A stretch of DNA of 64,000 nucleotides from an uncultured Methanosarcinaceae archaeon. GTDB taxonomy: Archaea; Halobacteriota; Methanosarcinia; Methanosarcinales; Methanosarcinaceae. The notes under the pieces were generated by a model. That model searched no databases. It was not told the DNA's origin and was given only the letters and a program-made list of their open reading frames with translations. The stretch is from positions 1 through 64,000 of the forward strand of contig CAWJYV010000001.1 in assembly GCA_963847185.1 (NCBI GenBank), in the 5' to 3' direction. Shown here in pieces: positions 1 to 64,000 of this stretch. The position numbers were made by a program, and so were the translations under genes. Numbering within the stretch: the stretch's first letter is position 1; the number at the start of each line of letters is the position of its first letter.

Positions 1-14
1 TTAAGGTGGCATAA

Positions 15-758
15 ATGCCGATTCTCAAAGTTGGTAAAACACTAATCCCTTTTGAAATATGCCACAGTGCAAAGTCAAATAGTCGGCGAGTCATTGTTAC
101 TCCAGATAAAGTGGAAGTAGTAGTCCCTATGGGTGATGATTATGACGAAATCCTATCTTTCATTCATAGTCGCAGGCAATGGGTTTATGAGAAACGCGAA
201 GAAATGATTGAAAAAGTAAGCTATTTCACCAGTGCACACCCTGAGCATTTTGTAACAGGAGCAAAAATCTTTTATCGGGGAAGACGGATGCGTCTGGAAG
301 TACGGATACATCAAGACAATTCCATTAAGGTCAAATGTCACAATGGCTTTTTAATCCATCGACCAGAAAAATGTTCGGATAGAAGTGAAGGAGGCCATTG
401 AAGAATGGTTGAAGGATCGAGTTCGTAACGATATAAATGCGTTTATAAAGATTTATTCAAAAAAAGTGGGTGTATCTCCAAAAGGACTTCGAGTTGATGC
501 GTTTAAACATCTATGGGGAAGCTGTGGTAAGAATGGAGTCATAAATCTAAACTGGCAATTAATTCTGCACCCAAATCTGTTTTAGAGTACGCAGTTGTTC
601 ATGAGCTCTGTCATTTGCAGTACCGAAACCATTCAAACGAATTCTGGTCTAAGGTAAAAAGTATTTTACCTGATTATGAGGTACAAAAGAACTGGCTTAA
701 CAGGAATGAACACCTACTTGCAACAAATCCACTTGGGATTGAGCTTAGAGTTGTTTAA
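15..758 (+). pseudogene. M48/YgjP-like (DUF45) zinc metallopeptidase, split over three frames
   Basis: ORFs 15-401 and 385-585 (WGSC...INLNWQLI) plus a third frame reading LEYAVVHELCHLQYRNHSNEFW...VV* to 758. HExxH motif present. Needs two frameshifts. Confidence 0.8.
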
Positions 759-954
759 AATCTATTATGAGGTTTTAGTGGCTAATCAATAATAGTTGAT
801 ATGCCATATTCACATGCTTGATATCTATATCCATATAGGTTTGATTTTCAGAATTATATTGGGTTATTTTGCAATTGAGGTAAAAATTCCAAATTCTAAA
901 GCTGGATGAGTACAATATGAGCAAGAGACAATTACCTTTTAATCCGATTTTTTA

Positions 955-1631
955 TTGTCTTATGATATTGAAGGACGAATTGAGCCTGTTTTTGCATTAG
1001 AACAATCAATGAGTAGTTTAGGAAATATCAATAAAGATAATTATATGAAATTTCGATATTTGCAATTAGAATTAATAGTTAAACAGTGTGAATTGATAAG
1101 TGATATTGCTGGATATATTCATTCTACAGGAGAATATTCTCAAGAACAGGATATTGCAGACAAAGAGACAATGATTGATAGGGTTTATGAATCCCTTGTT
1201 GATGTTAGAGGCAATCATATTAAAGATTTCTTCAAAAATGTGAATAATAAAGATGATCGATTTTTTTATCAAATAATGGGATATGATCTACTAGAAAAAT
1301 ATTTAGAAATTACTCCCGCAATTACTGAAGATATGATAAATACTTCAGTTAATGTTATAAAATCGATTTTTAAAGAAATGACTAATTTTTACTCCATTTT
1401 TTGGCCTGTCTATAACTCATACAAACATGGATACCGACTTTTCCTTAATAAAACGCATTGTAAAGAAATTGAGAGGTCTGGAGTAAGTGGGAAGTTAATC
1501 ATTGACTCAATTATATATGCAGATAGTAAAGGAAAAACAGCTCCAGCAATATTCTTTGATCGAAATCTAGCAACTTACAAATTAAATTATTTTTATATAC
1601 TCCAAGAAATTGTTAGTGCTTTTAATATAAG
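955..1631 (+). pseudogene. Hypothetical protein truncated by an IS701-family insertion
   Basis: ORF 955-1725 runs into the IS terminal repeat at 1632. Contains YNSYKHG, which resembles a HEPN-type motif. Confidence 0.55.
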
Positions 1632-2771
1632 TAGGACTTACGCATTTGCCTGCTTTGCAGGCAACTTTTTAATTTTTTCGATATTTAGGTTAAGGTATAG
1701 ATTGGCTTTTTTAAAAATTGACTAACAGCATTTCTTGTAATGTTCCACTTTGTTTCAAACCATGTAACTCCTGTTTTTATCCTTTGAATTTCAAATCTTA
1801 GAAATGCTCTTATTGCCATCATAATATGTGCTCTCTGCACATTGTTTCTTCTTGCCTGACAGCGTTCTACTCCACAAAACTGTTTTATTCCCCTATGATA
1901 CTCTTCAATTTTCCAGGCTTTTTTCCCTAACTCTTTCCTTTTTTCTTCTTTCATATCCAGTACATCTGTAGCCCAGTATTGCGCGTCTCCGTCCTTGGAA
2001 ACTATCCAAAATACCTTAATAAAGCCATATTCTTTCAGATGAACTGTCATTCCTTCTGGTGGAATAGTTAACAATTCAATTGCTACATTACCAGTCTTAT
2101 CAGGGTTAACTAACCGGTTTTTCTTCAACCTTGTTAACCAGTGCCATCCTTTTTTCCTGATGTCTTTGAGATTCTTTATGCTTGAATACCATGTATCAAA
2201 AAGAACAAATTCTGGTCTAAAACCACGTTCTTCTGCCTTATTTAGCATGTCAAGGAAGTGATCATTTTTTGTTTTTCCGTCAGTATCTATATCGTAAATT
2301 CTAAAGTCAACAGGAATTATAGCATCATTATATGTCCAGACAACGGTTTCAAGATTGATTCCATTTACAATCTGATGATGTTTACCACTCCATTGCCTGT
2401 AAACAAGATCGATGTGTTTGGAATAAGGTTTATCGAGAACAGTATCATCGATAATAAGAAAGCCAGTTTCAGGAATGACAAAAGTCTTGACTTCGTCCCA
2501 TAAAGCCTCCGTTTCCGGAGGCTGCCTTAGAAGAAGACGAGAAAAAGAGTCATGAGATGGACTATTAGAGTCTATAAAACTGCACTTAGAAGCTTCAGTA
2601 CAGCTGAAGACGCGAGAAGAAGCAATGAGAAAGTTGATATAATCAAGTTCAGTGCATTTAGCAGGATTTATTTAATTCAACTCAAAGATTTTTTTGATTA
2701 TATTGCATATATTATATTAAAAGATGTATTTTAATATGATTTACAAAAGTGCTTCAACCGCGTAAGTCCTA
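1632..2771 (-). mobile_element. IS701-family insertion sequence
   Basis: Terminal inverted repeats TAGGACTTACGC (1632-1643) and GCGTAAGTCCTA (2760-2771) enclose a DDE transposase. Confidence 0.85.
1685..2671 (-). CDS. IS701-family DDE transposase (~328 aa, begins at an ATA codon; may be inactive)
   Basis: The frame is open upstream of ORF 1685-2248: INPAKCTELDYINFLIA...IIDDTVLDKPYS...FDTWYSS...WKIEEYHRGIKQFCG. Confidence 0.8.
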   Translation of the reverse strand: MNPAKCTELDYINFLIASSRVFSCTEASKCSFIDSNSPSHDSFSRLLLRQPPETEALWDEVKTFVIPETGFLIIDDTVLDKPYSKHIDLVYRQWSGKHHQIVNGINLETVVWTYNDAIIPVDFRIYDIDTDGKTKNDHFLDMLNKAEERGFRPEFVLFDTWYSSIKNLKDIRKKGWHWLTRLKKNRLVNPDKTGNVAIELLTIPPEGMTVHLKEYGFIKVFWIVSKDGDAQYWATDVLDMKEEKRKELGKKAWKIEEYHRGIKQFCGVERCQARRNNVQRAHIMMAIRAFLRFEIQRIKTGVTWFETKWNITRNAVSQFLKKPIYTLT

Positions 2772-2798
2772 TTGATGAAACATGTTTCAGTACATATT

Positions 2799-2929
2799 GA
2801 GCCTATCCCAAAACCCATTTTTGTTTCCATATCTATAGGAATTTCATGACTACTTATATAATCAGTAGCTCGACTGATTATTTCAAAATCGAGATTCAAA
2901 AAGCAGTTTTTGGGTTTTGGGATCAGCTC
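2799..2929. mobile_element. MITE (~130 bp)
   Basis: TIRs GAGCCTATCCCAAAAC and GTTTTGGGATCAGCTC. A close copy lies at 33035-33164. Confidence 0.8.
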
Positions 2930-3599
2930 GAAAATAAAAATGTCAACTAATTAATGAGGGAGTGTTCATTTTCCAAGTTTCCGGTTTAAAGTGTAACTTC
3001 AGTTATTTCCAAAAAAAATACATTGTAGTGGAATAATTTGCTATTCGAAGGGATAAATAATTTTAGTTTTGGATTTTAAATATCTTTAATCTTCATTTTG
3101 GATATTTAATTTAGTATACTAAGTAAAAAAGCTGGATGCCGTAATTGAAAATAATTATAATTTGTCAGTATATTAAGCTAATATTCAGCTTTATTATTCC
3201 TTTTAATCATTAATAAAATTTATTTTTCAATATATCTAAATATTACAATCTATTTTTACCTAATCATTTGATTTATGTGCTGATTACCAAAATAAACCAT
3301 TTAAATCCTTCCTTTTATACTCTCTTTTTAAAGAAACCTATTATTTCATCTTTATAACTATTTATTTTTACTTTTCATATTTTGATTATCAACACACTAT
3401 TAATATTTATTTTAGCTGTAAGTAGCTATATATCTTTAACTTAACATGATATTATCTAATGAATGTTCTTTCAATAGTAGAAAAGAATATTCATAATAAA
3501 ACTAGACTTAAAAAATCCATCTATGTAAGGGAATCAAGTTGAGAATACACCAGCTTAAGAATTGTATTAAATCTGGGGAATAGTGGGGAATCAAGACAA

Positions 3600-5237
3600 A
3601 TGCCAAAACAAGTCTTTGACGTCATAAAAAAGGCAGGTTATCTTTTCATGGTAACCTTAATGTTATTAACACCTGCAGCTGCAGAGAGCAACGCAGGAAG
3701 CAAAAGTATTACATATGACAATGGAACGAGTTCGGGAAACTCATTTGCAGATGTCTCATTGGAAAATGTCGAATTTAACAATGTGACATTTATCAATGTT
3801 ACATTTATCAATGTTTCAATTAACACTCTCACAATTAACAATCTCACAACAGTTAGCAATGGACTGGATGCAAATGGGCAGGATGCAGGAAGTGCCGAAA
3901 ATAGCGCCGAAAATAGCGCCGAAAATTGCACCGATACCAAAGTTGTCCGTAAATTATCGAGTTCCAAGCACTCTAGTCACAGTAATGCGGCCACAGCAGC
4001 AAGTACCGCAGCAGCGAGTGCTACAGCAGCAAGTACCGCAGCAGCAAGTACTGCAGCAGCGAGTACTACACCAAGCAGTACCATAAATAGTGGAGATTAT
4101 GCAGGGAGCAGATCATATAATGGAACTAATGCAGGAAACACCGTAAATAATGGTACTTACGCAGCAGCAAACTTTAATAATGGTACGTATGCAGGAGCAA
4201 TCTTCAACTATGGAGTATACGCAGGCTCCAGATTCTATGGAGATGAAGCAGGAAACACTGAAAATAGTGGGGAATCTGCATCAAGCACCTATAATGATGC
4301 AGATGGATCAGGAAGCACCTATAATGATGGTGAGAATGCAGGCTCCAGAGCTTACGAGGGGTCAGGAGCAGGAAGCACCATAAATAACGGTGATGATGCA
4401 GGCGCCTACCACAATATTGGGGATGAATCATACGCCTACGTCAATTACGGGGATGAATCAGGTGCCAAAAATTATGTTGGGGATGAAGCAGGAAACTTCG
4501 AAAATAACGGTGAGAATGCAGGAAGCAGCTATAATGATGGTGGTACAGCAGGTGGCTACCTTAATAACGGTGAGGAATCAGGCTCCAGAAATTATGCTGA
4601 GGATTCAGGAAACACCATTAATAATGGGGGAGCTGCAGGAAGCACCTATAACAGTGGTGGTGTAGCAGGCGGTAACCTTAATAACGGTGATGGATCAGGT
4701 TCCAGAAATTATGCTGGGTCAGGAGCAGGAAGCACCATTAACAATGGGGGAGCTGCAGGAAGCACTGTAAATAATGGGGGAGCTGCAGGAAGCACAGTAA
4801 ACAATGGAGCAGTAGCAGGTTCCAGGAATTATGGGGAAAATGGAGGAGACACCATCAATAATGGAGTTGTAGCAGGAAGCACTGTAAATAACGGTGTTGT
4901 AGCAGGAAGCACCGTAAATAATGCTGAGGATGCAGGCTCCAGAAATTATGAAGAAAATGGAGGAAACACCGTAAATATTGGTGAGGATTCTGGAAGTACC
5001 ATCAATAATGGTGAGAATGCAGGAAGCACTAACAATAATGCTGAGGATGCAGGCTCCAGAAATTATGAGGAGAATGGAGGAAACACCGAAAATAATGGTG
5101 AGAATGCAGGAAGCACCAACAATAATGGTGAGAATGCAGGAAAAACCGAAAATGAAGGTGAGAATTCAGGAAGTAGAACATATAATGGGGATAATTCAGG
5201 AAATACCATAACCAACAATTATAATACAACCGTATAA
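3600..5237 (+). CDS. Secreted Asn/Gly-rich decapeptide-repeat protein (predicted beta-solenoid)
   Basis: Signal peptide (YLFMVTLMLLTPAAA), pentapeptide FxNVT repeats, an Ala/Ser/Thr linker, then more than 30 repeats of about AGSTxNNGxx. Confidence 0.85.
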   Translation: MPKQVFDVIKKAGYLFMVTLMLLTPAAAESNAGSKSITYDNGTSSGNSFADVSLENVEFNNVTFINVTFINVSINTLTINNLTTVSNGLDANGQDAGSAENSAENSAENCTDTKVVRKLSSSKHSSHSNAATAASTAAASATAASTAAASTAAASTTPSSTINSGDYAGSRSYNGTNAGNTVNNGTYAAANFNNGTYAGAIFNYGVYAGSRFYGDEAGNTENSGESASSTYNDADGSGSTYNDGENAGSRAYEGSGAGSTINNGDDAGAYHNIGDESYAYVNYGDESGAKNYVGDEAGNFENNGENAGSSYNDGGTAGGYLNNGEESGSRNYAEDSGNTINNGGAAGSTYNSGGVAGGNLNNGDGSGSRNYAGSGAGSTINNGGAAGSTVNNGGAAGSTVNNGAVAGSRNYGENGGDTINNGVVAGSTVNNGVVAGSTVNNAEDAGSRNYEENGGNTVNIGEDSGSTINNGENAGSTNNNAEDAGSRNYEENGGNTENNGENAGSTNNNGENAGKTENEGENSGSRTYNGDNSGNTITNNYNTTV

Positions 5238-5916
5238 TGAGGAAAAAATAAACGCAAAACGTAAGTATTCAGCCTGAGAAAAACGAGATCAATAGCAATC
5301 TAAATTAAGATGCAATCAGCAAATTTCAGTGGGCTGGTTCTCTTTAATTATGGGCTATTGATCAATTTTTTGGTTTTTAATTTCTCTCTCTTTTTTCTGC
5401 GAATGATCACCAAGTGATACCGCGGCTTTTTTTCTCCAGGTGCCCTAATCGCCTTCTGACTCAATGAGTTTGTTAAATTTTTCACTCTGAAATATTCATC
5501 AGGAGGATTTGTTCTTTAAGTTTTATAGAAAAGAAGGATGTAGTTAGATTGTAAAACAAATCTGGATTCCCAGATAAACCTAGATTCCCAGATGTGCAGG
5601 GAGCTTTGAGAGTGGCTTCCTGCAAAATCTCTTCATTTTAATTAAATTTTTCAAAAAATGGATTCTCTTTCTTATTTCTAACTCCTTAATCTTTTCGGTA
5701 AAGAATGGCTAAGTTGAATTATAAAGAGGCAAATGAACGAAATTTCTAATAAATGACAATTTTTTTATGGTAACCTTATCCAAATATGCTCGGATAACTC
5801 CTTTCTTCGACATCATGAGTTCAGAATTAGCGCAGAGGAGTAATTAACAATTATTAATGGAAACTATTAGAAATGTAAGTAAAATTATCTGTAAGTAAAA
5901 CATTTCACTTGACTTA

Positions 5917-6048
5917 AAGCTTATCCGAAAAGTCATTAATGCATGTCGAAAAATTATAAAAGATATATATTATTTATATCATTTTCCAGTTGTATTTATT
6001 TCTCATTGTGAAAGTTATAGTAGCTCACAATACTTTTCGGATAGGCTC
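5917..6048. mobile_element. MITE
   Basis: TIRs AAGCTTATCCGAAAAGT and ACTTTTCGGATAGGCTC. It truncates the small ORF of the left integrase module. Confidence 0.75.
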
Positions 6049-6452
6049 ACTCTATACTCTCGGGATACCGTTTGACAATATCCTGTGCTGTTGTAATATT
6101 CTTTTGAGATCTCATATAAACAATAAATTGTTGATTCCTTCCTAATGTAAGATAAGATCGTAATGATTAGATACCGTCTTTTAGAAAACAAAATTACATT
6201 GAGGCTTTAAAACAATACGTATTTATAGGATTCGACTTGCTCAAGATTTGATCTATCCCAAAGACAAAACAAGAATCGAAATAACTAAAGGGCACTGGAT
6301 TTTCCAGGTCATATAACCTTAGTAGTCTCCTATTCGATTAGCGCGTGGCTTCTAATAAGATATGCACCCAATAGGGGTTTTAGAGAAAAGTAGAAACAAT
6401 AACAATAATCACAATATATATTAATAGGAATCGCAAAAGTTGAGCAAAAAAA

Positions 6453-7648
6453 TTACTTTATTTTGGATGAAACTTTAGCTAACATAGCAGGGTCCTGTTG
6501 CAGGTATGTGAGTAAATCTGATATCAGCATTTCTTTCTCCTGTGCTGCTTCCTGTGTAACCGGCATCCCACAATCACAATACCTCATTCCCGACGGGATT
6601 GGCATACTACACCTGGCACACCTATTAATCTTGTTACCTTCCTGATCCTGAACGACTCTTATACCATAGGAGGCGAGTACGGCATTATCAATTTCTGGGT
6701 TTGACAAATGTATATACGTTTCCGTTTGGTTGCTAGACCCCGCCCAGCCAAATTGCTTCTTAAGCTGTTGTTCAGTCATTGTATTGGCGAGTCTAGTTGC
6801 CTGAGAATGGCGGAGTAAATGACAATATACATTCTTCTTAATCCCTGCTTTCTTGGCCGCCTTCTTCAACAACAGATTCATTGAAATAACCCTTAATGGC
6901 GTGTGCACACGGGGTTCGTCCTTAGCCTGCTTCTTTTTATTCTTACTATGACTGCTATCATTATACTCTCTAGCTGTAGTGAATAAGGGAGCTTGGGGTC
7001 AGTTGCATTCGGGTGATCAACAAGCCACTGCTTAAGGTACACCTGGTACTTATGCAACAATACCTGTCTCTTTCCTGTCTTCCCATTAAGTGTTATATGG
7101 AATCCGTAGGGGTGGTCTTTCACATCGCCTATTTTGCAGTTTTGAATTTCTCCAACTCTTGCTCCCAGCTCATAAATAATGGCTACCAATGCTTTATCCC
7201 GGATACCAATACAACACGCAATTATTTTCTCAACTTCTTCCTCACTCAGGATATCTTCCGACTCTAATTTTTTACCTTCAACTCTAGCAAATCCGAACTT
7301 TGCAAGCTCAATTAGCTCTTTATTATCAGTGCTTGCACCATATCCTTTTAGAAACCTTTGAAACGTAATTTTGTACTGCATCTTACTTGTAGCACTGGCA
7401 GGCTTCCCATTTTTCTTTGTCCAATCATTGATTGCATCTTGAATATCATTAACATCCTTCTTGGTCAACTTGTCCAGGTCGGTCTTAGTATGTGTCAACA
7501 GGAACCGCAAAAAATGCTCATTATTGCGAACGGTAGCTTCCTTCAAACCACTACGATTCAGATCCTTTAGATATTCAAGGACAATGCTCTGGTTCTGTTC
7601 GGAGATATTATTCTCAATACAAAAGTTAACTATATTATGCGTATCCAT
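6453..7648 (-). pseudogene. Tyrosine integrase, frameshifted copy
   Basis: ORFs 6893-7756 and 6453-6908 together match the intact copy at 61369-62565. One base is missing in the G-run near 6995 (DPQAPLF becomes DPKLPYS). Confidence 0.9.
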
Positions 7649-8157
7649 AGAAGCTTTCTCCAATTTATAATTATACAACGCATAATATATATAAGATTGG
7701 ATAATGTATATTATTACATGGTTTTTGGGAAGGAAATGATTAATATTACTAAACATTTGTAAATAAATTACTTTTAGGAGTAGAGGGTTTTGGGGGTGGT
7801 AGGCAAAATAACCTTTACAATAAAATTTAGTTCATAGAGTTTTAAGTAAGCTAGCTTCCATATGAAATTTAATAAGCGTGTGACGTCGTGCCAGTCTAAA
7901 CACTTGTAGAAGAGATTGTCCTCGGGATATGTAGAATAGACTGTCCCCCGCACCTGTTCTTAATTTATACCTGTGACTGTAGTCGGGCAGCTCGGAGACA
8001 TAATAATATAGGAAGTAAAGCAAGTCAAGTAGTACAAGATATTCTAAAATGTATGAAAAGCAGTATATTATTTCTCGACATAACATACTACTATATTCTA
8101 ATATGTGTTATACAACTAAAATTTATGTAAATGGGTTTATAGTTTAATATGTTGACA

Positions 8158-8703
8158 TTAAGCTAACGTAGCCGCTTCCTTCTTTCTTCGTCGGCTTTCA
8201 GGTATTGAATTGTGATGTTTTAAGCTATTTTCAATATAAAGCACATATTCTACTTTATCAAGCCCAAATTCCCTCCCATATTTGTTGATTTTCATATATG
8301 GAAGTAGTTGTTCAGGTTGCACTTTAAGGTCTTCTTCTGTCTTTATTGCCTTTATAGGGTGATCTGGGTACTTAATGCGATTAAGTATTTTACCATCTTT
8401 TATTCTATTAAGGTAGTCTACGTATGCCTCTATACCCTTCTGTGTGATCCTGTACCTGTAAAGTCCGTTAGGACCCTTCTTAGCTAATCGCTGAATATAA
8501 GGCAAAGTAATGATCTTACCATTTCTTTTTTGTAGCTTCTGATAATGCGACATTGCACTAGAAATGTTAGTATAATGAATACCTGTTTGATATTCAATAT
8601 CACGTACAGTCATTGGTTTATTGGACTTGTATAGGGCTTCTAATATTCTAAACTTCAAAGCATTAAATTTGTGAGAATATCCAAGTGTGACTATATTAAC
8701 CAC
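8158..8703 (-). CDS. Winged-helix DNA-binding protein, paralog 1 of 4
   Basis: LKFRILEALY...TVRDIE...TGI...ISSAMS...GPNGLYRYRITQKG, a helix-turn-helix plus wing pattern. Confidence 0.75.
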   Translation of the reverse strand: MVNIVTLGYSHKFNALKFRILEALYKSNKPMTVRDIEYQTGIHYTNISSAMSHYQKLQKRNGKIITLPYIQRLAKKGPNGLYRYRITQKGIEAYVDYLNRIKDGKILNRIKYPDHPIKAIKTEEDLKVQPEQLLPYMKINKYGREFGLDKVEYVLYIENSLKHHNSIPESRRRKKEAATLA

Positions 8704-9174
8704 CTAAACATATTAGATATAAACCAATATACTTCGCCTCGATAATAATGGTTTGTTCGTTTCGATAAGAACAAATTATAAAATGTTTCTTTCAGGATAT
8801 GTTTAGTACTATGCCAGATTTAACGTATCCCAACCCGTTTTACGGATCTCCAATAATTTGGGAGATATAAGTGCCTTAGAAGAAGCTAAAAGCTTGGCTG
8901 CAAGGCTTAGCGTGGCTTCCAGTAATAAGTATGTAGAAGGTTCGGGAAATATTCAGGATGCGATATCCTCAATATAGTGTTTTTAGTGTCACCTCTGAAT
9001 TTTATGCGTTTAGTTTAGCCCTTCCATAAAAACAACATACAGAAGCCTAATTCATTTCTAAAAACAACTTTAGTTAAAAATTAATCAAAAACAAAAAGTA
9101 CTTTATGATGTGACATGCATCAATATTATCGACTTTTTGATTGTTACACAATCAATCTTCTAGGGAGTCTAATC

Positions 9175-10977
9175 ATGCCAGAGCATCAGCAAACTCAAAA
9201 GTCCACAGAATCACAAACTACTTTTCAAAAGCAAGTGACCCCCACAAAGCAGACCCTCATTTCAAACCCGATGACTATCATTCAGCGTGCCAGAATCAAC
9301 CCTAAATCTCTCACCCACGCGGACGTAATGCAACTACAGCGCACTATTGGGAACAGGGCAGTTGGTACGTTGCTGTCAGAAATTGGGCTTATTCCTTCAA
9401 AGGCTGAGCAGGCACCGCTTGTTCAGATGCAGACAATACCTGAGGATGTATCAATTTGTCCTTCTTGCTTGCAGAAGCAAGAAATCAAAGAAGAGAAAGA
9501 ACCGCTTCAAGGCAAAATGATACATCCTCTTCAAAGGCAAGAAATTCCTGAGGAAGAAGAGCTTCTTCAGAGAAAGAGGGAGAACCGCACAGGCATGCCT
9601 GATAATTTGAAAGCTGGCGTGGAAAACTTGTCCGGGATAAATATGAGTGATGTGAAGGTGCATTATAATTCAAATAAGCCAGCAGAAGTCGGAGCTTTGG
9701 CGTATACTCAGGGAACAGATATTCATGTAGCTCCAGGGCAGGAGAGGCATTTGCCACATGAAGCGTGGCATGTGGTGCAACAGGTACAGGGTAGGGTTAA
9801 ACCGACAATGCAGATGAAAGGGCTTGGCATTAGCGATGACCCGTCGCTGGAGCAAGAAGCCGATATGATGGGAGAAAGGGCAGCACATATGAGGCTTGGT
9901 CCTGCTCCTTCGCGAGTTACTAATGATCATAAAGGGTTGGACATGGCAACCTATGAATCAGAAGGTATTGTGCAACGTATGCACGCCGTCGGAACCGATG
10001 TAATCATGGAACCTGAACCTGTTGGAAAAACGCACTGGAAAATGGCAGACAAAGATACGAAAGGCCTCGGTGACGAAGTAGATGATATTGTTGGAGTTAC
10101 TGGGATTTTTCAGGGGCCCTTTACTAAGATTCGGGTGGACACACTGAATATGTGGCGTGCCCATGGGGTGGCTAAAAGATTTGGTGGCTCGGGAAGAGCC
10201 GACAATGTGGGATGGTGGCCAGGTGACATTGAAGAACAGTGGGGTTACGAGGAATGGAAAGTAGCCGGTGTTAAAAACGAAGACCATGGATTGAGCAAAG
10301 AATGGGCAGTTGGACAAGGTGAAACAGGGGAGTATCATGTTAACCGCACGCTTTTGGATGGAGAGACAATCTTGAGACAATACAGAAACCCGATCATCTC
10401 TGCCATTAACTGGGGATATAACAATGATAGGGAAGCATGGCGGCAAGTAATTGAAAACTGTGGAAAAATGAATAGAGAAGATATTGCAACAGATAATATG
10501 AAAGAATTGAATGCTTATAAGGCCCAAATGATGGACTCAGATATTAATGTCATTAATCAGTGGTTTGAACAATATTTCAGACCTTCTGCATTTTTGGTTA
10601 TTGGAAATATGACTCTGCGTTACACCGAGATCACTGCAGGAAAAAACCAAAGACCCGGAGTAAAAGAATGGCAACGTAAGGATACGCATATCGTAGGGGG
10701 TAGACCATGGAATGGACGCCCAAAGGAGAATCCCAGTTACCCACGAAACGTTGAATACACTGCCACTAATTCCAGTATTGCAAACTTATGCATCATTACT
10801 AATAATCAAGTCATTTGGGAAGCCCTTGTAAAATCTGAAGCCATTACGCCTTACCATGGGATACCGGCACCTAGGTTGGAAAATGTAGAACGTATAAAAC
10901 TTTGCGATAAAGAAGGAAATAATATTAATTTTTATCCCAAACGCTGTATCTCTGGATTTGGTATAGAGATTCCATAA
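9175..10977 (+). CDS. DUF4157 (eCIS-associated core) protein with a putative C-terminal nuclease/toxin region
   Basis: LQRTIGNRAV, GALAYTQGTDIH, HLPHEAWHVVQQ, LEQEAD. C-terminal RAHGVAKRFGGSGRADNV. Probable start MPEHQQ at 9175. Confidence 0.85.
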   Translation: MPEHQQTQKSTESQTTFQKQVTPTKQTLISNPMTIIQRARINPKSLTHADVMQLQRTIGNRAVGTLLSEIGLIPSKAEQAPLVQMQTIPEDVSICPSCLQKQEIKEEKEPLQGKMIHPLQRQEIPEEEELLQRKRENRTGMPDNLKAGVENLSGINMSDVKVHYNSNKPAEVGALAYTQGTDIHVAPGQERHLPHEAWHVVQQVQGRVKPTMQMKGLGISDDPSLEQEADMMGERAAHMRLGPAPSRVTNDHKGLDMATYESEGIVQRMHAVGTDVIMEPEPVGKTHWKMADKDTKGLGDEVDDIVGVTGIFQGPFTKIRVDTLNMWRAHGVAKRFGGSGRADNVGWWPGDIEEQWGYEEWKVAGVKNEDHGLSKEWAVGQGETGEYHVNRTLLDGETILRQYRNPIISAINWGYNNDREAWRQVIENCGKMNREDIATDNMKELNAYKAQMMDSDINVINQWFEQYFRPSAFLVIGNMTLRYTEITAGKNQRPGVKEWQRKDTHIVGGRPWNGRPKENPSYPRNVEYTATNSSIANLCIITNNQVIWEALVKSEAITPYHGIPAPRLENVERIKLCDKEGNNINFYPKRCISGFGIEIP

Positions 10978-11027
10978 GGAAATTATTAAAAAATAGGTAT
11001 GCACCATAATGTTCCCTATTGTTTGGA

Positions 11028-11285
11028 CTACAGAAGACCTGAAAATGCAGAGGAAATTGTGGCACGTTGAACACCTGTTATTTTTTCAATATCCCGTGTA
11101 GTCAGTGGTTTTTTATCTTCTAACCATGCGTTATACAACGCTTCTAATATACGGAACTTTAAGAAATTTGGTTTATGAGCGTACCCGATTTTCACGATAT
11201 TTCTCACCTGAAAGATTTGTGTGAAAATTAATATCGGGAGCCTCGATAATAAACGTTTGTTCGTTTCCGTTATCGATAGGCACAA
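11028..11285 (-). pseudogene. Truncated winged-helix paralog 2
   Basis: Nearly identical to the N-terminus of 63084-63710 (KIGYAHKPNFLKFRILEALYN); ends after ISSA. Confidence 0.8.
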
Positions 11286-11536
11286 TAAATATTAATAGGG
11301 TTACTCAAACACTATTTTCAGTATATGATAAAGCAAAGTTTCGACTTTTTGACTTTACATTTATCCCTGTATAATTCCCTTAATACAAGTTCTTAAATCA
11401 CGGAGATATAAATTGCCTAAGAAAAGTATTTACGCTTGGCTGCGAGGCTTAGCGTGGGTTGTGGTAATAAGTATGTAGAATAGAGGTCAGGTAGGATAAA
11501 CTATCATTATTACTCATACTTTTACAGACCTTTCAA

Positions 11537-12124
11537 TTAATCACCAGTAACTAGCGATTTATCTTTAAATACCTTCATAAAAATTGTATTTTCGGAGATT
11601 ATACTCTCGACGGAGGCTCCGTGTGTTTTAAACACACTTTCGAATGTTGTTAAATTTAGTTTAGAATTATTAAGGCCCAGTCCATGAGTTAGTACCAGCA
11701 TATAGTAGTCGCCATTTTCCTTGTAGTCTACAGAATCAAACATGTGGGATGTTCGAAAAACAATTGTTAGCCCATCTACAACTTCTTTTAGGCTGCATTC
11801 CTTAAGAGACTTCTGAAGAAAGAACTCTATTACACATTCTATAGGTCTGTTTTGGGTCACATACTCCTTAAAACGCTCATAATTAACGGTTTCCATTAGT
11901 ATTTTTAAAGCTTTTTTTTGGACGCAACAAACCGAACCTATCGATTCACAAGCCAGCCAAAATTTTTGTTCGACAGTTAATTCTGGGTACTGTTTTGAAT
12001 TGTTTTCCAGACATTCCAATGCTATTTCCAAGGCTTTTTGTTGTGTTTCAAATTTTTCTGCATGTTTTTTTAATAAATCCCAATGTTTCTCAGAAATAGT
12101 AGTGGCAATACGATGTCTTTTCAA
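11537..12124 (-). CDS. Hypothetical protein with an N-terminal ribbon-helix-helix-like segment (possible regulator)
   Basis: 195-aa ORF; RIATTISEKHWDLLKK...QQKALEIAL fits a beta-helix-helix pattern. Confidence 0.6.
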   Translation of the reverse strand: MKRHRIATTISEKHWDLLKKHAEKFETQQKALEIALECLENNSKQYPELTVEQKFWLACESIGSVCCVQKKALKILMETVNYERFKEYVTQNRPIECVIEFFLQKSLKECSLKEVVDGLTIVFRTSHMFDSVDYKENGDYYMLVLTHGLGLNNSKLNLTTFESVFKTHGASVESIISENTIFMKVFKDKSLVTGD

Positions 12125-12420
12125 ATATTACACCTCACGATTATACTCCTCTTGTCTAGTCCATTATTTTTTTTATGTACATGCTGAACATACGATACGC
12201 AGATAACCTATTTTTACATGTGTATATGTTATCAACTTGTTCACAGCAAAAAATTGCTGTGAGTCTTGCAAAGTTAATGTAAAAAACGCTTATCCAAAAG
12301 TACAAGACAGCTTTCTCAAAACTAATTTATTTTTACAATTTTGAAATCTGAAGTAAACGATACAAGTTAACAGCTATAATATTAACAGACTGATTTTAGG
12401 TCTATTTTAGGTGATTTGTT

Positions 12421-13944
12421 ATGGTAGATCAAGTACTCGAGATATCAGAAATTAAAAAAAATAGCAATTTGTTAGATAACTTAAATGTGATAGGCGACGT
12501 TGGTATCGGGACGACAACTCCATCAGCCAAGTTGAATATTGATCCAAAAGGCAAAGGTGGAATCATTATAGGCAATTCCAACACCAGTTCTGGAGGATTT
12601 ACTAGTCTTATTATGGAAATCAGCGCAGAAAGTGGTGGCTATTCAGCAATACAATCCATTAAAAAATCTGGTTCCGAATGGGGAGACCTTTCTCTCAATC
12701 CTCACGCAGGCAACGTCGGCATAGGGACAGACGCACCTGTTGGGAAACTGGATGTTAGAGGAGATATTCGCGCTGGGAATTCTGATCTTTACTTTACAAA
12801 GGCAGACCATAACCATACAGGAATTGGAAATACCGCTGGTCTTGCTGCTATTGAGAATGCAGCTGATTATGATGCGCTCATGATTCTGGGGCGAGCAGGA
12901 GCTTCAAAAGGAAGATATGTCCGTTTATGGGATTATCTGCAAATAAATGGAAGTATGGATATTACTGGCAATGTAGGCATCGGGATTACGACTCCTAAAG
13001 CTAAGCTGGATGTCCAGGGAGACATTCACGCTGGGAATTCTGATATTTACTTTACGAAGGTTGATCATAACCATACAGGATTTGGAAATACCGCCGGTTA
13101 TGCTGCTATTGAAAATGCAAAGAATTATGATGCGCTCATGATTCTGGGGCGAGCAGGAGCTTCAAAAGGAAGATATGTCCGTTTATGGGATTATCTGCAA
13201 ATAAATGGAAGTATGGATATTACTGGCAATGTAGGCATCGGGACGACTACTCCTCAGGCCGGGCTTCATATTGATAAAGCTGGTACAAATGATCTGGCTT
13301 TGAAATTATCTTCTACTGGTCCTGGCTGGGGTTCAGGAATGCAATTGCAGAATAAAGATATTAAATACGGAATCTATGCAGGTTTTGGACAATTTAAAAT
13401 TTGCGATGCGAACAAGCAGGTAGACAGACTAGTCATAGATACGGATGGCAAAATTGGAATTGGGACTACAACTCCTAAGTATACTCTGGATGTTAACGGC
13501 ACTATTAATGCTTCAGCCGATGTTGTTGTTGGAGGTGGAGACTGTGCCGAAGAATTCGATATTGTTGATATGGAGTCTATCGAGCCAGGTACCGTAATGG
13601 TCATCGATAATGGGGGAGCGCTGAGAGCGAGTGAGCAGGCTTATGATAAACGGGTAGCTGGCGTGATTTCAGGAGCTGGTGATTTACGCCCGGGCATCAC
13701 CCTGGACAAACAGGCTAATAAAGCTAACCGCTTACCTATTGCTTTGACTGGCAAGGTATATTGTAAAGTAGATGCAGATTGCGGCGAAGTTGAAGTAGGG
13801 GATTTACTCACAACATCATCGACATATGGACATGCAATGAAAGTGAACGATCATGTGAAATCAATTGGTGCGATAATTGGCAAGGCTTTGAGACCTCTGG
13901 AAGCTGGCTGCGGCCTTATACCTATCCTGGTAGCACTTCAGTAA
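12421..13944 (+). CDS. Tail-fibre/spike-like protein with GNVGIGTTTP repeats and a C-terminal intramolecular-chaperone (peptidase G2-like) domain
   Basis: Five xVGIGT-type repeats, an 86-aa internal tandem duplication, and GDCAEEF...PGTVMVID...VAGVISG...IALTGKVYCKV...GDLLTTS...GHAMK...IIGKAL. Confidence 0.8.
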   Translation: MVDQVLEISEIKKNSNLLDNLNVIGDVGIGTTTPSAKLNIDPKGKGGIIIGNSNTSSGGFTSLIMEISAESGGYSAIQSIKKSGSEWGDLSLNPHAGNVGIGTDAPVGKLDVRGDIRAGNSDLYFTKADHNHTGIGNTAGLAAIENAADYDALMILGRAGASKGRYVRLWDYLQINGSMDITGNVGIGITTPKAKLDVQGDIHAGNSDIYFTKVDHNHTGFGNTAGYAAIENAKNYDALMILGRAGASKGRYVRLWDYLQINGSMDITGNVGIGTTTPQAGLHIDKAGTNDLALKLSSTGPGWGSGMQLQNKDIKYGIYAGFGQFKICDANKQVDRLVIDTDGKIGIGTTTPKYTLDVNGTINASADVVVGGGDCAEEFDIVDMESIEPGTVMVIDNGGALRASEQAYDKRVAGVISGAGDLRPGITLDKQANKANRLPIALTGKVYCKVDADCGEVEVGDLLTTSSTYGHAMKVNDHVKSIGAIIGKALRPLEAGCGLIPILVALQ

Positions 13945-13967
13945 TCTAAACATAAGGAGCAATACCT

Positions 13968-15062
13968 ATGTTGTCTTTAAGATCCGCAGCAAATTTGTTG
14001 GATCCAGCTTCTCAAGTGATAAGTACGAGGAGTCTTGCACAAAAGGTGTCACTTCAATTACCCATCTCGTTACGACGTCTGAATGAACGTAGTTCGAATA
14101 AGAGTGAATGGGATAATTACAAGATCGATAACGTTGAACAAGCACTAAATACTGTGAACAAGTCTGGGACATTGTATTTTTTAGAGGGGAAGTGTGATGG
14201 ACTACCTATACCTCATATACCTCTAATTGGCAGTGAAGCGCATGTGCAGGGAGTGGCCAGTTACAATGATTATCTTATCATAACCCATAATAGTGAGTCT
14301 GAAAGTGCCAAAACTGGTTCTCTTGTAATACTCAATCAAAAAAGTCATAAAATCGTCAATAAAATGAATACACCAGAAGGATATAATCACCCAGGTGGTA
14401 TCCAGCAAATAGGTAACTATCTAGCAGTATCATTAGAATCCAAAGATGGAAACATAAGAGATTCATTTATTCGGTTTTACGATTTGAGGCAGCTGTCTGA
14501 TACACAGCTTCCCATTTTATTAGAAAAACCTAGCATTTATCGGATAAATAAAAAAGCAGGTGCAGTTGGCATTACAACATATAAGGAAAACGGCATCGAT
14601 AAGTTCGTATTGGCTGTTCACGACAATGGTAGCGTGGACTTTTATAAGTCAAATGGAAAATTATTGTCGGATTCTCAATGTAGCTTTGATCTCATTTTCA
14701 ACTGTAATATCACTAATGCCGCCGATAATTTATGCTTAGTTACAGATAAACAAGAAAAAATATATATGATTGGTTTTAGATCAACTGCGGATGTTATAGG
14801 GTTGCCTATTGCTGATTATGCCGATTTATATTTAATTGATACAAATAAAATGACTGTCAATCCCCAGGCATCTAATATACATTTTATCTGTAATCACGGT
14901 CCGTTAATTCCAGGGGTGGGTGTACATTTTAGATGGGGAGCAGGGATACGGATTATTTCACCCCAAAAGGTCGAGGTCCTAGCAACACAAAGAAATTTTG
15001 TCCCCCCGATCATCTTATATCCCCCACAAAGGAAGATTGGAATTAATATGTTCTATAGTTGA
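13968..15062 (+). CDS. Hypothetical protein with conserved 40-aa leader and beta-rich body
   Basis: RBS AAGGAG 24 bp after the fibre stop codon. The N-terminus is shared with 15684-16763. Confidence 0.8.
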   Translation: MLSLRSAANLLDPASQVISTRSLAQKVSLQLPISLRRLNERSSNKSEWDNYKIDNVEQALNTVNKSGTLYFLEGKCDGLPIPHIPLIGSEAHVQGVASYNDYLIITHNSESESAKTGSLVILNQKSHKIVNKMNTPEGYNHPGGIQQIGNYLAVSLESKDGNIRDSFIRFYDLRQLSDTQLPILLEKPSIYRINKKAGAVGITTYKENGIDKFVLAVHDNGSVDFYKSNGKLLSDSQCSFDLIFNCNITNAADNLCLVTDKQEKIYMIGFRSTADVIGLPIADYADLYLIDTNKMTVNPQASNIHFICNHGPLIPGVGVHFRWGAGIRIISPQKVEVLATQRNFVPPIILYPPQRKIGINMFYS

Positions 15063-15344
15063 TCCAATGCTATCCAACGGATGGATAACATGACCCGACT
15101 GGTAGCGGTGACTATAGTTTAATAGGGTATTACCAGTGTCTACACCACCAAGTCCAAAGTGATTGTTCCTACGTACAGAAGAAATAATGCAAAAGAAAAT
15201 TACAGAAACGAACGCAGTAGATTTGTACTGAATAAATTTTTGGATAAGTTGTTAAATGACAATATTATTTAAATAGCAGACAATCTCAACTCTCACTTAT
15301 ATGATTTCTTTCTTTAAGTATTGGATCCCATATGATTAAAAAGA

Positions 15345-15660
15345 TGGGTTTTAGGCTTTAAGTTAGGTGATTTATTATAGTATAGCTCATCCCAAAACTC
15401 AAAACTGTGTCTTCAAATTTCGGGTGATCGATCGAGCATCTGACTATGAAAATGGTTCTGAGACTCTTATTGATGTGAAATAAAGTTGGTTTTGGGATGA
15501 GCCCGTAGATAAAATATGCGACAACTTAACAGCTAATAAATATAGATATGCAGTGAAAGTGGGGAGATCACTTTAGATCAATTAGTGTGATAATTGGCAA
15601 GGTTTTGAGACCTTTGGAGGCTGGTTGCAGTCTTGTATCGATCTTGATAGTACTTCAGTA
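15345..15660 (+). pseudogene. Internally deleted copy of the fibre gene
   Basis: 15548-15660 is homologous to 13832-13944. 15345-15380 plus 15505-15520 resemble the fibre RBS/start at 12390-12440. Confidence 0.65.
15383..15504. mobile_element. MITE
   Basis: TIRs TAGCTCATCCCAAAAC and GTTTTGGGATGAGCCC. Confidence 0.75.
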
Positions 15661-15683
15661 ATTTAGTGTAAGGAGCAATATTT

Positions 15684-16763
15684 ATGTTATCACTAAGATC
15701 TACAGCTAAGTTGTTGGATTCAACTTCCCAAGTAATAAGCACGAGGCGTCTTGCGCAAAAGGTATCACTTCAACCGCCGATCTCGTTACGACAGCTGAAT
15801 GAACATAATCCGAATCCAAATAATCCAAGTTTGAGTTTACTGATTGGTTATAAAATATCAACGGGTTTTCTTGGAACAGATCATACCTATGTGACGAGTG
15901 ACAAACCTTTCCATGCCTGGCCCTGCTGGGGAAGAGAATCTGGCGGAGAAGAGATCTGCCGAGGATATGGCAAATTTTCAGTGGCAGATTGTATATCTCA
16001 ACCAAATAGCTGGGCAGGCATTGTATATTTAGTTACAGGTGTATGTCACCAAACGGCAAATAGAATTCTATACCCTGCAGGGGTAACAGTTTCAAAGGCA
16101 GGAGGCTACTGGGCATCTCATCTCGCTTATGGGACATATGGAACTACCGCTCTTGAGTTTTTTGCAAGACTAGCAATCTGTAAAGCGCAGCTACCTATTC
16201 CTGTACTAAATAGTGAAGTCTCTATAAAATCCCTTGACATGGATATGAGGGTCCTGTCAAGTTCAATAGATGAACCGGAAAAGGCATATCTTCAAAAAAT
16301 AGTGGCACTGTACACTGAACATATGCAGGCATCCCCTAGCTTTAGTTCTGCAACCATGAGTGAAGAAAGTTCTTCTCTCCAGAAAAGTAAACTTGAGTCT
16401 TTTAGTTCAGCAATTACAAATGAAGAAAGGTACTCTTTCCTGGGTAAAGAACTTGAACTGATGATGGAATTTCGTCTTGGTGACAACCTGGACCCCCAGA
16501 TAACTAAGCTAATTCTAAAGCAACAATCTGACTTCCTCAAGGAAAAGGGGAAAATGGATCTTGAGTTTGATAATGCCGACTTCAGCATTGAGAAATATGT
16601 TAAAGAATTGAACGACCTTTTTGGAGATCTGTTGGTAATCCTTCCAGATATTCTGGGAAAAGATGTATATGAAAAAATATTCGATTTACCTCCGTTAGAG
16701 AAAGACTTCGTACTTGCTGATCCAGATATTGCAGTCAAAACTTATAAACAAATTTCAAGATAA
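15684..16763 (+). CDS. Hypothetical protein with conserved 40-aa leader and a possible permuted papain-like domain
   Basis: Leader MLSLRS...ISLRQLNE is shared with 13968. Contains DHTY and YLVTGVCHQTANR motifs. Confidence 0.8.
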   Translation: MLSLRSTAKLLDSTSQVISTRRLAQKVSLQPPISLRQLNEHNPNPNNPSLSLLIGYKISTGFLGTDHTYVTSDKPFHAWPCWGRESGGEEICRGYGKFSVADCISQPNSWAGIVYLVTGVCHQTANRILYPAGVTVSKAGGYWASHLAYGTYGTTALEFFARLAICKAQLPIPVLNSEVSIKSLDMDMRVLSSSIDEPEKAYLQKIVALYTEHMQASPSFSSATMSEESSSLQKSKLESFSSAITNEERYSFLGKELELMMEFRLGDNLDPQITKLILKQQSDFLKEKGKMDLEFDNADFSIEKYVKELNDLFGDLLVILPDILGKDVYEKIFDLPPLEKDFVLADPDIAVKTYKQISR

Positions 16764-16815
16764 AATATACTGTATTCAAAGTAATCAAAGCTGCGCTGGC
16801 ACACCCCGCTGCAAG

Positions 16816-16932
16816 GAGGCTGTCCGACAATTACCCGAGGTAATAACAGAATTCCTTTTTTTTTGATTTAAAGGTTTTATTTACTTTATTTTCAGCACTT
16901 TTTATTACTTACAGTAATTGTCGGACAACCTG
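16816..16932. mobile_element. MITE
   Basis: TIRs GAGGCTGTCCGACAATTAC and GTAATTGTCGGACAACCTG, with CAAG on both flanks. Confidence 0.7.
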
Positions 16933-17069
16933 CAAGCAACGAGATACGTTCGCGCCAAATCCTTCTTGCCTTTTTCAACTCTCCCAGAGACTCCACACTT
17001 AATTAAAAGCAGCTTCCTTACCTCTTTTATCATGAAAGTAGTGCAGGTGTTACAGATTATTAAAAGGCG

Positions 17070-17640
17070 CCAGCCTTCCACAGATCCCAGAAACCTCTCC
17101 GATAACTCAGATCTGAGTCATCGAGGAAACGTAGTCGTAAGGCTATAAAAAAGTGATGATATAGAGTATCCATTTTACTAGTTTTAATTATGTTGTGGAA
17201 CCTGTAGGGATATATTTAGTCCATTCTTACCCAAGCGATAGCCGTGGCCTTTGTACGTGGCTTCTAGGTATATGTGCGTGGAGATGAAGGAATAAACGTA
17301 CTGCGTCAGCCTCCCACAAATATCCCAGAATCAGAGCCGCTACACGGGATTACTTTTAATTATGCTTGTGAAACCTTCTAGGATATTTGGTCCATCCTTA
17401 TCCTAAACGAGGGTCTTAGCCTTTGTACGTGGCTTCTAAGTATATGTGCGTGGAAATGAGGGATGGACTTACCGCGAGCCTTCCATATATCCCAGAAGCT
17501 TGCAGAGCGCTTTATTGTCATTAAATCCCTTAATTACGGGGATTCCAGATTTTGGGAGATATATAAGTGCCTAAGAAAAGAATTTACGCTTGGTTGGGAG
17601 GTTTAGCGTGGCTTCTGGGATATGTATGTGGAAGGCTCAT
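17070..17640 (+). repeat. Cluster of three fold-back repeat units (types A, B, C)
   Basis: Each unit starts AGCCTTCCA..ATCCCAGAA and ends GTGGCTTCTRGG..ATGT..GTGGA. Unit A carries the palindrome at 17099-17124. Confidence 0.85.
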
Positions 17641-18014
17641 GTGTAAGTGCTACAAACATACCTGTTTCTTGCAGTGGATGCGACAGCACATCTTTATTAT
17701 ATTAAGTAAAAATAGAAGGGATATTTTAAAATCCCATTATTTAATTCACTATTTTTTTGCTCTGGTAGGAAATATCAATATCATAAAATGAAATCTTATT
17801 TTACCGAATTCCAATTTTCCACACCCCCCTTATTGAGTTATTATATATTTTCTTTAAGTGTTTGGGTTTTAGTTGATGGTGGTGTGGAAAACCATTAACA
17901 TGCCACCTAATAGGCATTAGTCCGTTACTAAAAATTAAATCATATTGTATAAATCACTTCGTATTTAACCCTTAATTATTTATTCAGTATCTTATTCTCA
18001 CTATGCAGTAAACA

Positions 18015-18122
18015 ACCGCGCCAGCCTTCTATATATTCCAGAAGCTTGCATAGCACTTTATTGGCATTAAAAATCCCTTATTACACGGCTTCCAGAATTT
18101 GGGAGATAAATGCCTTGGGAAG
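18015..18122 (+). repeat. Partial type C repeat unit
   Basis: CAGCCTTCTATATATTCCAGAAGCTTGCATAGCACTTTATTGGCATTAAA matches 17477 onward and 27750 onward. Confidence 0.8.
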
Positions 18123-18792
18123 ATATGTACGAGGTTTGTACGCCTTTAGAGCCTTAGTTTGACATTATAAATTCAATTTAGTGAGAAGCCTCAATTTTTA
18201 GTCAAAAATCAATTGACAGTATTCATAAATTTCATCAAATTGCCTTTGATTTTCCAGCTTCACAATCACTATAAGGCAAATGAGTAGAGATTTTTGTCCT
18301 ATTTTAGCACTTTTGGCACCTGACTTTTTGGATAGTATCTATATTTTATCTGCTATTCATGCTATCTGTCAAATTCTATACCAAAAATTTGATTAAAAAT
18401 TATGAAAATAGCCATCAGGAGAAAGAGAATCATCTGTCAAATTGAATTGTAAAAAATGGCAAAAATTTGTTGATATAATATTACTTATTATTCCAACGGA
18501 TATGAAAACAATCTTTAAACATAAAAATCAAACTGTCAAACTCAGGTTAGAGTGGTAGGAGGCTCGGGATAGACTGTAAAAATAGCTATTCTTGATTCTC
18601 GATAGGGATAAAAGAATTTCCGACCTCACCGATTCGTGGATTCTGTATACGAGGCTCAAGTAATTCCCTTCTCTATCGGATAAATTGGTAGGCTAAGGAA
18701 GTCTTATAGATCGTTTTGACATTGACGAAGAATCAAAGTACGAGGATTATTTAATTTTAAGACAGCCTCTATAGAGGAATCTTTTCTTTTTA

Positions 18793-21700
18793 TTAATTTA
18801 TAGGGATATAAACTGGACAACATTTTTCTTTGACTTCAGCTGGGGTGAGATTACCAAGATCTTTTGCCATTTCCTCATACATTAAAGGCGAATATTTCTT
18901 TATTATTAAAGCGTTACTCTCTAGAAGTGATTTTAGCCTTTCCCCCTCATATTCTTTTATTTTTTGAAGGATTCCAATGAATGTTCGAGATTCCTCATTA
19001 ATTTTATTCATTTCTTTTTGTATAATAGCTGTAAGAGTATTCTTCGTTTCCAAATCATCATCAATAAGTTCTTCAATATGTGATATTCTTTTTTCAATTT
19101 TATTTTTCTTTCTCTCAATTATTTCTTGCTCCTCTATTATAGGCACCCATCGAGTACTCATCGCCATTTGTCCCTGAGAGATATCTCTTGCAGAATTAAA
19201 TTCTGTATTTATTGAAGCAAGTAATATAAATTGTTCACAAATTTCATCTATTGGTCCTTTTATAGCTTTTTTGACCTGCTCCTCATGAAAATGTTTATTG
19301 AGAGTCATGAGCAGGCCTGAAGAGCCACCATTTATCTCGCCTTCAAAAGAAAAAATACCATTTGCCATAATATATGTTTTATTCCCTGGTGATTGAGGAT
19401 TGTCAAGGTTTTCTATAGCAACCTTATAAAAACGGTTTGTGTTAGGATTAGTTTGCGGAATCAGTAATATATCACATTTATCTAAGAAATGGATTCTTAA
19501 TTTATCGTCCAGATATTCGAAACAGATTAGAATTCCTAAACTCAATCTGTCAGTAATTTTGAATATATGTTTCAGTTCTCCTTGATTCATACCTTCCATA
19601 TTAAGGAATTCACGCTCTACTCCTGCAGGCAACAGTTTTTCACTATGTACAATTTTAGATGAAGGTATCACCACAGGACATATATTCTTCCGCAGATCCT
19701 CACTTCCAATATCTGAAGCAAATAGATCTTTGTATTCATGAAGGTTTGCTTCTGTCACATAATGAGAGCCTGCAACCACCACTATCCTATTTTCATTGGC
19801 ATATTTTTGAATTTTAGGCAGAAATTCAAAAGGGATTGAGAATTCGGGAAATACTATTATCTTTGCCTTCTCTTTTACTGCATCAAGAATGTAGCAGATC
19901 TTCTTCCAGTAATTTTCTTTTGCTTTTCCAAGATTATTCACTTCTTCTTGTTCTTGGGATTCAAATTCGTTCTTATATGACTTGTCAAATGCCAGTTTAA
20001 CAACTTTTTTGTCCTTGATTATATCATATTTTAACTGAATAACTGCAATACTCAAAATATCATTTTTGATTACGATATTGTTCCTACAATCATGTTCCAA
20101 AATGCAGAATTTCAAATTAGGCTCTAAATATTCATTGTATTCTATATGTCTTGTAACTGACTTTTCATACATTGTAGTTTTAAAAGTGATTTTCCCCTCT
20201 ATCTTCGTCGGGGTGTGATGAATATAAAGTTCTTTCTTCCCGCGAAGGGGCTCCTCAAATATCTTCACCCCTCCAGCTTCTATCGTTAAAATGCCTTTTA
20301 TTTTCTCTGGATCTGCAAATTTGATCCTGAGTTTCCAACTACTATACTCAATATCGGGACTGAAAGGTTCTTTCAAGTACTCAGTCAGTTTCTGTGTAAG
20401 TTTTTTCCCCGCATGATCAAAAATCGTCCTGACTGCAAAAGAATCAATTTTCAAAATCTGGTCATTTAGTTTATTTCTAATTTCATCTTCATCTTTGTTT
20501 TGCTTATTCTCCAAAAGTGAAATAATCTCCTCGAATGCTAAAAGTACACTCAGATTTGCAGATGTTGATAAATCCTTACGAAGTTCATCTACAATTTTTT
20601 TGATAGATTCTATCTTTAAATCACTTTCATTTTCCAGACTCTCAATACTTTCCACTTCAAGAATTCCTGCATAAATGCAATAACAAACAGTTGCTTTTTC
20701 ATAGACTATTTTTGCCATTTCAAACTCTTTCTTTGCTTCTTTAATCAGCTCTATATTGGGGTTTTCAAACATAAGTGATTCGCTGATTAGTTTTCTTCCA
20801 CGAAGATAACATAATGCGGAAGCAAGCAATTCTTTATTTTTTTCTTCTTTTTCAATCTTTTCCAATTTTTCTACTGCTAAAATTGATTTTTCGTATTCTT
20901 GTATGCGTTTATTTGGATCTTTCTCTCCTACTATATTTTTCATCAAAAAATCCAAGTATGCCCTTAGCCCAGCCTCTAAAGCCAGATTTCCTTCGTGATT
21001 AAGATTGTGTTTTTTAAAGAAATCTCGGTTTTGCTTGCAGACATTAATCCCTTCTCTTAAGAAATTCATCTCATTATGTATATTTGTTTCAATCTCGGCC
21101 AGTTCCATTAGTGATCTTATTATTCCAATAGTAGCCTGAGATTTCTTGCCTGCAATCAAACGTTGCAAGGACTCATTATAGATTTCTAACGTCTTTTCAT
21201 CACAAATTTTTAATACTTCTTCATATCTTTCTTTAGCCTCTTTGCTTTTTTTCATATCGAAAAGCAAGGCTCCTAGGTTATTGAGAGTCTCTCCAACATT
21301 TAGCCGATATAATATATTTTTGTAATCTGTTTCTAGGAGACTTTCCCTAATTTGAAATGACTTCTCATACATCTCCTTTGATTTCTGAAATAGCTTCATA
21401 TTATAAAGTAAAGTTCCAAGATCATTGAGCGTTTCCGCAACATTAGATTGATACGCTAGATTTTCAGGGTCGGATTTTAGCAATGATGTTCTAATTTCCA
21501 ATGCCTGTTCATGCCTTTTTTTTGCTTCTTTGTTTATACCCTGGTTCGTAAGTAAAGTTCCGAGACCATTAAGGGTTTCTGCAAAATCTGATTGATAGGC
21601 TATGTTTTCAGAGTCTATTTCTTGAAGTTTCTCATAAATTTCTAGTGCTTTCTCATACTTTTGCTGCGCCTCTTCCATATGGCCCATATTGTTAAGCAAA

Positions 21701-22608
21701 TCTCCTAAATTATTGAGTGTCATTGCAACGTCTGATTGATATAATATATTTTTTGAGTCTTTTACTCGAAGCCTTTCATATATTTCAAGCGCTTTCTCAT
21801 ACTTTTCTTTCGCCTCTTCAAAAAGTCCTGTATCAGAAAGTAAGGTTCCAAGATTGTTAAGTGTCATTGCCACATCTGACTGGTAGATTATATTTTCTAA
21901 GTCTTTTACTCGAAGCCCTTCATAAATTCCAAGTGCTTTTTCATATTTTTCTTTTGCTTCTTCTATGCGTCCCATATCAGAAAGTAAGGTTCCAAGATTG
22001 TTGAGTGTGGCTCCAACGCTTAATAGGTAAATCATATTTTTTGAGTCTTTTATTCGAAGATTTTCATAAATTTCAAGTGCTCTTTCATACTTTTCTTTTG
22101 TCTCTTCTATACGCCCCATTTCAGAAAGTAACGTTCCAAGATTGTTGAGTGCAGTTGCAATGTACGATTGACAAAATTCTTCTTCAGGATATGATTTCAT
22201 CATCTTCTGGCAACTATCATGAATAAATTCATTACAAGTTTTAGATAGATGAAAACGTCCTCTATTATAGAGACTTTCTCCAAGGCTAACAATATTGTTA
22301 ATGTTCATGTTAAAAGCAGGGAAGAAAAATTCATTTTGAGGATCTTTTTCTAGATGGTCAATGCAGATTTCTAGAGATAGAGAATAGTATTCAAATGCAT
22401 CCCCAAATTTGCACATATTCTGCACCAACATACCCTTTGTGCTCATTATTTGAACAAGGATGCTTTTGTCCTCAGACTTTTGTGCATATTTTTCTGCCTT
22501 TTGGATTTTTTCAAGTGCTTTTTCAAATTGTTGTTTTTCTATAAGAGTCAGGGTCTCTTGAAAGTATTTTTTTGCTTTTTCTTTCAATTTTTCAGGGGGC
22601 TCGGGCAT
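18793..22608 (-). CDS. TPR-repeat protein fused to a carbon-nitrogen hydrolase (nitrilase-like) domain
   Basis: About 51-aa TLNNLGTLL repeats. C-terminal IIVFPEFSIP, HSEKL and ILICFEY give a Glu-Lys-Cys triad pattern. Confidence 0.85.
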   Translation of the reverse strand: MPEPPEKLKEKAKKYFQETLTLIEKQQFEKALEKIQKAEKYAQKSEDKSILVQIMSTKGMLVQNMCKFGDAFEYYSLSLEICIDHLEKDPQNEFFFPAFNMNINNIVSLGESLYNRGRFHLSKTCNEFIHDSCQKMMKSYPEEEFCQSYIATALNNLGTLLSEMGRIEETKEKYERALEIYENLRIKDSKNMIYLLSVGATLNNLGTLLSDMGRIEEAKEKYEKALGIYEGLRVKDLENIIYQSDVAMTLNNLGTLLSDTGLFEEAKEKYEKALEIYERLRVKDSKNILYQSDVAMTLNNLGDLLNNMGHMEEAQQKYEKALEIYEKLQEIDSENIAYQSDFAETLNGLGTLLTNQGINKEAKKRHEQALEIRTSLLKSDPENLAYQSNVAETLNDLGTLLYNMKLFQKSKEMYEKSFQIRESLLETDYKNILYRLNVGETLNNLGALLFDMKKSKEAKERYEEVLKICDEKTLEIYNESLQRLIAGKKSQATIGIIRSLMELAEIETNIHNEMNFLREGINVCKQNRDFFKKHNLNHEGNLALEAGLRAYLDFLMKNIVGEKDPNKRIQEYEKSILAVEKLEKIEKEEKNKELLASALCYLRGRKLISESLMFENPNIELIKEAKKEFEMAKIVYEKATVCYCIYAGILEVESIESLENESDLKIESIKKIVDELRKDLSTSANLSVLLAFEEIISLLENKQNKDEDEIRNKLNDQILKIDSFAVRTIFDHAGKKLTQKLTEYLKEPFSPDIEYSSWKLRIKFADPEKIKGILTIEAGGVKIFEEPLRGKKELYIHHTPTKIEGKITFKTTMYEKSVTRHIEYNEYLEPNLKFCILEHDCRNNIVIKNDILSIAVIQLKYDIIKDKKVVKLAFDKSYKNEFESQEQEEVNNLGKAKENYWKKICYILDAVKEKAKIIVFPEFSIPFEFLPKIQKYANENRIVVVAGSHYVTEANLHEYKDLFASDIGSEDLRKNICPVVIPSSKIVHSEKLLPAGVEREFLNMEGMNQGELKHIFKITDRLSLGILICFEYLDDKLRIHFLDKCDILLIPQTNPNTNRFYKVAIENLDNPQSPGNKTYIMANGIFSFEGEINGGSSGLLMTLNKHFHEEQVKKAIKGPIDEICEQFILLASINTEFNSARDISQGQMAMSTRWVPIIEEQEIIERKKNKIEKRISHIEELIDDDLETKNTLTAIIQKEMNKINEESRTFIGILQKIKEYEGERLKSLLESNALIIKKYSPLMYEEMAKDLGNLTPAEVKEKCCPVYIPIN

Positions 22609-22792
22609 GCAAAAAAAGATGTCGTAATCTATTATAAGTCTTGTTTTTTCCTCATTTTTTCGCCAACTTCTTTACATCCTGTTTTTAGTAATACATGTAA
22701 AGAATTAGAATATTCCTTATAAAGATTTTTTGAATAGTTGATAATATGGATTAGATTAAAGGTTGGTTTACTTTACATATTACTCAAATTCG

Positions 22793-23956
22793 GGTACTTC
22801 ATTTGTATTTAGTTGATATTATATAGTAGGAGAAATATCATACTCCCCTAATGGGAAAAAGAGGAGCAAAGCCAAAGTTCACTGACGTTTCTTGTCCTAA
22901 CCCGGATTGTAAACTTTATGGTGTTACTGGAAAAGAAAACATCATAGGCAATGGTACCTATCAAATCAAGAATAAGCGAGTTCGAAAATATATCTGCCGC
23001 GAATGCGGCAGAGTATTCAATGATCGAACAGGTACTTTTTTTGATAATGTGAGAAAAGACGAATCTGACATTAAACTAGCCCTTAAAATGGCTATTAAAG
23101 GAATGTCAATACAAGCTATTTCTGATGTATTGGAAGTTCAACCTGCAACAGTAAGTAACTGGTTGTTTCGCTGCGCGAAACAATGTGAGAAGGTAAATGA
23201 AGACTTGATGAAAGATCTTAATATTTCCAAAGTTGAGATGGATGAACTATGGGTAATAATTAAAAAAAAGTTGCTCCAAGAACAGAAGTTGAAGATGATG
23301 GAGCATGGATGTGGGTGAGCTTTGCACCTGAGTCCAGATTAATAATTGATTTTATACTGGGGCCAAGAAAACAGTATGTGGCAGACGAATTTGTAAATAT
23401 TACAGATAAACATCTTTCAACTTTAAAACCTCTTTTTGTTACAGATGGATTAAAATTCTATGCTGAAGCTCTTTTGAAAAAATATGGTGATTTGGTAGAG
23501 TTTTCTAAAACTGGAAAGAGAGGAAGACCCAGAAAACCAGCAATAGTACCTAATGAAAATCTGAAATATGCTCAGGTTATCAAAAACAAACTGGGAAAGA
23601 AGCTTCAGAAAATTGAAAAAAGAGTAATCTTTGGTCAAAATATAGATCAAAGTGAAATTTCAACAAGTTTGCTTGAAAGACAAAATCTAACATTTAGACA
23701 GGATAACAATAGAGTTTCAAGGAAGACAATAGGGTTTTCAAAGAAAATTGAGGGATTGTACAACCAAATGAGACTTTATTGCACTCATTTTAACTTTTGT
23801 AGAGACCATAGAGGATTAAAAAAAGAAAAAGAAAATGGAGTTTTGGGAAAGAAAACACCAGCAGAAAAATATGGGATTACTAAAAATAAATGGACATTAA
23901 CAGATTTGTTAAATTATAGGAACAATAAAATATCAACTAATTAATGAGGCAGCACC
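22793..23956 (+). mobile_element. IS1-family insertion sequence
   Basis: Ends GGTAC... and ...GCACC; 8-bp target duplication CAAATTCG at 22785-22792 and 23957-23964. Confidence 0.9.
22851..23944 (+). CDS. IS1-family transposase (two ORFs, probably joined by a programmed -1 frameshift)
   Basis: Zn finger CPNPDC...CREC, HTH, EMDELW then an A8 run near 23262; second ORF has VTDG and LERQNLTFRQ. Confidence 0.85.
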
Positions 23957-24107
23957 CAAATTCGACAACATCTATAAATAAAATATATTTTTGATATACC
24001 GTTCGAATTCAAGGGAGATATTACTAACCTATAAATTATACAATAATTTCGTCGCAAAGTTATGAAACCTAATTTATCGCATATGCCTGTTTTTATACTT
24101 TGTCTTA

Positions 24108-24388
24108 GAGCCTGTCTTAAAATTAAATTTGATCCTACAACTGGGATAGGACTTATGCTATTGAACTGAAAAACAGCAGCATGAAGCCGTTAAATATCTA
24201 AAGTGTAATTTTAATCAATGATGATTAATGCATTTGATTTTCTACATCGAGTGCGTAAGTCATATGGAAAAAGTATTATCCCTGAGGTAAATCTATACCT
24301 GAATTTCGGAAAAATTTACGGTATGACTTTGAAGTTAACCTTGCCCATTATCCAATTGTAGGAATGGTTTGAATTTTAAGACAGCCTC
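24108..24388. mobile_element. IS5-type MITE carrying a nested IS701-type MITE (24147-24264)
   Basis: Outer TIRs GAGCCTGTCTTAAAATT and AATTTTAAGACAGCCTC with TTA flanks. Inner TAGGACTTATGC and GCGTAAGTCATA. Confidence 0.8.
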
Positions 24389-24660
24389 TTAGATAGTCGA
24401 GATCTTATTCCTTCTAATCAGATGTGTTGTCTAATTGGGTCTGTTATAGATGATATAGATTTTAATGAATTGAATTCAGGCATAATAATTCTGGCCCCTA
24501 CCTATAATCCATTATAACTTTATTCAGTCTTTGCTTGATAGAGTTTGACCATTGGGGCGTGACTACTCCCAATATTAGAGAAATCAGAGTTTAAGTTTAT
24601 TTTTGAAAACTCGTAACCTAACTTTGGGATGAACTCAGTATTAATAATTCGTGAGAAGAA

Positions 24661-25611
24661 TTATCTTCCGTTTCGATACAACGTAACAAATTTTTCTTTT
24701 ACATTAAGTGGTTCCTTTAACAAGTGAATATCTTTCAGGAACTTGATGTTATCTAGGCTGATTACAAGCGCTGCAGCCAGGATGAAAATGGAGCCAACAA
24801 GCATTCCGCTGTGAATCGGGTTCCCGAGTACCATAAGGTCAAAAAAGATACAGGAAACGGGTTCAAGCAAAGTAAGAATACTGCCTGTAGTAGCGCTTAC
24901 GCCTGCTACACCTCTTATGTAAAATACCGCTCCAATGCCAGTAAACAAAACTCCAAAGAGTATAAGAGTGTGAAGATTCTCAACAAGCACATAGCCTGGA
25001 AGAGATACCGCAAAAGGCGATAGGAAGACCATACTGATTACACTCTGCCAGAAGAGCTGGGTGAGACCACTGTATTCGCCTCTGAGATAGCGAACTGAAA
25101 TAATTACTCCACTGCTGAAAAGACCACCTGTAAGCCCGAAAAGTACTCCTTTAAGGTAGTTGCTGCCAAACTCAAGTTGCACAAAACCTCCTTCCGGTCT
25201 TGTTACATAGAAGACGCCTATCAGACCAAGGAAAAGAGCAAAAATGGTTTTGCTGGTATTCTTTTCCCCGAGCAGGAGAGGTGCAACGAGAGTAAGGTAG
25301 ATAGGGTCTGTATATAGTAGCAATATGGCTGAAGAGGCTCCTAAATATCGGATTGCGGAATAGTAAGAAAACATTTGAGCAACATACAAAAATCCAAGAA
25401 GAATAAGATACCTTTTCTTTCTTTTCAAAGAAAGCTGGCCTAAATTTCCATTAATGGAAAGATAACATAAAATAGCTAAAATCCCGAAAAGAATTCTATA
25501 AAAAACAATTGAGCCTACGGACATATCCCGTAGCCATTCCATAAAAATTCCAACAGCACCATAAATTGTACACGCAATAAAAAGCTCAACATGGTGCGTA
25601 AGGGTCTTCAT
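24661..25611 (-). CDS. EamA/DMT-family transporter
   Basis: About ten hydrophobic segments in two repeats; LLLYTDPIY...LLGEK and ILTLLEPV. Confidence 0.85.
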   Translation of the reverse strand: MKTLTHHVELFIACTIYGAVGIFMEWLRDMSVGSIVFYRILFGILAILCYLSINGNLGQLSLKRKKRYLILLGFLYVAQMFSYYSAIRYLGASSAILLLYTDPIYLTLVAPLLLGEKNTSKTIFALFLGLIGVFYVTRPEGGFVQLEFGSNYLKGVLFGLTGGLFSSGVIISVRYLRGEYSGLTQLFWQSVISMVFLSPFAVSLPGYVLVENLHTLILFGVLFTGIGAVFYIRGVAGVSATTGSILTLLEPVSCIFFDLMVLGNPIHSGMLVGSIFILAAALVISLDNIKFLKDIHLLKEPLNVKEKFVTLYRNGR

Positions 25612-25764
25612 TATGTATAATTAGAGAATGCTATCCATATATAATTTTGGAAATAGAAAATTCATGGCTATAGATTAAGACTTAAAATGTCACTCTTCCA
25701 TTGATTTTATATTGTAGGACTTAACGGTTGAACTGAGAAATCAATTAAAGTTGCGCTGGCGCAC

Positions 25765-26450
25765 TCCACATCTCCCAGAAACCTCTCCGCTAACTCAAAT
25801 CTGGGATATCGAGGAAACATAGTTGGATGGCTATAAAGAAAGTGATGACAAAGAGTATTCATTTTACTCGTTTTAATTGCGTTGTGGAGCTGTCCGGGAT
25901 ATATTGGTCCATCTAGCTACGAGCGATAGCCTTGGCCTTTGTACGTGGCTTCTAGGTATATGTGCTTAAGGATAGATGTGCCAGCCAGCCTTCCACATAT
26001 CCCCGAATCAGAGCCGCTACACGGGATTACTCTTTTTTCACTTCTTATGTAGTCTGTAGGGATATATTGGTCCATCCGGTTACGAGCGATAGCCCTGGCC
26101 TTTGTACATGGCTTCTAGGTATATGTGCGTGGTTAGTATGTTTCTTTAGGATATCCCAGAAACCTCTCCGATAACTCAGATCTGAGTCATCGAGGAAACA
26201 GAGTCGGAAAGCTATAAAAAAGTGATGATATAGAGTAGTCATTTTTCCATTTCACATGTAGTGTCAGGGATATGTTTAGTCCATCTGGCTACGAGCGATG
26301 GCCCTGGCCTTTTAGATTAGCTTCTAAGTATATGTGCGTGGAGGATTCGGGATAGATGCACTACACCACCTTCATCACATCCCATAAATCTCTCCGATAA
26401 CTCAGATCTGAGTTATCGGTAAACGTTATCATTTGGCTACAAAAAAGTGC
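25765..26450 (+). repeat. Cluster of fold-back repeat units (A, B, A, partial A)
   Basis: Same arms as 17070-17640. Palindrome copies at 25787 (degenerate), 26168 and 26394 (perfect 26 bp). Confidence 0.85.
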
Positions 26451-26554
26451 TGAATTCCTCTTAGTTCCTGAGTAATTTGAGGAATAATCTATTAGGCAGG
26501 TAAATAAAAAGTCCTGAGCCTACATTTCTCGTGAGTTCAGGACTTCCATTTAGA

Positions 26555-27208
26555 TTATTTCTTAAATTTTGGGGTATAAGCTAAAATCCCTATATCTTCG
26601 TCGAGACTTAATTCTTCGAAAGTAGTTGGATTAATACTCCAGGAACCTGCTACTTCCATAACTGTTTCTTCATTTGGGAACCATATATCTTTATCGAGCT
26701 CTTCCATATCTGTTTCTTCATCTGTCTCTTCATCTGTTTCTTCATCTGGGAGACATTCGCTTTCATCGAGTTGATCCCAGTTGTAAGACTTTTCTATCTG
26801 GGTTAGCTCTCCTTTATTAGTAAGAACTTCGCCACTTTCGCCTAAGTATGCGAAGGATCTTACCAAAAGACCATTTTTGGCCAACATCCAGTGATGATAT
26901 TCAACTACATGATAGGTTGCAAAGGCCTGTACTTCTTCAAACTGCATACTAAGATTAGTAATGAGTTTTTCGATATCATGTACGCTATCTTTTTCACCTG
27001 GATCTGCCGTCCATCGGCCAACTACAAAAGTCCAGTCATTAACTGGAGGAGTAACAAAAACAATCTCATCATACTCTGAATGGATAGTGTCTATTCCTTC
27101 ATCCCAGCCTATTTCCTCAATTAAGGTAAGACCTAAAGCAGATAGTATCTTATCTCTACTTGCATTACGAATGGCAAACCATCCCATTTTGTAACCGAAA
27201 GAATACAT
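26555..27208 (-). CDS. Hypothetical acidic protein (possible immunity protein)
   Basis: 217-aa ORF with RBS GGAG; FGYKMGW...VTPPVNDW...EYHHW...WSINP; DEET tandem repeat. Confidence 0.7.
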   Translation of the reverse strand: MYSFGYKMGWFAIRNASRDKILSALGLTLIEEIGWDEGIDTIHSEYDEIVFVTPPVNDWTFVVGRWTADPGEKDSVHDIEKLITNLSMQFEEVQAFATYHVVEYHHWMLAKNGLLVRSFAYLGESGEVLTNKGELTQIEKSYNWDQLDESECLPDEETDEETDEETDMEELDKDIWFPNEETVMEVAGSWSINPTTFEELSLDEDIGILAYTPKFKK

Positions 27209-27689
27209 TATAATATCTCCAACGAACTTAATTCCTCTAATTTCTCTTAAAGTGCCTTAGCCAAATACCTTTTCTAATGTAAGCGGTTTTGAACTGCTCA
27301 GACTTATTGGACTAATCGATCCCCTAACCAGGTCTTTTCAGTCTTTGGCTTAAATACTCGGATTGAGAGTTTATAAAATGCCTAATTTATATTAAAATGC
27401 CTAATTTATATTAATAATTGTCTATTTTTCATTAAATTAGGAGTACAATCCTTTATAATGAGGATATTAAGAAATGTTTGGAAATTTTAAGAATATTCTG
27501 ACAAAAATAAAGGTCTTCAGCCAAAGTAACGTCTTAGCTCAAATAATTAACTCTTTTCAATCTTGCAGTAGACGAACTAGATCTTATATATTTTTAGTAG
27601 CTTTTCTGAATCGTTTTTGGACATTACTCCTTGATGCTGTGACGAAAATTACAGGCAATCTCACGTCCTAAATCCTCTTCTTATTACAA

Positions 27690-27912
27690 GCGATCTGGTC
27701 TTTTAGATTAGCTTCTAGGTATGCTTCTTCAGGAATATACGTACCGTGCCAGCCTTCCATATATCCCAGAAGCTTGCATAGCACTTTATTGGCATTAAAA
27801 ATCTACGTACATGGCTTCCCAGAAGCAGGGAGATAATAAGTGCCTTGGAAGAGGCTAAATGATTGGCTGCGTGGATTAGCGTGAGTTTGTACTATATTCA
27901 CGTGGAAGGCTC
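27690..27912 (+). repeat. Fold-back repeat: right arm plus type C unit
   Basis: TAGCTTCTAGGTATG...CAGCCTTCCATATATCCCAGAAGCTTGCATAG...GTGCCTTGGAAG...GTGGAAGGCTC. Confidence 0.8.
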
Positions 27913-27994
27913 AGCGTGGATGTGAAAAATAGATCCCCAGATTTCCAACCAGTCCATGTGAAATTAATAAATTAAAAGATTAGAACTTCCTAAG

Positions 27995-28328
27995 GATAGT
28001 GGGGAAAAAGTTCGTCGACTGCTCTTTTGGCAGCAGAGGAACAGAAACTGGACAACAACTCTGGGAAAAATTAGAGAAGAAAGAGATTGAAAAGTGATGA
28101 CTGATCACTGGAGGGCATATGAAGAGTTTCTTCCAGAAAAGGTTCATACTCAATCCAAAGCAGAAACGTATACTGTTGAAGGATATAACAGCATATTAAG
28201 GCACTTTCTGGCAAGATTGAGGCGAAAGACAAAGTGTTATACTAAGAGTATTGAAATGCTATAGTACCCGGTTATTCTCTTAATGAAATAAATAAATAAT
28301 GAGTAAACTATATTTAATTAACAATGCC
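27995..28328 (+). mobile_element. IS1-family fragment (InsB-like 3' half)
   Basis: MTDHWRAY...VEGYNSILRHFLARLRRKTKCY with stop codons; right end ...AACAATGCC. Homologous to 42355-42691. Confidence 0.8.
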
Positions 28329-28732
28329 ATAAATAGTTAATAAACTTTTTGTAAAAATTCAAATATTTAACAATCTGAACAGTTAGTATCCATGCTTTTT
28401 AGTTTAAGCAAGAGAGAACTCTGACAATATTGCAGAAAAGAAATTCAGTGCCTCTATTTTTTTACTTTAATAAGTCTCTTGATATTGATAAAAATAATTG
28501 TATGGAATTTGATTTCTTTTTCCAAAAATGGTTCAAAATTTTTGAAAACTAATAAATGATAAGAATGATTTATTCTACTTATTTTATACAAACATAAGTA
28601 TTATAATTTTGTAATAAAAACCAACGATATTAGCTGCGCATCTTTGTTTTTGAAAATCAGTCTTTTGCTTACGATTCTCAGTAACTGACACAACTAACTT
28701 ACACTTTTAAGGAAAATAAAGGGAGAAAACAA

Positions 28733-30517
28733 ATGAAAAATAAAGAAAAGTTGTACTTAGGAGCTTTGAAGTCAATAGTTGTAATTTCGTTTTTAATTCT
28801 TATTTCATTTGTAGCGTCAGCATCTGACGGACAAAATATTTCGAATATAGCACCAAATACAGGTAGCAATAACATATCTGGAACTGGTCCCGTAACTAAC
28901 ACTGTTGCATCCACGATTAATGTAGGGGTATATCCGTACGGAATTGCAGTCACCCCGGATGGAAAAAGGATTTATGTGACAAACGGCGGTAGCAACACTA
29001 TCTCTGTAATAGATACAATAACAAATACTATCATGGCTACAGTGAACGTAGAATCCGCTCCTGGTGGAGTTGCTATCACCCCGGATGGAAAAAAGGCATA
29101 TGTGGCGAACTATAACAGCAGTAGTATCTCTGTAATTGACACAGCTACAAGCACGGTCATATCCACGATAATTGTAGGAAGTAATCCTTACGGAATTGCA
29201 GTCAGCCCAGATGGAAAAAAAGCATATGTGACTAATGGAGGTAGCGACACTGTCTCTGTAATTGATATAGCAACAGACACTGTCATATCCACGATATTTG
29301 TAGGAAGCAATCCTTGGGGTGTTGCAATCAATCCTACTGGAACAAATGTATATGTGGCTAGCTATAACAGCAGCAGTGTCTCTATAATTGACACAGCAAC
29401 AAACAATGTTACATACACCTTGCCTGTTGCATCTGGTCCTGTGGGAATTGCAGTAAACCCAACCGGAATAAACGTATATGTGACGAGCTATAACAGCAAC
29501 AGTGTCTCTGTAATTGACACGGCAACAAACACTGTTACAGATACTATCACTGTAGGATCCGGCCCTTTGGGGGTTGCAGTAAACCCAATGGGAACAAACG
29601 TATATGTGACGAGCTATAACAGCAACAGTGTCTCTGTAATTGACACGGCAACAAACACTGTTATAGATACTATTACTGTGGGAACCGGTCCTTTGGGAGT
29701 TGCAGTAAATCCGATGGGAACAAACATATATGTGACAAACAGCGGCAGCAACACTGTCTCTGTAGTTAGCACTGTTAGAGCAACACCAGGTACAGGAACT
29801 CCAGGTACAGGAACTCTAGGTACTGGAACTCCGGGTACGGGAACGACAGAAAACCCGAAAATCTACTGCCTGCTGCGTAAGCCGCAGTATATATCTGATC
29901 CCTGCCCCTGCTTCCAGTTCTATCTTGCAAAAACTACAGGTGATGCGGCTAGAGCGTCCACTGATGGAACCAACTGCTTTGTTACTGCTCTCGGTGCTCG
30001 TGAAGGATGGAAGGTTGATCCCACGTTCGATGAACTCCTTACTTGGACCGGAGGAGATGGGGCAATGGCGGTGGTCAGCCCTTATTTTAGCGATTTTTAT
30101 GGTTGCAATGCTTGCAGGAGCGGAACTGGCAACGGAACTGTTACCGGCAATGGAACTGTTACCGGCAATGGAACTGTTACCGGCAACGGAACTGTTACCG
30201 GCAATGGAACTGCACCTGAGCCTTGGTTTGTATTTCTCGCAAACGATGCTATGTTCGTTGATCAAGAATCTGTCCTTAAGTCTAGGAGATTGTGTGATAT
30301 CAGTGGATGGGGACTAGATTGTTCTAAGACAGTGGGAGATTCTGTACAACTAATTAAGGTCAAAGGTCCATTCAATAGCTTGGAAGAGGCTAGTAAGGCA
30401 TATTGCGAAGATATTGTTCCAGGGACTGTTCACGCAATTCCTCTCACTTCCGGAAGTAAAGCAAAGTTCAACTTTGATGGTAAGGAACATTGGATAGAAA
30501 CCGCGCCTAGCTGCTGA
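28733..30517 (+). CDS. Secreted YVTN beta-propeller protein with Cys-rich C-terminal domains
   Basis: Signal peptide, seven ~42-aa YVTN repeats, and GTGTP and GNGTVT linkers. Confidence 0.9.
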
Positions 30518-32028
30518 ACAAACTGTCAAAGATGCTGTCTGTTTAGAGGAGTGAGTTATTGAAATTTAATTAAAAAGTACATGGGTTTTATGCCAAAGCC
30601 TATGTGTTTTTTTCTCTTTTTTATTGTCCTTCAAGGTAACTTTTTGAGTAGATCCACAGGGATCTTTACGAGCGGGATAGATGTGATCTTATGCAATTGT
30701 AGAAAATTTGCACCCCTTGATAATTGGAGTGCCCTTCATTTTCAGTCATCTCACAGTTTTGGTCGTCCCTTATTATACGGTTGATCTTTTCATGATTAAT
30801 TTTCCAATGGTAGAAATGCTTATGTTTTGTGCATCAAAGCACGTCTACTATAACACACTTAATCATCTTGCCAAACTGCAAAAAAGATATGATACGACAC
30901 TAGGAATGTTTTGGGAAATAATATCAACCAACTAATAGTGTGCACGACCAAAGTTAATTATAACTCGAAATAAAGTGCAAAGCGCTTATATCCAAACTTA
31001 TCTTTCACTTCGCCATCAAAATAGTAATTTAAGGACTGAAATTACTTATGAAAATTATTACCTTATATGTTTTTACTCACACTCTATGTCAATTTTCTAA
31101 CGTATTATTTTCTTAATATATAACCTCATATATTCCCAAAAGTATATGATTTCAGTGTTCTCTCTTTCTCGTTTTTAATATCTAATTATAGCTAGTAAGG
31201 TAAAGTTTATTCCTAAAGTACATAATATTATAGGGTTTATTAATGGCTCTCGGTGCGTTTTTATGGTGACGAAATATGGAGCCAAAAGTACGAGACTTAT
31301 AGGTTTTAATTTTGAAGTTTCAAGCGTAAACATAATTAATAAAAATAAATTTAATTAAAGATAAGAATTAATTGGACTGTTAGATTTGAAGGAGAAAAAC
31401 TCTTCTTCACAATAGTTGGTTACACATAATGGAGAAAATCCCCGATCTGCGTTTGTTGGATGATCCGAGGTCTGGTCTTTCGCGAAGAAAAATATACTTG
31501 CAAAATAAATATATTATCTTCTTTATCTATAATTCTAGGACTATTTTCTGCTTTTTTCAGTAAAATCATCCATTTTAGCACCTATAAATTAATTATACTA
31601 CTAAATTAAGTCTATTTTTCCTTTATATTATCTAATTTTATCTATTTTACTCAAAAATGAGATCAATGACTTTATTTTAGATACAATTTAAAATAATTTC
31701 GAAATATTAGTTTATTCTGAAAGTTCCTCATCTTTTTCCCGATAAATAGTTCCTGATTTTCGGAACTATTTAGTGTTAAGTAAAAATTATTCTATATGCT
31801 TTATATAAATTAAAGATATATGTTTTATATACTCATCTGCAATAAAATATTTGAATATGTTAATTCCAAAAATTAATACTTCATTGAAAAAAATTTTTGG
31901 ATTTAAATTGCCGTGAGTATCGCATATTTGTGGGAATAAATACGCTACGTAGAAAACATATGTATAGGTTTTCTCAAAGGTTGAGAAAAAGGAATAATTA
32001 GAGATTAAACTTAAGGGGGGGAAATCAA

Positions 32029-32121
32029 ATGTTTGCACACGATTTCTATGTGAATTTTGCTCTGATTAAAGCATACAAAGCAAAAGTTTATGCAGAGATT
32101 ACTCAGGTAATTGTCGCATAA
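32029..32121 (+). CDS. 30-aa small protein MFAHDFYVNFALIKAYKAKVYAEITQVIVA
   Basis: G-rich RBS; tandem paralog at 32205 differs mostly by synonymous changes. Confidence 0.7.
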   Translation: MFAHDFYVNFALIKAYKAKVYAEITQVIVA

Positions 32122-32204
32122 ACTTAGATGAATAATAAGGAATCCACTCTCAAAGGATTTCCACTGTATTGTAGTGAGAACTATATTGAAAGGGGGAAAA
32201 TCAA

Positions 32205-32297
32205 ATGTTTGCATACGATTTTTTTGTTAATTTTGCTCTGATTAAAGCATGCAAGGCAAAAGTTTACGCAGAAATTACCCAGGTAATCGTCGGGTAA
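32205..32297 (+). CDS. 30-aa small protein MFAYDFFVNFALIKACKAKVYAEITQVIVG
   Basis: G-rich RBS; paralog of 32029-32121; followed by a hairpin and T-run. Confidence 0.7.
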   Translation: MFAYDFFVNFALIKACKAKVYAEITQVIVG

Positions 32298-32328
32298 ATT
32301 AAATAAAAATACAAAAAATTGAATTGAG

Positions 32329-32355
32329 AGTTGCCTGTTTTACATGCAACTTTTT
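32329..32355 (+). terminator. Hairpin plus T-tract after the peptide pair
   Basis: AGTTGCCTG-TTTTA-CATGCAACT-TTTT. Confidence 0.5.
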
Positions 32356-32478
32356 AGGTCTATAAAACAGTTTCAACGGTTACCTCTTAAAGATATAATA
32401 GACAATATCCTGGATTCGTTTGTCTTTAATTGATGACCAATTAATCTATAGATTTAGAAAGAAATGGAGGGAAAAGTA

Positions 32479-32571
32479 ATGATAGTCTTACCATCAATAA
32501 ACATAAACATGGCATGGGTATTCGTAGTTCTTTCAAAGAATATCGGCATTTTCATAAATCAGGGTATCTAA
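32479..32571 (+). CDS. 30-aa hydrophobic small protein MIVLPSININMAWVFVVLSKNIGIFINQGI
   Basis: RBS GGAGGG 7 nt upstream; followed by the same hairpin as the peptide pair. Confidence 0.5.
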   Translation: MIVLPSININMAWVFVVLSKNIGIFINQGI

Positions 32572-32580
32572 ATTTAATGA

Positions 32581-32608
32581 AAGTTGCATGTTTTGCATGC
32601 AACTTTTT
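32581..32608 (+). terminator. Hairpin plus T-tract
   Basis: AAGTTGCATG-TTTTG-CATGCAACTT-TTT. Confidence 0.5.
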
Positions 32609-33034
32609 AGGTCGTAGTAATCTCAATAGCCATATCTTCTAGTATAATGGACAAATTTCCTGGATTCATTCATCTAGAGTTGATGGCTATGAATTCTCTA
32701 TTTACTTTAATGGCTTAGTTTTTTATTTTTCTCTACATTCACTAGATTTTTATTCAATTAGATACAATTTCAAGGCTATTCTTTTGCCTCTGGCGTATTT
32801 CGAAATTGCATCAATATAATATTGTACTCGTTAAATATAATGTCTAAAGAAATACAAATAAGAAACTGACATTAAGATGCAGTTAGTTAATTTATTATTT
32901 TCTTTGCCTATTTGCGGGTCGAAATTTCTCTATTTAATCCTACTACTTATATATGCACGTTTACAAAATTAATCTTTAATAGTAGATAACCAAAACGTAG
33001 GGTTGTCCCTCATTATATGGTTGATGTTTTCATG

Positions 33035-33164
33035 GAGCCTATCCCAAAACCAATTTCTGTTTCCATATCCATAGGAATTTCATACTATTTTCCTGATCTG
33101 TAGCTCAATTGATTATTTAAAAATCAAGATTCAAAGAGCAGTTTTTGAGTTTTGGGATGAGCTC
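33035..33164. mobile_element. MITE (same family as 2799-2929)
   Basis: TIRs GAGCCTATCCCAAAAC and GTTTTGGGATGAGCTC. Confidence 0.8.
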
Positions 33165-33412
33165 ATATAGCAGCGAAGATCGAGCCAAATAGATAGGTTC
33201 GCACCTACAAAACTAATCAAAAACCGGGCTCAGAAATAATAATAATAAGAATAAAAGGAAAAGCTTGAGCAAGTACAATAATATATACCATAAAATGTTT
33301 CAAAAACAGGTATGTTATTTCGGAGTTTTCGTTGCCCAATGACAGGTATATACCATAAAACATTATTAGGCGTCAGAATTCGCGTACAGGTATATATCAT
33401 AAAATGTTGGAG

Positions 33413-34036
33413 TTAAGCAGACTCAGCTTCACTACTAAGTTGCCTTATACGATTTTCCATGCGTAATATATGTGTTTCCTTATCGAGCCCATGCTCTTCA
33501 TCAAACGCTTTACCCATTTGCGTCATTGAATAATACGGCAGTAGTTGTGAAGGTAGTAGATCAAAGTCTTCCAGTGTCCGTAGTTTGCGCTGTGGGTATT
33601 TCCCGTAGGCTTCCATTCGCTGAACTTTACCAACCCGTTTCAGACTAACTCCCCGCCTAATTCGGTGTAAATAGGCTACATATGCTTCTATACCCTTCTT
33701 TGTGATCTTATACCTGTAAAGTCCATTAGGTCCTTTCGCCTCTAATCGCTGTATATAAGGCAGTTTTATTATCTTACCACTTCTTTTGTGAACCTTCTGA
33801 TACCGTGACATTGCACTCGAAATTGTGGTACGTTGAACACCTGTTATTTTTTCAATGTCGCGTGTAGTCAGTGGTTCTTTAGATTTAAATAAAGCTTCTA
33901 GGATACGGAACTTCAAAAAATTGTTCTTATGAGCATATCCCAATGCAGCTATGTTATCACCTGAAAGTTTTATGCATAAACCAATATCTAGAGCCTCGAT
34001 AATAAAGGTTTGTTCTTTTCCGCTATTGGCGGGCAC
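33413..34036 (-). CDS. Winged-helix DNA-binding protein, paralog 3 (true start probably downstream of the ORF start)
   Basis: HKNNFLKFRILEALF...PLTTRDIEKITGV...GPNGLYRYKITKKGIEAY. Confidence 0.75.
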   Translation of the reverse strand: MPANSGKEQTFIIEALDIGLCIKLSGDNIAALGYAHKNNFLKFRILEALFKSKEPLTTRDIEKITGVQRTTISSAMSRYQKVHKRSGKIIKLPYIQRLEAKGPNGLYRYKITKKGIEAYVAYLHRIRRGVSLKRVGKVQRMEAYGKYPQRKLRTLEDFDLLPSQLLPYYSMTQMGKAFDEEHGLDKETHILRMENRIRQLSSEAESA

Positions 34037-34069
34037 AATATGTATTAATAGGGTTACTCAGACAAGTCT

Positions 34070-34240
34070 TTCAGGATATGTTTAGTACTGTGCCGAATTC
34101 AGCTATCCCGTACCCGTTTTACGGACCTCCAATAATTAAGGAGATATAAGTGCCTTGGAAGGGGCTAAACGCTTGGCTGCGAGGCTTAGCGTGGGTTGTG
34201 GCAATAAGTATGTAGAATAAAGATCCGATAGGATAAAAAC
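34070..34240 (+). repeat. Type C right-half repeat upstream of the wHTH gene
   Basis: GTGCCTTGGAAG...GCTTGGCTGCGAGGCTTAGCGTGG...AATAAGTATGTAGAA; also at about 8870, 11410 and 63830. Confidence 0.8.
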
Positions 34241-35404
34241 GAGATTGGAGTGGTTGCCTTCACGCTACTATTTTACAAAATAAACCATGGGATACCTTAT
34301 TTTATAGACATAATTGTTTGCATGTCTGAGTTCCATTTATAGTACAAATGTGGCTAAAAATATGAAGCAATTATTTAACAACGTTTCTAGGGGAAATCTT
34401 CTTTTAAGGGTAAGAAGTCCAAAGGTAATCATATTCACCCGACTCAAGAAAAATCCTGGCTAAGAGGAATACAGAGCCAATATTCGAGGTCATTTTGGTG
34501 GGTGTAGGTCTGCCTATGTAGACGTTGTCAGTTTGTAAAGTCTAGACCTTAGTTTCCTGTCCAGTGATATTATCCTGTAAAAAGATTGTCCTATAACTTA
34601 TCCCGTTCTACTTATTTTTTCATTCCAATAACTTAGCCTGTTTTACTTATTTTTTTCTATGTCACTTAAACTTCTATTTGGATAATTTAGATCTAGAGAA
34701 AAACACTGAAGTAGTAAAGTTTGGATATTGAAAGAGTCCTGAAAGAGTAATACAACTTTTTTTAAATATATGTGTATATTTCGAGTTTTTAAATTGAGTT
34801 TAATTAGAAAATAAGGTATATTAATTCCATAAATGCCTCACTTGTACTATTAAGGTCTTTTTTTTGCATAAAAGCTTGAATTATGGACTAAAACTCCTTA
34901 TTTTGCTGAGGGATTTCTTGATTTAAATCTAATAATAAATATAAAAGTATGTATATTATTTAAAGCCCTGTTAGTCTAATTTTTAAAAGCCTATTAATAT
35001 TAAGTAAAAGTAATTCTATCCATTTTATATAATTATGAATTATATATTAGGTTGTACTTTCTGGCAGCTAAGATCAAATGTGTCCTCTCCAACAAAAGTA
35101 AGTAACCAGAAAAGTTTCTAAATGCGATTGCCAAGAGTAACTATAGATCTGAGGAGTAGATAAATAATTTTTATTAGAGGATTATATGTTCAGTGTATAC
35201 TATGGATAATTATACACTCCATATCCATCATACTCTAATCTTAAAGCTTTGTCTTCTCCTAGATATAAAACAAGTAGAAAGTACAAGTGCAAAAAGAATA
35301 CAATAAACTAAAAATATAAAAATTTAAAAATAAAATAAAAATATAAAAACTAAAAATATAAAAATTTGATACATAAAAATATACTAAACATGGGGGTAAA
35401 ATAA

Positions 35405-35665
35405 ATGTTCGGATTTGGTGGATTTGGTGGATTTGGTAGAGGACGTGGGTTTGATCGTGGATTTGGCTTTGGCGGCTGCGGTGGATGTGGCGGAGGCTGC
35501 GGTGGCTTTGACGGTGGCTGTGGCGGAGGCTGTGGACCAAGGGGAGCTTGCGTAACAACCGTAATTCGTAGAGTCTGCGCCATAGGTGGCAGGGGCGGCT
35601 GTGGCAGGGATGGGTTCGACGGGACTTCGACGGCGGCTTCGACGGGTTGTTTTAATAACCACTGA
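35405..35665 (+). CDS. Gly/Cys/Phe-rich small protein (86 aa)
   Basis: MFGFGGFGGFGR...GGCGGCGGGCGG; GC-rich island with GGGGT RBS; paralog on the opposite strand. Confidence 0.7.
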   Translation: MFGFGGFGGFGRGRGFDRGFGFGGCGGCGGGCGGFDGGCGGGCGPRGACVTTVIRRVCAIGGRGGCGRDGFDGTSTAASTGCFNNH

Positions 35666-36359
35666 ACCTGAAATAAATTAAGGATGAAATAATAAATTGT
35701 AGTCATCTTTTCAAGACACGAGGGGCCATGTTACCCAAAATTATCTTGTTTTGAATTGGTGACTCTCCTTCTCATTTCTTATGAGTTTGTAACTACACCT
35801 TTTGTGTTTTATGATTACTCATTGATTCCAAAATAAAGACATATTTAGGATCTTTTTTATATTCAGTTCGTAAGAATTTTAGAAATAATTAAATGCCATG
35901 GAAGACGCAAACACAGTATTCTCACTGGGTTTATGGCAAATAGGGGAAGAGGAATAAAACTCCTGGACTGACCCAACTACTAGCTAAGAGGATAACAGAG
36001 CGTTTTTCGGGCTTGATTTTGGAGTAGTAAAGCCCTAGATAAAGTAATAGAGAAGATAAGTGGTTGCTTCTTTTTTAAATTTACACTGTTTTTAGTAGAA
36101 CAGCACCAGCGCAGCTTTGATTCAGGTTTTTAAAAAGAGGGGGCTTATTTCTTCTATCCTATCGGGTAGTATGTATAGCTTCTTTAAAAGAAGTCCTCTA
36201 AATGAAGTATTAGCTTTCATGTATTTTTCACCAATATTAATATAAATGCACAAATGCGTTTTACAATTCTATAATGTACATATTATTGTTCCTGCTTTTT
36301 CTTATATAGGTTTATTTATATTTTTGAGATATGATATAAACAAAGCTTAATAAGATAAT

Positions 36360-36620
36360 ATGAAAGCAGAAGATAAAAGGGGTAATATGGTCTGTCCTGT
36401 ATGTGTGGTTGGAGGAATTGGATTTGTTCTCAGTACGATTTTTGGGTTTCCTGATGTTGTTGTGGCTTTTGTGAACGGAATGCTGGCGACTTCAATGGCA
36501 TACTGGACAAATCATGTAATAGCAAAAAGATGGAAGAAAAGAAGAGGTCAACTTGTAGCAATAAATATTCTGCTAGGGATTGTGTGCTTGTATTCTCTCA
36601 AATGGATTGGATTGTGGTAA
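36360..36620 (+). CDS. Small membrane protein with a CxxC motif
   Basis: MVCPVCVVGGIG followed by about three hydrophobic segments; likely start 36387. Confidence 0.65.
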   Translation: MKAEDKRGNMVCPVCVVGGIGFVLSTIFGFPDVVVAFVNGMLATSMAYWTNHVIAKRWKKRRGQLVAINILLGIVCLYSLKWIGLW

Positions 36621-36702
36621 AGTAGAGGGTATTTTCCGCCAAACCCAGAATTGAAACTTTAATATTTAGGCTGTCTCAAAACTACCCTGAATTATACATT
36701 TA

Positions 36703-37590
36703 GAGCGTGTCTGAATATTATATTTTTCTCATTCGCTTAACGTTTTGATACGACTCAGTCGTCTAATCATTATGTGTATCATCGCAGCATATACCAACGC
36801 TTGACTTGATTCTGTCAAACCTTCGTAATCTTTACTCAAACGTCGATATCGACCCAGCCATGCAAATGTCCTCTCTACAATCCATCTGTGAGGAAGTACT
36901 TTAAAGCCTTTGACATCTTCACTACGCTTAACTATTTCCATCACCCATCCACACATTACATTGACCCAATCAACCAGTTTACCCGAGTAACCAGCATCAG
37001 CCCAAATAAGCTGCAATCGAGAAAATCTTCCCGTAACTTGTTCCAGAACAATTTTAGCCCCATCTCGATCCTGAATATTTGCTGCATGAACTACAACTAT
37101 TAACAGTAGCCCTATTGTATCCACCAGAATATGGCGTTTTCTCCCTTTTACTTTCTTGCCAGCATCATAACCGCGTATTCCGGGTGTTTCTGTGGTTTTA
37201 ACTGACTGGCTATCTAAAATCGCTGCACTCGGCTCTGGTTCTCTGCCATACGCAACTCTCAATTCCGTTCTCAATGCAGCATTGATATGTTCCCAAATTC
37301 CTTTAATCCGCCAAAGGCGGAAATAATGGTAAACAGTTTTCCATGGTGGAAATTCGTGGGGTAACATTCGCCATGCACAACCAGAACGTAACAAATAAAA
37401 TATGGCATTCAATATTTCTCGATAGGAATGAATGCGCTTTCTACCTCGATTCGTTCTGGGATTCTGGAAATAAAGCTTAATTAATTCCCATTCTTTATCG
37501 GTTAAATCACTAGGATAAGAAAGGCTTCTAGATCGTTTTGGCATTGGCGAACAATCAGGTTATAGGAATATTTAATTTTAAGACAGGCTC
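36703..37590 (-). mobile_element. IS5-family (IS1031-like) insertion sequence
   Basis: TIRs GAGCGTGTCTGAA and TTAAGACAGGCTC; TTA on both flanks. Confidence 0.9.
36729..37544 (-). CDS. IS5-family transposase
   Basis: YPSDLTDKEW, GCAWRMLP, LDSQSVK, GRKRH, ADAGY, RWIVERTFAWL...RRLSKDYE. Confidence 0.95.
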   Translation of the reverse strand: MPKRSRSLSYPSDLTDKEWELIKLYFQNPRTNRGRKRIHSYREILNAIFYLLRSGCAWRMLPHEFPPWKTVYHYFRLWRIKGIWEHINAALRTELRVAYGREPEPSAAILDSQSVKTTETPGIRGYDAGKKVKGRKRHILVDTIGLLLIVVVHAANIQDRDGAKIVLEQVTGRFSRLQLIWADAGYSGKLVDWVNVMCGWVMEIVKRSEDVKGFKVLPHRWIVERTFAWLGRYRRLSKDYEGLTESSQALVYAAMIHIMIRRLSRIKTLSE

Positions 37591-37935
37591 TTAGATAAAA
37601 AGATCTAAATTTTCATTTTCTTTAGGAATTACGCACTTGAAGTACAAAATCAACCGTATAAGTCCTCTAGTAAAAGTAGGTTAGACTCATTCGTCAGCCT
37701 TTCTAGCTAATTCCTGTCAATATCAGGAAAGACTCTACAAAACAGATTAGACTTTAATATGCTTAAGTTCTCCTGTTTATGTAGTCCATCGAAAGGCTGT
37801 ACGAATGTGTCTTTATGGATTTCATTTTTTTGAGTGTCTAAGACAGTTTATTTTTATCCTTTCACTATTTAGCAAGCTAATAATAGCTAAACAGCTTTTA
37901 TCCATGAAGCAATTATTCAACGGGCAGCGATTGGT

Positions 37936-38037
37936 TTAGCATCCTCCACAGCCGTCGCAGCCGCCAAAGCCGCCGCAGCCGCCAAATCCACAGCCGCCGA
38001 ATCTACCGAATCCACCAAATCCACCAAATCCGAACAT
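37936..38037 (-). CDS. 33-aa Gly/Cys/Phe peptide MFGFGGFGGFGRFGGCGFGGCGGFGGCDGCGGC
   Basis: Translated by hand. First 12 aa and upstream region are shared with 35405-35665. Confidence 0.7.
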   Translation of the reverse strand: MFGFGGFGGFGRFGGCGFGGCGGFGGCDGCGGC

Positions 38038-38689
38038 TTATTTTACCCCCATGTTTAGTATATTATTTTAGATTTTTTATTGTGCTTTTTCTTATTCTTA
38101 TTTTCTCTTATTTTCTACTCTTTTTTCTACTCTTTTTGCGTAAGGAGAAGACAAAACTTTAAGATTAGAGTATGAAGTGGGCATACGGCCCTCTAATCAA
38201 ATTTTTTATCTATTCCTCAAATATATAATTACTTCTGGAAATCGTATTTGGAAAATATTCTATCACTTCCTTCCGTCTGGAGAGAACAGATTCAAGTTTA
38301 ACTGCCAGAAGTACAAGTTAATATATAATTCTCGAATATATAAAAATAATAGAATATTTTTTACTTAATATTAATAGTCTTTTAAAAACTGAGCACATCT
38401 GACGTTAAAAAAGCGAAGTTACTTTTATACTAATTGGCAGATTTAAATCCTTTAAGATATCCGCTAAAATGAGAAGTTTAGTCCATAATTCAAACTTTTA
38501 CACAAAAAAAAGACCTCAACAATATAAATAAGGCTTTTACGAGACGAATAAATCCCTTTTTCGAATTAAAGCCAATTTAAGGGGTTAAAATACACATATT
38601 TAGTAAAATAAGTTGTATTACTTCTTCATCACTCTTTCGAGATCTGAACTCCATGACTTTATCATAAAGGAAGTAAAGATTACGGGTTT

Positions 38690-38800
38690 AAAGTATTCAT
38701 TTTACTCGTTTTAATTGCGTCGTCGAGCCGCTCGGGATATATTTTTGTCTATTTGACTATAAGCGATAGCTTTGGACATTGTACATAGCTTCTCAGCTAG
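38690..38800 (+). repeat. Partial type A repeat (right half)
   Basis: AGTATTCATTTTACTCGTTTTAATTGCG...GGGATATA...AAGCGATAGC...TTGTACATAGCTTCTC. Confidence 0.7.
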
Positions 38801-38936
38801 AGTACGGACCAAGATTATCATATAAAAATAAACATTTTAAAAAGATTTATAATGTATAAATAACTTTAAAGAGTAAATATAAAAGCATTTTTAAGCTGAT
38901 AAACTATCCATAAAAATAGAAATATCGAGGGTTATC

Positions 38937-39335
38937 ATGAAAGACTTAGAAGTGAAAATGTTGGACGAAGAAGACCATATTTTTATTGAAACGTTAAGGA
39001 ATCTAGGAATGTCAAGAAATGTCGCTACAACCATGGCATATCTTATGAATGTAGACGAATCTTCAGCCCGGGAAATTGAAATAAGTACTGGATTAAGGCA
39101 ACCCGAAGTAAGTCTTGCAATAAAACTAATGCACAACCAATCCTGGATCAGTGTGCGCTCGGAAAAAAATCATGGAAAAGGACGGCCGACAAAGATTTAT
39201 TCTCTTGCAGCTCCGGTTGACGAGGTCATAAGTTATTACGAAGACAAGATTTACAAAGAATCTCAGGCAACCGTCTCGGTGATCAAGAAGCTTAAAATGA
39301 TGAGTAAAAGTATGCTTTCTACTCCTTCAAAGTGA
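38937..39335 (+). CDS. Archaeal HTH transcriptional regulator (ArsR/TrmB-like)
   Basis: SAREIEISTGLRQPEVSLA...GKGRPTKIYSL. Confidence 0.85.
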   Translation: MKDLEVKMLDEEDHIFIETLRNLGMSRNVATTMAYLMNVDESSAREIEISTGLRQPEVSLAIKLMHNQSWISVRSEKNHGKGRPTKIYSLAAPVDEVISYYEDKIYKESQATVSVIKKLKMMSKSMLSTPSK

Positions 39336-39454
39336 AGGATTTCAAATGGGGTTAGCTCCATAATGGCTGACAATCCTTTTTGGGGATTCACTATTATGGA
39401 AAATTAAATTTCTCCGGAATTCTCATTTAACTTTTCTATCTGCTCATCCTTAAT

Positions 39455-39832
39455 GTGGAGCCTTTTGGGATATATCTTGGTCTATTTGGCTACAAGCGAT
39501 AACTGTGGCCTTTGTAAGTGGCTTTTAGATATATGTGTGTCTTCAGGATAGATATGCTGCAATATATCCCAGAAACCTCTCCGATAACTCAGATCTGAGT
39601 CATCGGTAAACATAGTCGGAAGGCTTTAAAGAAATGCTGACATAGAGTATTCATTTTACTCGTTTCAATTGCTTTGTGGAATCTTCAGGGATATATTGGT
39701 CCATCTGGATACGAGCGGTATCCTTGGCCATTGTACGTGGCTTCTAGGCGTATGTGCGTGGAGGCTTCGCAAGATACTCGACAGTGCCAGCCTTCCATAT
39801 ATCCCAGAAACCTCTCCGATAACTCAGATCTG
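39455..39832 (+). repeat. Cluster of fold-back repeat units (right half, A, partial A)
   Basis: Palindrome copies at 39581-39606 and 39816-39832; junction hairpin at about 39739-39812. Confidence 0.85.
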
Positions 39833-40094
39833 GAACCCCAAAGAGAACCTGATCGACTACAGGTCTTAGCACAGGAACACTTGGAAATCTAAAGTATATC
39901 GGGAAAAAAGATAAGGCGAAGAGGCTGAAAAATTGGGGTTGACACGGACAGAGTACAGTGATTATTGGTTGGACTAGAGAAGGAGAAGAAACAGAAAGTA
40001 ATAAATACAAAATGTAAAGCCACCATTGAAGCAAAGAAGAGGGGAGCTATAATTTGACATTTCTAGTTATGAGGTAAAACGTTGCTAGTTACAC

Positions 40095-40718
40095 CTATTT
40101 TGAAGTTGCATCATCTAAAATTTTAGAGATCAATATATTCATAACCTGTTTAACGGCTTCATCGTCATCGATGTCTTTGATTTCTGAAAAAAGTAAATCA
40201 CCCATAATTTGATTAATAGTATCTTCTGTTATTCCGTGAGCGGTCATCCATTTTCGTTGAACTAACTCCAATTCACGATCCATTTCTTCAAAATAAACGC
40301 TCAGCTGACTAAGTTCTGCTATCATTTCTTCTTGACCACGTGTATGACTGAATTTCATAGCACGTTTCCAAAAATAATGGTGTGCCAAAAAATTTCTTTT
40401 TTCCAACGCATCTGCAAGTTTCTTTTCAAAGCTTTCTGGTAAATCCACTGACTTCTTAATCTGTTTTATCAGTTGACCGAGCGTTTTCTTAAAATTGGCT
40501 TCGAGAATAGAGTAGAACTGAGGTCGAGTAGTATGATTTGCTTCAGAATTATACACTGTAGCACTAAGCATTGATAAAGTTCTTTCTAAGCATTGAATGT
40601 GGTACATGGTAAGTCCAAAAAAAGCGTATACCTCTCTGATACGATAAGATTCAGAATTAATTGTAACATTGTCGCTATCATAAACTCCATAATCCATATT
40701 ATCTACCACGCATCTCAA
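40095..40718 (-). CDS. Hypothetical protein with a HEPN-like Rx4H motif
   Basis: Helical protein with LERTL...TLGQLI...KRNFLAHHY. Confidence 0.7.
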   Translation of the reverse strand: MRCVVDNMDYGVYDSDNVTINSESYRIREVYAFFGLTMYHIQCLERTLSMLSATVYNSEANHTTRPQFYSILEANFKKTLGQLIKQIKKSVDLPESFEKKLADALEKRNFLAHHYFWKRAMKFSHTRGQEEMIAELSQLSVYFEEMDRELELVQRKWMTAHGITEDTINQIMGDLLFSEIKDIDDDEAVKQVMNILISKILDDATSK

Positions 40719-41497
40719 TTTAAAACAGCTAACTCAAAATCTTTTCTATTTTACCTTTATGAAATTGTTGTCTCAGCTGTTCTAAAAATCGATTATAGCC
40801 ACAAGGCCAAATAATGCAACTGCTATATGAGAACAAAGTGGTTTCTATTGCACAATTACAGGCGTGACTATATCTAATAGTAGCCGTATTAATTTGAAAG
40901 ACAACAATTTATATTAATTTTCTATTTTGGGCAGTCCATCATTTATTGATTGATATTATTCCAAATAATCGAAATACAGTTTCCAGCTCATTTTTTCCAA
41001 CATTTTGGCGTTGCTGGGATCAGCTCTCTGTACAGTATATAAATGCAAGCAAAGGCCGTGTTGGAGAGAATATGATGAAAACATCGACCAAGTATTAGTG
41101 GACGACCTGTGAGCTTAATTTATCCAAAAACAGCAATATGTAATATGGAACAGCACTATCATTTTAACAAAAAACGCATCATTACCCTTTATATACGAGC
41201 TGAAAGAAATAATAAATTGTCTTTCTGGATTGTTGACTGCCATAAAATTACCAAACATTTGAAACCATTGTCCGCGTATTGTTGTCTTATGCGGACACAT
41301 ATTATAACGCTTTGCGAGAAGAGAACACCTCAAAAGATGAACCATAACTTCTCGTAAAGCTTTCTTCAAGGCTGTCCTTAATTTCCATTGGGCAGCCAAT
41401 TCTGTTTTTATAAAAATACGTTCCTTCTCTCTTTAATGATCGGGATAATTAGAATTAAGCCTTTCATTGCCAAAGGCAAATATCAGGGAGATTAGAA

Positions 41498-41577
41498 TAC
41501 GATAGCTAGCGCCATTTAGCGTTGCTTCTGGCACCGTCTACGAGATAAAGTTGGGAAAAAGAGCAAAAAAATTATTC
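41498..41577 (+). repeat. ~80-bp direct repeat, copy 1 (copy 2 at 45830-45909)
   Basis: TACGA..GCTAGCGCC....GT(T/G)GCTTCT.G.....CTAC.AGAT.AAGTTGGGAAAAA.AGCAAAAAAATTATTC. Confidence 0.8.
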
Positions 41578-41695
41578 GTCCTTCTTCATGCAAAACAACT
41601 ACAGTCTTCAATAATTTTATTTATTATAAATACAGTTTTCCTACATTCTAACTCAGAGATAAAAAGCTTGAAGTGAAAAGGAGATCTATTAACTA

Positions 41696-41836
41696 ATGAA
41701 AAAATTTGAGTACAAATGTGTCCCTATTCTGAAAATGGGAAAAGGTACCACAAGGGAACTTAATGAATATGGTGCAGAGGGATGGGAACTTGTCTGCGTA
41801 TGGGCTTTCTGGCATTATTTGAAAAGAGAACCTTGA
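41696..41836 (+). CDS. DUF4177-like small protein (46 aa)
   Basis: MKKFEYK...LNEYGAEGWELV...YLKRE; RBS AGGAG upstream. Confidence 0.75.
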   Translation: MKKFEYKCVPILKMGKGTTRELNEYGAEGWELVCVWAFWHYLKREP

Positions 41837-41844
41837 GAAAATCT

Positions 41845-42216
41845 TCCAATAGCTTTTTCACTTCCTCTCGTATTAGTGGAAGCATTACAGATTTTTCCAT
41901 AACTCCACCACCTAAAATAATGCGTTCTGGCGATAATATGCAGATATAGTTAGTTAATGCAAGTGCTATATAATGTGCTTCCAATTCCCAAGCTGGATGG
42001 TTGTCAGGCAATTCCTCTGCAGTTTTTCCCTATCTTTTAGAAATAGCTAGTCCGGAGGCTAAGCCCTTCAAAACAATCATTGTGATATCGGCACAAACCT
42101 TCAAAATGGTCTTATCCCCGATCGTGCAGAATTATAGATATGTCCCATCTCAGGATGAACTAATCCATGCGTTAGTTTACCATTTATCATACCGCCACCA
42201 CCAATTCCTGTGCCAA
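41845..42216 (-). pseudogene. ROK-family (fructokinase-like) sugar kinase fragment
   Basis: GTGIGGG, HPEMGH, CFEGLASG and SPERIILGGGVM across broken frames. Confidence 0.8.
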
Positions 42217-42219
42217 TAG

Positions 42220-42691
42220 TCAAGTAAATAAAATGAAATTTGGTCAGGAGCTAGAGGAACTGAAAAGCGAAAATGAGATCTCTATTGTTGAAATGGATGA
42301 GATGCACACTTACATCGGTAACAAAAAAAATATTGCTGGATCTGGATTGCTGTTGATAGAGTTGGGAAAAAGTTCATCAACTGCTCTTTTGGCAGCAGAG
42401 GGACGGAAACTGGACAAAAACTCTGGGAAAAGTTAAAGGAAAAAGAGATTGGAAAAGTGATGACTGATCACTGGAGAGCATATGCAGAGTTTATTCCAGA
42501 AAAAATTCATACTCAATCAAAAGCAGAAACTTATACTGTTGAAGGATATAACAGCATATTAAGGCACTTTCTAGCAAGATTGAGGCGAAAGACAAAGTGT
42601 TATACTAAGAGTCTTGAAATGCTAAAGTACTCGGTTATTCTCTTAATAAAATACAGAAATAATGAGTTAACTATATTTAGGTAACAATGTC
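42220..42691 (+). mobile_element. IS1-family fragment (5'-truncated)
   Basis: EMDEMHTYIGNKK, an A-run, then TDHWRAY...VEGYNSILRHFLARLRRKTKCY. Confidence 0.8.
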
Positions 42692-42764
42692 AAATTTTTA
42701 TAGGGAAAAGAAACTATATATGAGATACTGTATAAAAAATATGATAAAGATGAAGAGAAATAAG

Positions 42765-45371
42765 ATGAAAACCAACCAAAAGTTTCATTCGATAGTGGTA
42801 GCATCAACAACTTTGATTTTATTTTCAATTCTAGTTTCATCTACGGTATCGGCATCTAAACCTTCTCATGATCAAAATACTTCTCTATCTATTGCAGGCC
42901 CATATGTAGGCTCTCTTGTATATGACTCTCCGGCATCTGGAGTAAATAATCAATACGGTCTCGATACAGGGAAACAGTCCAGAATAAGGCAGAATGGATA
43001 TATTAATGGGGTACAATTTGCAATCGCTAATGCAAATAAAGTTAACAGGTTCAATGTTTGCATTTGGAGAAGAAACGATGATACTGGTAAATATAACCTG
43101 GTTGCAAAAAGTAACAATCTAACTCCTGATATTACAACTAGCGGGATCCAAAATATCCTTCTTTCCACTCCATTATACGCACATGAAGGTGACTATATTG
43201 GATGGGAAGCAAATTCAGTAGACACTACGAATATAATTGTGACATCTAAAGTTCCAGCAGGAACAACTGATGCTAAAATTCATTGGGGTACAGCTCGTAC
43301 TTTCTCAGTTGGCGATGAATACGACTTTGTAAACTCTTCAACTTACCATATTTCTAATAAAACATATCGTTTAAACGTGTTTATGGGTGCAGTAGACACT
43401 GCTTTCATAGGGGATTCGGTGGTCTCTGGTAGACCCGTACATACATCCTATGTGGACCCGGCTGCTTATTACAACCCCTGGTCATCAATGTCTTATTGGT
43501 GGGGTCTTTACTCAGGTAGGACATACCAAAACCTCGGGTGGAAAGGACAAACTACAGCTGAAATCAAAAATAGATTCTACGCAGATGCAATTGCTCTACA
43601 TCCGTCAAATGTCTTCATTGAAGGTGGGTTAAACGATTGGGCATATTCGATCAATAAGACTACAACTCTTTCAAATTTGTGCTGGATGGTAAACGAAACG
43701 GTAGCTAATGGAGCACACGCCTATCTATGTGAGATTCCCCCGTCTACTGGAAGCGGGAATGCTATAAATTGGGCAGACTGGCAATGGATAAATAACCGAT
43801 TAAAAACGATTTATGCAAATAATTCAAGTGTTACTTTAGTTCCAATTAGAAATTATGTTGGACAGAAATATGCTTATGGTCCGGCTGGCAACCTGTGGGC
43901 AATAAATACTGCCTATGATGGTGGAGATGGCCTGCACTATAATATTGCAGGGTATCAAAAATTTGCATCTGTCATTTACAATTATTATTCAAATAGGTAT
44001 ACAGCAGATGTGATAAATGGAACTGCACCACTGCCGGTTCACTTTTCTACACTGAGACCCGCAATATTAAACTCATCTCTTCCAACTCTGGCAGGGTGGA
44101 GCAGGTCAGCAGCAATCGAACCCGCAACAAATATCTCTTTAAGTGAGTACATTTACATTCCAAAATATCCAGATATGAAAGCCGATAGTAGCGACATAAG
44201 GTTCTTCCTAAGTAACGGAATGATTCTTCCTTCTCAGTATCAATCAACCTCATCCGGAGTATATTTCATTTACAGATATGCTCATCCAGCAAACACTCCA
44301 GTATATTGTGCGTGGGGGAATAACAGTGCTCGCAATCTGACCCAGGTTACATATTTCGAGGATGGGGAAAGCACTGCAAACTGGAAAAACATGTCAGGCG
44401 GTAAGATTGAATCATCCACGGCGAGAGTATACAGCGGCAATCATTCCTTCAAATATACAGACCTATCTGCTACTACATATAATGATGACTGTACATTTAT
44501 GTTGCCTGTAAAGACAACTAATGCAACTGTAGAGTGGTATGCAAACCCAAGTCAAAACAACACATACTCGATGCTTACTATTTTAGACGGAAATGCATCT
44601 CTTAAGAAAGGACCTTGGACTGTATTCGGAAATAATGGACAGATTCAATATTGGAATAGAACAGGATATAAAAATATAAAAAGATATTCAGCAGGCAACT
44701 GGTATCATTTCAAATTGGTGGTGAAATCTGGAACTAAATATGATCTGTACGTGGATGACACTCTAATAGCAAGCGGCATCAACACATTAAATCCAGCTAC
44801 AGCCTATGATAGAGTAGTGATTTTTGGATATAATGTCGCTGGCAGTTCGTGTTATTATGATAATATTAATATAACAGTACCGGTAGGCTCAGTTGCAATC
44901 ACTTCTAACATTTCATATTTTACAATTCCGTCAACATCTCTTCCAAATACATATTCGTGGAACTTTGGAGACGGAACTGATTCAACCGAGCAGAATCCAA
45001 CGCATACTTACTCAACAGCAGGAAACTATACAGTTAACCTGACAGTAAAGAATGCAGTGGGCAATAATACGCTAACGAAATCTAATTTCATTAAAGTAAC
45101 GGCAAGCAATACGACTACGACATCAAAACCTGTTGTAAGCTTCTGGGGATCGCAAACCTCAGGAAGGGCTCCTCTTACAGTTACTTTCACAGATGCAAGT
45201 ACAAACATACCTATAGCATGGAACTGGAGTTTTGGAGACGGAACATATTCAACAGTTCAGAAACCAAAACATATATACTCAAAGGCAGGAAACTATTCAG
45301 TAAAGCTTACAGCAAGCAATGCTGCCGGAAGCGGAACATTAACCAGATCTAATTATATAAAGGTAGCATAA
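42765..45371 (+). CDS. Secreted SGNH/GDSL hydrolase with lectin-like and two PKD domains
   Basis: Signal peptide; FIGDS, NLG, GGLND and DGLH blocks; WNFGDG and WSFGDG PKD repeats. Confidence 0.85.
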   Translation: MKTNQKFHSIVVASTTLILFSILVSSTVSASKPSHDQNTSLSIAGPYVGSLVYDSPASGVNNQYGLDTGKQSRIRQNGYINGVQFAIANANKVNRFNVCIWRRNDDTGKYNLVAKSNNLTPDITTSGIQNILLSTPLYAHEGDYIGWEANSVDTTNIIVTSKVPAGTTDAKIHWGTARTFSVGDEYDFVNSSTYHISNKTYRLNVFMGAVDTAFIGDSVVSGRPVHTSYVDPAAYYNPWSSMSYWWGLYSGRTYQNLGWKGQTTAEIKNRFYADAIALHPSNVFIEGGLNDWAYSINKTTTLSNLCWMVNETVANGAHAYLCEIPPSTGSGNAINWADWQWINNRLKTIYANNSSVTLVPIRNYVGQKYAYGPAGNLWAINTAYDGGDGLHYNIAGYQKFASVIYNYYSNRYTADVINGTAPLPVHFSTLRPAILNSSLPTLAGWSRSAAIEPATNISLSEYIYIPKYPDMKADSSDIRFFLSNGMILPSQYQSTSSGVYFIYRYAHPANTPVYCAWGNNSARNLTQVTYFEDGESTANWKNMSGGKIESSTARVYSGNHSFKYTDLSATTYNDDCTFMLPVKTTNATVEWYANPSQNNTYSMLTILDGNASLKKGPWTVFGNNGQIQYWNRTGYKNIKRYSAGNWYHFKLVVKSGTKYDLYVDDTLIASGINTLNPATAYDRVVIFGYNVAGSSCYYDNINITVPVGSVAITSNISYFTIPSTSLPNTYSWNFGDGTDSTEQNPTHTYSTAGNYTVNLTVKNAVGNNTLTKSNFIKVTASNTTTTSKPVVSFWGSQTSGRAPLTVTFTDASTNIPIAWNWSFGDGTYSTVQKPKHIYSKAGNYSVKLTASNAAGSGTLTRSNYIKVA

Positions 45372-45829
45372 GGACCATATAAATGGGTTGCAAATTTCTG
45401 GGACCACTATCCCAGAATAAGCAGCCTTGAACCTAAAAGTATTAATTACTTGAATGTTTGGGGTATAATATCCTATTTTATGATATATCAAAAGAAGTAG
45501 AACCAGACAAGGTTTGAATCTGGATCTTAAGTATTTATATCAACCCTAGTTCAGGATATTATGAAAAGTAGTAGCTTGAGAGTTAAATTTCCTACAAAAC
45601 AAGAAAAGCACTCCCAGTCTGGACTTCTGATATTTTTGTGATTAAAAGGACAGCCATCCAGCTTCTTGCTGAGTTTATGGGAAGGTAAAAAATAAGGCTT
45701 GTAGGTGTAGGGGTTTCAAGACTAAGAGAAAGAGATGCAAGGCAGACTTTGATTACGGATTTTTAAAGTATTTTCGGGATCATTCAATTCCAGACATTGG
45801 ATTTGGATATAACTGCAAGGAAGTCAATT

Positions 45830-45909
45830 TACGAGCGCTAGCGCCTATTACAGTGGCTTCTAGATAGGCCTACAAGATGAAGTTGGGAAAAAAAGCAAAA
45901 AAATTATTC
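45830..45909 (+). repeat. ~80-bp direct repeat, copy 2
   Basis: Matches 41498-41577 and contains the GTGGCTTCTAG core. Confidence 0.8.
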
Positions 45910-46314
45910 TTCAGATTCTGACTCAGCTAATTGGTATTTTTGTACTTCTATGATGGTCTTTAACCAGTCGTTTAAAAAAGCATTTAATTCCTCCTTTAGC
46001 TTTGGTCGATACTTACCCGGTTCCGGGTAGACCTCTTGGAATATCCCCAAATAGTCGTTTTGAAAAGTCATTGCCTCGGCTTCTTTATGGTCCGGGTGAA
46101 TCCATACTTGCATATCCGGGTCTGCCATGACGTCGCCGTTTTGCTTCCCGTTGTGAGCTAGGCTAATAGTGTTATTTAATAAATTGTCCACATGTAGGTC
46201 CATAAGCCCAGGACTTTGAAATCTCATGTAAGAAGCTTGCATTACCCCGTTTTCATCAATAATCCCAAGGGTTTGTAACCTTGTAAAAATATTCTTGTAT
46301 ATTTTTCGTTGCAT
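45904..46314 (-). CDS. DUF1249-like protein
   Basis: ISLAH..KQNGDVMADPDMQV...AEAMTFQND...LNAFLNDWL. Confidence 0.7.
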   Translation of the reverse strand: MQRKIYKNIFTRLQTLGIIDENGVMQASYMRFQSPGLMDLHVDNLLNNTISLAHNGKQNGDVMADPDMQVWIHPDHKEAEAMTFQNDYLGIFQEVYPEPGKYRPKLKEELNAFLNDWLKTIIEVQKYQLAESESEE

Positions 46315-46735
46315 TTTCTAAATTCTCCTATTTTGTGGCGCATGTTATCGTTTTCGCCAATTTTTAAAATACATCGGGGAGATATTTATATTTATTTGAG
46401 AATCAGACCATATTTTTCAATTTATATTCAAGGAAAATTGGGATCTTACTTGAGATTTCCCTATTCTTACATTCTCATGACCATTTTCAAAGATCAAATT
46501 ATACGAGGAATATGTAGGTACAAGATGAAAAGTGAAAACCGATGAATACAAAAAACGGAATCAAGAAACACAACGTTGGACTCAAGATATAAATACATCT
46601 TGAAAGAATGTATATTATTGTACTAAGTAAGATCGTAAATAGTTACGATTGTCTAAACTTAAGCAGTACCTCGGCGGAGGCATGTGTCTCTGATGTGTAA
46701 CAGACTGCTTTTCTAAGAATCGAGGAGGAACTGCA

Positions 46736-46927
46736 ATGGTAGACGCAATAAATATTGCTTTCACCCCAGAATATGATCCGCTTATAGAGATAATAGACGA
46801 AGCTTGTGATGCTTGTAGAATTTCACGTTCAGGGCTCATTAGATCGATTTTGTGTGACATTTTCGAGTTCACACCAGAACGTCCACGAAAACATTACAAC
46901 TCACACAAGAAAAGAGCAAAACAGTGA
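46736..46927 (+). CDS. Ribbon-helix-helix/CopG-like protein
   Basis: INIAF...IIDEAC...ISRSGLIRSIL; RBS GAGGAGG. Confidence 0.7.
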   Translation: MVDAINIAFTPEYDPLIEIIDEACDACRISRSGLIRSILCDIFEFTPERPRKHYNSHKKRAKQ

Positions 46928-47105
46928 ATATTTTATGCTTTCGCAATGCTGTGATGTTTAATGAGACCACGGGAGAGGTTCCAATTCCCCGTGAGCCCAC
47001 AACAAAAGATATGGTAAGAGCCTTTAATCAATAATTATATACTTTATATTGATATTTATATCTTTTGTTGGTACAAATCAGGGTTCATGATAATGGTTTC
47101 GTTTA

Positions 47106-48947
47106 ATGTCATCGGATAAAATAAAGTTAAACGGTGATAAAATGAAAACAAACGAAAATATGGATGTTAATGTTGAACCGATGATTGAAAATATTTCAAG
47201 CGAACACAGAAATATTAAAATAAAAACATCTAATGAAGACTTGGTTTGTATAATATCATATAAAAATAATAAATGGTTTACTCAGTTTAAATATAAACTT
47301 GAATTTCTCCCCCCAATACCCAGCAAAGCACCATTATATGAAGTAAACAATGTGAGAGATGGTCAATTAATTGATTCATTAATTGTAGGTAAAATTGTCG
47401 AAGATAAAAGTATAGCCAAAGAGATTCTACAAGAAGTTCAAAAAACTGCGTTTCAATTATCTAGTCAAATTAATCATTTAACATTTGCTCCTGAGAAGAG
47501 ACATAAAGAGAAGCCCGAAGAGGCAGAAAAACTGGATATAAAGGATCTTCTTATAGAACAATACGGTGAGACTGTTTTTGATAAAGCTCAACAATTGATT
47601 AATGATGGACATGCACAAAAATTTATTGTTGAAAAGCATTGTTCTACCTATGCAGGTGTGAGTGATAGGATAAGTTGGGCCCTATCCTGTGTTTTTGCAG
47701 TAACCCATATCTCGTCGTCGGTTGGTGGAGTACATCTTAAATTATCTGGTCCGGCAGGTAATGGTAAAAATACTCTGGTTACAAATTTTACTAATCTAAC
47801 AATACCAGAAGTATGGAGAATGACAACACCGTCCGGAAAAAACATGTTTTATAATGACTGGATAAAGCCGAATATGGTCGTTATTATTGATGAGTTTGAT
47901 AATGGCGATAAAGATATAATAAAGACATTGAAACTTTCTACCAGTCGGTTTCAGGATAAAACAATGTTAGATACGGTTATTTTGTTTGCCGCCAAAACAA
48001 AAATAATGCCAGAACGGATTGCATTTATTATAATGAGTGTATTACCGCTAGAAAATGAGGAAATGATTCAGAGATATCTTACAGTGGATGTGCCAAACAA
48101 TATCAAATATTTAACAGCTATAAATGAAAAACAGAAAGGCAGAGAGCATAATCTTCCTACTATAAATAATGCTCCGGATTTTGATACTCAAGTTTGCAGG
48201 TGCATATATCATATTCTTAACCAAGGAGTATATGACATCCGCATTCCATTCGCACCAGTAATTGAATGGCAAAATGTAGAACGTACAAGAAACTGGGAGT
48301 TATTTGCAGATATAATTAGGTGTTCGGCATTTTACAATATTCCTAATAGAGAGTATTTTCATAAGCCAGGGGATGAAGAAACCGGAGTTTTTCTTGCAAG
48401 TTACGAAGATTATGAAAATGCCGTTGAAATATATGATAAGTTGGCAGACAATAATGTTACGAAATTATCTACCAACGAACTTAAACTCATAGATACTCTC
48501 ATCCAAGAAAGGAAGCGAGATATTGAATCAAAGCTGAATAGAGATAGTGCAGAGGCAATTAAAAATATCAATCGTGAAGTTAAACCACTAGATATGGAGG
48601 AAATTACACAATTTGGTGTAATGGATATAGCTGGATCTATGGATATAATAGGACTGGCTAAGGCTACTGGAATAAGCGATAAAACCATTGACTCTATGCT
48701 ACATGGTAAACAAAATACCGAAGGACTTACAGGAAGAATAGTTGGGTTACATAGCGAAAAAGTTGCTATACAGGGCACCAATCACATTGTACATAAAAGA
48801 AAAATCTGGTATGACGGACCAGATAATATTGTAACTAATGTTTCAAAGGTTCCTCGGGATAAATGTGATGCAGAGACCATTAGATGTAAGCAGAATTGGA
48901 TAGAAGCTTGGCAGCTTGAAGATGCAAAATGGAATAGATGTTCCTGA
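47106..48947 (+). CDS. P-loop (AAA+-like) ATPase, putative replication protein/helicase of the element
   Basis: Walker A GPAGNGKN, Walker B VIIDEFD, possible arginine finger (QRY), C-terminal HTH-like LAKATGISDKTI. Confidence 0.75.
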   Translation: MSSDKIKLNGDKMKTNENMDVNVEPMIENISSEHRNIKIKTSNEDLVCIISYKNNKWFTQFKYKLEFLPPIPSKAPLYEVNNVRDGQLIDSLIVGKIVEDKSIAKEILQEVQKTAFQLSSQINHLTFAPEKRHKEKPEEAEKLDIKDLLIEQYGETVFDKAQQLINDGHAQKFIVEKHCSTYAGVSDRISWALSCVFAVTHISSSVGGVHLKLSGPAGNGKNTLVTNFTNLTIPEVWRMTTPSGKNMFYNDWIKPNMVVIIDEFDNGDKDIIKTLKLSTSRFQDKTMLDTVILFAAKTKIMPERIAFIIMSVLPLENEEMIQRYLTVDVPNNIKYLTAINEKQKGREHNLPTINNAPDFDTQVCRCIYHILNQGVYDIRIPFAPVIEWQNVERTRNWELFADIIRCSAFYNIPNREYFHKPGDEETGVFLASYEDYENAVEIYDKLADNNVTKLSTNELKLIDTLIQERKRDIESKLNRDSAEAIKNINREVKPLDMEEITQFGVMDIAGSMDIIGLAKATGISDKTIDSMLHGKQNTEGLTGRIVGLHSEKVAIQGTNHIVHKRKIWYDGPDNIVTNVSKVPRDKCDAETIRCKQNWIEAWQLEDAKWNRCS

Positions 48948-49335
48948 ACCCAATTTTAGGATCAGGTTTAGGTGCCTTTTTGGACCTTTTCAGGAACATC
49001 TATTAAGGCTCCAAATATTGCTTTTTCATTTTTAAAAATAGATGTTCCTGAAATGGCTTCAGGAGAATAAAACGGGCTCCAATTATTGAAACGAGAGCTG
49101 CTCCTGAAACTTTTGCGAAATATGCAGGAACAGAAAAAAAAATAAAAAATTTTTCTTCTAAATTTTGATCGTTCAAAAAAATATTTTTTATTCTTTTATA
49201 CTTTTATTTTTTTTCAGGAATAGCTATTCTATATATATATTATAATTAAATAATATATAATGGGAGCAGGACTAGATGGTCCTGAAACATTGATTCAGGA
49301 GCAATCAGGAATAGTCAGGAGAATCAGGATCAAGT
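48933..49335. promoter_or_regulatory. Candidate replication origin with iterons and an AT-rich core
   Basis: AATAGATGTTCCTGAA at 48933 and 49037, inverted at 48989; about ten further TCAGGA/TCCTGA-type motifs around an AT-rich stretch at 49130-49260. Confidence 0.5.
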
Positions 49336-49507
49336 TTAGGCGCCATTCTAATAATTAACTCTTAGCCATAGGTTTTTGTAAAATTCAATAAAATTCTAAG
49401 CCTCATTAGCAAAGTCCTATAAATTACCTTAGCTCGTTAAATAAGCCTGGCCATGAAGCTCACAGACCTGATGGCACAGCTATTAGAAGGCATAAATGCG
49501 AAACTTA

Positions 49508-52141
49508 TTATAACTTTTCTTCTGTGGTGAATTTTATGATGAATTTCGTCCCTTTATCTCTTATTACTTCTATCGTGCCATTTAGTTGGTCTACAAGGAT
49601 GTTTACGAGCTGTAAACCAAGGGTGTCGGGACTTCTAAAATCAATTTTTTCAGGGATGCCAACTCCATCATCTGAGACTATAAGAGTGTATTCAGTACTT
49701 TTTTCTTTATTGTCTTTTAGCTTATCTTCAGCTTTTTCACTGAAGAGTTTAATTTGAACTTCTCCGGTTTCCCTATTTAGAAATGCATATTTTAAAGAAT
49801 TCGAAACAAGCTCATTAACAATTATCCCTAAAGGGACTGCAATATCCATATCAAAGAAAACATTCTCTTCCATGTCAATGTTTAAGCTAACAGCTGTATT
49901 TCCAAGACTGTATGTGTGAAGAAGGTTTTCGACGAGCTTCTCAAGGTATAGTGAGAAATTCAGTGCTTCTTCTCCTTCGCCTTCATGCAGTTCCTCATGG
50001 ATAAGGGCAATGGATAATACCCTGTCATGACTTTCCCTAAAGGCTTCAAGGACTTCTAAGTCATTAATACATTCTCTGTCCTTGAACTTTCCAGCCTGAA
50101 GATCAAGAAGGGACGAGATGACTTGAAGGTTGTTTTTGATCCTGTGATGAATTTCCTTTTTACGGGCAGCTTCGATTTTCAAAAGGGTATTTTCTGCTTT
50201 TTTCCTATCAGTGATGTCCCTGGTAATAGCTGAGATGGCTACTAGTTTTCCATACGAATCAAAAACCGGAGAAAGAGTTATTGAGACATTGATTATTTTG
50301 TCATCTTTTCTTAATCGTAACGTTTCATAGTGCTTGATTTTATCTCTTTGTTTAACTCGTTCAACTAATCTTTGAATTTCCCCTTTAATATTATCCGGTT
50401 CAAGTATTGACACTTTTTTTCCAAGAATTTCTCCAGCTGAATAACCATAAATCTGCTCTGCACCCTTATTCCAGCTGGTAATTATGCAGTCAAGAGATAA
50501 AGTTATAATAGCATCATTTGACGATTCCACAGCATCTGCCAGTGTCTTGATTTTTTCTTCTGTTCTTTTACGTTCAGTAATATCCTGAGCCACTCCTCTC
50601 ACTCGAATAGGAGTGTTGTTCTCATCAAAAATAACTTCGGCTTTTGCATGAACTATGCGCTCTTCTCCACTAGCTAAAACAACCCTATAATCTATGTCAT
50701 AGGTCTTTCCGTTAAAAGCATCTTTAATGACATTAGCCAAATAGTCTCGATCGTTGGGGTGTACAGTACTTAAAGCGTCATTGTAGGATAAAGACTTTAG
50801 AGGGGTAATCCCAAGAATGCGATAAAGCTCATCAGACCAGTAAATTTTATCATTTACAATGTCCCAATCCCAATTTCCAACGTGTGCCATTTTTTGAGCT
50901 TCAGCAAGACGTCTCTCACTTTCTTTCAACGAATTGTAAGATTTCTCAAGCTCTACTGTCCGTTCTTTAACTTTTGCTTCCAAGCTATCATATGCTTTTT
51001 TAAGGGCATTTTCTACTTTTTTACGCTCTGTAATATCGATGAAAGCGGAAATTGACCCAGTTGGGTTTCCATCCTCATCAAGCAAGGGACTAGCGTTTCC
51101 CAATATATGTCTCACTGTGCCATCGAGATAGGCAATATCAAATTCATAGTTGCGTATTTCTTTGCCTGCTGCAGATAATTGAACAGGCAACTCTTCAGGT
51201 TGGAGCTCAACCCCATCTCTTAACATTTCAAATGTCTCAGGTCTCTCCCCTTCTGGGGCAGATTTGGATGCGTTTGCACCTTCAGGAATTCTGAGCCATT
51301 CATAGGATAGCCTATTCCCAGTTATATGAAGGGCTTTAGGATCATGTGTTATCCACACGGCTGCAGGGACTGCATCCAGTAACACTGCCAATTCATTAGA
51401 ATGAGCCCTTTCACGCTCTTCGCTTTCTTTAAGCGCTTCCTCTGATTTCTTACGCTCTGTAATATCAATTTGCACGCCATCCCAGATCGTTCGACCGTCT
51501 GATAGCCTACGAGGGTGGGAGCGTAATCGCATCCAGCGTATCTGACCATCTGGACGTCTCAGCGGTAGATCAATCTCAAAATCGGAGAGTTCGTATGCAC
51601 TGCGTGCCTCGGCTTCAACGAGCTTTTCGAAATAATCTGGTAGTATTTGTCGATGCAGTGTACCCGGATCTCGCAGTACATCTAGAGGGCTAACACCGTT
51701 AAGCTTCTTAATACCTGCACTGCAGTACAGGAAACGGACACTACCATCGGATTCATGGGTATATTGATAGACCGCACTATCTGGCAGGTTGTCGCCTAAG
51801 AGACGAAGCCGTTCCTCACTCTCACGAAGCCTTTCTTCAAGCTCCTTTTGGTCACTTATATCGAACCCATAAATGTTTACACATTCTTCTTCAGACAATG
51901 GGTGAAAAGATACAATATAGACTCTTTTATCTACTCTAACTTCAATTTTCTTAGGGCTATTACTCGAAATTACCCTTTGAACAAAATCTCTGACATTTGA
52001 AGGCAATATTTCTCCAACTCTCACCCCCCAACTATGTAACAAGGGCTCACCTGCCACATTTGAATAAAGAATTGTCCCATCCTTCCCTGCGCTCAGCACT
52101 GGGTTTGGATTCTGTTCAGGAAATTTTTCCATTCGTTTCAT
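49508..52141 (-). CDS. PAS-domain sensor histidine kinase (HisKA_2/HATPase)
   Basis: Several PAS/PAC repeats; EIHHRIKNNLQ, NELVSNSLKYAF, DDGVG, TLGLQLV. Confidence 0.95.
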   Translation of the reverse strand: MKRMEKFPEQNPNPVLSAGKDGTILYSNVAGEPLLHSWGVRVGEILPSNVRDFVQRVISSNSPKKIEVRVDKRVYIVSFHPLSEEECVNIYGFDISDQKELEERLRESEERLRLLGDNLPDSAVYQYTHESDGSVRFLYCSAGIKKLNGVSPLDVLRDPGTLHRQILPDYFEKLVEAEARSAYELSDFEIDLPLRRPDGQIRWMRLRSHPRRLSDGRTIWDGVQIDITERKKSEEALKESEERERAHSNELAVLLDAVPAAVWITHDPKALHITGNRLSYEWLRIPEGANASKSAPEGERPETFEMLRDGVELQPEELPVQLSAAGKEIRNYEFDIAYLDGTVRHILGNASPLLDEDGNPTGSISAFIDITERKKVENALKKAYDSLEAKVKERTVELEKSYNSLKESERRLAEAQKMAHVGNWDWDIVNDKIYWSDELYRILGITPLKSLSYNDALSTVHPNDRDYLANVIKDAFNGKTYDIDYRVVLASGEERIVHAKAEVIFDENNTPIRVRGVAQDITERKRTEEKIKTLADAVESSNDAIITLSLDCIITSWNKGAEQIYGYSAGEILGKKVSILEPDNIKGEIQRLVERVKQRDKIKHYETLRLRKDDKIINVSITLSPVFDSYGKLVAISAITRDITDRKKAENTLLKIEAARKKEIHHRIKNNLQVISSLLDLQAGKFKDRECINDLEVLEAFRESHDRVLSIALIHEELHEGEGEEALNFSLYLEKLVENLLHTYSLGNTAVSLNIDMEENVFFDMDIAVPLGIIVNELVSNSLKYAFLNRETGEVQIKLFSEKAEDKLKDNKEKSTEYTLIVSDDGVGIPEKIDFRSPDTLGLQLVNILVDQLNGTIEVIRDKGTKFIIKFTTEEKL

Positions 52142-52473
52142 TTTCCCTCTACCCAGATATCTTTGTTAATGAAATACACTAATCTTAATGGTCAAGAAAG
52201 GTTAATATCTTAACTTTATATTTTTTTATCGGTTATAACTCATAAAAATAATCTTCTCAAATACATTTTTTCGGCAGTGGTCACTGTAAAAGGACTGTTG
52301 GAGTCAGTGACTCTCGCTAGAGTGGATAGGATAATTACTAACGAACCCTGATTTCGGGCTTATAAGAAGGCTCGATTACCCTATACAAATCCCGAAATAA
52401 TATTAAAAAACGACATCAATTAACACTCTCAACGAACCCATATTTTTTATATTTTACGTTGTAATATATTTTC

Positions 52474-52818
52474 ATGCTGAACTCAATAGTAATAGAACTC
52501 GATGATGAATACATCGACAACGACCTCATGTATTTGAGCGAAGAGGGACTTTTTGGGCTTACTCAGTTAGGTACTCTCTATGGCATAGCCCTGTTATTAG
52601 CAATGAAGAAGATGGACGAGGGCTACACGCCTTTAGAACCAGTTATATATCACAATTATCCCGAGGACGCACTCATTTCACCAGCGAATGGTGGCATGAC
52701 ACTAACGCGTGTTGGTATCGACTGGACCGTACAATACATGGCAGATCACAAATTTAATCAGTTCGTTTATGATGTAGCTCGAAAAATCTATGAGAAGAAC
52801 ATAAAAGAAAATATCTAA
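52474..52818 (+). CDS. Hypothetical protein
   Basis: 114-aa ORF with plausible composition; no motif recognised. Confidence 0.55.
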   Translation: MLNSIVIELDDEYIDNDLMYLSEEGLFGLTQLGTLYGIALLLAMKKMDEGYTPLEPVIYHNYPEDALISPANGGMTLTRVGIDWTVQYMADHKFNQFVYDVARKIYEKNIKENI

Positions 52819-53325
52819 ACATTTATCAGTCTTACTTAATCATTTCTTTTTTAAAAGTGTCTCACTTCCAAACAGGACTATAACTATATTTGGTATATAC
52901 TATACTACTCCTTATATACTCGCCTAAACTTTTTTAGATTTAAGCTAAGTGTTCAGGATAAATTAGGAAGTGACGGTCAAATTTGCTTCCACTTCTTAAC
53001 AGACAGATCGAGAAACGTATAGAATTTCTTCTATTTTTGCACAAACGATATCAGTAGGCACAATTATCGGCAATACGTATAAATATGATACGTTTCTGAT
53101 GGCATAGCTATTAGAAGGCTCTATTACCTATACAAATCCCGAACTTCTTTCTTCCTTCTTTAAAAACACATCACTTCTTGGCTCTGTAGAAAATCGATTT
53201 AATTCAACTACAAGAGACTGAAATCAGATCAATGAAAGTGTATCAGGTTATTCAGTTCAAATTAATGAAGATTCGCTGTTTCAGAGGATTTCTACAGAGC
53301 CAAAAAATGAGTTGAAAATAAATAA

Positions 53326-53562
53326 CTATAAAAACTCAAACCTTAGCTGCTCTGCCATCTCACGAAAAATGTTTCCATTGGTAGTCGTAACAAAAATTCC
53401 TTTCTCGAGTCTAATAAGTTGTCTGTCCTCCAACAATTCTAAATATCTATTGACAATGTTGAAATTCACTTTCGCTGCATATATTATCTGCGTTTTGCTG
53501 GCCCCATTCACCGCTATTTTTAAAATTTCTTCTGCAATGTCAACCCTGCTCCTTTGCACCAT
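53326..53562 (-). CDS. Small archaeal winged-helix regulator
   Basis: RSRVDIAEEIL...ASKTQIIYAAKVNF...YLELL...FVTTTNG. Confidence 0.85.
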   Translation of the reverse strand: MVQRSRVDIAEEILKIAVNGASKTQIIYAAKVNFNIVNRYLELLEDRQLIRLEKGIFVTTTNGNIFREMAEQLRFEFL

Positions 53563-53989
53563 ACAACCCCTCTTTGAAAGCTTAAAAAAGTTTTAAAAAA
53601 CATTCATTAAAAGATACTATGATGGACATTTATGCTCATTATTTGGCCAAATATATTCTACTCATTCTATATAACGGTGTTTATTTTATATAATAAACTA
53701 GATTTTCAAATAATAAAAATCCCAAATCGTAAATGGGATGATGATTCTCTACTTAAATATACTAAAATATATACTTTCACACGACTAAAATCACAAACAA
53801 AATAGGTTTTCTACAAAGCCCACCTCTTTTCATCTTTCCTTAAAATGGAGCAACGTGATCTAAAATCTCATTTTTGCATAAACCGCATCAGTTGGCTCAA
53901 TTTAAGACAATACGTATAAATATGATACGTTTTTATTAATATTGTCGATAAATTGACAAACAAGTTAATTAAAGAGGAGATTTTAGAAA

Positions 53990-54445
53990 ATGGTTGCACC
54001 AAAAGTTGAAGTTGAGAAAAGCAAGCACAAAAGTTGAGACACCAGTGCAGAACAAAGTAGATGAATATTTCCAGCAGAATGAGAAGTTCTTTAATACGGG
54101 CGACATAAACGCAAAAAAAGCATTTTTCATGCTCGGGCAATATTGCCGAAAAGTCGGGTTTGAGTGCGAGGAAAAGAAAATTGCTGAGAAGCGGCACAGA
54201 GAGCAAGTTTCAAGCAAGATTGGCACGTGAAATATAGTAACAACATGACTTATAGAGCCTTTACGATAATAATGAAACTGCTGGATAGCGCCGCTTTAAA
54301 GTGCAACCCGCAACTGTTTTATAAATGTCAGTGGTGCGTGCAAGGAACTGATGATCAATAGTAATCTTGTTAGTGACAAGAAAGCTCTAAGCACCGAAGA
54401 TGGAAATATGGCTTTCTCCTCGGACTCTACCAGCAATTCAAATAA
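53990..54445 (+). pseudogene. Multiply frameshifted gene resembling the Cas8b (TM1802/Csh1) C-terminal domain (Cas11-like)
   Basis: RBS GAGGAG; pieces KKAFFMLGQYCRKV / NMTYRAF..IMKLLD..ALKC / LSTEDGNMAFS(L)GLYQQFK*. Confidence 0.5.
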
Positions 54446-55733
54446 GTATTTTTTTTGCTCTTTTTCTTGCTTGAATGATTCATTGCTATTTATTGATGCA
54501 CGGTCACCAACCTTTTTACTATTTTTGGGATATTATTAGATTTTAAAAGTTCATCAGGATCTCCTCTACTAATTCTTTTACTTTTTTTGTTTCTCCTGTC
54601 TTGGGATCAGTTATTTCTTTTTTCATTGCATCATTACATGAATCAGTAGCCGTAATCATAGAGTTCTTTTGTAAACTTCTTATTTTCAAATTATTATCAA
54701 CATTAAGTGCGGAAGAATCACAATTCTCCGCATTCGGTTTCTTAACTAAAGAAGAAATATTCGATTTATTCTTTCCATAATATTTGTCCCATGTAGTTTT
54801 AAGGTCGGTTTCGTGTACATTATCTAAAAATTCCATCCAACGAAAGATCCACTCTGAACTATTTAATCGGCTTACATATGTTCTGAACACTTCTTCACAG
54901 TTAATTAAGTTATTAATAAACTCAGCATAAAGAGTCATCCAGTACAAATTATGTAAGGAAATAAGTATTCCTGAAGTAGTTTTCATATCCCATAAGTATT
55001 CAGGTTTCTCTAACTGTTTACAAATTGGGCAAATACATTCAAATGAACGAGAGTCCTTATTCTTCTGGCTTCCATTCATCTTCATACCAGGACCATAAAA
55101 ATCAAGGTGAAACATAAACTTACGGAGTGTTCTTCCAAAAGATGCAGATGACGAGTCAAAGTATATTTGAGTGTTAGTATATCTATTTGCATATGCAATT
55201 AATGGTAGTAGATATGGAGAGGATAGACCTAATAAATGGAAAGGTTTACTCACACTATATTCTATCGCGAAACCAAGTCTTAATGGCATTAAATATTTCA
55301 TCTCTGAGCTGGTAGACAGAGAAAATCCATCGTATTCATAATTGTGATTATCTGTTGTTACTTCATACCAGCGTTCCATATCCTCATAACAGTCACCATG
55401 AATACAGTTAAACAACTTAAAGTCTGAATTATAAGCATCATCTATATGTTTATCTTTATACTCAAACATTGATTGAGCATTTTTCGCAGACTCTTTTAGA
55501 CAATCTTCAAAAATCTTCTTATCTTTAAATTGACTCCATTTTCTCGGTGTTGGAATATCAAGAGTCATTCCAACATCACAAACATCCATTTGCCATTGAA
55601 TTACTTTTTCCCACGTAAGTTTTTTATGAATATCTGGATCTTTCAATTCACCCATTTTAGATTTCAAGATTTGATAACCACCGGAGTCACCAAAAAACAA
55701 AACATCGTTTCTAATTTCATTTCTGCCTTTTAC

Positions 55734-57376
55734 CTTGACTTTGTCACATTTCCTTTTCACGTCTACCGTGAAGTATAATTTTATTCCTATATATTTGAGA
55801 TCGTGAAACAAATAACAAGTGACTTTATCAAGTCAAACACTATCTCTGTAGAAAAATACATTTCTGAAACGAATCTTGAATTCTATTTTCAAACTAAAAC
55901 TCGTTGTGTCGCTTCAACGTGTATTGATTACCTTAATGGTTTGATGCTTCTTCCATATCGGAAAAATTTGAGAAAAATGGCAATTTATTGTTGTAAATGC
56001 TCTAACAACGAATCACTCAGCCATTTCCTCTCAACTTCTCCTTGGCTTTCTGCAGATCTCCTCAAATCTGTTCGAACAAAAGCCATTCAAACTATAGGCA
56101 AAAATGGTGTTCTTATACTTGACGAATCAAGCATAAAAAAATCTGGAAATAGTTCTGTTGGAGTTTCTCATCAGTATTGTGGCAACCTTGGAAAAAAGGA
56201 CAATTGTCAGGTTGGTGTATTCCTTGCTTATTTTAAAAAGAAGAGAAGAATGTTGATTGATGAGAGATTATATCTCCCACAAAAATGGATTGATGATAAG
56301 GTACGTTGTTTAAAGGCTAAAGTTCCTCTTGAAGAGATTAAATTCCGAACCAAGCATGAGCTTGGTCTTGAAATGATTGATAATGCAATAGAAGAAGGTA
56401 TTCCTTTTTCCTATGTTACAATGGATGGATTCTACGGTGAAAATCCGGAGTTGTTGACAGAACTTGAAATTAGAGGTTTAACTTTTGTTGCAGACATAGC
56501 TGTCGATACTCTTGTTTATATTGAGGAACCAGTTGCTGAGATACCTGCGAAAAAGGGAATAAGAGGAAGAAAACCCACTATCCCCAAGGTTTTGAATACA
56601 TTATCAACAAGAGTAGATTCTCTTTCCAATTCAGTTGAGGGATGGGAACTTATCAATGTTAGAAAAACGGAAAGAGGGTATAAAAAAGTCTATTTTAAGG
56701 CTATAAAAGTTTGGAGACGTCAGAATAAATTACCTTGTGAGAAGCCGGTATGGCTTCTTATAAGTAAAGATTCAGAATCAAATGAAATTAAATATTCACT
56801 ATGTAACGCCTCTGAAGATACATCATTCGATAAACTTGCAAAAATGCAGAGTTCAAGGTATTGGATTGAGAGAGCATTTCAAGATGCGAAAGGAGACTGT
56901 GGAATGGCAGAATACATGGTGAGAAATTGGAATGCGTGGCACCATCATATGGCATTAGTAATGCTTGCAATGCTTATTTTACTCTCCTATCAGAAAAAAT
57001 TCAACAAAATGTATAAGATGTCAATTCCTGGAGTTTTATGGATACTGAAGTACCATAATCCATTGAAAAGAATCGATGCTCGGGAAATTGCAGGAATCTT
57101 AAATCAAGATAATGAGTTGAGAAGGAAAGCAAGGGTTAGCAGATTAAGAAGTTCATAATAATTTTCTGATTGGAATAAAATGGATTCGTGTTCCGACGAC
57201 TGGTAAGTATACAATTTTGACAGGAAAAATTTATGACAGTAGAAATAATGGAGATAGTGATCAAGAAAAAAATAGAAGAAACAAGAATAGGAAAGGGAAA
57301 AGATTAAAGATACAGCAAATTTGAATGGAAATAAGTTGTGATGATTGTAAAAATGAGTTAATTTGACAAAGTCAAG
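55734..57376 (+). mobile_element. IS701-family insertion sequence
   Basis: TIRs CTTGACTTTGTCACATT and AATTTGACAAAGTCAAG; 4-bp target duplication TTAC. Confidence 0.9.
55803..57158 (+). CDS. IS701-family transposase
   Basis: ILDESSIKKSG..SVGV.HQYCGNLGKKDNCQVGV, DGFYG, RYWIERAFQDAK..CGM. Confidence 0.95.
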   Translation: MKQITSDFIKSNTISVEKYISETNLEFYFQTKTRCVASTCIDYLNGLMLLPYRKNLRKMAIYCCKCSNNESLSHFLSTSPWLSADLLKSVRTKAIQTIGKNGVLILDESSIKKSGNSSVGVSHQYCGNLGKKDNCQVGVFLAYFKKKRRMLIDERLYLPQKWIDDKVRCLKAKVPLEEIKFRTKHELGLEMIDNAIEEGIPFSYVTMDGFYGENPELLTELEIRGLTFVADIAVDTLVYIEEPVAEIPAKKGIRGRKPTIPKVLNTLSTRVDSLSNSVEGWELINVRKTERGYKKVYFKAIKVWRRQNKLPCEKPVWLLISKDSESNEIKYSLCNASEDTSFDKLAKMQSSRYWIERAFQDAKGDCGMAEYMVRNWNAWHHHMALVMLAMLILLSYQKKFNKMYKMSIPGVLWILKYHNPLKRIDAREIAGILNQDNELRRKARVSRLRSS

Positions 57377-57708
57377 TTACATTATCTATTCCATAGTAAG
57401 CAGATACTAGCATTGCATTATAAGAAAAAAATGGATTATCCGACCACCAACTACACTGTTTATCTTTGCCTAGAATAGAGACACTAGATGGATAAAAGTA
57501 ATCAATATCTTCAGGTGTAATCGTAACCGGAATATAAATTAATTTATTTTCTTTAAATGTGTTTACCATGTTGTAACCCCTTAATTTCCTGATCTTTAAC
57601 GGACTTTGCGAAATTTAAAAAAAGAAATGAAGAGATAGATTTTTGTTAAAAATAAAAAATTTAAAGTTTTGGGTTGTATTTTTTGGTTTTTAAAACCTTT
57701 TCAGGATA

Positions 57709-59118
57709 TTAGATAGCACTAGAAGCTTTGCCATCTTTTTTATCTTCAATATCTTCCACAAATGTTGGTTTTCCCCAGTTCTCGAGTTCAGTTTCATGGA
57801 AGGGATCTACATAACTTCCACCAGGGAACATTTTCATTGCAATCTGGTAAACTGGCATATACTTGCTTTTATCCTTTTCACCTTTTTTAAATATAATATC
57901 AGGTTGATAATCTTCAACTGGTTCTAAATTACCTTTAAGTCCAAACAATACAAACTCGACAACACCGTTGAAATATACACCAGGTTTTCTTTCAGCATCA
58001 TATATCCCGATAGATTTCAGACTGAAACCCCAACTTCGCATGAGACCCCATCTATCTTCGAGATTTTGAGTAGTCGCCCATAAAAAAAGTGCAGAATCTT
58101 TTGAAATTTTGGTTTCTGTTTTCTTAGCTTCGTCGGCATTTTTTGGATCCGCAACTATAACATTATACACCCCTGGTGGTGGTACAGCTATCATTTTAGG
58201 TGGCTTATTAGTATGTTCTTTCTTGTACTTCTCGAAATCTTTATCGGCTTTGTTTGGTGTGACAGCGCCTGTTATAGCTTTATCTACAAGCTCTTTTGCT
58301 TTCGCAGCAACGTCCTTAATTTCTTGTGGAGCATCTTCTTTAGCGTTAGGGTCTTTTGCAGCTTCCATTAACTTGAGTAACTTATATCCTGCATCAATTG
58401 AGAGGCGATCAGCCCTCATTTCATCCATAACATATTTGGCATCTTTATCTTTGTTATTATACGACTTCCCTATATATTTCAGATTTGAAAGGGTGCCTTC
58501 ACTGAGACCTATTACTTTAGCTTGCTTTTCGGTAGTGCTACCATATTCTTCGTCCCGATAACTCAGATCTGAGTTAACGGAATTTTGTTTAAGTTTACTT
58601 TGTTTTCGCTCATCGGCGCGTTTAGTGTAAATTTCTTCTAAAAGTTCAGTTTCTTTAAAAATCTGTAATGGATTTTTCTTTCGATGCTTATTGAATTCAA
58701 TTATAGCTTCTTCTTCATCTACATCTAAAGAAAACGGCTTCATGAAGCACAGAGCTTCAATTTCTTTGTATTCTTTATTTTCTTTTTTCTTATACTCTTC
58801 TTCTTTTTGTAATTCTTTTAATGCTCTCCATCTGCGATGACCAGATATAATCAGATACTCCTGGTCAATGACAATAGGTTCAAGCTGGCCAAGGTCTCTA
58901 ATACTCTCTTTTAAAGCCTCATCAATTGTTTCCTTCCCATATATCTCAATATTTTTTGGATGTTCTTTAAGCTTTTTAGGATTGATAGGAAAAATTCCGC
59001 TAATTACTTCTTTTTTCTTTGGTTGTTCTTGTTTTTCATCTTGCAGTACTTGTTCATCTTGCAGTACTTGTTCATTATCATGAACATGTTTTTGAGTATC
59101 TTCTTTATTTACTTCCAT
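57709..59118 (-). CDS. ParB N-terminal domain, HTH and degenerate MT-A70 methyltransferase-like fusion
   Basis: LKESIRDLGQLEPI...ISGHRRWRA; KQAKVIGLSEGTL; YNVIVADPKN...LFLWATT...WGF...EFVLFGLKG. Confidence 0.85.
   Translation of the reverse strand: MEVNKEDTQKHVHDNEQVLQDEQVLQDEKQEQPKKKEVISGIFPINPKKLKEHPKNIEIYGKETIDEALKESIRDLGQLEPIVIDQEYLIISGHRRWRALKELQKEEEYKKKENKEYKEIEALCFMKPFSLDVDEEEAIIEFNKHRKKNPLQIFKETELLEEIYTKRADERKQSKLKQNSVNSDLSYRDEEYGSTTEKQAKVIGLSEGTLSNLKYIGKSYNNKDKDAKYVMDEMRADRLSIDAGYKLLKLMEAAKDPNAKEDAPQEIKDVAAKAKELVDKAITGAVTPNKADKDFEKYKKEHTNKPPKMIAVPPPGVYNVIVADPKNADEAKKTETKISKDSALFLWATTQNLEDRWGLMRSWGFSLKSIGIYDAERKPGVYFNGVVEFVLFGLKGNLEPVEDYQPDIIFKKGEKDKSKYMPVYQIAMKMFPGGSYVDPFHETELENWGKPTFVEDIEDKKDGKASSAI
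58555..58580. promoter_or_regulatory. Intragenic near-perfect 26-bp palindrome (parS-like candidate)
   Basis: CCGATAACTCAGATCTGAGTTAACGG matches the perfect palindrome at 26394-26419 at 25 of 26 positions. Confidence 0.6.
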
Positions 59119-59190
59119 ATATTATAATAAAAGTTTTTATTATAAAAGACTTACTAATATTTTTATATATGTTTGTGTTAATATATTGTT

Positions 59191-60756
59191 ATGTTCTATG
59201 AAATTTTTGAAAAAAAATGGTTTAATTATAAGCCTTATAACACTTATTCAAACGAAAAAAAAATTGATGTACTTCTTACCTTACGTAGTGTTTTTAATAT
59301 AAAATTAGAAGCAACTGAAAATATTAGAGAATTGAGATATTTAGATGTTTTAGAGGAAAAAATATTAAGACTAGTACAGTCTGACTTAATAGAGGATATA
59401 TATAAGTGCGAGAATGAAATAAACAAACTAAACGAAGATATTACAGATCCAGATATACTAGAAAAAATAGAGACTGCTGGTATTGATGGGACAATGCATA
59501 AAATAACTGGACATGAAAAATTATCTGATAACGGCTTTGATCATATTAAAGGACTACTTCTATTGAATGAACTTCACGTACTTCAAATGGAATCGTTAAA
59601 GGATCGAAAACGTATTCCTTATATCAGTGAATATGAAAAAAAAGTTTTGAGTGAAATATTAAACATTTTATCAATTTCTATTTTCGATAACTACCAAAAA
59701 ATGGAATCTATTTATCGTCGGAAGATTCCAATTGATTTTAAATATAGACGAGAATTAAAAGATGCAATAGAAGATTCAGAAATAGAAAATTCTAAAGTTT
59801 TAGGTCCGGAAAAAAGTCATATCCAGGTTGATTACCTAAAAACAGAAGATCTAGATTTAAGAAAATGGGAGCCTAAAAAATGGTTTACAAGACGATATGA
59901 TTTATTTCGGGCTTCATACGATCCATATTATTTCGCTTATATATTTAATTTTCAAGCGTTAATGAACGGTTTTGACAGATATTCTCTAAAGAAACAAATT
60001 GAAGTTGGTCTTGCTAATTATTGCTCAATTCAAGTACAACTCAAAGCTCTTTACATGCGGTTAAATGAAAAAAAAGAGCTAACTGAGTATGAAGAAATAA
60101 TATGGAATTATAGAATTAGAACACTTTTCTCCAGTAAGATTTATTATGACGTTCTTATAGCAAAAATATTCTTAATCGATATCAAAAAGGATCATTTTTA
60201 TAAAGACAATATATTAAACGAACTTGAAAGAAAAGTATCAAAAAATATTAAATTAGAGAAGTACCACATAGAAAATGACCAACCATTTACTCTATCTATG
60301 GAATCTTCTTATTGTGAACCTGCTAAAAAAAATAAAGAACTTCTAGAAGAAGCAGAAAAAGTTTACAACTATAAGTACAATTCTTTGTGTTGTTTTATTA
60401 AACCTGATCAAATGAGTGTTGACAGAGCCTATATACCTCCTAGTGATCCTTACAACCCTAACCAAGCAGAGTTCATTAAATTTCTTTTGGCAAAACATGA
60501 GTTAGAAACAGTAGAAATCGAAGCATTGCTTCAATATAATCGAACATTAAATAAATCGAGATATGAAAATAAATATGATAAAATTTTCGTTAAAAGCCTA
60601 TGTGCTTACAAAACATCGTGTGTTCTACTGACAGATGAAGAAATATGGGATGCATACTATACGCTCCCAGATGATTATCCTGATAAAGGAAAAATTCTCA
60701 ATGAAATAAAAAAGGCAAAGGTTGATCTTGATCCAAAGGAAATTAATAAAGAGTAA
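59191..60756 (+). CDS. Hypothetical protein (521 aa), divergent from the ParB-like gene
   Basis: Long open frame, Lys/Glu/Ile-rich; no motif recognised. Confidence 0.75.
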   Translation: MFYEIFEKKWFNYKPYNTYSNEKKIDVLLTLRSVFNIKLEATENIRELRYLDVLEEKILRLVQSDLIEDIYKCENEINKLNEDITDPDILEKIETAGIDGTMHKITGHEKLSDNGFDHIKGLLLLNELHVLQMESLKDRKRIPYISEYEKKVLSEILNILSISIFDNYQKMESIYRRKIPIDFKYRRELKDAIEDSEIENSKVLGPEKSHIQVDYLKTEDLDLRKWEPKKWFTRRYDLFRASYDPYYFAYIFNFQALMNGFDRYSLKKQIEVGLANYCSIQVQLKALYMRLNEKKELTEYEEIIWNYRIRTLFSSKIYYDVLIAKIFLIDIKKDHFYKDNILNELERKVSKNIKLEKYHIENDQPFTLSMESSYCEPAKKNKELLEEAEKVYNYKYNSLCCFIKPDQMSVDRAYIPPSDPYNPNQAEFIKFLLAKHELETVEIEALLQYNRTLNKSRYENKYDKIFVKSLCAYKTSCVLLTDEEIWDAYYTLPDDYPDKGKILNEIKKAKVDLDPKEINKE

Positions 60757-60886
60757 ACACCAGATAGAGAGTTATACAAGCATATAACTGTCCAGGTTCG
60801 AAACCTTCATCCATTTCTTGATTGGGTCTGATAGGTGATAGAGATGTTGACATATTTCTTGTCAGCATCAATTACTGGTCTTGTCA

Positions 60887-61030
60887 TTAGGCCACTTCAC
60901 TTGCAGCTTCGAGAACAACTTCGACCATTGCCTTTTCAATTGATGATCCATGCTTCAGTACATACTCAATACTCTCAGGATATTGTTTGATAATATCCTG
61001 TGCCGTTGTAACCTTCTTTTGTAACCTCAT
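60887..61030 (-). CDS. 47-aa small protein downstream of the integrase
   Basis: MRLQKKVTTAQDIIKQYPESIEYVLKHGSSIEKAMVEVVLEAASEVA; a homologous truncated start MRSQKNITTAQDIVKRYPESIE lies at 6115-6050. Confidence 0.6.
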   Translation of the reverse strand: MRLQKKVTTAQDIIKQYPESIEYVLKHGSSIEKAMVEVVLEAASEVA

Positions 61031-61368
61031 ATAAACTATAAATTATTGATTCATTCCTAATGTAAGATAAGATCGTAGTGATTAGATGCCTTCTTTTATA
61101 AAACAAAATTACATTGAGGCTTTAAAACAATACGTATTTATAGGATTCGACTTGCTCAAGATTTGATCTATCCCAAAGACAAAACAAGAATCGAAATAAC
61201 TAAAGGGCACTGGATTTTCCAGGTCATATAACCTTAGTAGTCTCCTGTTAGATTAGTGCGTGGCTTCTAATAAGATATGCACCCAATAGGGGTTTTAGAG
61301 AAAAGTAGAGAGAATAACGATAATCACAATATGTATTAATAGGAATCGCAAAAGTTGAGCAAAAAAAA

Positions 61369-62565
61369 TTACTTTATTTTGGATGAAACTTTAGCCAGTA
61401 AGGTTGGATCTTGTTGTAAATATGTGAGTAAATCTGATATTAGCATTTCCTTATCCTGTGCTGCTTCCTGTGTGACCGGCATCCCACAATCACAATATCT
61501 CATTCCTGACGGGATCGGCATACTGCACCTGGCACATCTATTAATCTTGTTTCCTTCCTTATCCTGAACAACTCTTATCCCGTAAGATGCAAGTACAGCA
61601 TTATCAATTTCGGGATTCGACAAATGTATATACGTTTCCGTTTGGCTGCTAGATCCAGCCCATCCAAATTGCTTCTTAAGCTGTTGTTCAGTCATTGTAT
61701 TGGCGAGTCTAGTTGCCTGAGAATGGCGGAGTAAATGACAATATACGTTCTTTTTAATCCCAGCTTTCTTGGCTGCCTTTTTTAACAACAGATTCATTGA
61801 TATTGTTCTTAGTGGCGTGTGCACACGCGGTTCGTCCTTAGCTTGTTTCTGTTTATTCTTACTATAACTTCTATTAGTATACTCTCTAGCTGTAGTGAAT
61901 AATGGAGCTTGGGGATCATTTGCATTTGGATGATCAACAAGCCACTGCTTAAGATACACCTGGTACTTATGCAACAACACCTGTCTCTTCCCAGTTTTAC
62001 CATTAAGTGTTATATGGAACCCATAGGGATGATCTTTAACATCGCCTATTTTACAGTTTTGGATTTCCCCAACTCTTGCTCCTAACTCATAAATTATAGC
62101 TACCAATGCTTTATCCCGGATGCCAATACAACATGCAATTATTTTCTCAACTTCTTCCTCACTAAGGATATCTTCCGACTCTAATTTTTTACCTTCTACT
62201 CTAGCAAACCCGAACTTTGCAAGCTCAATTAGCTCTTTATTATCAGTGCTTGCACCATATCCTTTCAGGAACCTTTGAAACGTAATTTTGTACTGCATCT
62301 TACTTGTCGGGCTGGCAGGATTCCCATTTTTCTTTGTCCAATCATTGATTGCGTCTTGGATATCATTAACATCCTTCTTGGTCAACTTGTCCAGGTCGGT
62401 CTTAGTATGTGTCAACAGGAACCGCAAAAAATGCTCATTGTTTCTAATGGTAGCTTCCTTCAAACCACTACGATTCAGGTCCTTTAGATACTCAAGAACA
62501 ATGCTCTGGTTATGTTCGGAAATATTATTCTCAATACAAAAGTTAACTATATTATGCGTATCCAT
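61369..62565 (-). CDS. Tyrosine recombinase/integrase with a C-terminal zinc ribbon (intact)
   Basis: GARVGEI (R), GKTG (K), HLLRH (HxxR), FGW (W), ETYIH (Y); CARC...CDCG. Probable start MDTHN at 62565. Confidence 0.95.
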   Translation of the reverse strand: MDTHNIVNFCIENNISEHNQSIVLEYLKDLNRSGLKEATIRNNEHFLRFLLTHTKTDLDKLTKKDVNDIQDAINDWTKKNGNPASPTSKMQYKITFQRFLKGYGASTDNKELIELAKFGFARVEGKKLESEDILSEEEVEKIIACCIGIRDKALVAIIYELGARVGEIQNCKIGDVKDHPYGFHITLNGKTGKRQVLLHKYQVYLKQWLVDHPNANDPQAPLFTTAREYTNRSYSKNKQKQAKDEPRVHTPLRTISMNLLLKKAAKKAGIKKNVYCHLLRHSQATRLANTMTEQQLKKQFGWAGSSSQTETYIHLSNPEIDNAVLASYGIRVVQDKEGNKINRCARCSMPIPSGMRYCDCGMPVTQEAAQDKEMLISDLLTYLQQDPTLLAKVSSKIK

Positions 62566-63083
62566 AGAAACTTTCTCCAATTTATAATTATACAACGCAT
62601 AATATATATAAGATTGGATAATGTATATTATTAACTGGTTTTTGGGAAGGAAATGATTAATATTACTAAACATTTGTAAATAAATTACTTTTAGGAGTAG
62701 AAGGTTTTGGGGGTGGTAGGCAAAATAACCTTTACAATAAAATTTAGTTTATAGAGTTTTAAGTAAGCTAGCTTCCATATGAAATTTAATAAGCGTGTGA
62801 CGTGGTGCCAGTCTAAACACTTGTAGAAGAGATTGTCCGCGGGATATGTAGAAGACTGTCCCCGCACCTGTTATTAATTTATACCCCTGTGACTGTAGTC
62901 GGGCAGCTCGGAAATAATAATAATAAGAAGGGAAAATATAAGCAAACTGTTCGTATAAAATATATACTACAAAAGTTTCAAAAAAGGAATGATGTTTATT
63001 ATCGGATGGATAATAGGTCTATACCACAAAACATTATTGAGCACCGGAATTTGTAATAAGTTATATACTACAAAATGTTGATA

Positions 63084-63710
63084 TTACTCCAACTCGACTT
63101 CACCGCTAACAATCTCCCTCATGCGATTTTCCATGTATAATATTGTTTCTTTCTTTTTTATATACTGCTGCCCGTATGTGGTTATTGAGTAGTACGGCAA
63201 TAGTTGTTCAGGGAGCAATTTCAAGTCTTCTTTTGTTGTTATATGACGACTGACAGGGAATTTACCATAGGTCTCCATATGCTGAGACCTTTTTGCAACC
63301 CGATTCAGGCTAACGCCGCGCTGAATTCTGTTCAAATAATTTGCATACGCCTCTATGCCCTTTTTTGTGATTTTGTAGCGATAGAGACCATTCGGCCCTT
63401 TCTTTTCTAATCGCTGTATGTAAGGTAGTTTAATGATCTTGCCATTTCTTTTCTGGATCTTCTGATACCGTGACATGACACTTGAAACTGCTGTATATTG
63501 AACCCCCGTAATTCTTTCAATATCTCGTGTAGTCAGTGGTTCTTTATCTTCTAACCATGTGTTATACAGCGCCTCTAAAATACGGAACTTTAAAAAGTTG
63601 GGTTTATGAGCATATCCGATTTTCACGATATTTCTCACCTGAAAGTTTTGTGTGAAAATTAATATCGGAAGCCTCGATAATAAGGGTTTGTTTCCGCTAT
63701 CCGCAGGCAC
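63084..63710 (-). CDS. Winged-helix DNA-binding protein, paralog 4
   Basis: Same family as 8158-8703, 11028-11285 and 33413-34036. Confidence 0.75.
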   Translation of the reverse strand: MPADSGNKPLLSRLPILIFTQNFQVRNIVKIGYAHKPNFLKFRILEALYNTWLEDKEPLTTRDIERITGVQYTAVSSVMSRYQKIQKRNGKIIKLPYIQRLEKKGPNGLYRYKITKKGIEAYANYLNRIQRGVSLNRVAKRSQHMETYGKFPVSRHITTKEDLKLLPEQLLPYYSITTYGQQYIKKKETILYMENRMREIVSGEVELE

Positions 63711-64000
63711 AATATATATTAATAGGGTTACTCAGGCAAGTTTTTCGGGATATAAAAAAGCAAAATTCCGACTTTACATTTATCCCTGTATAATTCCCTT
63801 AATTATATGGCTTCCCGGAAACTGGAGATACAAGCCTTAGAAGAAGCTAAAAGCTTGGCTGCGAGGCTTAGCGTGGCTTCCAATAATAAGTATGTAGAAT
63901 AAAGGTCCGGTAGGATAAAAAAGAGATTGGAGTGATTGTCCTGTTAATTTTATGGTCACAATGTTTGGAGTTGAATTAAGGGTAGCCACGAGCTAAAAGC

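Follow-up and report, generated by a model that had tools for sequence, protein, structure and literature searches.

The DNA analysed here, referred to as the window, is a 64-kb stretch (64,000 nt) of a contig (C1) from the genome of an uncultured Methanosarcinaceae archaeon (source genome G000, which also contains contigs C3, C4, C5 and C10). Within it, clusters of a non-coding repeat lie in a low-GC, flexible part of the chromosome at the joints of unrelated gene blocks, together with an intact and a frameshifted tyrosine integrase gene. The sites and the genes associated with them are as follows.

6336..6370, + strand: I-type site with core CGTGGCTTCTAA, about 100 nt past the stop of the broken integrase and 93% identical to 61251-61285.
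6453..7756, - strand: tyrosine integrase, frameshifted (ORFs 6453-6908 and 6893-7756).
7832..8086, - strand: small ORF of 84 aa, partner of the integrase, without family match.
8158..8703, - strand: winged-helix paralogue with a weak HTH_34 match, of a kind that always adjoins a type-A module.
8833..8943, + strand: type-A module (profile match), its 3' end being the core at 8911-8922.
11371..11480, + strand: type-A module (profile match), adjoining an HTH gene fragment at 11028-11285.
17041..18151, + strand: unit cluster with two C+B units, a full type-A unit at 17496-17638, and a solo arm1 with the start of A at 18006-18151.
25771..26483, + strand: unit cluster of four tandem units, cargo-free in between.
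27680..27912, + strand: half B core, junction and full type-A unit (profile match).
34112..34217, + strand: type-A module upstream of the HTH paralogue at 33413-34036, with integrase absent here.
38678..38806, + strand: B core with arm2 replaced directly past the core, 131 nt upstream of an MreA-family regulator gene (38937-39335).
39453..39840, + strand: unit cluster with a partial unit, a full C+B unit, the junction 39737-39813 and the start of the next unit.
41480..41580, + strand: D variant, made up of a diverged B core and the core, directly adjoining an A-run (an oligo-T run on the - strand).
45815..45912, + strand: D variant, which with 41480-41580 brackets a 4.3-kb block.
61251..61285, + strand: I-type site, about 100 nt past the integrase stop.
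61369..62673, - strand: intact tyrosine integrase of 434 aa, of classical, non-IntI type by family-model scores.
63084..63710, - strand: HTH paralogue of the integrase module.
63789..63899, + strand: type-A module (profile match), its 3' end being the core at 63872-63883.

The cargo blocks between clusters are multi-gene, carry genes on both strands and are mutually unrelated, as the initial annotation of this DNA had supposed. Pfam confirmed its assignments of eCIS_core/DUF4157, TPR, EamA, a YVTN (YNCE) propeller and SGNH-PKD, but left those of nitrilase, HEPN, "immunity" and "fibre/effectors" unconfirmed. All of the sites belong to one repeat family and, by motif counts and profile matches, all lie on the + strand, in agreement with the same-strand copies first reported. 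Arm1, CCTTCCAYATATCCCAGAA, matches the window eight times at up to three mismatches (0.03 expected) and arm2, GTGGCTTCTAGGTATATGTG, seven times (0.00 expected). The 12-nt core CGTGGCTTCTAG, at up to two mismatches, gives 13 co-oriented matches against 2.23 expected, a number reached in 0 of 100 shuffles; match sites include 6344, 8911, 41520, 45852, 61259 and 63872. The arms, about 20-26 nt long, are imperfect reverse complements, as had been described, and enclose both C+B and type-A interiors. Sites are modular units of 60-290 nt. Their building blocks are a linker with arm1, the hairpin-bearing module C, cores of types B and A, and the variants D and I. Modules B, A, D and I have a common 12-nt 3' end, which is the core, and the same core opens arm2. 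Solitary units of arm1 and arm2 are also present, for example at C1:85493-85684 and C3:4570-4744. The palindrome earlier placed inside type A does form a stable hairpin, but belongs to module C (for example at 26394-26419). By eye, a TATA-like stretch can be seen within module C.

Open frames do occur in the consensus profile of the units, but copies differ by indels of 1-2 nt; a coding reading was therefore rejected and the units are read as non-coding. Rfam at gathering thresholds gave no match in the window, no tRNA or tmRNA gene was found there, and unit DNA had no match in plasmid and phage collections. Group II intron fragments, C/D-box RNA and origin boxes were considered and dropped, with no Rfam match and with unconserved boxes. 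A published description of the family was not found in the available parts of the literature, including PMC8371274, PMC4158269 and PMC11602168, and the archaeal MITE sequence lists in the supplements of the last may include it.

Conservation of the sites is in sequence rather than in fold. Junctions of arm2, linker and arm1, which had been proposed to form bulged hairpins of about 70 nt, fold as single-stranded DNA no better than shuffled sequences in eight of eight cases (z -1.20 to +0.28; z -0.16 for the junction 39737-39813), and by hand count about 17 of 54 distinct junctions are without most of the distal half of arm2, so that the hairpin proposal is unsupported. RNAalifold predicted no pairs for the B core over 71 copies, and pairing in a second B-core stem was at shuffle level. 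B cores are thus kept in sequence without an RNA fold, which fits recognition of the DNA by a protein. The hairpin of module C is stable in two of five copies (z -6.0 and -3.5) and covaries, with 30 double-change cells against 13.6 in shuffles (0 of 500 reaching this number), and six U-G pairs are compatible with the + strand only. Boxes of 19-31 nt are identical between species and in 33 metagenome loci.

These results bear directly on the initial annotation, which had seen an integron-like cassette array. A true integron would require an IntI-type integrase, an attI site and attC hairpins that recombine in folded, single-stranded form, and archaeal integrons have been reported from metagenome genomes. 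Co-oriented sites between cargo and the presence of a tyrosine recombinase are in keeping with one. The intact integrase, however, scores 41 bits against the integron model TIGR02249 (cut-off 265) and 16.5 against PRK15417 (cut-off 435), its best match being archaeal XerA at 86 bits (cut-off 220). The junction folds and missing arm halves, the cargo on both strands, and an integrase that is duplicated and sits within the arrays rather than at an array end all argue against the integron. In addition, no RYYYAAC/GTTRRRY boxes were seen by eye in the junction sequences, which agrees with the earlier remark that this consensus is not evident. The cassette-array claim fails on these grounds, and a true integron is close to untenable as an explanation.

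The integrase is nevertheless found in close company with the repeats. Three copies lie on C1, one intact (61369-62673) and two decayed (6453-7756 and C1:178939-179859). A module of integrase, small ORF, HTH gene and type A is duplicated in G000 at 92.6% identity, and I and A sites with about 30 nt in common flank the integrase-orf-HTH modules on their two sides. Features of an att array are thus present: a tyrosine recombinase within the array, and direct repeats with a common core flanking integrase-orf-HTH. The distance from type A to the downstream HTH paralogue is always about 110-160 nt. The closed genome G061 has 26 "+" unit matches at 831-883 kb and a 92%-identical integrase at 867 kb, and in G024 and G013 a unit and an integrase share a contig. 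An I site comes after the integrase twice in G000 and also in G024 and G069, and a core-bearing site adjoins the integrase clade in G000, G024, G069, G013 and G017. Around the 44%-identical integrase of G017 the box GGCTTCTGGGATAT occurs four times (0.12 expected), once about 230 nt past the integrase stop. Core or box motifs were absent at three of the four loci examined near integrase homologues of 35-44% identity. No attB was found, the sites matching tRNA genes over 10-11 nt only (E 0.11 or worse). There is no sign of recent array activity: the copies are old and one of three integrases is intact.

Unit-bearing genomes number 26 of 59, and the family was found only in this genus. The initial annotation had proposed checking whether repeats and integrase occur together, and a search over the genomes showed that they are distributed largely independently. 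Among the 25 other unit-bearing genomes, four hold a close integrase (G061 and G024, with fragments in G042 and G013) and 21 do not, while type A is present in five of five genomes with a close integrase as against five of 53 others; all such counts are confounded by kinship. Six of the 21 genomes, including G050 with 11 units, have no integrase homologue at E 1e-20. G069 has the integrase and is without the C+B unit, and the contigs C3, C4, C5 and C10 of G000 carry units and no integrase. Similarly, neither integrase nor HTH genes were found in 45 metagenome and viral loci, 33 of which hold units. An 18-nt box was also matched at five loci in viral contigs, and these are regarded as chance matches because none of the five holds a unit.

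A profile search of G000 gave 63 unit matches in 53 clusters on six contigs, so that the family reaches well beyond the range 8790-45909 first described, extending on C1 up to 197 kb and onto four further contigs, with a weak match on a fifth. No cluster is of mixed strand, and orientation switches between neighbouring clusters in three of 47 pairs (binomial P 1.2e-10). On C1, 22 "+" clusters (8.8-128 kb) are followed by five "-" clusters (182-197 kb). Control families of dispersed repeats in the same genome switch in 22 of 45, 20 of 36 and 75 of 95 pairs and are present on 8-9 of 10 contigs, whereas the unit family is regionally clustered. Replication-strand bias was considered and is unsupported; the unit strand opposes most neighbouring genes on C1 and matches them on C4 and C10. 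The nearest copies of units in G000 have a median identity of 82.7% (maximum 89.4%), and none of 24 reaches 95%, a level attained by the nearest copies of 26 of 91, 7 of 48 and 2 of 10 members of the control families.

This pattern weighs on the reading of the units as selfish, non-autonomous repeats (MITE-, BIME- or BOX-like), moved in trans and inserting into or beside older copies, with block shuffling as a by-product of homologous recombination. Such repeats would account for the inverted arms that bound both kinds of interior, for the solitary units and for the many unit-bearing genomes that are without an integrase. Moreover, other short dispersed repeats abound in the genus, with families of 104, 54 and 44 copies in G000 and one 200-nt family of about 40 copies in G047, and a MITE census lists one Methanosarcina species with the archaea richest in MITEs (PMC11602168). 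Transposase-type target-site duplications, for which the initial annotation had advised looking, were not seen, and the flanks of the units are a conserved linker rather than random DNA. No parent IS was found, since all non-chance matches to arm1 fall in units and no transposase lies between arm pairs. An origin from IS200/IS605 elements was rejected: the repeat-rich part of C1 does contain two Y1 transposase genes, but the hairpins at the ends of these elements are unrelated. A link with TnpB was likewise set aside, the single clear match being on C10 at 621 kb, far from units. Unit-sized presence/absence polymorphism was not seen in the comparisons made (species-level genomes and loci), unlike at a true MITE (C3:8128-8245, with a 14-bp TIR), which is a clean insertion polymorphism relative to locus L050. 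With the strict co-orientation, the regional clustering and the lack of near-identical copies also against it, the selfish reading is possible, if on the unlikely side.

The units might instead be cis-elements of the host, such as platforms for regulators (for example MreA-family proteins or the winged-helix paralogues) or small-RNA genes, spread by duplication with their neighbours. Copies from different species are 75-88% alike, which is the level found within a genome, despite unalignable flanking intergenic DNA in shared blocks, and this suggests selection on the repeat sequence. B cores are found beside orthologues elsewhere, namely of the ADH gene in G013, a histidine kinase gene in G006 and G022, and an MreA paralogue in G009. 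The B variant with replaced arm2 lies about 131-143 nt upstream of MreA paralogues at window position 38937, C1:96503 and C3:32957, the sites of the latter two being C1:96178-96370 and C3:32641-32814. The position of type A upstream of HTH paralogues, the covariation of the C hairpin with its U-G pairs that fit the + strand only, and the TATA-like stretch would also suit such a role. On the other hand, unit orientation relative to neighbouring genes is near-uniform over the four classes (17, 13, 12 and 10), the neighbouring genes are unrelated, and the units have neither an Rfam match nor, in the B core, a consensus fold. Operators are not expected in tandem arrays or with strict regional polarity, and host cis-elements are a distinctly unlikely explanation of the family.

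The composition of the units shows where modules change. An arm1 census, covering G000, parts of G061 and other loci, gave 58 matches, nearly all preceded by one common linker. What comes immediately past ...CCCAGAA varies: in 19 matches it is the C module, in 14 type A, in nine a short connector, in six B directly and in four a C variant, with four other continuations and two chance matches. At least six distinct right-hand sequences are found downstream of the core. Module switch points therefore fall exactly at the arms. Comparisons between genomes show re-ordered blocks. In locus L050, blocks from C5 (87% identity), C4 (91%) and C3 (96%) of G000 are adjacent, with units separating each, and a block with a 153-aa gene is unit-flanked in six genomes with differing neighbours.

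The initial annotation had predicted that breakpoints between strains would map to the repeats, which in the species-level genomes compared holds at some loci and not at others. The stretch 41580-45886 of the window is missing in G061 between D sites, and a 1252-nt ADH block, 94% identical to G013, begins its homology exactly at the core. The far end of that block, by contrast, lies at its promoter, where the core is absent. Relative to the core of the I site, homology starts about 370 nt to the left in G069, 0-40 nt to the left in G024 and about 50 nt to the right in G061, and between L050 and C3 high identity begins about 35 nt within type A. Breakpoints between genomes are thus not at a single nucleotide. 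An MFS-MarR block has the same ends also in genomes without units. At 80-89% identity, homology is expected to stop near gene ends regardless.

Passive relics could in principle leave such a landscape, if functionless intergenic DNA had been copied with tandem gene families before deletions and an inversion rearranged it. Seven PAS-histidine-kinase paralogues lie on the - strand of C1 (49.5-130 kb) with units beside six of them, the integrase module is duplicated and every copy is old. The "-" array at 182-197 kb lies on the far side of an integrase copy that is itself inverted, the layout expected after a large inversion. Passive copying sits poorly with the mutually unrelated sequence of most inter-repeat blocks, the boxes identical across species and metagenome loci, the sharp switch points and the compensatory changes that keep the C-hairpin stem, and is quite improbable.

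The reading tentatively preferred, as plausible but well short of assured, is that the repeats are joints of putative recombination, by a putative enzyme, in a flexible island of accretion type. It retains from the initial annotation the notion of recombination or capture sites in a gene-accretion system, to which co-orientation, arm switch points, re-ordered blocks, the lack of duplications and nearness of the integrase lend support; the integrase-independent distribution and the scattered breakpoints tell against it. Recombination between two co-oriented copies would release the intervening block as a circle or let in a further block, and blocks could accrete and shuffle with the polarity of the array unchanged. 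The likelier catalyst would be a site-specific tyrosine recombinase of the clade encoded in the array (61369-62673, decayed at 6453-7756 and C1:178939-179859), whose candidate substrates are attP-like sites of about 250 nt composed of short repeated boxes. Failing this, ordinary homologous recombination over the longest identical boxes, arm1 and arm2, might serve. A more specific version, which is doubtful, is a non-integron form of archaeal accretion. Here a classical tyrosine integrase, a small ORF such as that at 62752-62922 and a winged-helix protein would string integrase-less blocks together at attP-like sites of about 250 nt sharing the 12-nt core, with no tRNA anchor, into polar arrays of ordinary metabolic and sensory genes over more than 100 kb. 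The cargo-free tandem units at 25771-26483 are unexpected of att sites.

The large, strain-specific gene complements of this methanogen genus are assembled in ways that are poorly understood, and the repeats provide a concrete, testable handle. They form a defined set of sites at block joints, separated by strict polarity from the MITEs of the same genome and with a candidate integrase among them. If the sites are recombination substrates, archaea would have a new way of building flexible islands, and a tool for cargo insertion in Methanosarcina might follow. Should they instead bind proteins or be RNA elements, the repeats would mark a regulon-like set of accessory genes.

Several known systems invite comparison. 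Integron arrays (attC x IntI) likewise combine a tyrosine recombinase with co-oriented sites, joints that carry imperfect inverted repeats, and cargo of unrelated genes, but here the integrase is not IntI, sequence and not fold is conserved, genes are found on both strands and an attI/Pc end is absent. MITEs, such as that at C3:8128-8245, are likewise short, non-coding, intergenic, multi-copy and bounded by inverted repeats. Those of G000 differ in being genome-wide, randomly oriented and cleanly polymorphic with near-identical copies, none of which applies to the unit family. BIMEs of E. coli and BOX elements of pneumococci are mosaic intergenic repeats, scattered and without polarity over 100 kb. 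They resemble the units in their modules of variable order and number, a stem-loop module, their intergenic position and suspected effects on neighbours, but have no tie to block boundaries or an integrase, whereas the unit family is polar over 100 kb. The tycheposon islands of Prochlorococcus have repeats that are partial tRNA genes of about 40 nt beside an intact tRNA gene (bioRxiv 10.1101/2020.12.28.424599). They differ from the present arrays, in which no tRNA or other attB is seen, the modular sites of 60-290 nt also form cargo-free tandems, and most repeat-bearing genomes are integrase-less. The likenesses are cargo blocks parted by co-oriented repeats, intact, broken and missing integrases in one island, confinement to flexible regions, and an inward shift of older elements as new ones arrive. 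The cis-mobilisable elements of streptococcal ICEs undergo tandem accretion at one attachment site. Tandem accretion of integrase-less blocks, in the manner of tycheposon remnants or of such cis-mobilisable elements rather than of attC x IntI recombination, may be the model closest to the arrays described here.

The co-oriented repeats that the initial annotation placed between blocks of accessory genes belong to a genuine, non-coding family, and profile and motif matches located a member at all 14 of the 14 places named. Repeat finding in the window (GC 0.359, within a genome of 4.04 Mb in 10 contigs, the large contigs being at about 0.40) recovered pieces of the family as families of 5-8 copies. 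Motif searches of the window gave 8 matches to arm1 against 0.03 expected, 7 to arm2 against 0.00, 13 to the 12-nt core CGTGGCTTCTAG against 2.23 and 11 to the box GGCTTCTGGGATAT (2 direct and 9 inverted) against 0.38, with all copies on the + strand, far beyond chance. No Rfam families and no tRNA genes were found in the window. The modules below were defined from a three-round nhmmer profile (a unit of about 251 nt), its alignment and tables of the flanks.

Modules of the repeat unit and related site types (window positions, + strand)
Linker and arm1: unit module in which a conserved linker precedes arm1
26394-26419 (example): module C, an 11-bp palindromic stem around AGATCT, with a TATA-like stretch
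B core: unit module between module C and arm2
Arm2: unit module opening with the 12-nt core
17496-17638 and 27770-27907: type A, an alternative interior set between these same arms
41480-41580 and 45815-45912: D sites, diverged B cores
6336-6370 and 61251-61285: I sites, in which the core is found some 100 nt beyond the stop codon of the integrase

The fold-back hairpins reported in the initial annotation are the arm2-linker-arm1 junctions that join successive units. The repeats themselves stood, at the named sites and on one strand, whereas the hairpins did not: 8 of 8 junctions folded no better than shuffles, and the distal half of arm2 is missing in about 17 of 54 distinct junctions, with arm1 retained there. 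Nor does the B core appear to be a structured RNA. RNAalifold predicted no consensus pairs in 71 copies (75 distinct copies were gathered; three over-long and one poorly aligned were dropped), and pairing in a candidate stem reached 79.4% of cells, with shuffles at 78.1%. The hairpin of module C is real, with single-stranded DNA folds reaching z = -6.0 and -3.5 in two of five copies. Among the 34 copies tested of 45 distinct ones gathered (the other 11, extracted with an offset, are palindromic too), compensatory changes occur in five of ten pairs, and cells with double changes number 30 against 13.6 in shuffles (0/500). On these tests the family is therefore conserved as sequence, one small hairpin excepted.

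Across the genome, the profile search returned 63 unit matches (33 on contig C1, 8 on C3, 5 on C4, 7 on C5, 9 on C10 and 1 on C8; none on C2, C6, C7 or C9), 16 type-A and 3 D matches. These merge, I sites left out, into 53 clusters, none of mixed strand, and orientation switches between only 3 of 47 neighbouring pairs (P = 1.2e-10). Unit-bearing stretches have a GC of 0.363-0.381, and their neighbours are accessory genes of ordinary kinds, namely PAS kinases, MFS, Nramp and ABC-2 transporters, an alcohol dehydrogenase (ADH), glycosyltransferases and regulators. That the repeat is a host cis-element, which we consider markedly improbable, has to be viewed beside the shorter type-A form, which sits upstream of a winged-helix gene family, and beside unit strand, which is unrelated to that of the neighbouring genes (four classes of 17, 13, 12 and 10). 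Four tRNA-Cys genes lie within 1.8 kb at C1:147043-148817, between '+' arrays (to 128 kb) and '-' arrays (from 182 kb).

A selfish repeat of MITE or BIME type is an unlikely reading, on which three short dispersed families of the same genome, profiled in the same way as controls, bear directly. These have 104, 54 and 44 copies over 8-9 of the 10 contigs, with strands about equal in the two largest and 28/16 in the third; orientation switches in 75/95, 22/45 and 20/36 cases, although the palindromic ends of the first family may score on both strands. The nearest copy is at least 95% identical for 26/91, 7/48 and 2/10 control copies, against 0/24 units (median 82.7%, maximum 89.4%) and 0/14 type-A copies. 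The contrasts in polarity and copy identity thus set the family apart from the MITEs beside it. One control member, at C3:8128-8245, is a textbook MITE of about 118 nt with perfect 14-bp terminal inverted repeats, from the family of 104 copies, and is cleanly missing at position 13740 of the metagenome contig L050, which is otherwise 96% identical. At least four further short families (about 110-210 nt) occur at C10:105298-107016 and C10:109070-109190, one with about 40 copies in a closed genome, and elements of this kind seem to be unusually abundant in the genus.

The likeliest of the readings, though a tentative one, is that the family serves as the joints of a flexible region that grows by accretion. 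In favour of joints, at least five alternative modules follow directly past the last base of arm1, and at least six alternative right-hand sequences follow the core. Moreover, L050 joins blocks found on three separate contigs of this genome, with units at every joint, and a block with a 153-aa gene has units alongside in six genomes, its neighbours differing in each. The closed genome G061 lacks window 41580-45886, between D sites, and an ADH block shared with genome G013 at 94% identity starts exactly at the core. Against joints, the far end of that block falls at the promoter, where there is no core, I-site breakpoints vary by up to 400 nt among genomes, the near-identical stretch of L050 and C3 begins about 35 nt inside type A, and no tRNA-like attB was found. 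In addition, the MFS-MarR block in unit-less genomes indicates that homology at 80-89% identity would stop at gene ends anyway. Tandem units without cargo are unexplained by joints; that the repeats are relics of duplication is, in our view, very unlikely.

Several other features were observed. An MreA-family regulator (143.7 bits, cut-off 100), which fits a Methanosarcina relative as the source, belongs to an expanded set of eight paralogue matches (window 38937-39335, C1:96503, C1:99356, C3:32957, C5:15092 and others). At least three genes of the set (window 38937, C1:96503, C3:32957) are preceded, at a distance of about 131-143 nt, by a B core that ends with the 12-nt core. A tRNA-guanine-transglycosylase-like gene (54543-55811), which at 45.9 bits falls slightly short of the TIGR00449 cut-off (47.6), and one with a ParB-N domain (57709-59118) presumably resemble a DpdA/DpdB-type DNA-modification pair; the DDE_5 transposase gene situated between the two (55803-57158) reaches into the 5' end of the former. 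Internal repeats occur in a 545-aa ORF lacking a Pfam match (3600-5237; at least 21 Asn/Gly-rich 30-nt, 10-residue periods), a TPR protein (18793-22608; five tandem 144-nt repeats at 21406-22269) and a YNCE-type beta-propeller (28733-30517; five 126-nt repeats at 28940-29743). A 333-nt stretch, 91% identical between 27998-28329 and 42360-42692, covers the DNA immediately before two unrelated, secreted-looking genes (for the YNCE propeller and an SGNH-PKD protein) and extends into their 5' ends; it may act as a promoter, leader or signal-peptide cassette common to both. An inverted duplication (34718-35498 and 37938-38650; 69% over about 790 nt) surrounds an IS5-family transposase gene (36729-37544).

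Of 59 genomes from the genus, this one counted, 26 yielded the C+B unit, against 0 of 16 from the order's other genera, but many assemblies are incomplete and misses are therefore not absences; type A occurs in 11 of 59. Integrase homologues are widespread (44/59 at E 1e-20), whereas members of the close clade, defined by an identity of 70% or more, are confined to G069, G061 and G024, plus fragments in G042 and G013. Among the 25 other unit-bearing genomes, four have the close clade and six lack any homologue at E 1e-20; in G069 the integrase is present and the C+B unit was not found. Type A matched in 5/5 close-clade genomes (weakly in G069) against 5/53 others, although the close-clade genomes may simply be the nearest kin. 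G061 carries 26 '+' unit matches at 831-883 kb and a 92%-identical integrase at 867 kb, and in G024 and G013 unit and integrase share a contig. An I site follows both integrase copies of the window and those of G024 and G069, but not that of G061. At the G017 locus of a 44%-identical integrase the box occurs four times against 0.12 expected, with one perfect 14-bp inverted pair and one copy some 230 nt beyond the stop codon of the integrase. That pair (G017 C3:47032-47081, L080:5032-5081), with a 22-nt spacing and 1.8 kb from the integrase, is a minimal form of the fold-back. The box was not found at three other loci with 35-43% homologues.

The integrase is of classical archaeal type; over its catalytic half it shares 30-36% identity with integrases from archaeal pleomorphic viruses and from one tailed virus. 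The integron-like label fails the integron's defining tests, the integrase scoring far under the integron-integrase and XerA cut-offs and the junctions folding as shuffles do; the family is a new intergenic repeat, polar and modular, that belongs to this genus.

Follow-up and report, generated by a model that had tools for sequence, protein, structure and literature searches.

An apparent kinase-less counterpart of the two sites bordering a PAS sensor kinase gene in a mobile-element-rich Methanosarcinaceae island

The window analysed here is a stretch of 64,000 nucleotides from an uncultured Methanosarcinaceae archaeon. It includes a plasmid- or virus-like region with many integrases and transposases, in which a sensor histidine kinase gene is accompanied by three short related sites, called L, R and I (Table 1). 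All three were recovered where the earlier note on this DNA had placed them, with matches far above chance, and L and R do lie on either side of the PAS kinase gene. Between L and R, a family match was obtained for the kinase ORF alone, and no recombinase gene was found in this segment. Its upstream region, 330 bp long, is conserved.

Table 1. Features of the kinase locus and of the integrase-side repeat, with positions in the window.
Feature	Position	Strand	Remarks
orf613, Walker-A protein	47106..48947	+	left of L; look-alikes with PF27228 (MTBMA_p00010_2nd), mostly viral records
Conserved L block	49445..49530		spans the kinase stop codon; most conserved peak when four genomes are aligned over 3.4 kb, with invariant columns reaching 97%
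L, left arm + core CTGATGGCACAGCTATT-AGAAGGC	49468..49491	+	17 bp past the kinase stop codon; 23/24 against the left half of I
Left inner end of kinase segment ATAAATGCGAAA	49492..49503	+	candidate terminal inverted repeat
Sensor histidine kinase, 877 aa	49508..52141	-	several PAS domains, HisKA_2, HATPase_c
R	52348..52396	+	right half 52365-52396 plus diverged left arm 52348-52364; between kinase and orf114 (divergent genes)
Right inner end of kinase segment TTTCGGGCTTAT	52352..52363	+	partner of the candidate inverted repeat; flush with 8-mer AAGAAGGC (52364-52371)
orf114, conserved hypothetical protein	52474..52818	+	no family match; adjoins the kinase in all related loci
63-bp segment, first copy	53033..53095	+	TATA-like box, putative promoter; single-copy in L001 and L002
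Block unique to the window, 837 bp	53096..53932		I + about 36 bp + wHTH mini-element + about 41 bp + second 63-bp copy (53870-53932)
I, uninterrupted 48-bp site	53096..53143	+	imperfect palindrome at 53102-53133
Transposon-like mini-element	53180..53820		21-bp inverted ends 53180-53200 / 53800-53820, 18/21; flanking 8-mers CACTTCTT, CACCTCTT
HTH_45 winged-helix gene, 78 aa	53326..53562	-	carried by the mini-element; 180 bp from I
Broken homologue of a 140-149-aa gene	53994..54539	+	in L001 and L002, this gene comes after the 63-bp segment
Repeat core (21-mer) beside integrase gene	61260..61280	+	second copy 6345-6365
Integrase gene	61369..62673	-	nearest to I (about 8 kb)

A scan of GTDB species representatives provided three related Methanosarcinales loci, L001, L002 and L003. 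A PAS kinase is present between L and R in all three, and its boundaries are the same two blocks; the orthologue is split in two ORFs in L001 and has 730 aa in L002 and 725 aa in L003. This placement predates the split of the genome from the three related lineages. Related elements without the kinase and with a rejoined site, which the earlier note had suggested to look for, were encountered in none of the three loci. The kinase proteins are only 53-89% identical, against up to 97% invariant columns in the L block and about 82% in the conservation peak at R. On its plus strand, the L block contains an ORF of 19 codons, and a hairpin of 8 bp is predicted there. Near-invariant blocks of 60-80 nt at both ends of the kinase merit attention, whatever the verdict on mobility. 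The match between the cores of L and R is perfect in the window alone (7/7, against 5/7 in L001 and L002 and 6/7 in L003), which would fit an old event as well as chance. In L002, a UvrD-type helicase takes the place of orf613.

I consists exactly of the left arm of L, the shared core and the right part of R. R and the right half of I are identical at 30/31 positions, with one extra C in R. When up to three mismatches are allowed, the left half is found twice in the window, in L and I, and in 0/100 shuffles; the right half then matches I alone because R carries a 1-nt indel. The 15-mer TATACAAATCCCGAA occurs in two copies, for 0.27 expected. Apart from the orthologues of L and R, neither the 64-kb window nor any of the four compared loci contains a further copy of the sites. 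The joint falls within the 7-bp repeat common to L and R (10/11 with the flank). Judged from this composition, I corresponds to the L/R pair without the kinase. To this extent, the geometry described in the earlier note is correct, whereas its reading as an attL/attR-like footprint that may pinpoint the crossover core of the repeat system finds no support in the relatives. The AGAAGGC core is indeed complete (7/7) in L, R and I of the window, but the 7-mer alone occurs at chance level, with eight copies for 6.85 expected.

R had been described as a right half. Its right part does fit I, but the left side (52348-52371) also aligns with the left half of I at 16/24, in register and with CTGAT and TAT.AGAAGGC included. 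Homology between I and R does not end at CCCGAA: a variable spacer follows, and beyond it TTAAAAACACATCA (53160-53173) matches 52403-52418. The right side of L is unrelated to that of I, and the left arms of L and R agree beyond the core at 9-10 of 20 positions (null P about 0.03). Compared with L and R of its own genome, I shows two substitutions and one indel and hence is not a fresh product of these two sites. The length of its right half is that of the L002 type.

I opens a block of 837 bp, missing in both relatives that cover this place (L001 and L002; the L003 contig ends too early). It is therefore not a resident neighbouring site and, as it lies in a DNA patch of this genome only, it is a mark of local rearrangement and not a proven integrase docking site. 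Neither the kinase gene nor orf114 is found inside the block. Two copies of the 63-bp segment bracket it exactly; they are 84% identical, the last 25 nt being identical, and the second copy is closer than the first to that of L002, as counted on the alignment. The 8-mers flanking the mini-element, CACTTCTT and CACCTCTT, match at 7/8. Once the mini-element is subtracted, 188 bp are left, about 77 bp of which have no significant match to the neighbouring unit (L, kinase, R, orf114 and promoter-like segment). No microhomology was detected at the junction of the 63-bp segment with I, and a search for a donor copy of the I block found nothing similar in the window or in the compared loci.

The imperfect palindrome of I, GCATAGCTATTAGA / AGGC / TCTATTACCTATAC, has 14-nt arms that match at 11/14 and a 4-nt spacer. 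Its dyad score was reached in 18 of 2000 shuffles of I. Both substitutions that distinguish I from L and R increase the symmetry, and in all four genomes the L/R arm pairs remain below it, at 6-9/14. The kinase segment, too, shows some symmetry at its inner ends: 49492-49503 agrees with the reverse complement of 52352-52363 at 9/12 (empirical P about 0.0025, for three offsets and a length picked after the match was seen). At its junctions stand the 8-mers TAGAAGGC (L, 49484-49491) and AAGAAGGC (R, 52364-52371), a direct repeat of 7/8 whose AGAAGGC core, identical at both junctions (7/7), resembles a target duplication. The inverted ends are centred on this 8-mer, whereas in I the dyad axis is found 1.5-2 nt to the right of the centre of AGAAGGC. 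Other copies of the two ends occur in the window at chance level (36 vs. 34.8 expected and 24 vs. 26.5), and the DDE_5 IS at 55731-57379 has different ends. All of these symmetry and repeat statistics are post hoc; their P values range from 0.0025 to 0.03.

A likeness between the site and the repeat core beside the integrase gene, also put forward earlier, proved to be background. The local alignment scores 12, and among about 4,260 tiles, 11 unrelated ones score 13-14 and 22 score 12. Enrichment is seen for the 8-mer motif G[GC]CTTC[TC]A, with 25 copies for about four expected; L and I have a single such arm each and could not be linked to these repeat families. The window contains no tRNA genes and hence no tRNA-type att site. 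Known RNAs were also considered and discarded, as Rfam gave no match in the window at the gathering threshold and none over 49300-53400 at E up to 1.

We consider it almost an even chance that I arose as a kinase-less joint across a short direct repeat, in a copy of the unit that had been duplicated or imported and has since decayed. L and R would be conserved non-coding blocks flanking the PAS/HisKA_2 kinase gene, and the 188 bp outside the mini-element a condensed, diverged copy of the L-kinase-R-orf114-promoter segment, in which pieces of the conserved non-coding blocks keep their original order and both genes are gone. A copy of the unit would have been set beside the original, either by duplication or by import from a co-resident related element. 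The direct repeat [T/A]AGAAGGC, which borders the kinase gene, may then have served for recombination or template switching by which the copy lost this gene, and its orf114 would have gone in a second deletion; the winged-helix transposon-like insertion into the block would be a later event. We infer this order of events and, as their direction, a loss and not a gain.

Such a secondary joint is favoured by the presence of the kinase in all three relatives, by the absence of the I block from both that could be compared and by the exact duplication of the 63-bp segment around it. The fact that orf114 is missing as well as the kinase, and that the joint is situated in a 7-bp repeat, points the same way. 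The homology between I and L ends sharply at CTGATGG because the left edge of the block is the 63-bp segment/I junction, and the homology between I and R runs about 30 nt further right, which fits a copy by descent. The differences of I from L and R, its L002-type right half and the second 63-bp copy, nearer to L002, suggest that the block is old or imported and not a target left in place. Against the secondary joint stand the 63-bp/I junction devoid of microhomology, the lack of a donor copy in the window or the compared loci and the unmatched stretch of about 77 of the 188 bp. A deletion at a chance microhomology would moreover imply three coincidences, each modestly significant and post hoc: the palindrome of I, the substitutions that raise its symmetry and the inverted ends of the segment.

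Alternatively, I could represent a real target in its unoccupied state. A kinase module of 2.87 kb would have been inserted long ago at an imperfect palindrome of 32 bp, L and R being the resulting junctions. This is possible but doubtful. Such an insertion, with duplication of 7-8 bp, would be the work in trans of a site-specific recombinase or a transposase, and I would originate from a related lineage that never had the kinase or from a precise excision, part of it having recombined into the locus later. The direct repeat exactly at both junctions is in line with such an insertion, as are the inner ends flush with the 8-mer, the residual likeness of the left arms of L and R, the palindromic nature of I and the plasmid- or virus-like, integrase- and transposase-rich surroundings. 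I also surpasses every L/R arm pair in symmetry, as expected if the halves drifted after being split. On the other hand, the empty site is seen in none of the three relatives, the segment is devoid of a recombinase, its putative ends have no other copies in the window above chance level, the axis of I and the centre of the inverted ends do not coincide, and the integrase-side likeness is background. With its own long upstream region, the kinase segment is not cassette-like either, and the statistics are those qualified above as post hoc. Duplication followed by deletion, named in the earlier note as a competing explanation, accounts for the data at least as well as site-specific insertion, which keeps some plausibility in view of the palindromic target and of segment ends that form weak inverted repeats. 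It seems quite improbable that the 32-bp palindrome is a dedicated docking site where a recombinase in trans inserts and precisely excises whole gene modules, in this case the sensor kinase and its control region, in one family of plasmid- or virus-derived Methanosarcina islands. If true, L and R would be junctions, I the empty site, and the exchange of modules would differ from that of integrons, with no adjacent integrase and with self-expressed modules.

The three sites might also be copies of a cis-element kept for its function (the operator of a dimeric protein, an RNA hairpin or a terminator), one arm being present in L and the whole element in R and I, so that the split appearance would be incidental. 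The conservation peaks at L and R above the level of the kinase protein, the dyad symmetry of I, the alignment of R with I over the full length and the winged-helix gene close to I speak for this, together with a hairpin of 8 bp predicted in the left arms of L and I, where the differences between copies fall in the loop or change G-U to A-U. But the left half of I matches that of L at 23/24 and that of R at 16/24 only, and the right side of L is unrelated; L and R thus rebuild I better than independent copies would. As no Rfam family matches (gathering threshold, and E up to 1), compensatory double changes are seen in 0/16 predicted pairs and only three copies exist in 64 kb, we hold a cis-element to be rather unlikely. 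Finally, a small gene (M-A-Q-L-L-E-G-S-I-T-Y-T-N-P-E...) could have the site as its 5' end and have been split by the kinase insertion, I being the unsplit copy. An ATG does stand at the start of L, and I runs in frame into the frame of R, which stays free of stops over 46 codons in L002 and L003; these two differ by an in-frame 3-nt indel, and the stop codon of the frame overlaps the start of orf114. This candidate was rejected, since an exhaustive search of 1.84 billion representative proteins returned no credible relative; its two hits, in proteins of 1002 and 293 aa, are to short stretches of repeated sequence. It is very hard to reconcile with the TAG at codon 3 in I, with an R frame that has no ATG in L002 and L003 and is shortened in the window and L001, or with the few substitutions in the 19-codon ORF of L, all of which are non-synonymous.

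Attachment sites of lambda-type tyrosine recombinases (attB, attL and attR) possess a 7-bp overlap. The uninterrupted site, the two hybrid junctions with their common 7-bp core and the imperfect inverted arms of I recall this arrangement. Here, on the contrary, no recombinase lies in or beside the inserted DNA, no relative has the empty site (0/3), the core is not identical in the relatives, the dyad axis is off the core centre, and the integrase-side likeness does not exceed background. Integron gene cassettes carry attC sites, and the imperfect palindromic site between genes and the layout site-gene-site-gene-site are reminiscent of them. Unlike cassettes, the kinase (minus strand), orf114 (plus) and the winged-helix gene (minus) differ in orientation and have their own upstream regions; an adjoining integron-type integrase, an attI and a common promoter are lacking, the integrase genes being at least 8 kb away, and only three sites exist, one of them partial.

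Mobile insertion cassettes and passenger MITE-like elements have short inverted ends and a target duplication but no transposase. The kinase segment resembles them in that a repeat of 7-8 bp flanks it and its ends are candidate inverted repeats, imperfect over 12 bp. The wHTH mini-element, 40 bp away, is a clearer case, with inverted ends of 18/21 and a flanking 8-mer of 7/8. The ends of the kinase segment are, in comparison, very short (9/12), and neither a second copy nor a matching transposase was found in the window. Deletions or templated patches also arise at short direct repeats, through microhomology-mediated deletion or template switching. Here, the joint lies in a 7-bp repeat of both parents, the derived state is seen in one lineage only, and short pieces from the neighbourhood make up the block, in the original order. 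The patch differs from this model in not being identical to its presumed templates and in a joint that is more palindromic than chance predicts.

The locus is a well-resolved case of remodelling in a mobile-element-rich methanogen island, comprising the duplication of a promoter-like segment, a small transposon-like unit with a passenger gene and a neighbouring unit copied in condensed form, with its genes missing. Sensor kinases are very numerous in Methanosarcina, and a reusable insertion site, if real, would provide a testable route for their movement between elements. In the listed titles and opening lines of abstracts on integrated Methanosarcina elements, the present one is not described. 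A tblastn search with orf613 gave no match to plasmids and phages. Among annotated plasmids, the interval 47000-54500 has no match other than a 113-nt piece of the mini-element, which it shares with two M. barkeri plasmids.

L and R, the conserved blocks on either side of the sensor-kinase gene, and the uninterrupted 48-bp site I lie exactly where the earlier note had placed them, and its observation of a kinase between the halves of a split site is confirmed. L, 17 bp beyond the kinase stop codon, is identical to the left part of I at 23 of 24 positions. R, within the 330-bp divergent region separating the kinase from orf114, a conserved hypothetical protein gene, is identical to the right part at 30 of 31 positions and has one additional C. 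With at most three mismatches allowed, two occurrences of the left half are found in the window (no matches in 100 shuffles), and the right-end 15-mer occurs twice versus 0.27 expected; the AGAAGGC 7-mer at the junction is, by itself, present at chance frequency (8 copies vs. 6.85 expected). No further copy of the site was found in the window beyond L, R and I. The weak left arm of R is in register with I (16/24), and the I–R homology picks up again beyond a variable spacer (53160-53173 vs. 52403-52418). The imperfect palindrome within I has a score that 18 of 2000 shuffled versions of I attain and that, in the same geometry, occurs at 17 of the ~64,000 window positions.

Features of the window discussed in the text
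Feature	Position	Orientation	Description
L	49468-49491
R	52365-52396
I	53096-53143
Palindrome in I	53102-53133		arms 11/14 around AGGC
Sensor kinase	49508-52141	minus	877 aa; several PAS domains, HisKA_2, HATPase_c
19-codon ORF	49471-49530	plus	antisense to kinase 3' end
orf114	52474-52818
63-bp segment	53033-53095 and 53870-53932		84% identical; last 25 nt identical
Block opened by I	53096-53932		837 bp
Transposon-like mini-element	53180-53820		21-bp inverted ends, 18/21 matching
IS	55731-57379		DDE_5 transposase 55803-57158; 20-bp inverted ends, 90% complementary
Integrase modules	6049-7294 and 60964-62211	same	88-93% identical, 54.9 kb apart
~250-bp repeat units	17069-17460, 25757-26410, 38662-38816, 39472-39832
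241-bp direct repeat	28089-28329 and 42452-42692		93% identical, 14.4 kb apart
545-aa ORF	3600-5237		30-nt periodic repeats (at least 21 copies)

The relatives of the kinase are Methanosarcina proteins. A genome scan anchored on the orf114-family alignment yielded three loci: L001 and L003, two contigs of the same Methanosarcinales MAG, and L002, from a 3.69-Mb metagenome-assembled chromosome. In all three, the kinase adjoins orf114 and is bordered on one side by an orthologous L block and on the other by an orthologous R block. The related elements envisaged in the earlier note, with the kinase lost and the site rejoined, were not encountered: none of the three loci lacks the kinase, and none contains the uninterrupted site. 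Both blocks are conservation peaks, with invariant columns up to 97% at L and ~82% at R (40-nt windows, four-genome alignment); the kinase proteins of the four genomes are merely 53-89% identical. The 7-bp core is perfect in both blocks only in the window (L/R: AGAAGTC/ATAAGGC in L001, AGAAGGC/CGAGGGC in L002, AGAAGGC/CGAAGGC in L003). To the left of L, L002 encodes a UvrD-type helicase (5366-7174) where the window and L001 have orf613, a Walker-A protein gene without Pfam matches, and the DNA similarity between L002 and the window restarts ~48 bp left of L. A module has been exchanged here, with the right border within 50 bp of L. Look-alikes of orf613, mostly from viral records, carry PF27228 (MTBMA_p00010_2nd), which is a lead only. 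The L001 kinase orthologue (7016-9663) is split into two ORFs of 344 and 489 aa, probably as a pseudogene or by a sequencing frameshift. One PAS region of the window kinase (51040-51814, ~150 codons) has a G+C of 0.44-0.49, against ~0.36 nearby, and no counterpart in the kinases of L002 (730 aa) and L003 (725 aa), which suggests domain gain or loss.

L001 is colinear with the window over 45807-53088 (90.7% identity), and the similarity returns at 53871; L002 behaves likewise. According to the junction alignment, L001 and L002 each have one copy, and the window two, of a 63-bp segment that contains a TATA-like box. The DNA between both copies is missing in these relatives and starts exactly with I, which thus opens an 837-bp block, absent from both of the relatives that could be scored (the L003 contig stops short of the place). 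Without its transposon-like unit, the block measures 188 bp and consists of I, ~77 bp that match nothing significantly and the second copy of the 63-bp segment. With this composition, it has the appearance of a condensed and diverged version of the L–kinase–R–orf114–63-bp unit from which both genes are missing. The gene after the 63-bp segment encodes 140-149 aa in L001 and L002; in the window (53994-54539), it is disrupted, leaving one ORF of 78 aa and one of 62 aa.

Inside the block, the mini-element lies between the 8-mers CACTTCTT and CACCTCTT, and its sole gene encodes a 78-aa HTH_45 winged-helix protein. Its end motif occurs four times versus 0.53 expected, with a third, inward copy at 53288-53301. 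A 122-bp piece delimited by the first two of these motifs (53184-53297; 3001-3113 in a further locus, L004) has ~75% identity to two Methanosarcina barkeri plasmids, where the match overlaps the 3' end of an annotated asnB gene, and may represent a small MITE-like family.

Two substitutions and one indel separate I from L and R of its own genome. In length, the right half of I agrees with L002 and L003, the extra-C form being that of the window R and L001. On the junction alignment, the second 63-bp copy is nearer to the L002 copy than the first one is, and window–L001 identity is 76% downstream of the block vs. 90.7% upstream, in a comparison that is a mosaic of 70-99% tracts. The block is therefore old, or it came from a diverged co-resident element. 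With respect to the L/R pair, I is the version without the kinase, but neither a fresh product of the adjoining L and R nor a site kept in place, and the feature is a rearrangement footprint of a known kind. That I is a secondary joint, the kinase having been lost from its lineage, seems to us to have slightly less than an even chance. The joint occurs only within a derived patch, which also lacks orf114 through a second gap without flanking repeat, and a 7-bp repeat between flanks of 60 nt and 230 nt is not improbable by chance. Deletion or template switching at short repeats fits such a joint, although it is more symmetric than chance predicts. This symmetry speaks for the opposite course, rather unlikely in our view, in which I is a true unoccupied palindromic target and the kinase was inserted: both substitutions setting I apart from L and R increase its symmetry to 11/14, while L/R arm pairs in the four genomes match at 6-9 of 14. 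At its inner ends, the kinase segment has inverted repeats (9/12, empirical P ~0.0025) that directly abut the 8-mers TAGAAGGC and AAGAAGGC, and beyond the core, L and R have left arms that agree at 9-10 of 20 positions (null P ~0.03). These features were discounted, since each was found after inspecting many candidates.

Lambda-type integrases and transposons leave pairs of empty and occupied sites, and the L–R–I layout works like such a pair. Unlike in those systems, no recombinase lies in or beside the kinase segment, the three related loci lack an empty site, the segment ends have no second copy in the window and the dyad of I is offset. Integrons have an adjacent integrase and co-oriented cassettes without their own upstream regions; here, the genes have different orientations and their own upstream regions, and no integrase adjoins them. 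A reusable module-docking site is judged quite improbable. A cis-element shared by L, R and I is improbable. The L-block consensus fold predicts an 8-bp plus-strand hairpin in L-left, with compensatory double changes at 0 of 16 pairs, and an Rfam search matched no family. It is highly improbable that the three sites are pieces and a copy of a split small gene. An ATG opens L, and I and the R copies of L002 and L003 continue, for as many as 46 codons, in a single frame, but 1.84 billion representative proteins, searched exhaustively, contained only two hits, both short repeated stretches in long proteins, which leaves this reading unsupported. A 19-codon ORF (MAQLLEGINAKLIITFLL + W/C/Y) is found in all four genomes; it is probably non-coding, as its few differences are all non-synonymous.

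The 21-mer which the earlier note had compared with the site is present at 6345 and 61260. The best alignment of the site to this 21-mer scores 12; of ~4,260 tiles, 11 unrelated ones score 13-14 and 22 score 12. The window is enriched in the motif G[GC]CTTC[TC]A (25 copies vs. ~4 expected), which is part of repeat families near 17, 26, 39 and 64 kb, with which L and I have only one arm in common. Because of this score and the single shared arm, the site is not accepted as a marker of the crossover core of the repeat system; the split-site interpretation is supported in part, with I as the kinase-less counterpart of L and R.

Mobile DNA is abundant in the window, with two integrase modules, several DDE transposases and many repeat families. 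The first integrase is frameshift-split (6453-6908 and 6893-7756), and after each of the two come one ORF of a 181-208-aa family and a repeat of 77-114 nt (8864, 11406, 34143, 63825); by their arrangement, the modules look like tandem or nested integrated elements. The ~250-bp units, which look MITE-like, consist of three sub-repeats, including the perfect hairpin CCGATAACTCAGATCTGAGTTATCGG, and carry G[GC]CTTC[TC]A in inverted orientation at their ends. The 545-aa ORF has no family match. The second copy of the 241-bp repeat stops at the start of a PKD/GDSL protein gene, and a 249-bp left-end piece of the IS is nearly identical in L002 (1170-1417, 90%).

Follow-up and report, generated by a model that had tools for sequence, protein, structure and literature searches.

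A TGT-like gene linked to a ParB/MT-A70-like fusion on a probable archaeal mobile element: a candidate DNA-modification module

Results

In the window, by which we mean the whole 64-kb stretch of DNA analysed, two minus-strand genes are adjacent and, by the ORF coordinates, 139 bp apart, as an earlier note on this DNA had stated. The upstream gene (57709..59118; ORF list) is intact and encodes a 469-aa fusion of a ParB_N domain, a helical middle part and an MT-A70-like domain (hereafter ParB-MT). The downstream gene encodes a TGT-like protein. It starts at 57569 (ORF list) and is broken into a 5' piece with codons 1-64 (57377..57569; P0002 mapping and junction sequence) and a 3' piece of 396 aa that carries all catalytic and zinc motifs and a C-terminal tail (54543..55733). 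Divergent from ParB-MT lies the third conserved gene, for a 521-aa protein (59191..60756, plus strand). The earlier note had the pair right, but omitted both this third gene and the insertion sequence (IS) that breaks the TGT-like gene. A tyrosine integrase (61369..62673, minus strand; Pfam Phage_integrase, 4e-18; phrog_1, 2.9e-27) marks a mobile element, and with the IS it gives the genes a mobile setting, that of an integrated element of a probable methanogen. Convergent with the TGT-like gene is a 78-aa ORF (53994..54230, plus strand), which has a homologue at the same place in the related locus L001 (1202-1648, minus strand; 2.8e-26).

The transglycosylase gene is knocked out in this genome. 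It is split after codon 64 by a 1643-bp IS701-family element (55734..57376, plus strand) with 13-nt inverted ends, CTTGACTTTGTCA, and a flanking TTAC target duplication (55730-33 and 57377-80). The transposase ORF (55803..57158, plus strand) scored 301.6 bits against NF033540 (IS701) and 6.5e-50 against Pfam DDE_5; the element is single-copy, a search of the window having found no second one. Both pieces are covered by P0002, a homologue of 459 aa that is intact, with residues 1-64 on 57569-57378 (90.6% identity) and residues 64-459 on 55733-54546 (86.9%), and the damage is therefore one clean insertion and nothing else.

Every catalytic and zinc motif of the TGT-like protein is present, in agreement with the earlier reading of DSGG, LD, HLLG, DSSS and the zinc site: GDSGG (55677-91), TLDIP (55551-65), HLLG (55227-38), FDSSS (55146-60), CICPIC (55020-37) and SLHNL (54945-59). 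They fall in invariant columns of a 17-sequence alignment, in which D79, D122, D256 and C296/C298/C301/H324 are invariant. In arcTGT 1iq8 the catalytic residues correspond to D95, D130 and D249, and the zinc residues to the Zn site. The C-terminal tail occurs in the subfamily found with ParB-MT; P0026, P0028, P0029 and the relatives of 350-400 aa have none.

An arcTGT identity was rejected by profile and architecture. Against TIGR00432 the protein reached 39.6 bits, with a cut-off of 350 (best E-value over the 17 family members, 8.1e-13), while housekeeping bacterial Tgt scored 131-157 bits, and the Pfam search found neither a PUA nor any other Pfam domain in it. PF01702 is found in its homologues. 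Three further identities were rejected: bacterial DpdA, as neither NF041059 nor the DpdA models of PADLOC match the protein or its family; DpdA4, as PF20314 gave no hit at thresholds up to E<=10; and DpdA1, since the A1 profile gave 9g DpdA1 -0.1 bits. The same profile gave 190 and 173 bits to the nearest genome relatives, L002 and L003, 28-46 bits to housekeeping Tgt, and no better than bacterial Tgt to the DpdA2 proteins of phages nt-1 (22 bits) and BCSR5 (51.5 bits). The neighbours of the gene in L002 and L003 are QueD, QueE, FolE, QueF, QueC and DNA polymerase B; these are viral preQ0/preQ1 gene clusters. Fold searches placed viral TGT-like proteins at the top (1.1e-21, TM 0.65), with nt-1 DpdA2 at 5.4e-10 and solved tRNA TGTs at about 1e-9. 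The protein falls in a large unnamed clade of 1560 representatives. A phylogeny had been proposed to place it; in a tree of 81 rows that holds no arcTGT, the window family forms a clade (98) on the viral side and is parted from bacterial Tgt by a branch (100). The earlier suggestion of a DpdA paralog thus stands insofar as the protein is not a tRNA-type arcTGT and has relatives in viral preQ clusters, but it fits no bacterial DpdA model, is neither DpdA1 nor DpdA4, and is linked only remotely to DpdA2.

The fusion protein matched Pfam ParB_N at 28 bits (cut-off 26.3) and PADLOC MTase_II at 1.9e-10 over residues 338-448, and its AF2 model (pLDDT 77) gave fold matches to ParB-CDP, pNOB8 ParB-N, METTL3 and MTA1. 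Its nucleotide-binding GxxRxxA box, SGHRRWRA (58822..58845, minus strand), aligns with GERRWRA of Noc 7nfu, and its residues S92, G93, H94, R95, R96 and W97 hardly vary across 18 sequences. The domain is of the classical GxxRxxA type rather than DndB/DpdB-like, and any parallel with DpdB is for that reason one of analogy, not homology. The MT-A70 assignment is weak in Pfam (15.6 bits, cut-off 23.9) but is supported by the family profile (MTA1 in the PDB, 8.3e-12), by the fold, and by PF05063 in 5 of 23 homologues. DPKN (58138..58149, minus strand) replaces DPPW at motif IV in the alignment to MTA1 and METTL3, as noted before, and some 19 residues that follow the motif in MTA1 are absent. The degeneration is family-wide: Asp-Pro is kept in 14 of the 18 members and the second Pro in one, while neither an aromatic fourth residue nor DPP[YFW] occurs in any. 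Opposite LEIFARRNN of MTA1, a single Asp is conserved. In PHROGs the fusion matched partition proteins of the ParB kind as well as DNA methyltransferases (phrog_4715, 2.5e-19; phrog_498, 4e-10). The palindromes mentioned earlier are there as well; one of 26 bp (58555..58580, inverted repeat I2) lies in the linker codons of ParB-MT (SVNSDLSYR), and its 18-nt core occurs 6 times in the window, 5 of them elsewhere, with 0.04 expected.

The pairing of the two genes is conserved, which the earlier note had left to be checked. Homologues of both come from the same sources, on 6 contigs of identical size (4892, 40234, 33768, 9040, 13271 and 6807 bases), adjacency being deduced from the exact match of sizes and not from contig sequence; identities to the window proteins are 49-91% for ParB-MT and 57-87% for the TGT-like protein. 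Homologues of the 521-aa protein, matched likewise by size, accompany both partners on the 4892 and 40234 contigs, ParB-MT on the 6052 and 21138 contigs, and the TGT-like protein on the 21139 contig. A contig of 4892 bases has room for all three only if they are side by side. The 521-aa protein itself had no match in Pfam, NCBIfam, PHROG, PADLOC, the PDB or Atlas. The ParB link is confined to the TGT-like subfamily of the window; the ParB-MT profile matched none of 3884 six-frame ORFs from 30 related genome loci, and no ParB_N was found among 83 neighbour proteins at 14 bacterial and 2 phage loci.

Discussion

The observations of the earlier note were confirmed and its interpretation was supported in part. 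We propose that the locus is a three-gene DNA-modification module on an integrated archaeal mobile element, which most likely places a 7-deazaguanine base in DNA; that DNA, rather than tRNA, is the substrate we infer from context and by analogy. The TGT-like protein would be a guanine transglycosylase of the virus or mobile-element type, DpdA-like in action, taking guanine out of double-stranded DNA and putting a free 7-deazaguanine base in its place, a reaction for which it would use the conserved Asp pair and the Zn subdomain. No Que gene lies in the window, and the source of the base must therefore be external, as the minimal system envisaged earlier requires. Because the module does not encode its synthesis, the base would be expected to be the preQ0 that the host makes for archaeosine. 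The upstream, co-oriented gene encodes a protein of three parts: a ParB-type domain for nucleotide binding, a putative DNA-binding helical middle, and an MT-A70 fold without its catalytic motif, which is presumably inactive. This protein could load onto DNA and there choose target sites or present them to the transglycosylase, possibly in contact with it, a role that would parallel that of the unrelated ParB-fold ATPase DpdB toward bacterial DpdA. Bacterial DpdA requires this ATPase, and DpdB ATPase is needed for preQ0 insertion into DNA (PMC10164549). The 521-aa protein may be an additional partner. To the full combination, a singleton DpdA-like DNA transglycosylase using host preQ0 with the ParB fusion as a DpdB-like helper, we give about an even chance.

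It could also be hypothesized that the two neighbours have separate jobs, the TGT-like protein modifying DNA alone and ParB-MT, as one of the ParB-methyltransferase fusions that are common on mobile DNA, serving the element in partition or anti-restriction. The PHROG matches of the fusion and the missing ParB link in all wider relatives examined favor this, and phage deazaguanine gene tables list no ParB or DpdB partner, which we read as phage DpdA acting without DpdB (PMC10516641). However, the genes have stayed together on the 6 contigs through that range of identities, they are co-oriented and closely spaced in the window, and the tail belongs to the paired subfamily. Moreover, all 18 family members have lost the methyltransferase motif, which speaks against an anti-restriction methylase role, and we regard separate jobs as an unlikely explanation. 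A still less probable one is a Dpd-like restriction-modification or defence cassette, in which the TGT-like protein and ParB-MT would mark self and the 521-aa protein would sense or attack unmarked DNA. Integrases often adjoin defence cassettes, and the three genes are kept together. Marking in bacterial Dpd is done by DpdA and a ParB-fold ATPase (PMC10164549), and other predicted defence systems contain TGT homologues (PMC12839542). Against this, the 521-aa protein matched no nuclease, helicase or ATPase in the six collections searched, the PADLOC Dpd models match none of the three proteins, and the nearest characterisable relatives lie in viral replication modules.

We consider it very unlikely that the MT-A70-like domain is still an enzyme with a changed target, such as an amine outside a planar base, acting on the inserted 7-deazaguanine or on something else. 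Its fold is intact with Asp-Pro mostly kept, and dPreQ1 is further methylated or formylated in known phages (PMC10516641), but the aromatic residue and, with one exception, the second Pro are gone, as are the residues after the motif, and the LEIFARRNN counterpart is conserved at one Asp only. In addition, the dPreQ1 methylase DpdM differs in fold (PMC10516641), and the preQ0 nitrile has no methylatable amine. The least credible reading, with a very small chance, is that the TGT-like protein is an archaeosine-type copy altering tRNA of the host or the element. It shares its catalytic residues with tRNA TGTs, arcTGT 1iq8 is the top solved structure by sequence profile (8.5e-13), and the placement relative to bacterial Tgt comes from a tree free of arcTGT. 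Nevertheless, the score is far below the arcTGT cut-off, PUA and C-terminal tRNA-binding domains are absent, the relatives are found in viral clusters of DNA-replication and preQ genes, viral fold matches far exceed those to tRNA TGTs, and the window has no tRNA gene.

Among known systems, the proposed module resembles viral DpdA2 (Vibrio phage nt-1, YP_008125322; Burkholderia phage BCSR5, QRE00062) in having a TGT fold without tRNA-binding domains on a virus or mobile element, although likeness in sequence is remote. The phage genes adjoin FolE, QueD, QueE and QueC, as do L002 and L003, and nt-1 DNA contains dPreQ0, dADG and dG+ (PMC6884629). In contrast, synthesis genes are missing from the window module, and its ParB-MT partner and C-terminal tail were not seen with those phage proteins. 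The Dpd system of Salmonella Montevideo likewise sets a TGT-fold enzyme beside a ParB-fold nucleotide-binding protein, but DpdB carries a DGQQR motif where the window ParB domain has SGHRRW and is joined to an MT-A70 fold, and the window module has an archaeal host, a mobile-element location, a TGT-like protein outside the DpdA models and no DpdC or DpdD-K genes. DpdA4 of the haloarchaeal virus HVTV-1 (PF20314/DUF6610), whose DNA is ~30% modified (PMC10516641), is comparable as a singleton or clustered DNA transglycosylase of an archaeal virus, but belongs to a different Pfam family from the PF01702-bearing homologues of the window protein. With arcTGT (TgtA) the window protein shares the aligned catalytic Asp residues, the Zn site and probably preQ0 as substrate base, yet it lacks the C-terminal domains and its gene belongs to a mobile element. 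Among MT-A70 subunits, METTL14 and those of the MTA9 type are inactive partners of METTL3 and MTA1. Like them, the window domain combines the MT-A70 fold with a DPPW motif that is degenerate, kept under selection family-wide, but it is fused to ParB_N and no active MT-A70 partner is seen in the module; its proposed client would be a transglycosylase, not a methyltransferase.

Results

The gene for the transglycosylase (TGT)-like protein is broken in this genome by an insertion sequence (IS), a feature absent from the earlier note. On the minus strand, open reading frames (ORFs) were called for ParB-MT, a 469-aa fusion of a ParB_N and an MT-A70-like domain (59118..57709), for a 65-aa 5' piece of the TGT-like gene starting at 57569, and for a 422-aa ORF ending at 54543, of which 396 aa are the TGT-like 3' piece. 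Between the two pieces lies an IS701-family element (55734-57376), which has inverted ends of 13 nt and is bordered by a duplicated 4-bp target, TTAC. Its transposase (55803..57158, plus strand) scored 301.6 bits on NF033540 (IS701; cut-off 150) and 6.5e-50 on Pfam DDE_5, and no second copy of the element was found elsewhere in the 64-kb window. Residues 1-64 of P0002, the nearest intact metagenomic homologue (459 aa), map to 57569-57378 and residues 64-459 to 55733-54546. Both ORFs are therefore one gene, into which the IS inserted cleanly behind codon 64, with the frame staying open through one TTAC copy. Because of the IS, the transglycosylase of this particular genome is inactive. The 139 bp claimed to separate the two genes were recovered as the distance from the ParB-MT stop codon to the TGT-like start codon.

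All motifs previously read from the TGT-like protein are present in the 396-aa piece (GDSGG, TLDIP, HLLG, FDSSS, CICPIC and SLHNL), and the columns D79, D122, H229/G232, D256, C296/C298/C301 and H324 are invariant in 17 of 17 aligned sequences. The family profile aligns these motifs with D95, D130, D249 and the zinc site of the Pyrococcus archaeal TGT (arcTGT) 1iq8 (8.5e-13). An AlphaFold (AF2) model of P0002, which is 87% identical to the window protein, was built with this sequence alignment and reached a pLDDT of 75.9 and a pTM of 0.74; its final part consists of helices and a tail of low confidence. It matched solved arcTGT and bacterial and human TGT structures in Foldseek at ~1e-9, with TM-scores on the query of 0.45-0.55. 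Together, the conserved motifs and the fold matches identify its fold and catalytic apparatus as belonging to a guanine transglycosylase. On the TGT superfamily model TIGR00449 the window fragment scored 45.9 bits against a cut-off of 47.6, and a precomputed PF01702 assignment was carried by 24 of the 31 listed homologues.

The DpdA-like reading, also made in the earlier note, is kept here for probable function and context, with no named subfamily assigned. The bacterial DpdA model NF041059 matched neither the window protein nor any of 17 family members, and the PADLOC DpdA models matched none of the window protein, P0002 and two further homologues (P0024, P0029). The family profile scored -0.1 bits on 9g DpdA1 (L035:3007-3960), 22 bits on nt-1 DpdA2 and 51.5 bits on BCSR5 DpdA2 (QRE00062, tabulated as such in the part of PMC10516641 covered), as compared with 28-46 bits on bacterial Tgt; with phmmer, BCSR5 DpdA2 matched at least 8 members of the window family (3e-8 to 4e-6). 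For DpdA3, the comparison was a fold match to the candidate phiST protein M4SLA5 (2.1e-4, TMq 0.33). PF20314 (DUF6610), given in the same partly covered source as the defining family of DpdA4, had no match in the window protein in Pfam at E<=10. Fold matches of P0002 to viral models were much stronger than those to the solved tRNA enzymes: the best was to an unnamed viral protein (1.1e-21, TM 0.65), followed by a "tRNA guanine transglycosylase" of Achromobacter phage Motura (8.1e-15) and R9TGF0 of Vibrio phage nt-1 (5.4e-10). The latter has 464 aa, as long as the nt-1 DpdA2 YP_008125322, which is flanked by FolE and QueC. Considering the low profile scores on named DpdA proteins and a tree that was built without arcTGT, we call the protein DpdA-like, as its probable function and its context suggest, and assign it to no named subfamily.

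Close relatives are rare: a search of 5.8 billion proteins gave 31 clusters at E<=0.001, one of them named as coming from a Methanogenium metagenome-assembled genome (MAG); a Methanosarcinales MAG locus (L001) encodes a protein 61% identical to the TGT-like protein. Profile searches opened up a wider clade: 1560 cluster representatives fell within E<=0.001, of which 239 fell within E<=1e-30, and the typical length in the clade is 350-400 aa. Functional names were found for none of the 10 representatives looked up, and one short cluster member was labelled "hypothetical protein". The nearest relatives in genome collections, by family profile, lie on a Bacilli MAG contig (L002, 190 bits) and on one of 69 kb from an uncultured archaeon (L003, 173 bits), where bacterial Tgt reaches 28-46 bits. 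The L002 genes run QueD, QueE (intein-containing), phosphoribosyltransferase, FolE, QueF, the TGT-like gene, a gene of unknown function, QueC, DNA polymerase B and a SegE-type endonuclease. Those of L003 encode, in order, an AAA_24 protein, a clamp-loader-like ATPase, QueD, QueE, FolE, QueC, QueF, GNAT, the TGT-like protein, DNA polymerase B and two nucleases, of PD-(D/E)XK and ERCC4 type. Such arrangements are known, from the covered parts of PMC6884629 and PMC10516641, in phage DpdA systems making dPreQ0 or dPreQ1. No Que, FolE, arcTGT or ArcS gene was found among the window ORFs of at least 100 aa, and the element itself likewise showed no Que or FolE gene.

In tblastn against phages the TGT-like protein matched only phages of ~200 kb, at 22-29% identity. 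A wider-clade TGT-like gene is carried by 195-260-kb phages of Vibrio, Pseudomonas, Xanthomonas, Erwinia and Achromobacter and by "Phage NCTB"; in Vibrio phage vB_VcorM_GR7B (L031, 154971-156587) and Pseudomonas phage vB_PpuM-Illi-2 (L032) there are no Que genes within ~6 kb of it. Inteins were seen in three wider-clade TGT-like proteins (P0135, P0164, P0148) and in the viral QueE of L002 (435-2213), two of them with LAGLIDADG domains.

The N-terminal part of ParB-MT (57709..59118) scored 28 bits on Pfam ParB_N (PF02195; cut-off 26.3), and its nucleotide-binding box SGHRRWRA, of the GxxRxxA pattern, varies very little across 18 sequences and corresponds in the alignment to GERRWRA of Noc. The model of the protein (pLDDT 77.2) matched at ~5e-7 the folds of CDP-bound ParB, Noc and the pNOB8 ParB N-domain, and of METTL3 and Tetrahymena MTA1; the Foldseek values were 3.5e-7 for CDP-bound ParB and 4.6e-7 for the MT-A70 fold (rmsd 4.3 over ~150 columns). 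The ParB domain is of the classical type. A likeness to the DndB/DpdB type was not found: DpdB, a DndB-like ParB-fold ATPase, has the motif DGQQR (PMC10164549, in the part covered), whereas ParB-MT has SGHRRW, fused to an MT-A70 fold, and among the PADLOC models it had no DpdB match and reached SspB only at 0.038.

As for the C-terminal part, the family profile matched MTA1 at 8.3e-12 and METTL3 at 9.4e-7; that part alone scored 15.6 bits on Pfam MT-A70 (PF05063; cut-off 23.9), a domain carried by 5 of 23 ParB-MT homologues. The claim of a degenerate DPKN motif could be extended to the whole family. At the DPPW position, 18 sequences showed DPKN, DPKS, DPKG, DPKI, DPQD, DPPD, DPIN, DPDD, DVSG, YSSS, NFPV and DFPA, so that DP is retained in 14 members and DPP in one, and none of the 18 has the catalytic (D/N/S)PP(Y/F/W) motif or an aromatic fourth residue. 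Moreover, ~19 residues that follow motif IV in MTA1 are absent from ParB-MT. The missing motif and residues suggest that methyltransferase catalysis was lost as a trait of the family, and not by local mutation.

The pairing of the two genes, whose conservation the earlier note had proposed to check, recurs outside the window. We took genes to be linked when homologues of both lay on longest contigs of equal size in the same source, and found six such cases for the TGT-like protein and ParB-MT: contigs of 4892 bases (Logan; P0002 and P0205, respectively), 40234 bases (Logan, 2 contigs each; P0004 and P0042), 33768 bases (JGI; P0005 and P0038), 9040 bases (Logan, 7 contigs each; P0006 and P0039), 13271 bases (ENA; P0007 and P0040) and 6807 bases (JGI; P0225 and P0207). 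The third gene, encoding 521 aa (59191..60756) and divergent from ParB-MT, has homologues on the 4892- and 40234-base contigs with both partners, on contigs of 6052 and 21138 bases with ParB-MT, and on one of 21139 bases with the TGT-like protein; the near-match between 21138 (ParB-MT and the 521-aa protein) and 21139 (TGT-like and a 521-like protein) was not counted. Since 4892 bases leave little other room, the genes of 521, 463 and 459 aa must be contiguous on that contig. The 521-aa protein itself had no match in any domain or family library, in a PDB profile search or in the Atlas.

There was no equal-sized partner contig for the homologues P0003, P0017, P0024 and P0026, nor for many homologues on contigs below 6 kb. 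The ParB-MT link does not extend to the wider TGT-like clade: the ParB-MT profile had no match among 3884 six-frame ORFs in 30 genome loci, and Pfam detected ParB_N in none of 83 neighbour proteins from 14 bacterial and 2 phage loci. When plasmid and phage sequences were searched with ParB-MT by tblastn, the only matches were distant ones to ParB_N. A conserved C-terminal tail is present in those TGT-like members that are known or likely to travel with ParB-MT, and is missing from P0026, P0028, P0029 and the 350-400-aa relatives; this pattern would fit a possible contact of the TGT-like protein with ParB-MT through the tail. Convergent with the TGT-like gene is a 78-aa ORF (53994-54230, plus strand) with a homologue in the Methanosarcinales MAG locus (L001:1202-1648, minus strand; 2.8e-26); the latter encodes 148 aa, and the window copy may be truncated or mis-started.

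The module adjoins a tyrosine integrase gene (62673..61369, minus strand), and the integrase region is duplicated (6049-8015 and 60964-62930, 92.6% nucleotide identity), the second integrase copy (6453-7756) being split into two ORFs. A 208-aa protein next to the integrase (63087-63710) has three more paralogues of 57-85% identity, at 8158-8757, 11040-11261 and 33431-34036. From these duplications it follows that the region is a mosaic of several integrated elements that are related to each other, or of what remains of them. ARAGORN found no tRNA genes in the window, and no att site of the element was identified. Direct repeats surround the module's left end and the gene for a histidine kinase (53033-53095 and 53870-53932, 63 nt, 84% identity; 49468-49491 and 53096-53119, 24 nt, 96%; 52380-52396 and 53127-53143, 17 nt, 100%); these repeats could be att remnants. 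Near the second integrase copy lies a gene for a 620-aa protein (9115-10977, plus strand) with an eCIS core domain (PF13699, 3.8e-9).

Within the ParB-MT gene, in the codons of a low-confidence linker (SVNSDLSYR), is a 26-bp palindrome (58555-58580), the 18-nt core of which occurs 6 times in the window as against 0.04 expected. The sequence, CCGATAACTCAGATCTGAGT(C/T)ATCG, is the centre of a dispersed repeat: the other five core copies (17103, 25791, 26172, 26398 and 39585) are intergenic, all in one orientation, and lie in a common repeat of ~75 nt (17083-17160, 25771-25848, 26152-26229, 26378-26455 and 39565-39642). ParB-MT homologues of 50-60% identity have other residues at the palindrome spot and no gap; the palindrome is thus encoded in codons that were already there, and was not inserted. 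The palindrome was absent from 35 fetched loci and neither it nor the repeat matched Rfam, which found nothing in the window; a MITE-like element, a protein-binding site or a terminator are candidates for the ~75-nt repeat.

Discussion

We infer a DpdA-type function for the module. The transglycosylase, where intact, would exchange DNA guanine for a 7-deazaguanine base made by the host, most simply preQ0, which most Euryarchaeota make for archaeosine. ParB-MT, and perhaps also the 521-aa protein, may aid the transglycosylase in nucleotide-dependent engagement of DNA, a role that would be analogous to that of DpdB. Bacterial DpdA requires DpdB (PMC10164549, covered in part). By analogy with phage CAjan, the DNA of which is protected from restriction (PMC6884629, in the part covered), the purpose would be to shield the element DNA from restriction; alternatively, the modification could serve in self-marking. 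A more specific version holds that the ParB-type part acts as a nucleotide-gated clamp which, fused to the dead MT-A70 domain as a base-handling module, would load at the 26-bp palindrome and direct the DpdA-like transglycosylase, giving site-directed 7-deazaguanine marks in archaeal DNA. Such a clamp would use the palindrome in the ParB-MT gene itself and the five dispersed repeats nearby, and would hand over target guanines. We consider this version improbable; if true, the DpdA/DpdB pair would have been reinvented from non-orthologous parts, and a pseudo-methyltransferase would have been put to a new use.

A rival but improbable explanation is that the TGT-like protein is a tRNA enzyme; by its profile scores the protein stands far from those enzymes. 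The arcTGT equivalog model TIGR00432 is weakly matched by 15 of 17 family members (best E-value 8.1e-13), and the window protein scored 39.6 bits on it against a cut-off of 350. Housekeeping bacterial Tgt proteins, taken from genomes, reached 131-157 bits on the same arcTGT model, so the similarity among the tRNA enzymes is far greater than that of either type to the window family. ArcTGT has C-terminal tRNA-binding domains including PUA; in the window protein no Pfam domain, PUA included, was found at E<=10. The phylogeny, of the kind proposed in the earlier note, included bacterial Tgt as its sole tRNA enzyme and places the family apart from it. This quick maximum-likelihood tree had 81 rows: 12 of the window family, 42 sub-sampled representatives, L002 and L003, 16 bacterial MAG proteins, 2 jumbo-phage proteins, nt-1 DpdA2, 9g DpdA1 and 5 bacterial Tgt. 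It omits three near-identical Tgt, representatives outside 330-480 aa, three quarters of the later representatives and the broken window protein. A branch with the starred value 100 separates bacterial Tgt from all other rows, and nt-1 DpdA2 falls on the window-family side on a long branch. A clade at 98 (starred) holds 10 of the 12 window-family rows; P0028 joins only at 96 (starred), and P0029 groups with other representatives. As a source of arcTGT, tblastn of bacterial Tgt against plasmids matched only bacterial tgt genes and a singleton TGT of a Nostoc plasmid.

The remaining rivals concern the partners. Neighbouring genes might have independent functions, a reading in line with the absence of the ParB-MT link from the wider relatives searched; on the other side are the six equal-sized contigs, and the observation as a whole is real and more than chance. 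Alternatively, the three genes could make up a defence cassette of Dpd type in which the 521-aa protein is the effector; their joint conservation speaks for this, and the lack of any PADLOC Dpd match in the three proteins against it. Finally, the MT-A70-like domain may still be an active methyltransferase with a new target; its fold matches METTL3 and MTA1, and its 18 aligned members lack the catalytic motif.

If the DpdA-type function is true, the mobile elements of methanogen-type archaea would join the bacterial Dpd islands, phages, haloarchaeal viruses and Sulfolobus viruses for which DNA 7-deazaguanine is described in the literature as far as covered, borrowing the archaeosine precursor of the host. 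A large unnamed clade, that of the 1560 representatives, would be tied to DNA modification. Furthermore, the module would be a second, independent pairing of a DNA transglycosylase with ParB-fold nucleotide binding, bearing on why bacterial DpdA needs DpdB, and a prokaryotic example of an MT-A70 fold retained as a non-catalytic partner. A full-text search found no literature on 7-deazaguanine DNA modification in methanogen elements, none that pairs a TGT-like gene with a fusion of ParB and MT-A70, and none that reports the present TGT-like family from methanogen elements, the supplement of PMC10516641 being covered in part.

Distant TGT-like genes of Proteobacteria (405-570 aa, outside curated families, often with an integrase or resolvase nearby) have a gene for a protein of ~550 aa just upstream in seven loci (L004, L008, L009, L016, L024, L027 and L029). 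A relationship of the 521-aa protein to these ~550-aa proteins was ruled out, with no phmmer match. The ~550-aa proteins are mutually homologous in six of the loci, that of L004 being without a match, and the Proteobacterial pair looks like another uncharacterised two-gene module.

Follow-up and report, generated by a model that had tools for sequence, protein, structure and literature searches.

What reads a 26-bp palindrome lying at the core of a non-coding repeat and occurring also, in frame, inside a gene for a ParB-like protein? The question is raised by a 64,000-nt stretch of a Methanosarcinaceae contig (the window), for which a reading made from the letters alone had proposed that the palindrome is the cognate site of the ParB-like protein. 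The answer preferred here, quite possible but far from certain, is that an orphan ParB-fold protein uses the palindrome as its recognition site, and that the role of this site is DNA marking or regulation and not partition.

Distribution of the Palindrome

The palindrome is composed of two 10-nt arms around AGATCT and is perfect at 26394–26419. A search of the window allowing up to three mismatches found five sites against none expected, the expectation being taken from 100 dinucleotide-preserving shuffles, none of which had a site. Besides the perfect copy, these sites begin at 39581 and 58555 (one mismatch each) and at 17099 and 26168 (two mismatches each). Two weaker copies, at 25787 and 39816, are identical at 21 and 18 of the 26 positions, respectively, and with them the perfect copy and every variant listed by the sequence-only reading have been located. 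Half-sites were not found elsewhere in the window, and a single site, the one at 58555, lies in the island bearing the ParB-like gene.

The six non-coding copies are the cores of a repeat unit of ~100–130 nt, the P module, which occurs on the plus strand at 17065–17198 (palindrome at 17099–17124), 25759–25887 (degenerate palindrome at 25787–25812), 26142–26264 (26168–26193), 26356–26473 (the perfect copy), 39553–39680 (39581–39606), and 39780–39855 (a hybrid palindrome at 39816–39841). P modules belong to a modular, co-oriented P+S repeat family whose units are often tandem. S modules are present on the plus strand at 38725–38797, 39457–39550, and 39679–39759, and further ones at 17203–17280, 17374–17451, 25886–25975, 26058–26129, and 26262–26339. 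The window and eight archaeal loci (five assemblies) together hold 21 P and 36 S copies, which are small, non-coding, and intergenic, in this respect like MITEs, and which keep one orientation per region (plus in the window and in L001/L002, minus in L007/L010). When symmetric AGATCT-centred palindromes with at least 7/10 arm complementarity were counted over the window and the eight loci, 19 of 20 lay inside P modules, none of these 19 being solo, and the remaining one was the copy in the ParB-like gene.

The P module with its palindrome is present in four other Methanosarcinales assemblies, next to catalase, Amt/P-II, PGK, UDG, and histidine-kinase genes. ParB homologues were found at none of the eight loci at E ≤ 1e-5; at E ≤ 20, the palindrome-encoded peptide was the sole ParB match, and a Pfam search of 44 ORFs from these loci gave no ParB homologue. 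The non-coding sites are resident repeats of the host chromosome, not cargo of the island. They lie 19–41 kb from the ParB-like gene in a family carried by other genomes too, which speaks against the earlier description of copies spread across the element, and their position beside housekeeping genes in four other assemblies does not fit the idea that they are cargo of the element. With ParB at 0/8 loci, this comes close to the spread as an unrelated MITE that the same reading had named as its counter-case, without quite reaching it.

Within the repeats, conservation is 0.89 in the palindrome versus 0.87 and 0.82 in its flanks; the conserved unit is the entire P module, not the palindrome alone. 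The P/S unit had no match in a plasmid collection or a phage collection, no Rfam family reached its gathering threshold, and no description of the family was found in the literature searched. Two other readings of the repeats were dropped: the S module as a structured RNA (consensus energy −0.71 kcal/mol, five weak pairs), and an integron attC array, provisionally set aside, as these units keep their sequence, often stand in tandem, and enclose no cassettes.

Symmetry and Arm Types

The symmetry of the palindrome is constrained, and compensatory changes preserve its arms: 87% of cells are paired across the copies, 5 of 11 pairs are altered on both sides, and the covariation score was reached by 0 of 500 shuffles. 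As DNA hairpins, the copies have energies of −7.4 to −10.8 kcal/mol (z-scores −2.8 to −5.5). Two arm types surround a common core with an invariant central CAGATCTG, and both occur together in L002, L006, and L011. The copy at 39816–39841 joins a type-1 left arm and the shared core to a right arm that is 7/10 identical to type-2 arms, and the 14 nt that follow resemble the type-2 right flank (12/14). Earlier described as truncated, this copy instead bears another kind of right arm, and the repeat continues to 39855. A TATA-like A/T run, which is a T-run on the minus strand, lies 15–20 nt downstream of the palindrome on the plus strand.

The ParB-Like Gene and Its Island

The intact ParB-like gene (57709–59118, minus strand) encodes 469 aa with a ParB_N domain, an HTH at about residues 195–218, and an MT-A70-like C-terminal part, much as the first reading had described it. 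ParB_N is recognized by Pfam at 28.0 bits (cut-off 26.3), and a GxxRxxA-type box, GHRRWRA, aligns with GeRRwRA of Noc 7nfu, the Noc structures 7nfu and 7ng0 being matches. On the TIGR00180 partition-protein model the protein reaches 29.2 bits, short of the cut-off of 58.45, and it is far under every cut-off of the Noc, RepB, and PRTRC models. No ParA-type family matched any of the 37 window ORFs of at least 90 aa, in keeping with the earlier remark that a ParA is not recognizable in the window.

The C-terminal part is matched by PADLOC MTase_II (1.9e-10), a Sinorhizobium "MT-A70 family methyltransferase" (E 1e-5), and the PDB "MT-a70 family protein" 7f4r (E 0.003). ESM Atlas clusters for the protein are 97–100% MT-A70, and the nearest, mostly viral, are annotated as "MT-A70/ParB N-terminal domain-containing protein" (score 0.96). 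Pfam PF05063 (MT-A70) gave no match even at E ≤ 5. In a thin four-sequence alignment, the DPPW-type catalytic motif is not kept (ADPPWQF of the Sinorhizobium protein stands opposite AVPP-PGVY), and ~13 residues after this point are also absent. By sequence resemblance, the protein looks like virus-type ParB–MT-A70 DNA-modification fusions. A single-sequence AlphaFold2 model was unusable (mean pLDDT 35, pTM 0.17).

Downstream on the same strand is a TGT-like (DpdA-like) gene, severed by a DDE_5 (IS701-type) insertion sequence (55734–57376, plus strand; 20-nt inverted ends, TTAC target duplication) into 63 N-terminal codons (57381–57569) and 396 C-terminal codons (54543–55733), whose frames agree across both sides. 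Its product scores 45.9 bits on tgt_general, for which the cut-off is 47.6; at the two loci inspected among three matches to phage TGT-like homologues, no ParB stood beside the gene. The island also includes a tyrosine recombinase (XerA/integrase-like; 61369–62673, minus strand). Direct repeats bounding the island were looked for and not found, and the window contains no tRNAs.

The palindrome copy in the ParB-like gene (58555–58580, minus strand) lies in the linker between ParB_N and HTH, as had been noted, and with one further shared base it encodes the nine codons of SVNSDLSYR, which follow the GHRRWRA box and precede the GLSEGTLSNLKYIGK helix-turn-helix. The block common to gene and repeats is 27 nt, or nine codons, so that the reading frame is kept. 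In the coding direction, five P-module copies from other genomes agree with the gene copy at 26/26 positions. A profile of 20 P modules gave a single match to the gene, at 58554–58582, and thereby bears out the earlier statement that the gene flanks are unrelated to the repeats. An origin of the P right flank from the ParB-like gene was rejected, 0 of 8 P copies beating shuffles against the gene. An in-frame insertion of 27 nt is unsupported: two distant ParB_N homologues (~27% identity, a weak test) show no added length at the palindrome, which argues against a simple insertion.

The palindrome is physically tied to ParB-like genes twice, the internal gene copy being one link and the other a second ParB-like HTH-coding segment that survives as a relic (39856–39906, plus strand). 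The relic, out of frame and devoid of a start codon, matches the gene at 13/17 aa (E 0.007) and at 34/45 nt (score 46, reached by 0 of 300 shuffles). It begins 14 nt past the palindrome at 39816, shows the order palindrome then HTH as in the gene, and is the sole other ParB-like fragment in the window. A junction of repeat and relic exactly at the palindrome centre was rejected, since the P profile extends to 39855 and the 14 nt after the palindrome fit the type-2 flank. An N-terminal ParB relic at 38219–38323 was also discarded (E 3.4, AT-rich non-coding DNA).

Candidate Reader and Alternative Explanations

The in-frame palindrome hints that the encoded protein recognizes it. As a proposed protein-recognition site, the palindrome would most likely be read by the ParB_N–HTH–MT-A70-like protein, whose own gene includes a copy. 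By analogy with KorB, Noc, and VirB, ParB-fold proteins that are likewise orphans, we infer that this protein binds the palindrome in a nucleotide-dependent manner: an HTH dimer would recognize the symmetric site, while the N-terminal GxxRxxA domain would bind nucleotide and close on DNA. The palindrome within the gene itself may serve as an autoregulatory or loading site, and the island-encoded protein would exploit P modules resident in the host chromosome. The presence of an MT-A70-like domain, with a TGT-like gene immediately downstream, makes DNA marking or local regulation a likelier output than ParA-driven partition. The segregation role suggested earlier appears unlikely in view of this gene and of the resemblance to virus-type ParB–MT-A70 proteins.

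The ParB-like reader is favoured by the fact that the only symmetric palindrome outside a P module is the one in its gene, among unrelated flanks, as well as by the relic 14 nt after a copy with a type-2 right arm, the compensatory symmetry of the arms, the combination of ParB_N box and HTH, and the unaltered length at the palindrome relative to two distant ParB_N proteins. Precedents are available in KorB, a ParB-fold protein that uses dispersed sites without ParA (PMC11790492), DpdB, which assists a DNA-modifying enzyme (PMC10164549), and ParB that activates phage thymine dioxygenases, 5mYOX (PMC13229309). Counting against this reader are the P modules by housekeeping genes in four assemblies with ParB absent from the eight loci, the failure of the palindrome to form a conservation island within the repeats, the single island site with no half-sites elsewhere in the window, the weak ParB-family scores, the DPPW motif not being kept, and the breakage of the TGT-like partner by the insertion sequence. 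The occurrence of both arm types in one locus is likewise awkward for a single reader. A broader joint reading would have a virus-type ParB–HTH–MT-A70 protein of an integrated archaeal island load at the palindrome in its own gene and in host repeats and, with the DpdA-like transglycosylase, mark DNA or silence neighbouring DNA, or else tether the element to the chromosome, the two arm types corresponding to two paralogous readers; this is unlikely.

The strongest alternative, doubtful on balance yet still a serious possibility, sees in the palindrome a hairpin or recognition element intrinsic to MITE/REP-like host repeats, with which the ParB-like protein has nothing to do. Its reader would be a transposase, recombinase, or host factor, and the gene copy and the relic would be recombination by-products, formed between repeats and genes of an island inserted into a repeat-rich region. 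Conservation over the full P module, the copy number and uniform regional orientation of the family, and its adjacency to housekeeping genes where ParB is absent all suit such repeats. The compensatory arm changes and hairpin energies fit a hairpin, the nine-codon block would leave the frame intact, and small enterobacterial repeats inside genes are on record (PMC2759123). However, inspection by eye of the arrays and of the solo copy in L010 revealed neither terminal inverted repeats nor target duplications, and no cognate transposase for P/S was found. The gene copy would be the only solo palindrome beside 19 within P modules, and an alignment with distant homologues, just two at ~27% identity, reveals no extra residues there. 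Random landing in a ParB-HTH gene (1.4 of 64 kb) and also beside the relic would be two unlikely coincidences.

A quite improbable alternative takes the 10-6-10 palindrome as the core site of a tyrosine recombinase, with the arms bound and crossover within AGATCT; exchange between a type-1 and a type-2 site would have given rise to the hybrid copy at 39816. The invariant centre between covarying arms, the hybrid arms and type-2-like flank of that copy, and the co-orientation of the repeats agree with this, and the window includes, besides the intact tyrosine recombinase gene of the island, a recombinase frame broken into two pieces (6453–7756). Nevertheless, the reciprocal product was not found, the same hybrid is expected from recombination within eight shared bases or from plain divergence, and the island has no bounding direct repeats. 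The intact recombinase scores 86 bits on the XerA model versus 220, below all curated cut-offs, and no recombinase was linked to the palindrome. A processing or termination signal, with the palindrome acting as an RNA stem-loop in repeat transcripts and in the ParB-like mRNA, is very improbable: an 11-bp stem is preserved by compensatory changes and the A/T run gives a T-run on the minus strand, but all Rfam families stay under their gathering scores, the adjoining S module lacks a supported consensus structure, and a perfect DNA palindrome is identical on both strands, so that symmetry alone is no pointer to RNA.

Should the palindrome be the site of ParB-fold–MT-A70 fusions, the family would become directly testable by binding, methylome, and 7-deazaguanine analysis, and the locus would be a case of host repeats being read by a protein of a mobile element; the joint loading and marking reading, if true, would give the archaeal ParB–MT-A70 family its first cognate site and its first function. 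If the palindrome is not a ParB site, what is left is still a previously undescribed modular repeat family of Methanosarcinales with a symmetry-constrained palindrome and one occurrence in a coding sequence.

Comparison with Known Systems

Chromosomal ParB/Spo0J can hold parS inside its own gene, and Rickettsia palindromic elements are repeats that can likewise lie within genes. The locus resembles the former in the embedding of a palindrome in a ParB-type coding sequence; it differs in having no ParA, a TIGR00180 score far below the cut-off, an archaeal mobile island as its setting, and a palindrome shared with repeats. With MITE/REP/BIME elements, it shares short, multi-copy, mostly intergenic and clustered repeats, a stem-forming palindrome, and an occasional in-frame gene copy (PMC3184786, PMC2759123), whereas here only the 26–27-nt core is in the gene, the P/S units are modular, tandem, and co-oriented, and inspection by eye gave no sign of terminal inverted repeats or target duplications.

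Likeness to KorB (plasmid RK2), Noc, and VirB consists in a ParB_N domain with a GxxRxxA-type box plus HTH and no ParA nearby (PMC11790492, PMC10770331), and in a multi-copy symmetric site away from the gene. In contrast to these systems, the sites here, instead of being operators for genes of the element itself, are host repeat cores in several species, the candidate site is 26 bp, and an MT-A70-like domain replaces the usual C-terminal dimerization domain.

The same domain architecture is known from archaeal and phage proteins: a survey of the ParB fold describes ParB-CTPase–MT-A70 fusions enriched in archaea and ParB–methyltransferase fusions in phages, and treats MT-A70 as RNA-related (bioRxiv 10.1101/2025.10.10.680097; PMC12704722). 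No DNA site is named in the available text of that survey; the protein described here has an HTH between the domains and does not keep DPPW.

Membership in the Dpd systems is not indicated by PADLOC: the ParB-like protein matched no family but MTase_II, and the TGT-like protein matched none. The target modified by DpdA/B sits within a 12-bp palindrome, and DpdB likewise is a ParB-fold protein encoded beside a TGT-family gene; its features are a DGQQR motif and, at the C-terminus, an SspE-like domain (PMC10164549), whereas the present protein combines GHRRWRA with an HTH and an MT-A70-like part.

Occurrence of the palindrome and its repeat family

The 26-mer at 26394-26419, which consists of two 10-nt arms around AGATCT, is a perfect palindrome, as the sequence-only reading had claimed. 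With up to three mismatches it occurs at five sites in the window (17099, 26168, 26394, 39581 and 58555), compared with zero matches in 100/100 dinucleotide-preserving shuffles. The weaker copies claimed at 25787 and 39816 are also present, with 21/26 and 18/26 identical positions (manual count). The copy at 58555-58580 was rightly placed inside the ParB-like gene, an intact 469-aa ORF (57709..59118, minus strand), where it encodes SVNSDLSYR after ...ISGHRRWRAL... and before ...VIGLSEGTLSNLKYIGK.... Its flanks are indeed unrelated to the repeats: a profile of 20 repeat copies matches the gene at 58554-58582 only, and thus gene and repeats share only the palindrome and one extra base. The central 16-mer was absent from the literature searched.

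Every non-coding copy in the window is the core of a ~100-130-nt repeat unit, the P module (17065-17198, 25759-25887, 26142-26264, 26356-26473, 39553-39680 and 39780-39855), which alternates with a companion S module of ~80-90 nt in tandem units of ~215-230 nt. The modules form three arrays in the window, and 21 P and 36 S copies are present in the window and eight archaeal loci from a genome scan. Within each region all modules share one orientation, regardless of that of neighbouring genes: plus in the window arrays (17, 25-26 and 38-39 kb) and in loci L001/L002 (832-848 kb of OW818660.1), minus in L007/L010 (1016-1032 kb). In some units (17310-17340, 25996-26030), a 'Q' variant (…atcccagaatcagagccgctacacggga…) takes the place of the palindrome-bearing P part. 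No match to the P/S unit was found in the plasmid or phage collections.

Distribution in other genomes

An 18-mer from the palindrome, scanned against 185,579 species-representative genomes, yielded 13 loci. Five are bacterial, single matches with nothing else common to the window (about 17 chance matches expected by our own arithmetic). The other eight belong to Methanosarcinales: four make up the two contiguous 16-kb stretches of the 3.69-Mb chromosome OW818660.1, with seven exact matches, and four are on MAG contigs of three further assemblies. In all eight, the match falls within the P/S family, whose copies there are 70-90% identical to the window. The genes near the repeats (Pfam, 44 ORFs) are ordinary chromosomal ones, such as catalase, ammonium transporter with P-II, phosphoglycerate kinase and AMMECR1, together with UDG, histidine kinases and subtilase. 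Among them are orthologues of genes that lie beside repeats in the window too, including a MarR-like gene, a histidine kinase and ORF 52474-52818; the MarR-like one shares 72% amino acid identity and lies within 744 nt that are 80% identical at nucleotide level. No ParB homologue is encoded in the eight loci, where the sole match at E<=20 was the palindrome-encoded peptide.

The non-coding copies are therefore members of a repeat family that resides in the host chromosomes of several species, and are not cargo of the ParB-bearing island. The specific predictions of the sequence-only reading fare badly: the motif shows no enrichment in the element, and it is part of a repeat family that other genomes carry with no ParB close by.

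Further features were seen in the window and in these loci. The MarR-like winged-helix gene (38937-39335) is embedded among P/S modules both in the window (38725-39759) and in MAG contig L006 (1019-1941); the palindrome upstream of the window gene is degenerate (around 38641). A fragment at L010 5700-5850 (minus strand), immediately upstream of a solo P module, resembles by eye an IS4/IS5-family transposase N-terminus (…ISDEFWNKIKPLFP…). Adjoining repeat array A, 18793-22608 (minus strand) encodes a 1271-aa protein with N-terminal TPR repeats, whose C-terminal part matches PADLOC RT_UG5-nitrilase (6.4e-18), making it a possible defence-associated reverse-transcriptase-type gene. Two genes of the repeat-rich region, both of mobile-element type or unknown function, encode an eCIS-core-domain protein of 620 aa (9115-10977, plus strand) and a DUF6908/DUF1249 protein (45904-46314, minus strand). 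A small ORF (37936-38037, minus strand) in a locally GC-rich stretch encodes a 33-aa Gly/Phe/Cys-rich peptide (MFGFGGFGGFGRFGGCGFGGCGGFGGCDGCGGC). At 6453-7756 (minus strand), a tyrosine recombinase frame is split into two overlapping ORFs, the N- and C-terminal halves of Phage_integrase, and is probably a frameshifted pseudogene.

The ParB-like gene and its neighbourhood

The ParB-like protein barely exceeds the Pfam cut-off for ParB_N (28.0 vs 26.3 bits) and falls far below those of curated partition-protein models, while PHROG 4715 "ParB-like partition protein" matches residues 27-337 (2.5e-19). No ParA-type family was found among 37 ORFs, in agreement with the claim that the window has no recognisable ParA. 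For the C-terminal part, matches were obtained to a PADLOC type II methyltransferase model (1.9e-10), to an "MT-a70 family protein" of the PDB (E 0.003) and to a Sinorhizobium plasmid protein annotated as an MT-A70 methyltransferase (E 1e-5); the Pfam MT-A70 model gave no match even at E<=5. The nearest ESM Atlas clusters, mostly viral, are named "MT-A70/ParB N-terminal domain-containing protein" (score 0.96). In a thin four-sequence alignment (~24-28% identity), the Sinorhizobium ADPPWQF lies opposite AVPP-PGVY, indicating that the catalytic motif is not kept, and the palindrome region adds no length when compared with two ParB_N proteins of cyanobacterial plasmids.

The next gene downstream (54543-57569), which shares the strand and is separated by 138 nt, is TGT-like (DpdA-like), with 45.9 bits to tgt_general (cut-off 47.6) and E 0.007 to archaeosine TGT 1iq8. 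Its coding sequence is interrupted at 55734-57376 by an insertion sequence (DDE_5) whose 20-nt inverted ends lie at 55731-55750 and 57360-57379 and which is accompanied by a TTAC target duplication; the insertion looks recent, since the reading frames agree on either side. A copy of the left end (90% identity) occurs in OW818660.1 (L001 6586-6833).

Possible roles of the palindrome

An alignment of the palindromes from 20 P modules shows little or no variation in the central CAGATCTG and in the outer C-G pairs; two arm types differ by four consecutive compensatory changes, the second being found in L002, L006 and L011. Treated as 11 pairs, the palindrome has 87% of cells paired and both sides changed in 5/11 pairs; the observed covariation score or paired fraction was reached by 0/500 shuffles, and slid controls were only 22-39% paired. 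Two type-counting measures were unexceptional (204/500 and 445/500). This shows a symmetry constraint and not a number of independent events, because the copies are related by descent.

Among 53 AGATCT-centred sites in the window and the eight loci, arm complementarity reaches at least 7/10 in 20. P modules account for 19 of these and the gene copy for the other; in the coding direction, the gene copy is identical (26/26) to five P copies of other genomes, in L001 (two), L002, L003 and L009. Apart from the gene, the window has one ParB-like sequence, a relic at 39856-39906 with neither start codon nor open reading frame, which matches the gene in 13/17 amino acids (TTGLSTGTLGNLKYIGK vs VIGLSEGTLSNLKYIGK, E 0.007) and 34/45 nucleotides (score 46, reached by 0/300 shuffles in two separate tests). 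It starts 14 nt past the palindrome of the P copy at 39780-39855, and the order of palindrome, then HTH, is common to relic and gene. In this P copy the left arm is of type 1, the core is the shared one, and the right arm agrees with type-2 arms at 7/10 positions; the 14 nt that follow agree with the type-2 flank of L011 at 12/14. A repeat/relic junction at the palindrome centre was considered and rejected, the profile search placing it ~24 nt further on.

Given a single solo copy in the window's one ParB-HTH gene and a second ParB-like relic abutting another copy, a functional tie between palindrome and ParB-like genes is hard to dismiss. We tentatively favour a reading in which the ParB-fold–HTH–MT-A70 protein would recognise the palindrome as its site, its output would lie in DNA marking or in regulation, not in partition, and most sites would come from host repeats. 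Ranked next is a role within the repeat family itself, as an intrinsic hairpin or recognition element, with both gene contexts arising as recombination by-products, which we regard as possible though somewhat doubtful; single-stranded DNA folding energies of the sites are -7.4 to -10.8 kcal/mol. Mean column identity is 0.89 in the palindrome vs 0.87 and 0.82 in the left and right 25 nt; being hardly more conserved than its flanks, it does not behave as a pure "binding-site island". A recombinase core site, third in rank, is unlikely; a tyrosine recombinase gene lies at 61369-62673, and no repeats bounding the island were found in the window, which stops at 64 kb. Last comes an RNA stem, which is very improbable, Rfam giving no family at threshold and RNA structure in the S module being without support.

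With regard to known systems, the favoured reading of a ParB-fold protein acting at the palindrome may be set beside ParB-CTPase–MT-A70 fusions, described as archaea-enriched and uncharacterised (bioRxiv 10.1101/2025.10.10.680097). DpdA, an enzyme of the TGT family, is reported to require the ParB-fold ATPase DpdB in order to modify DNA, the target site lying within a 12-bp palindrome (PMC10164549), and a thymine dioxygenase is reported to be activated by a phage ParB (PMC13229309). In addition, the ParB-CTPase KorB is described as silencing genes from dispersed operators (PMC11790492).
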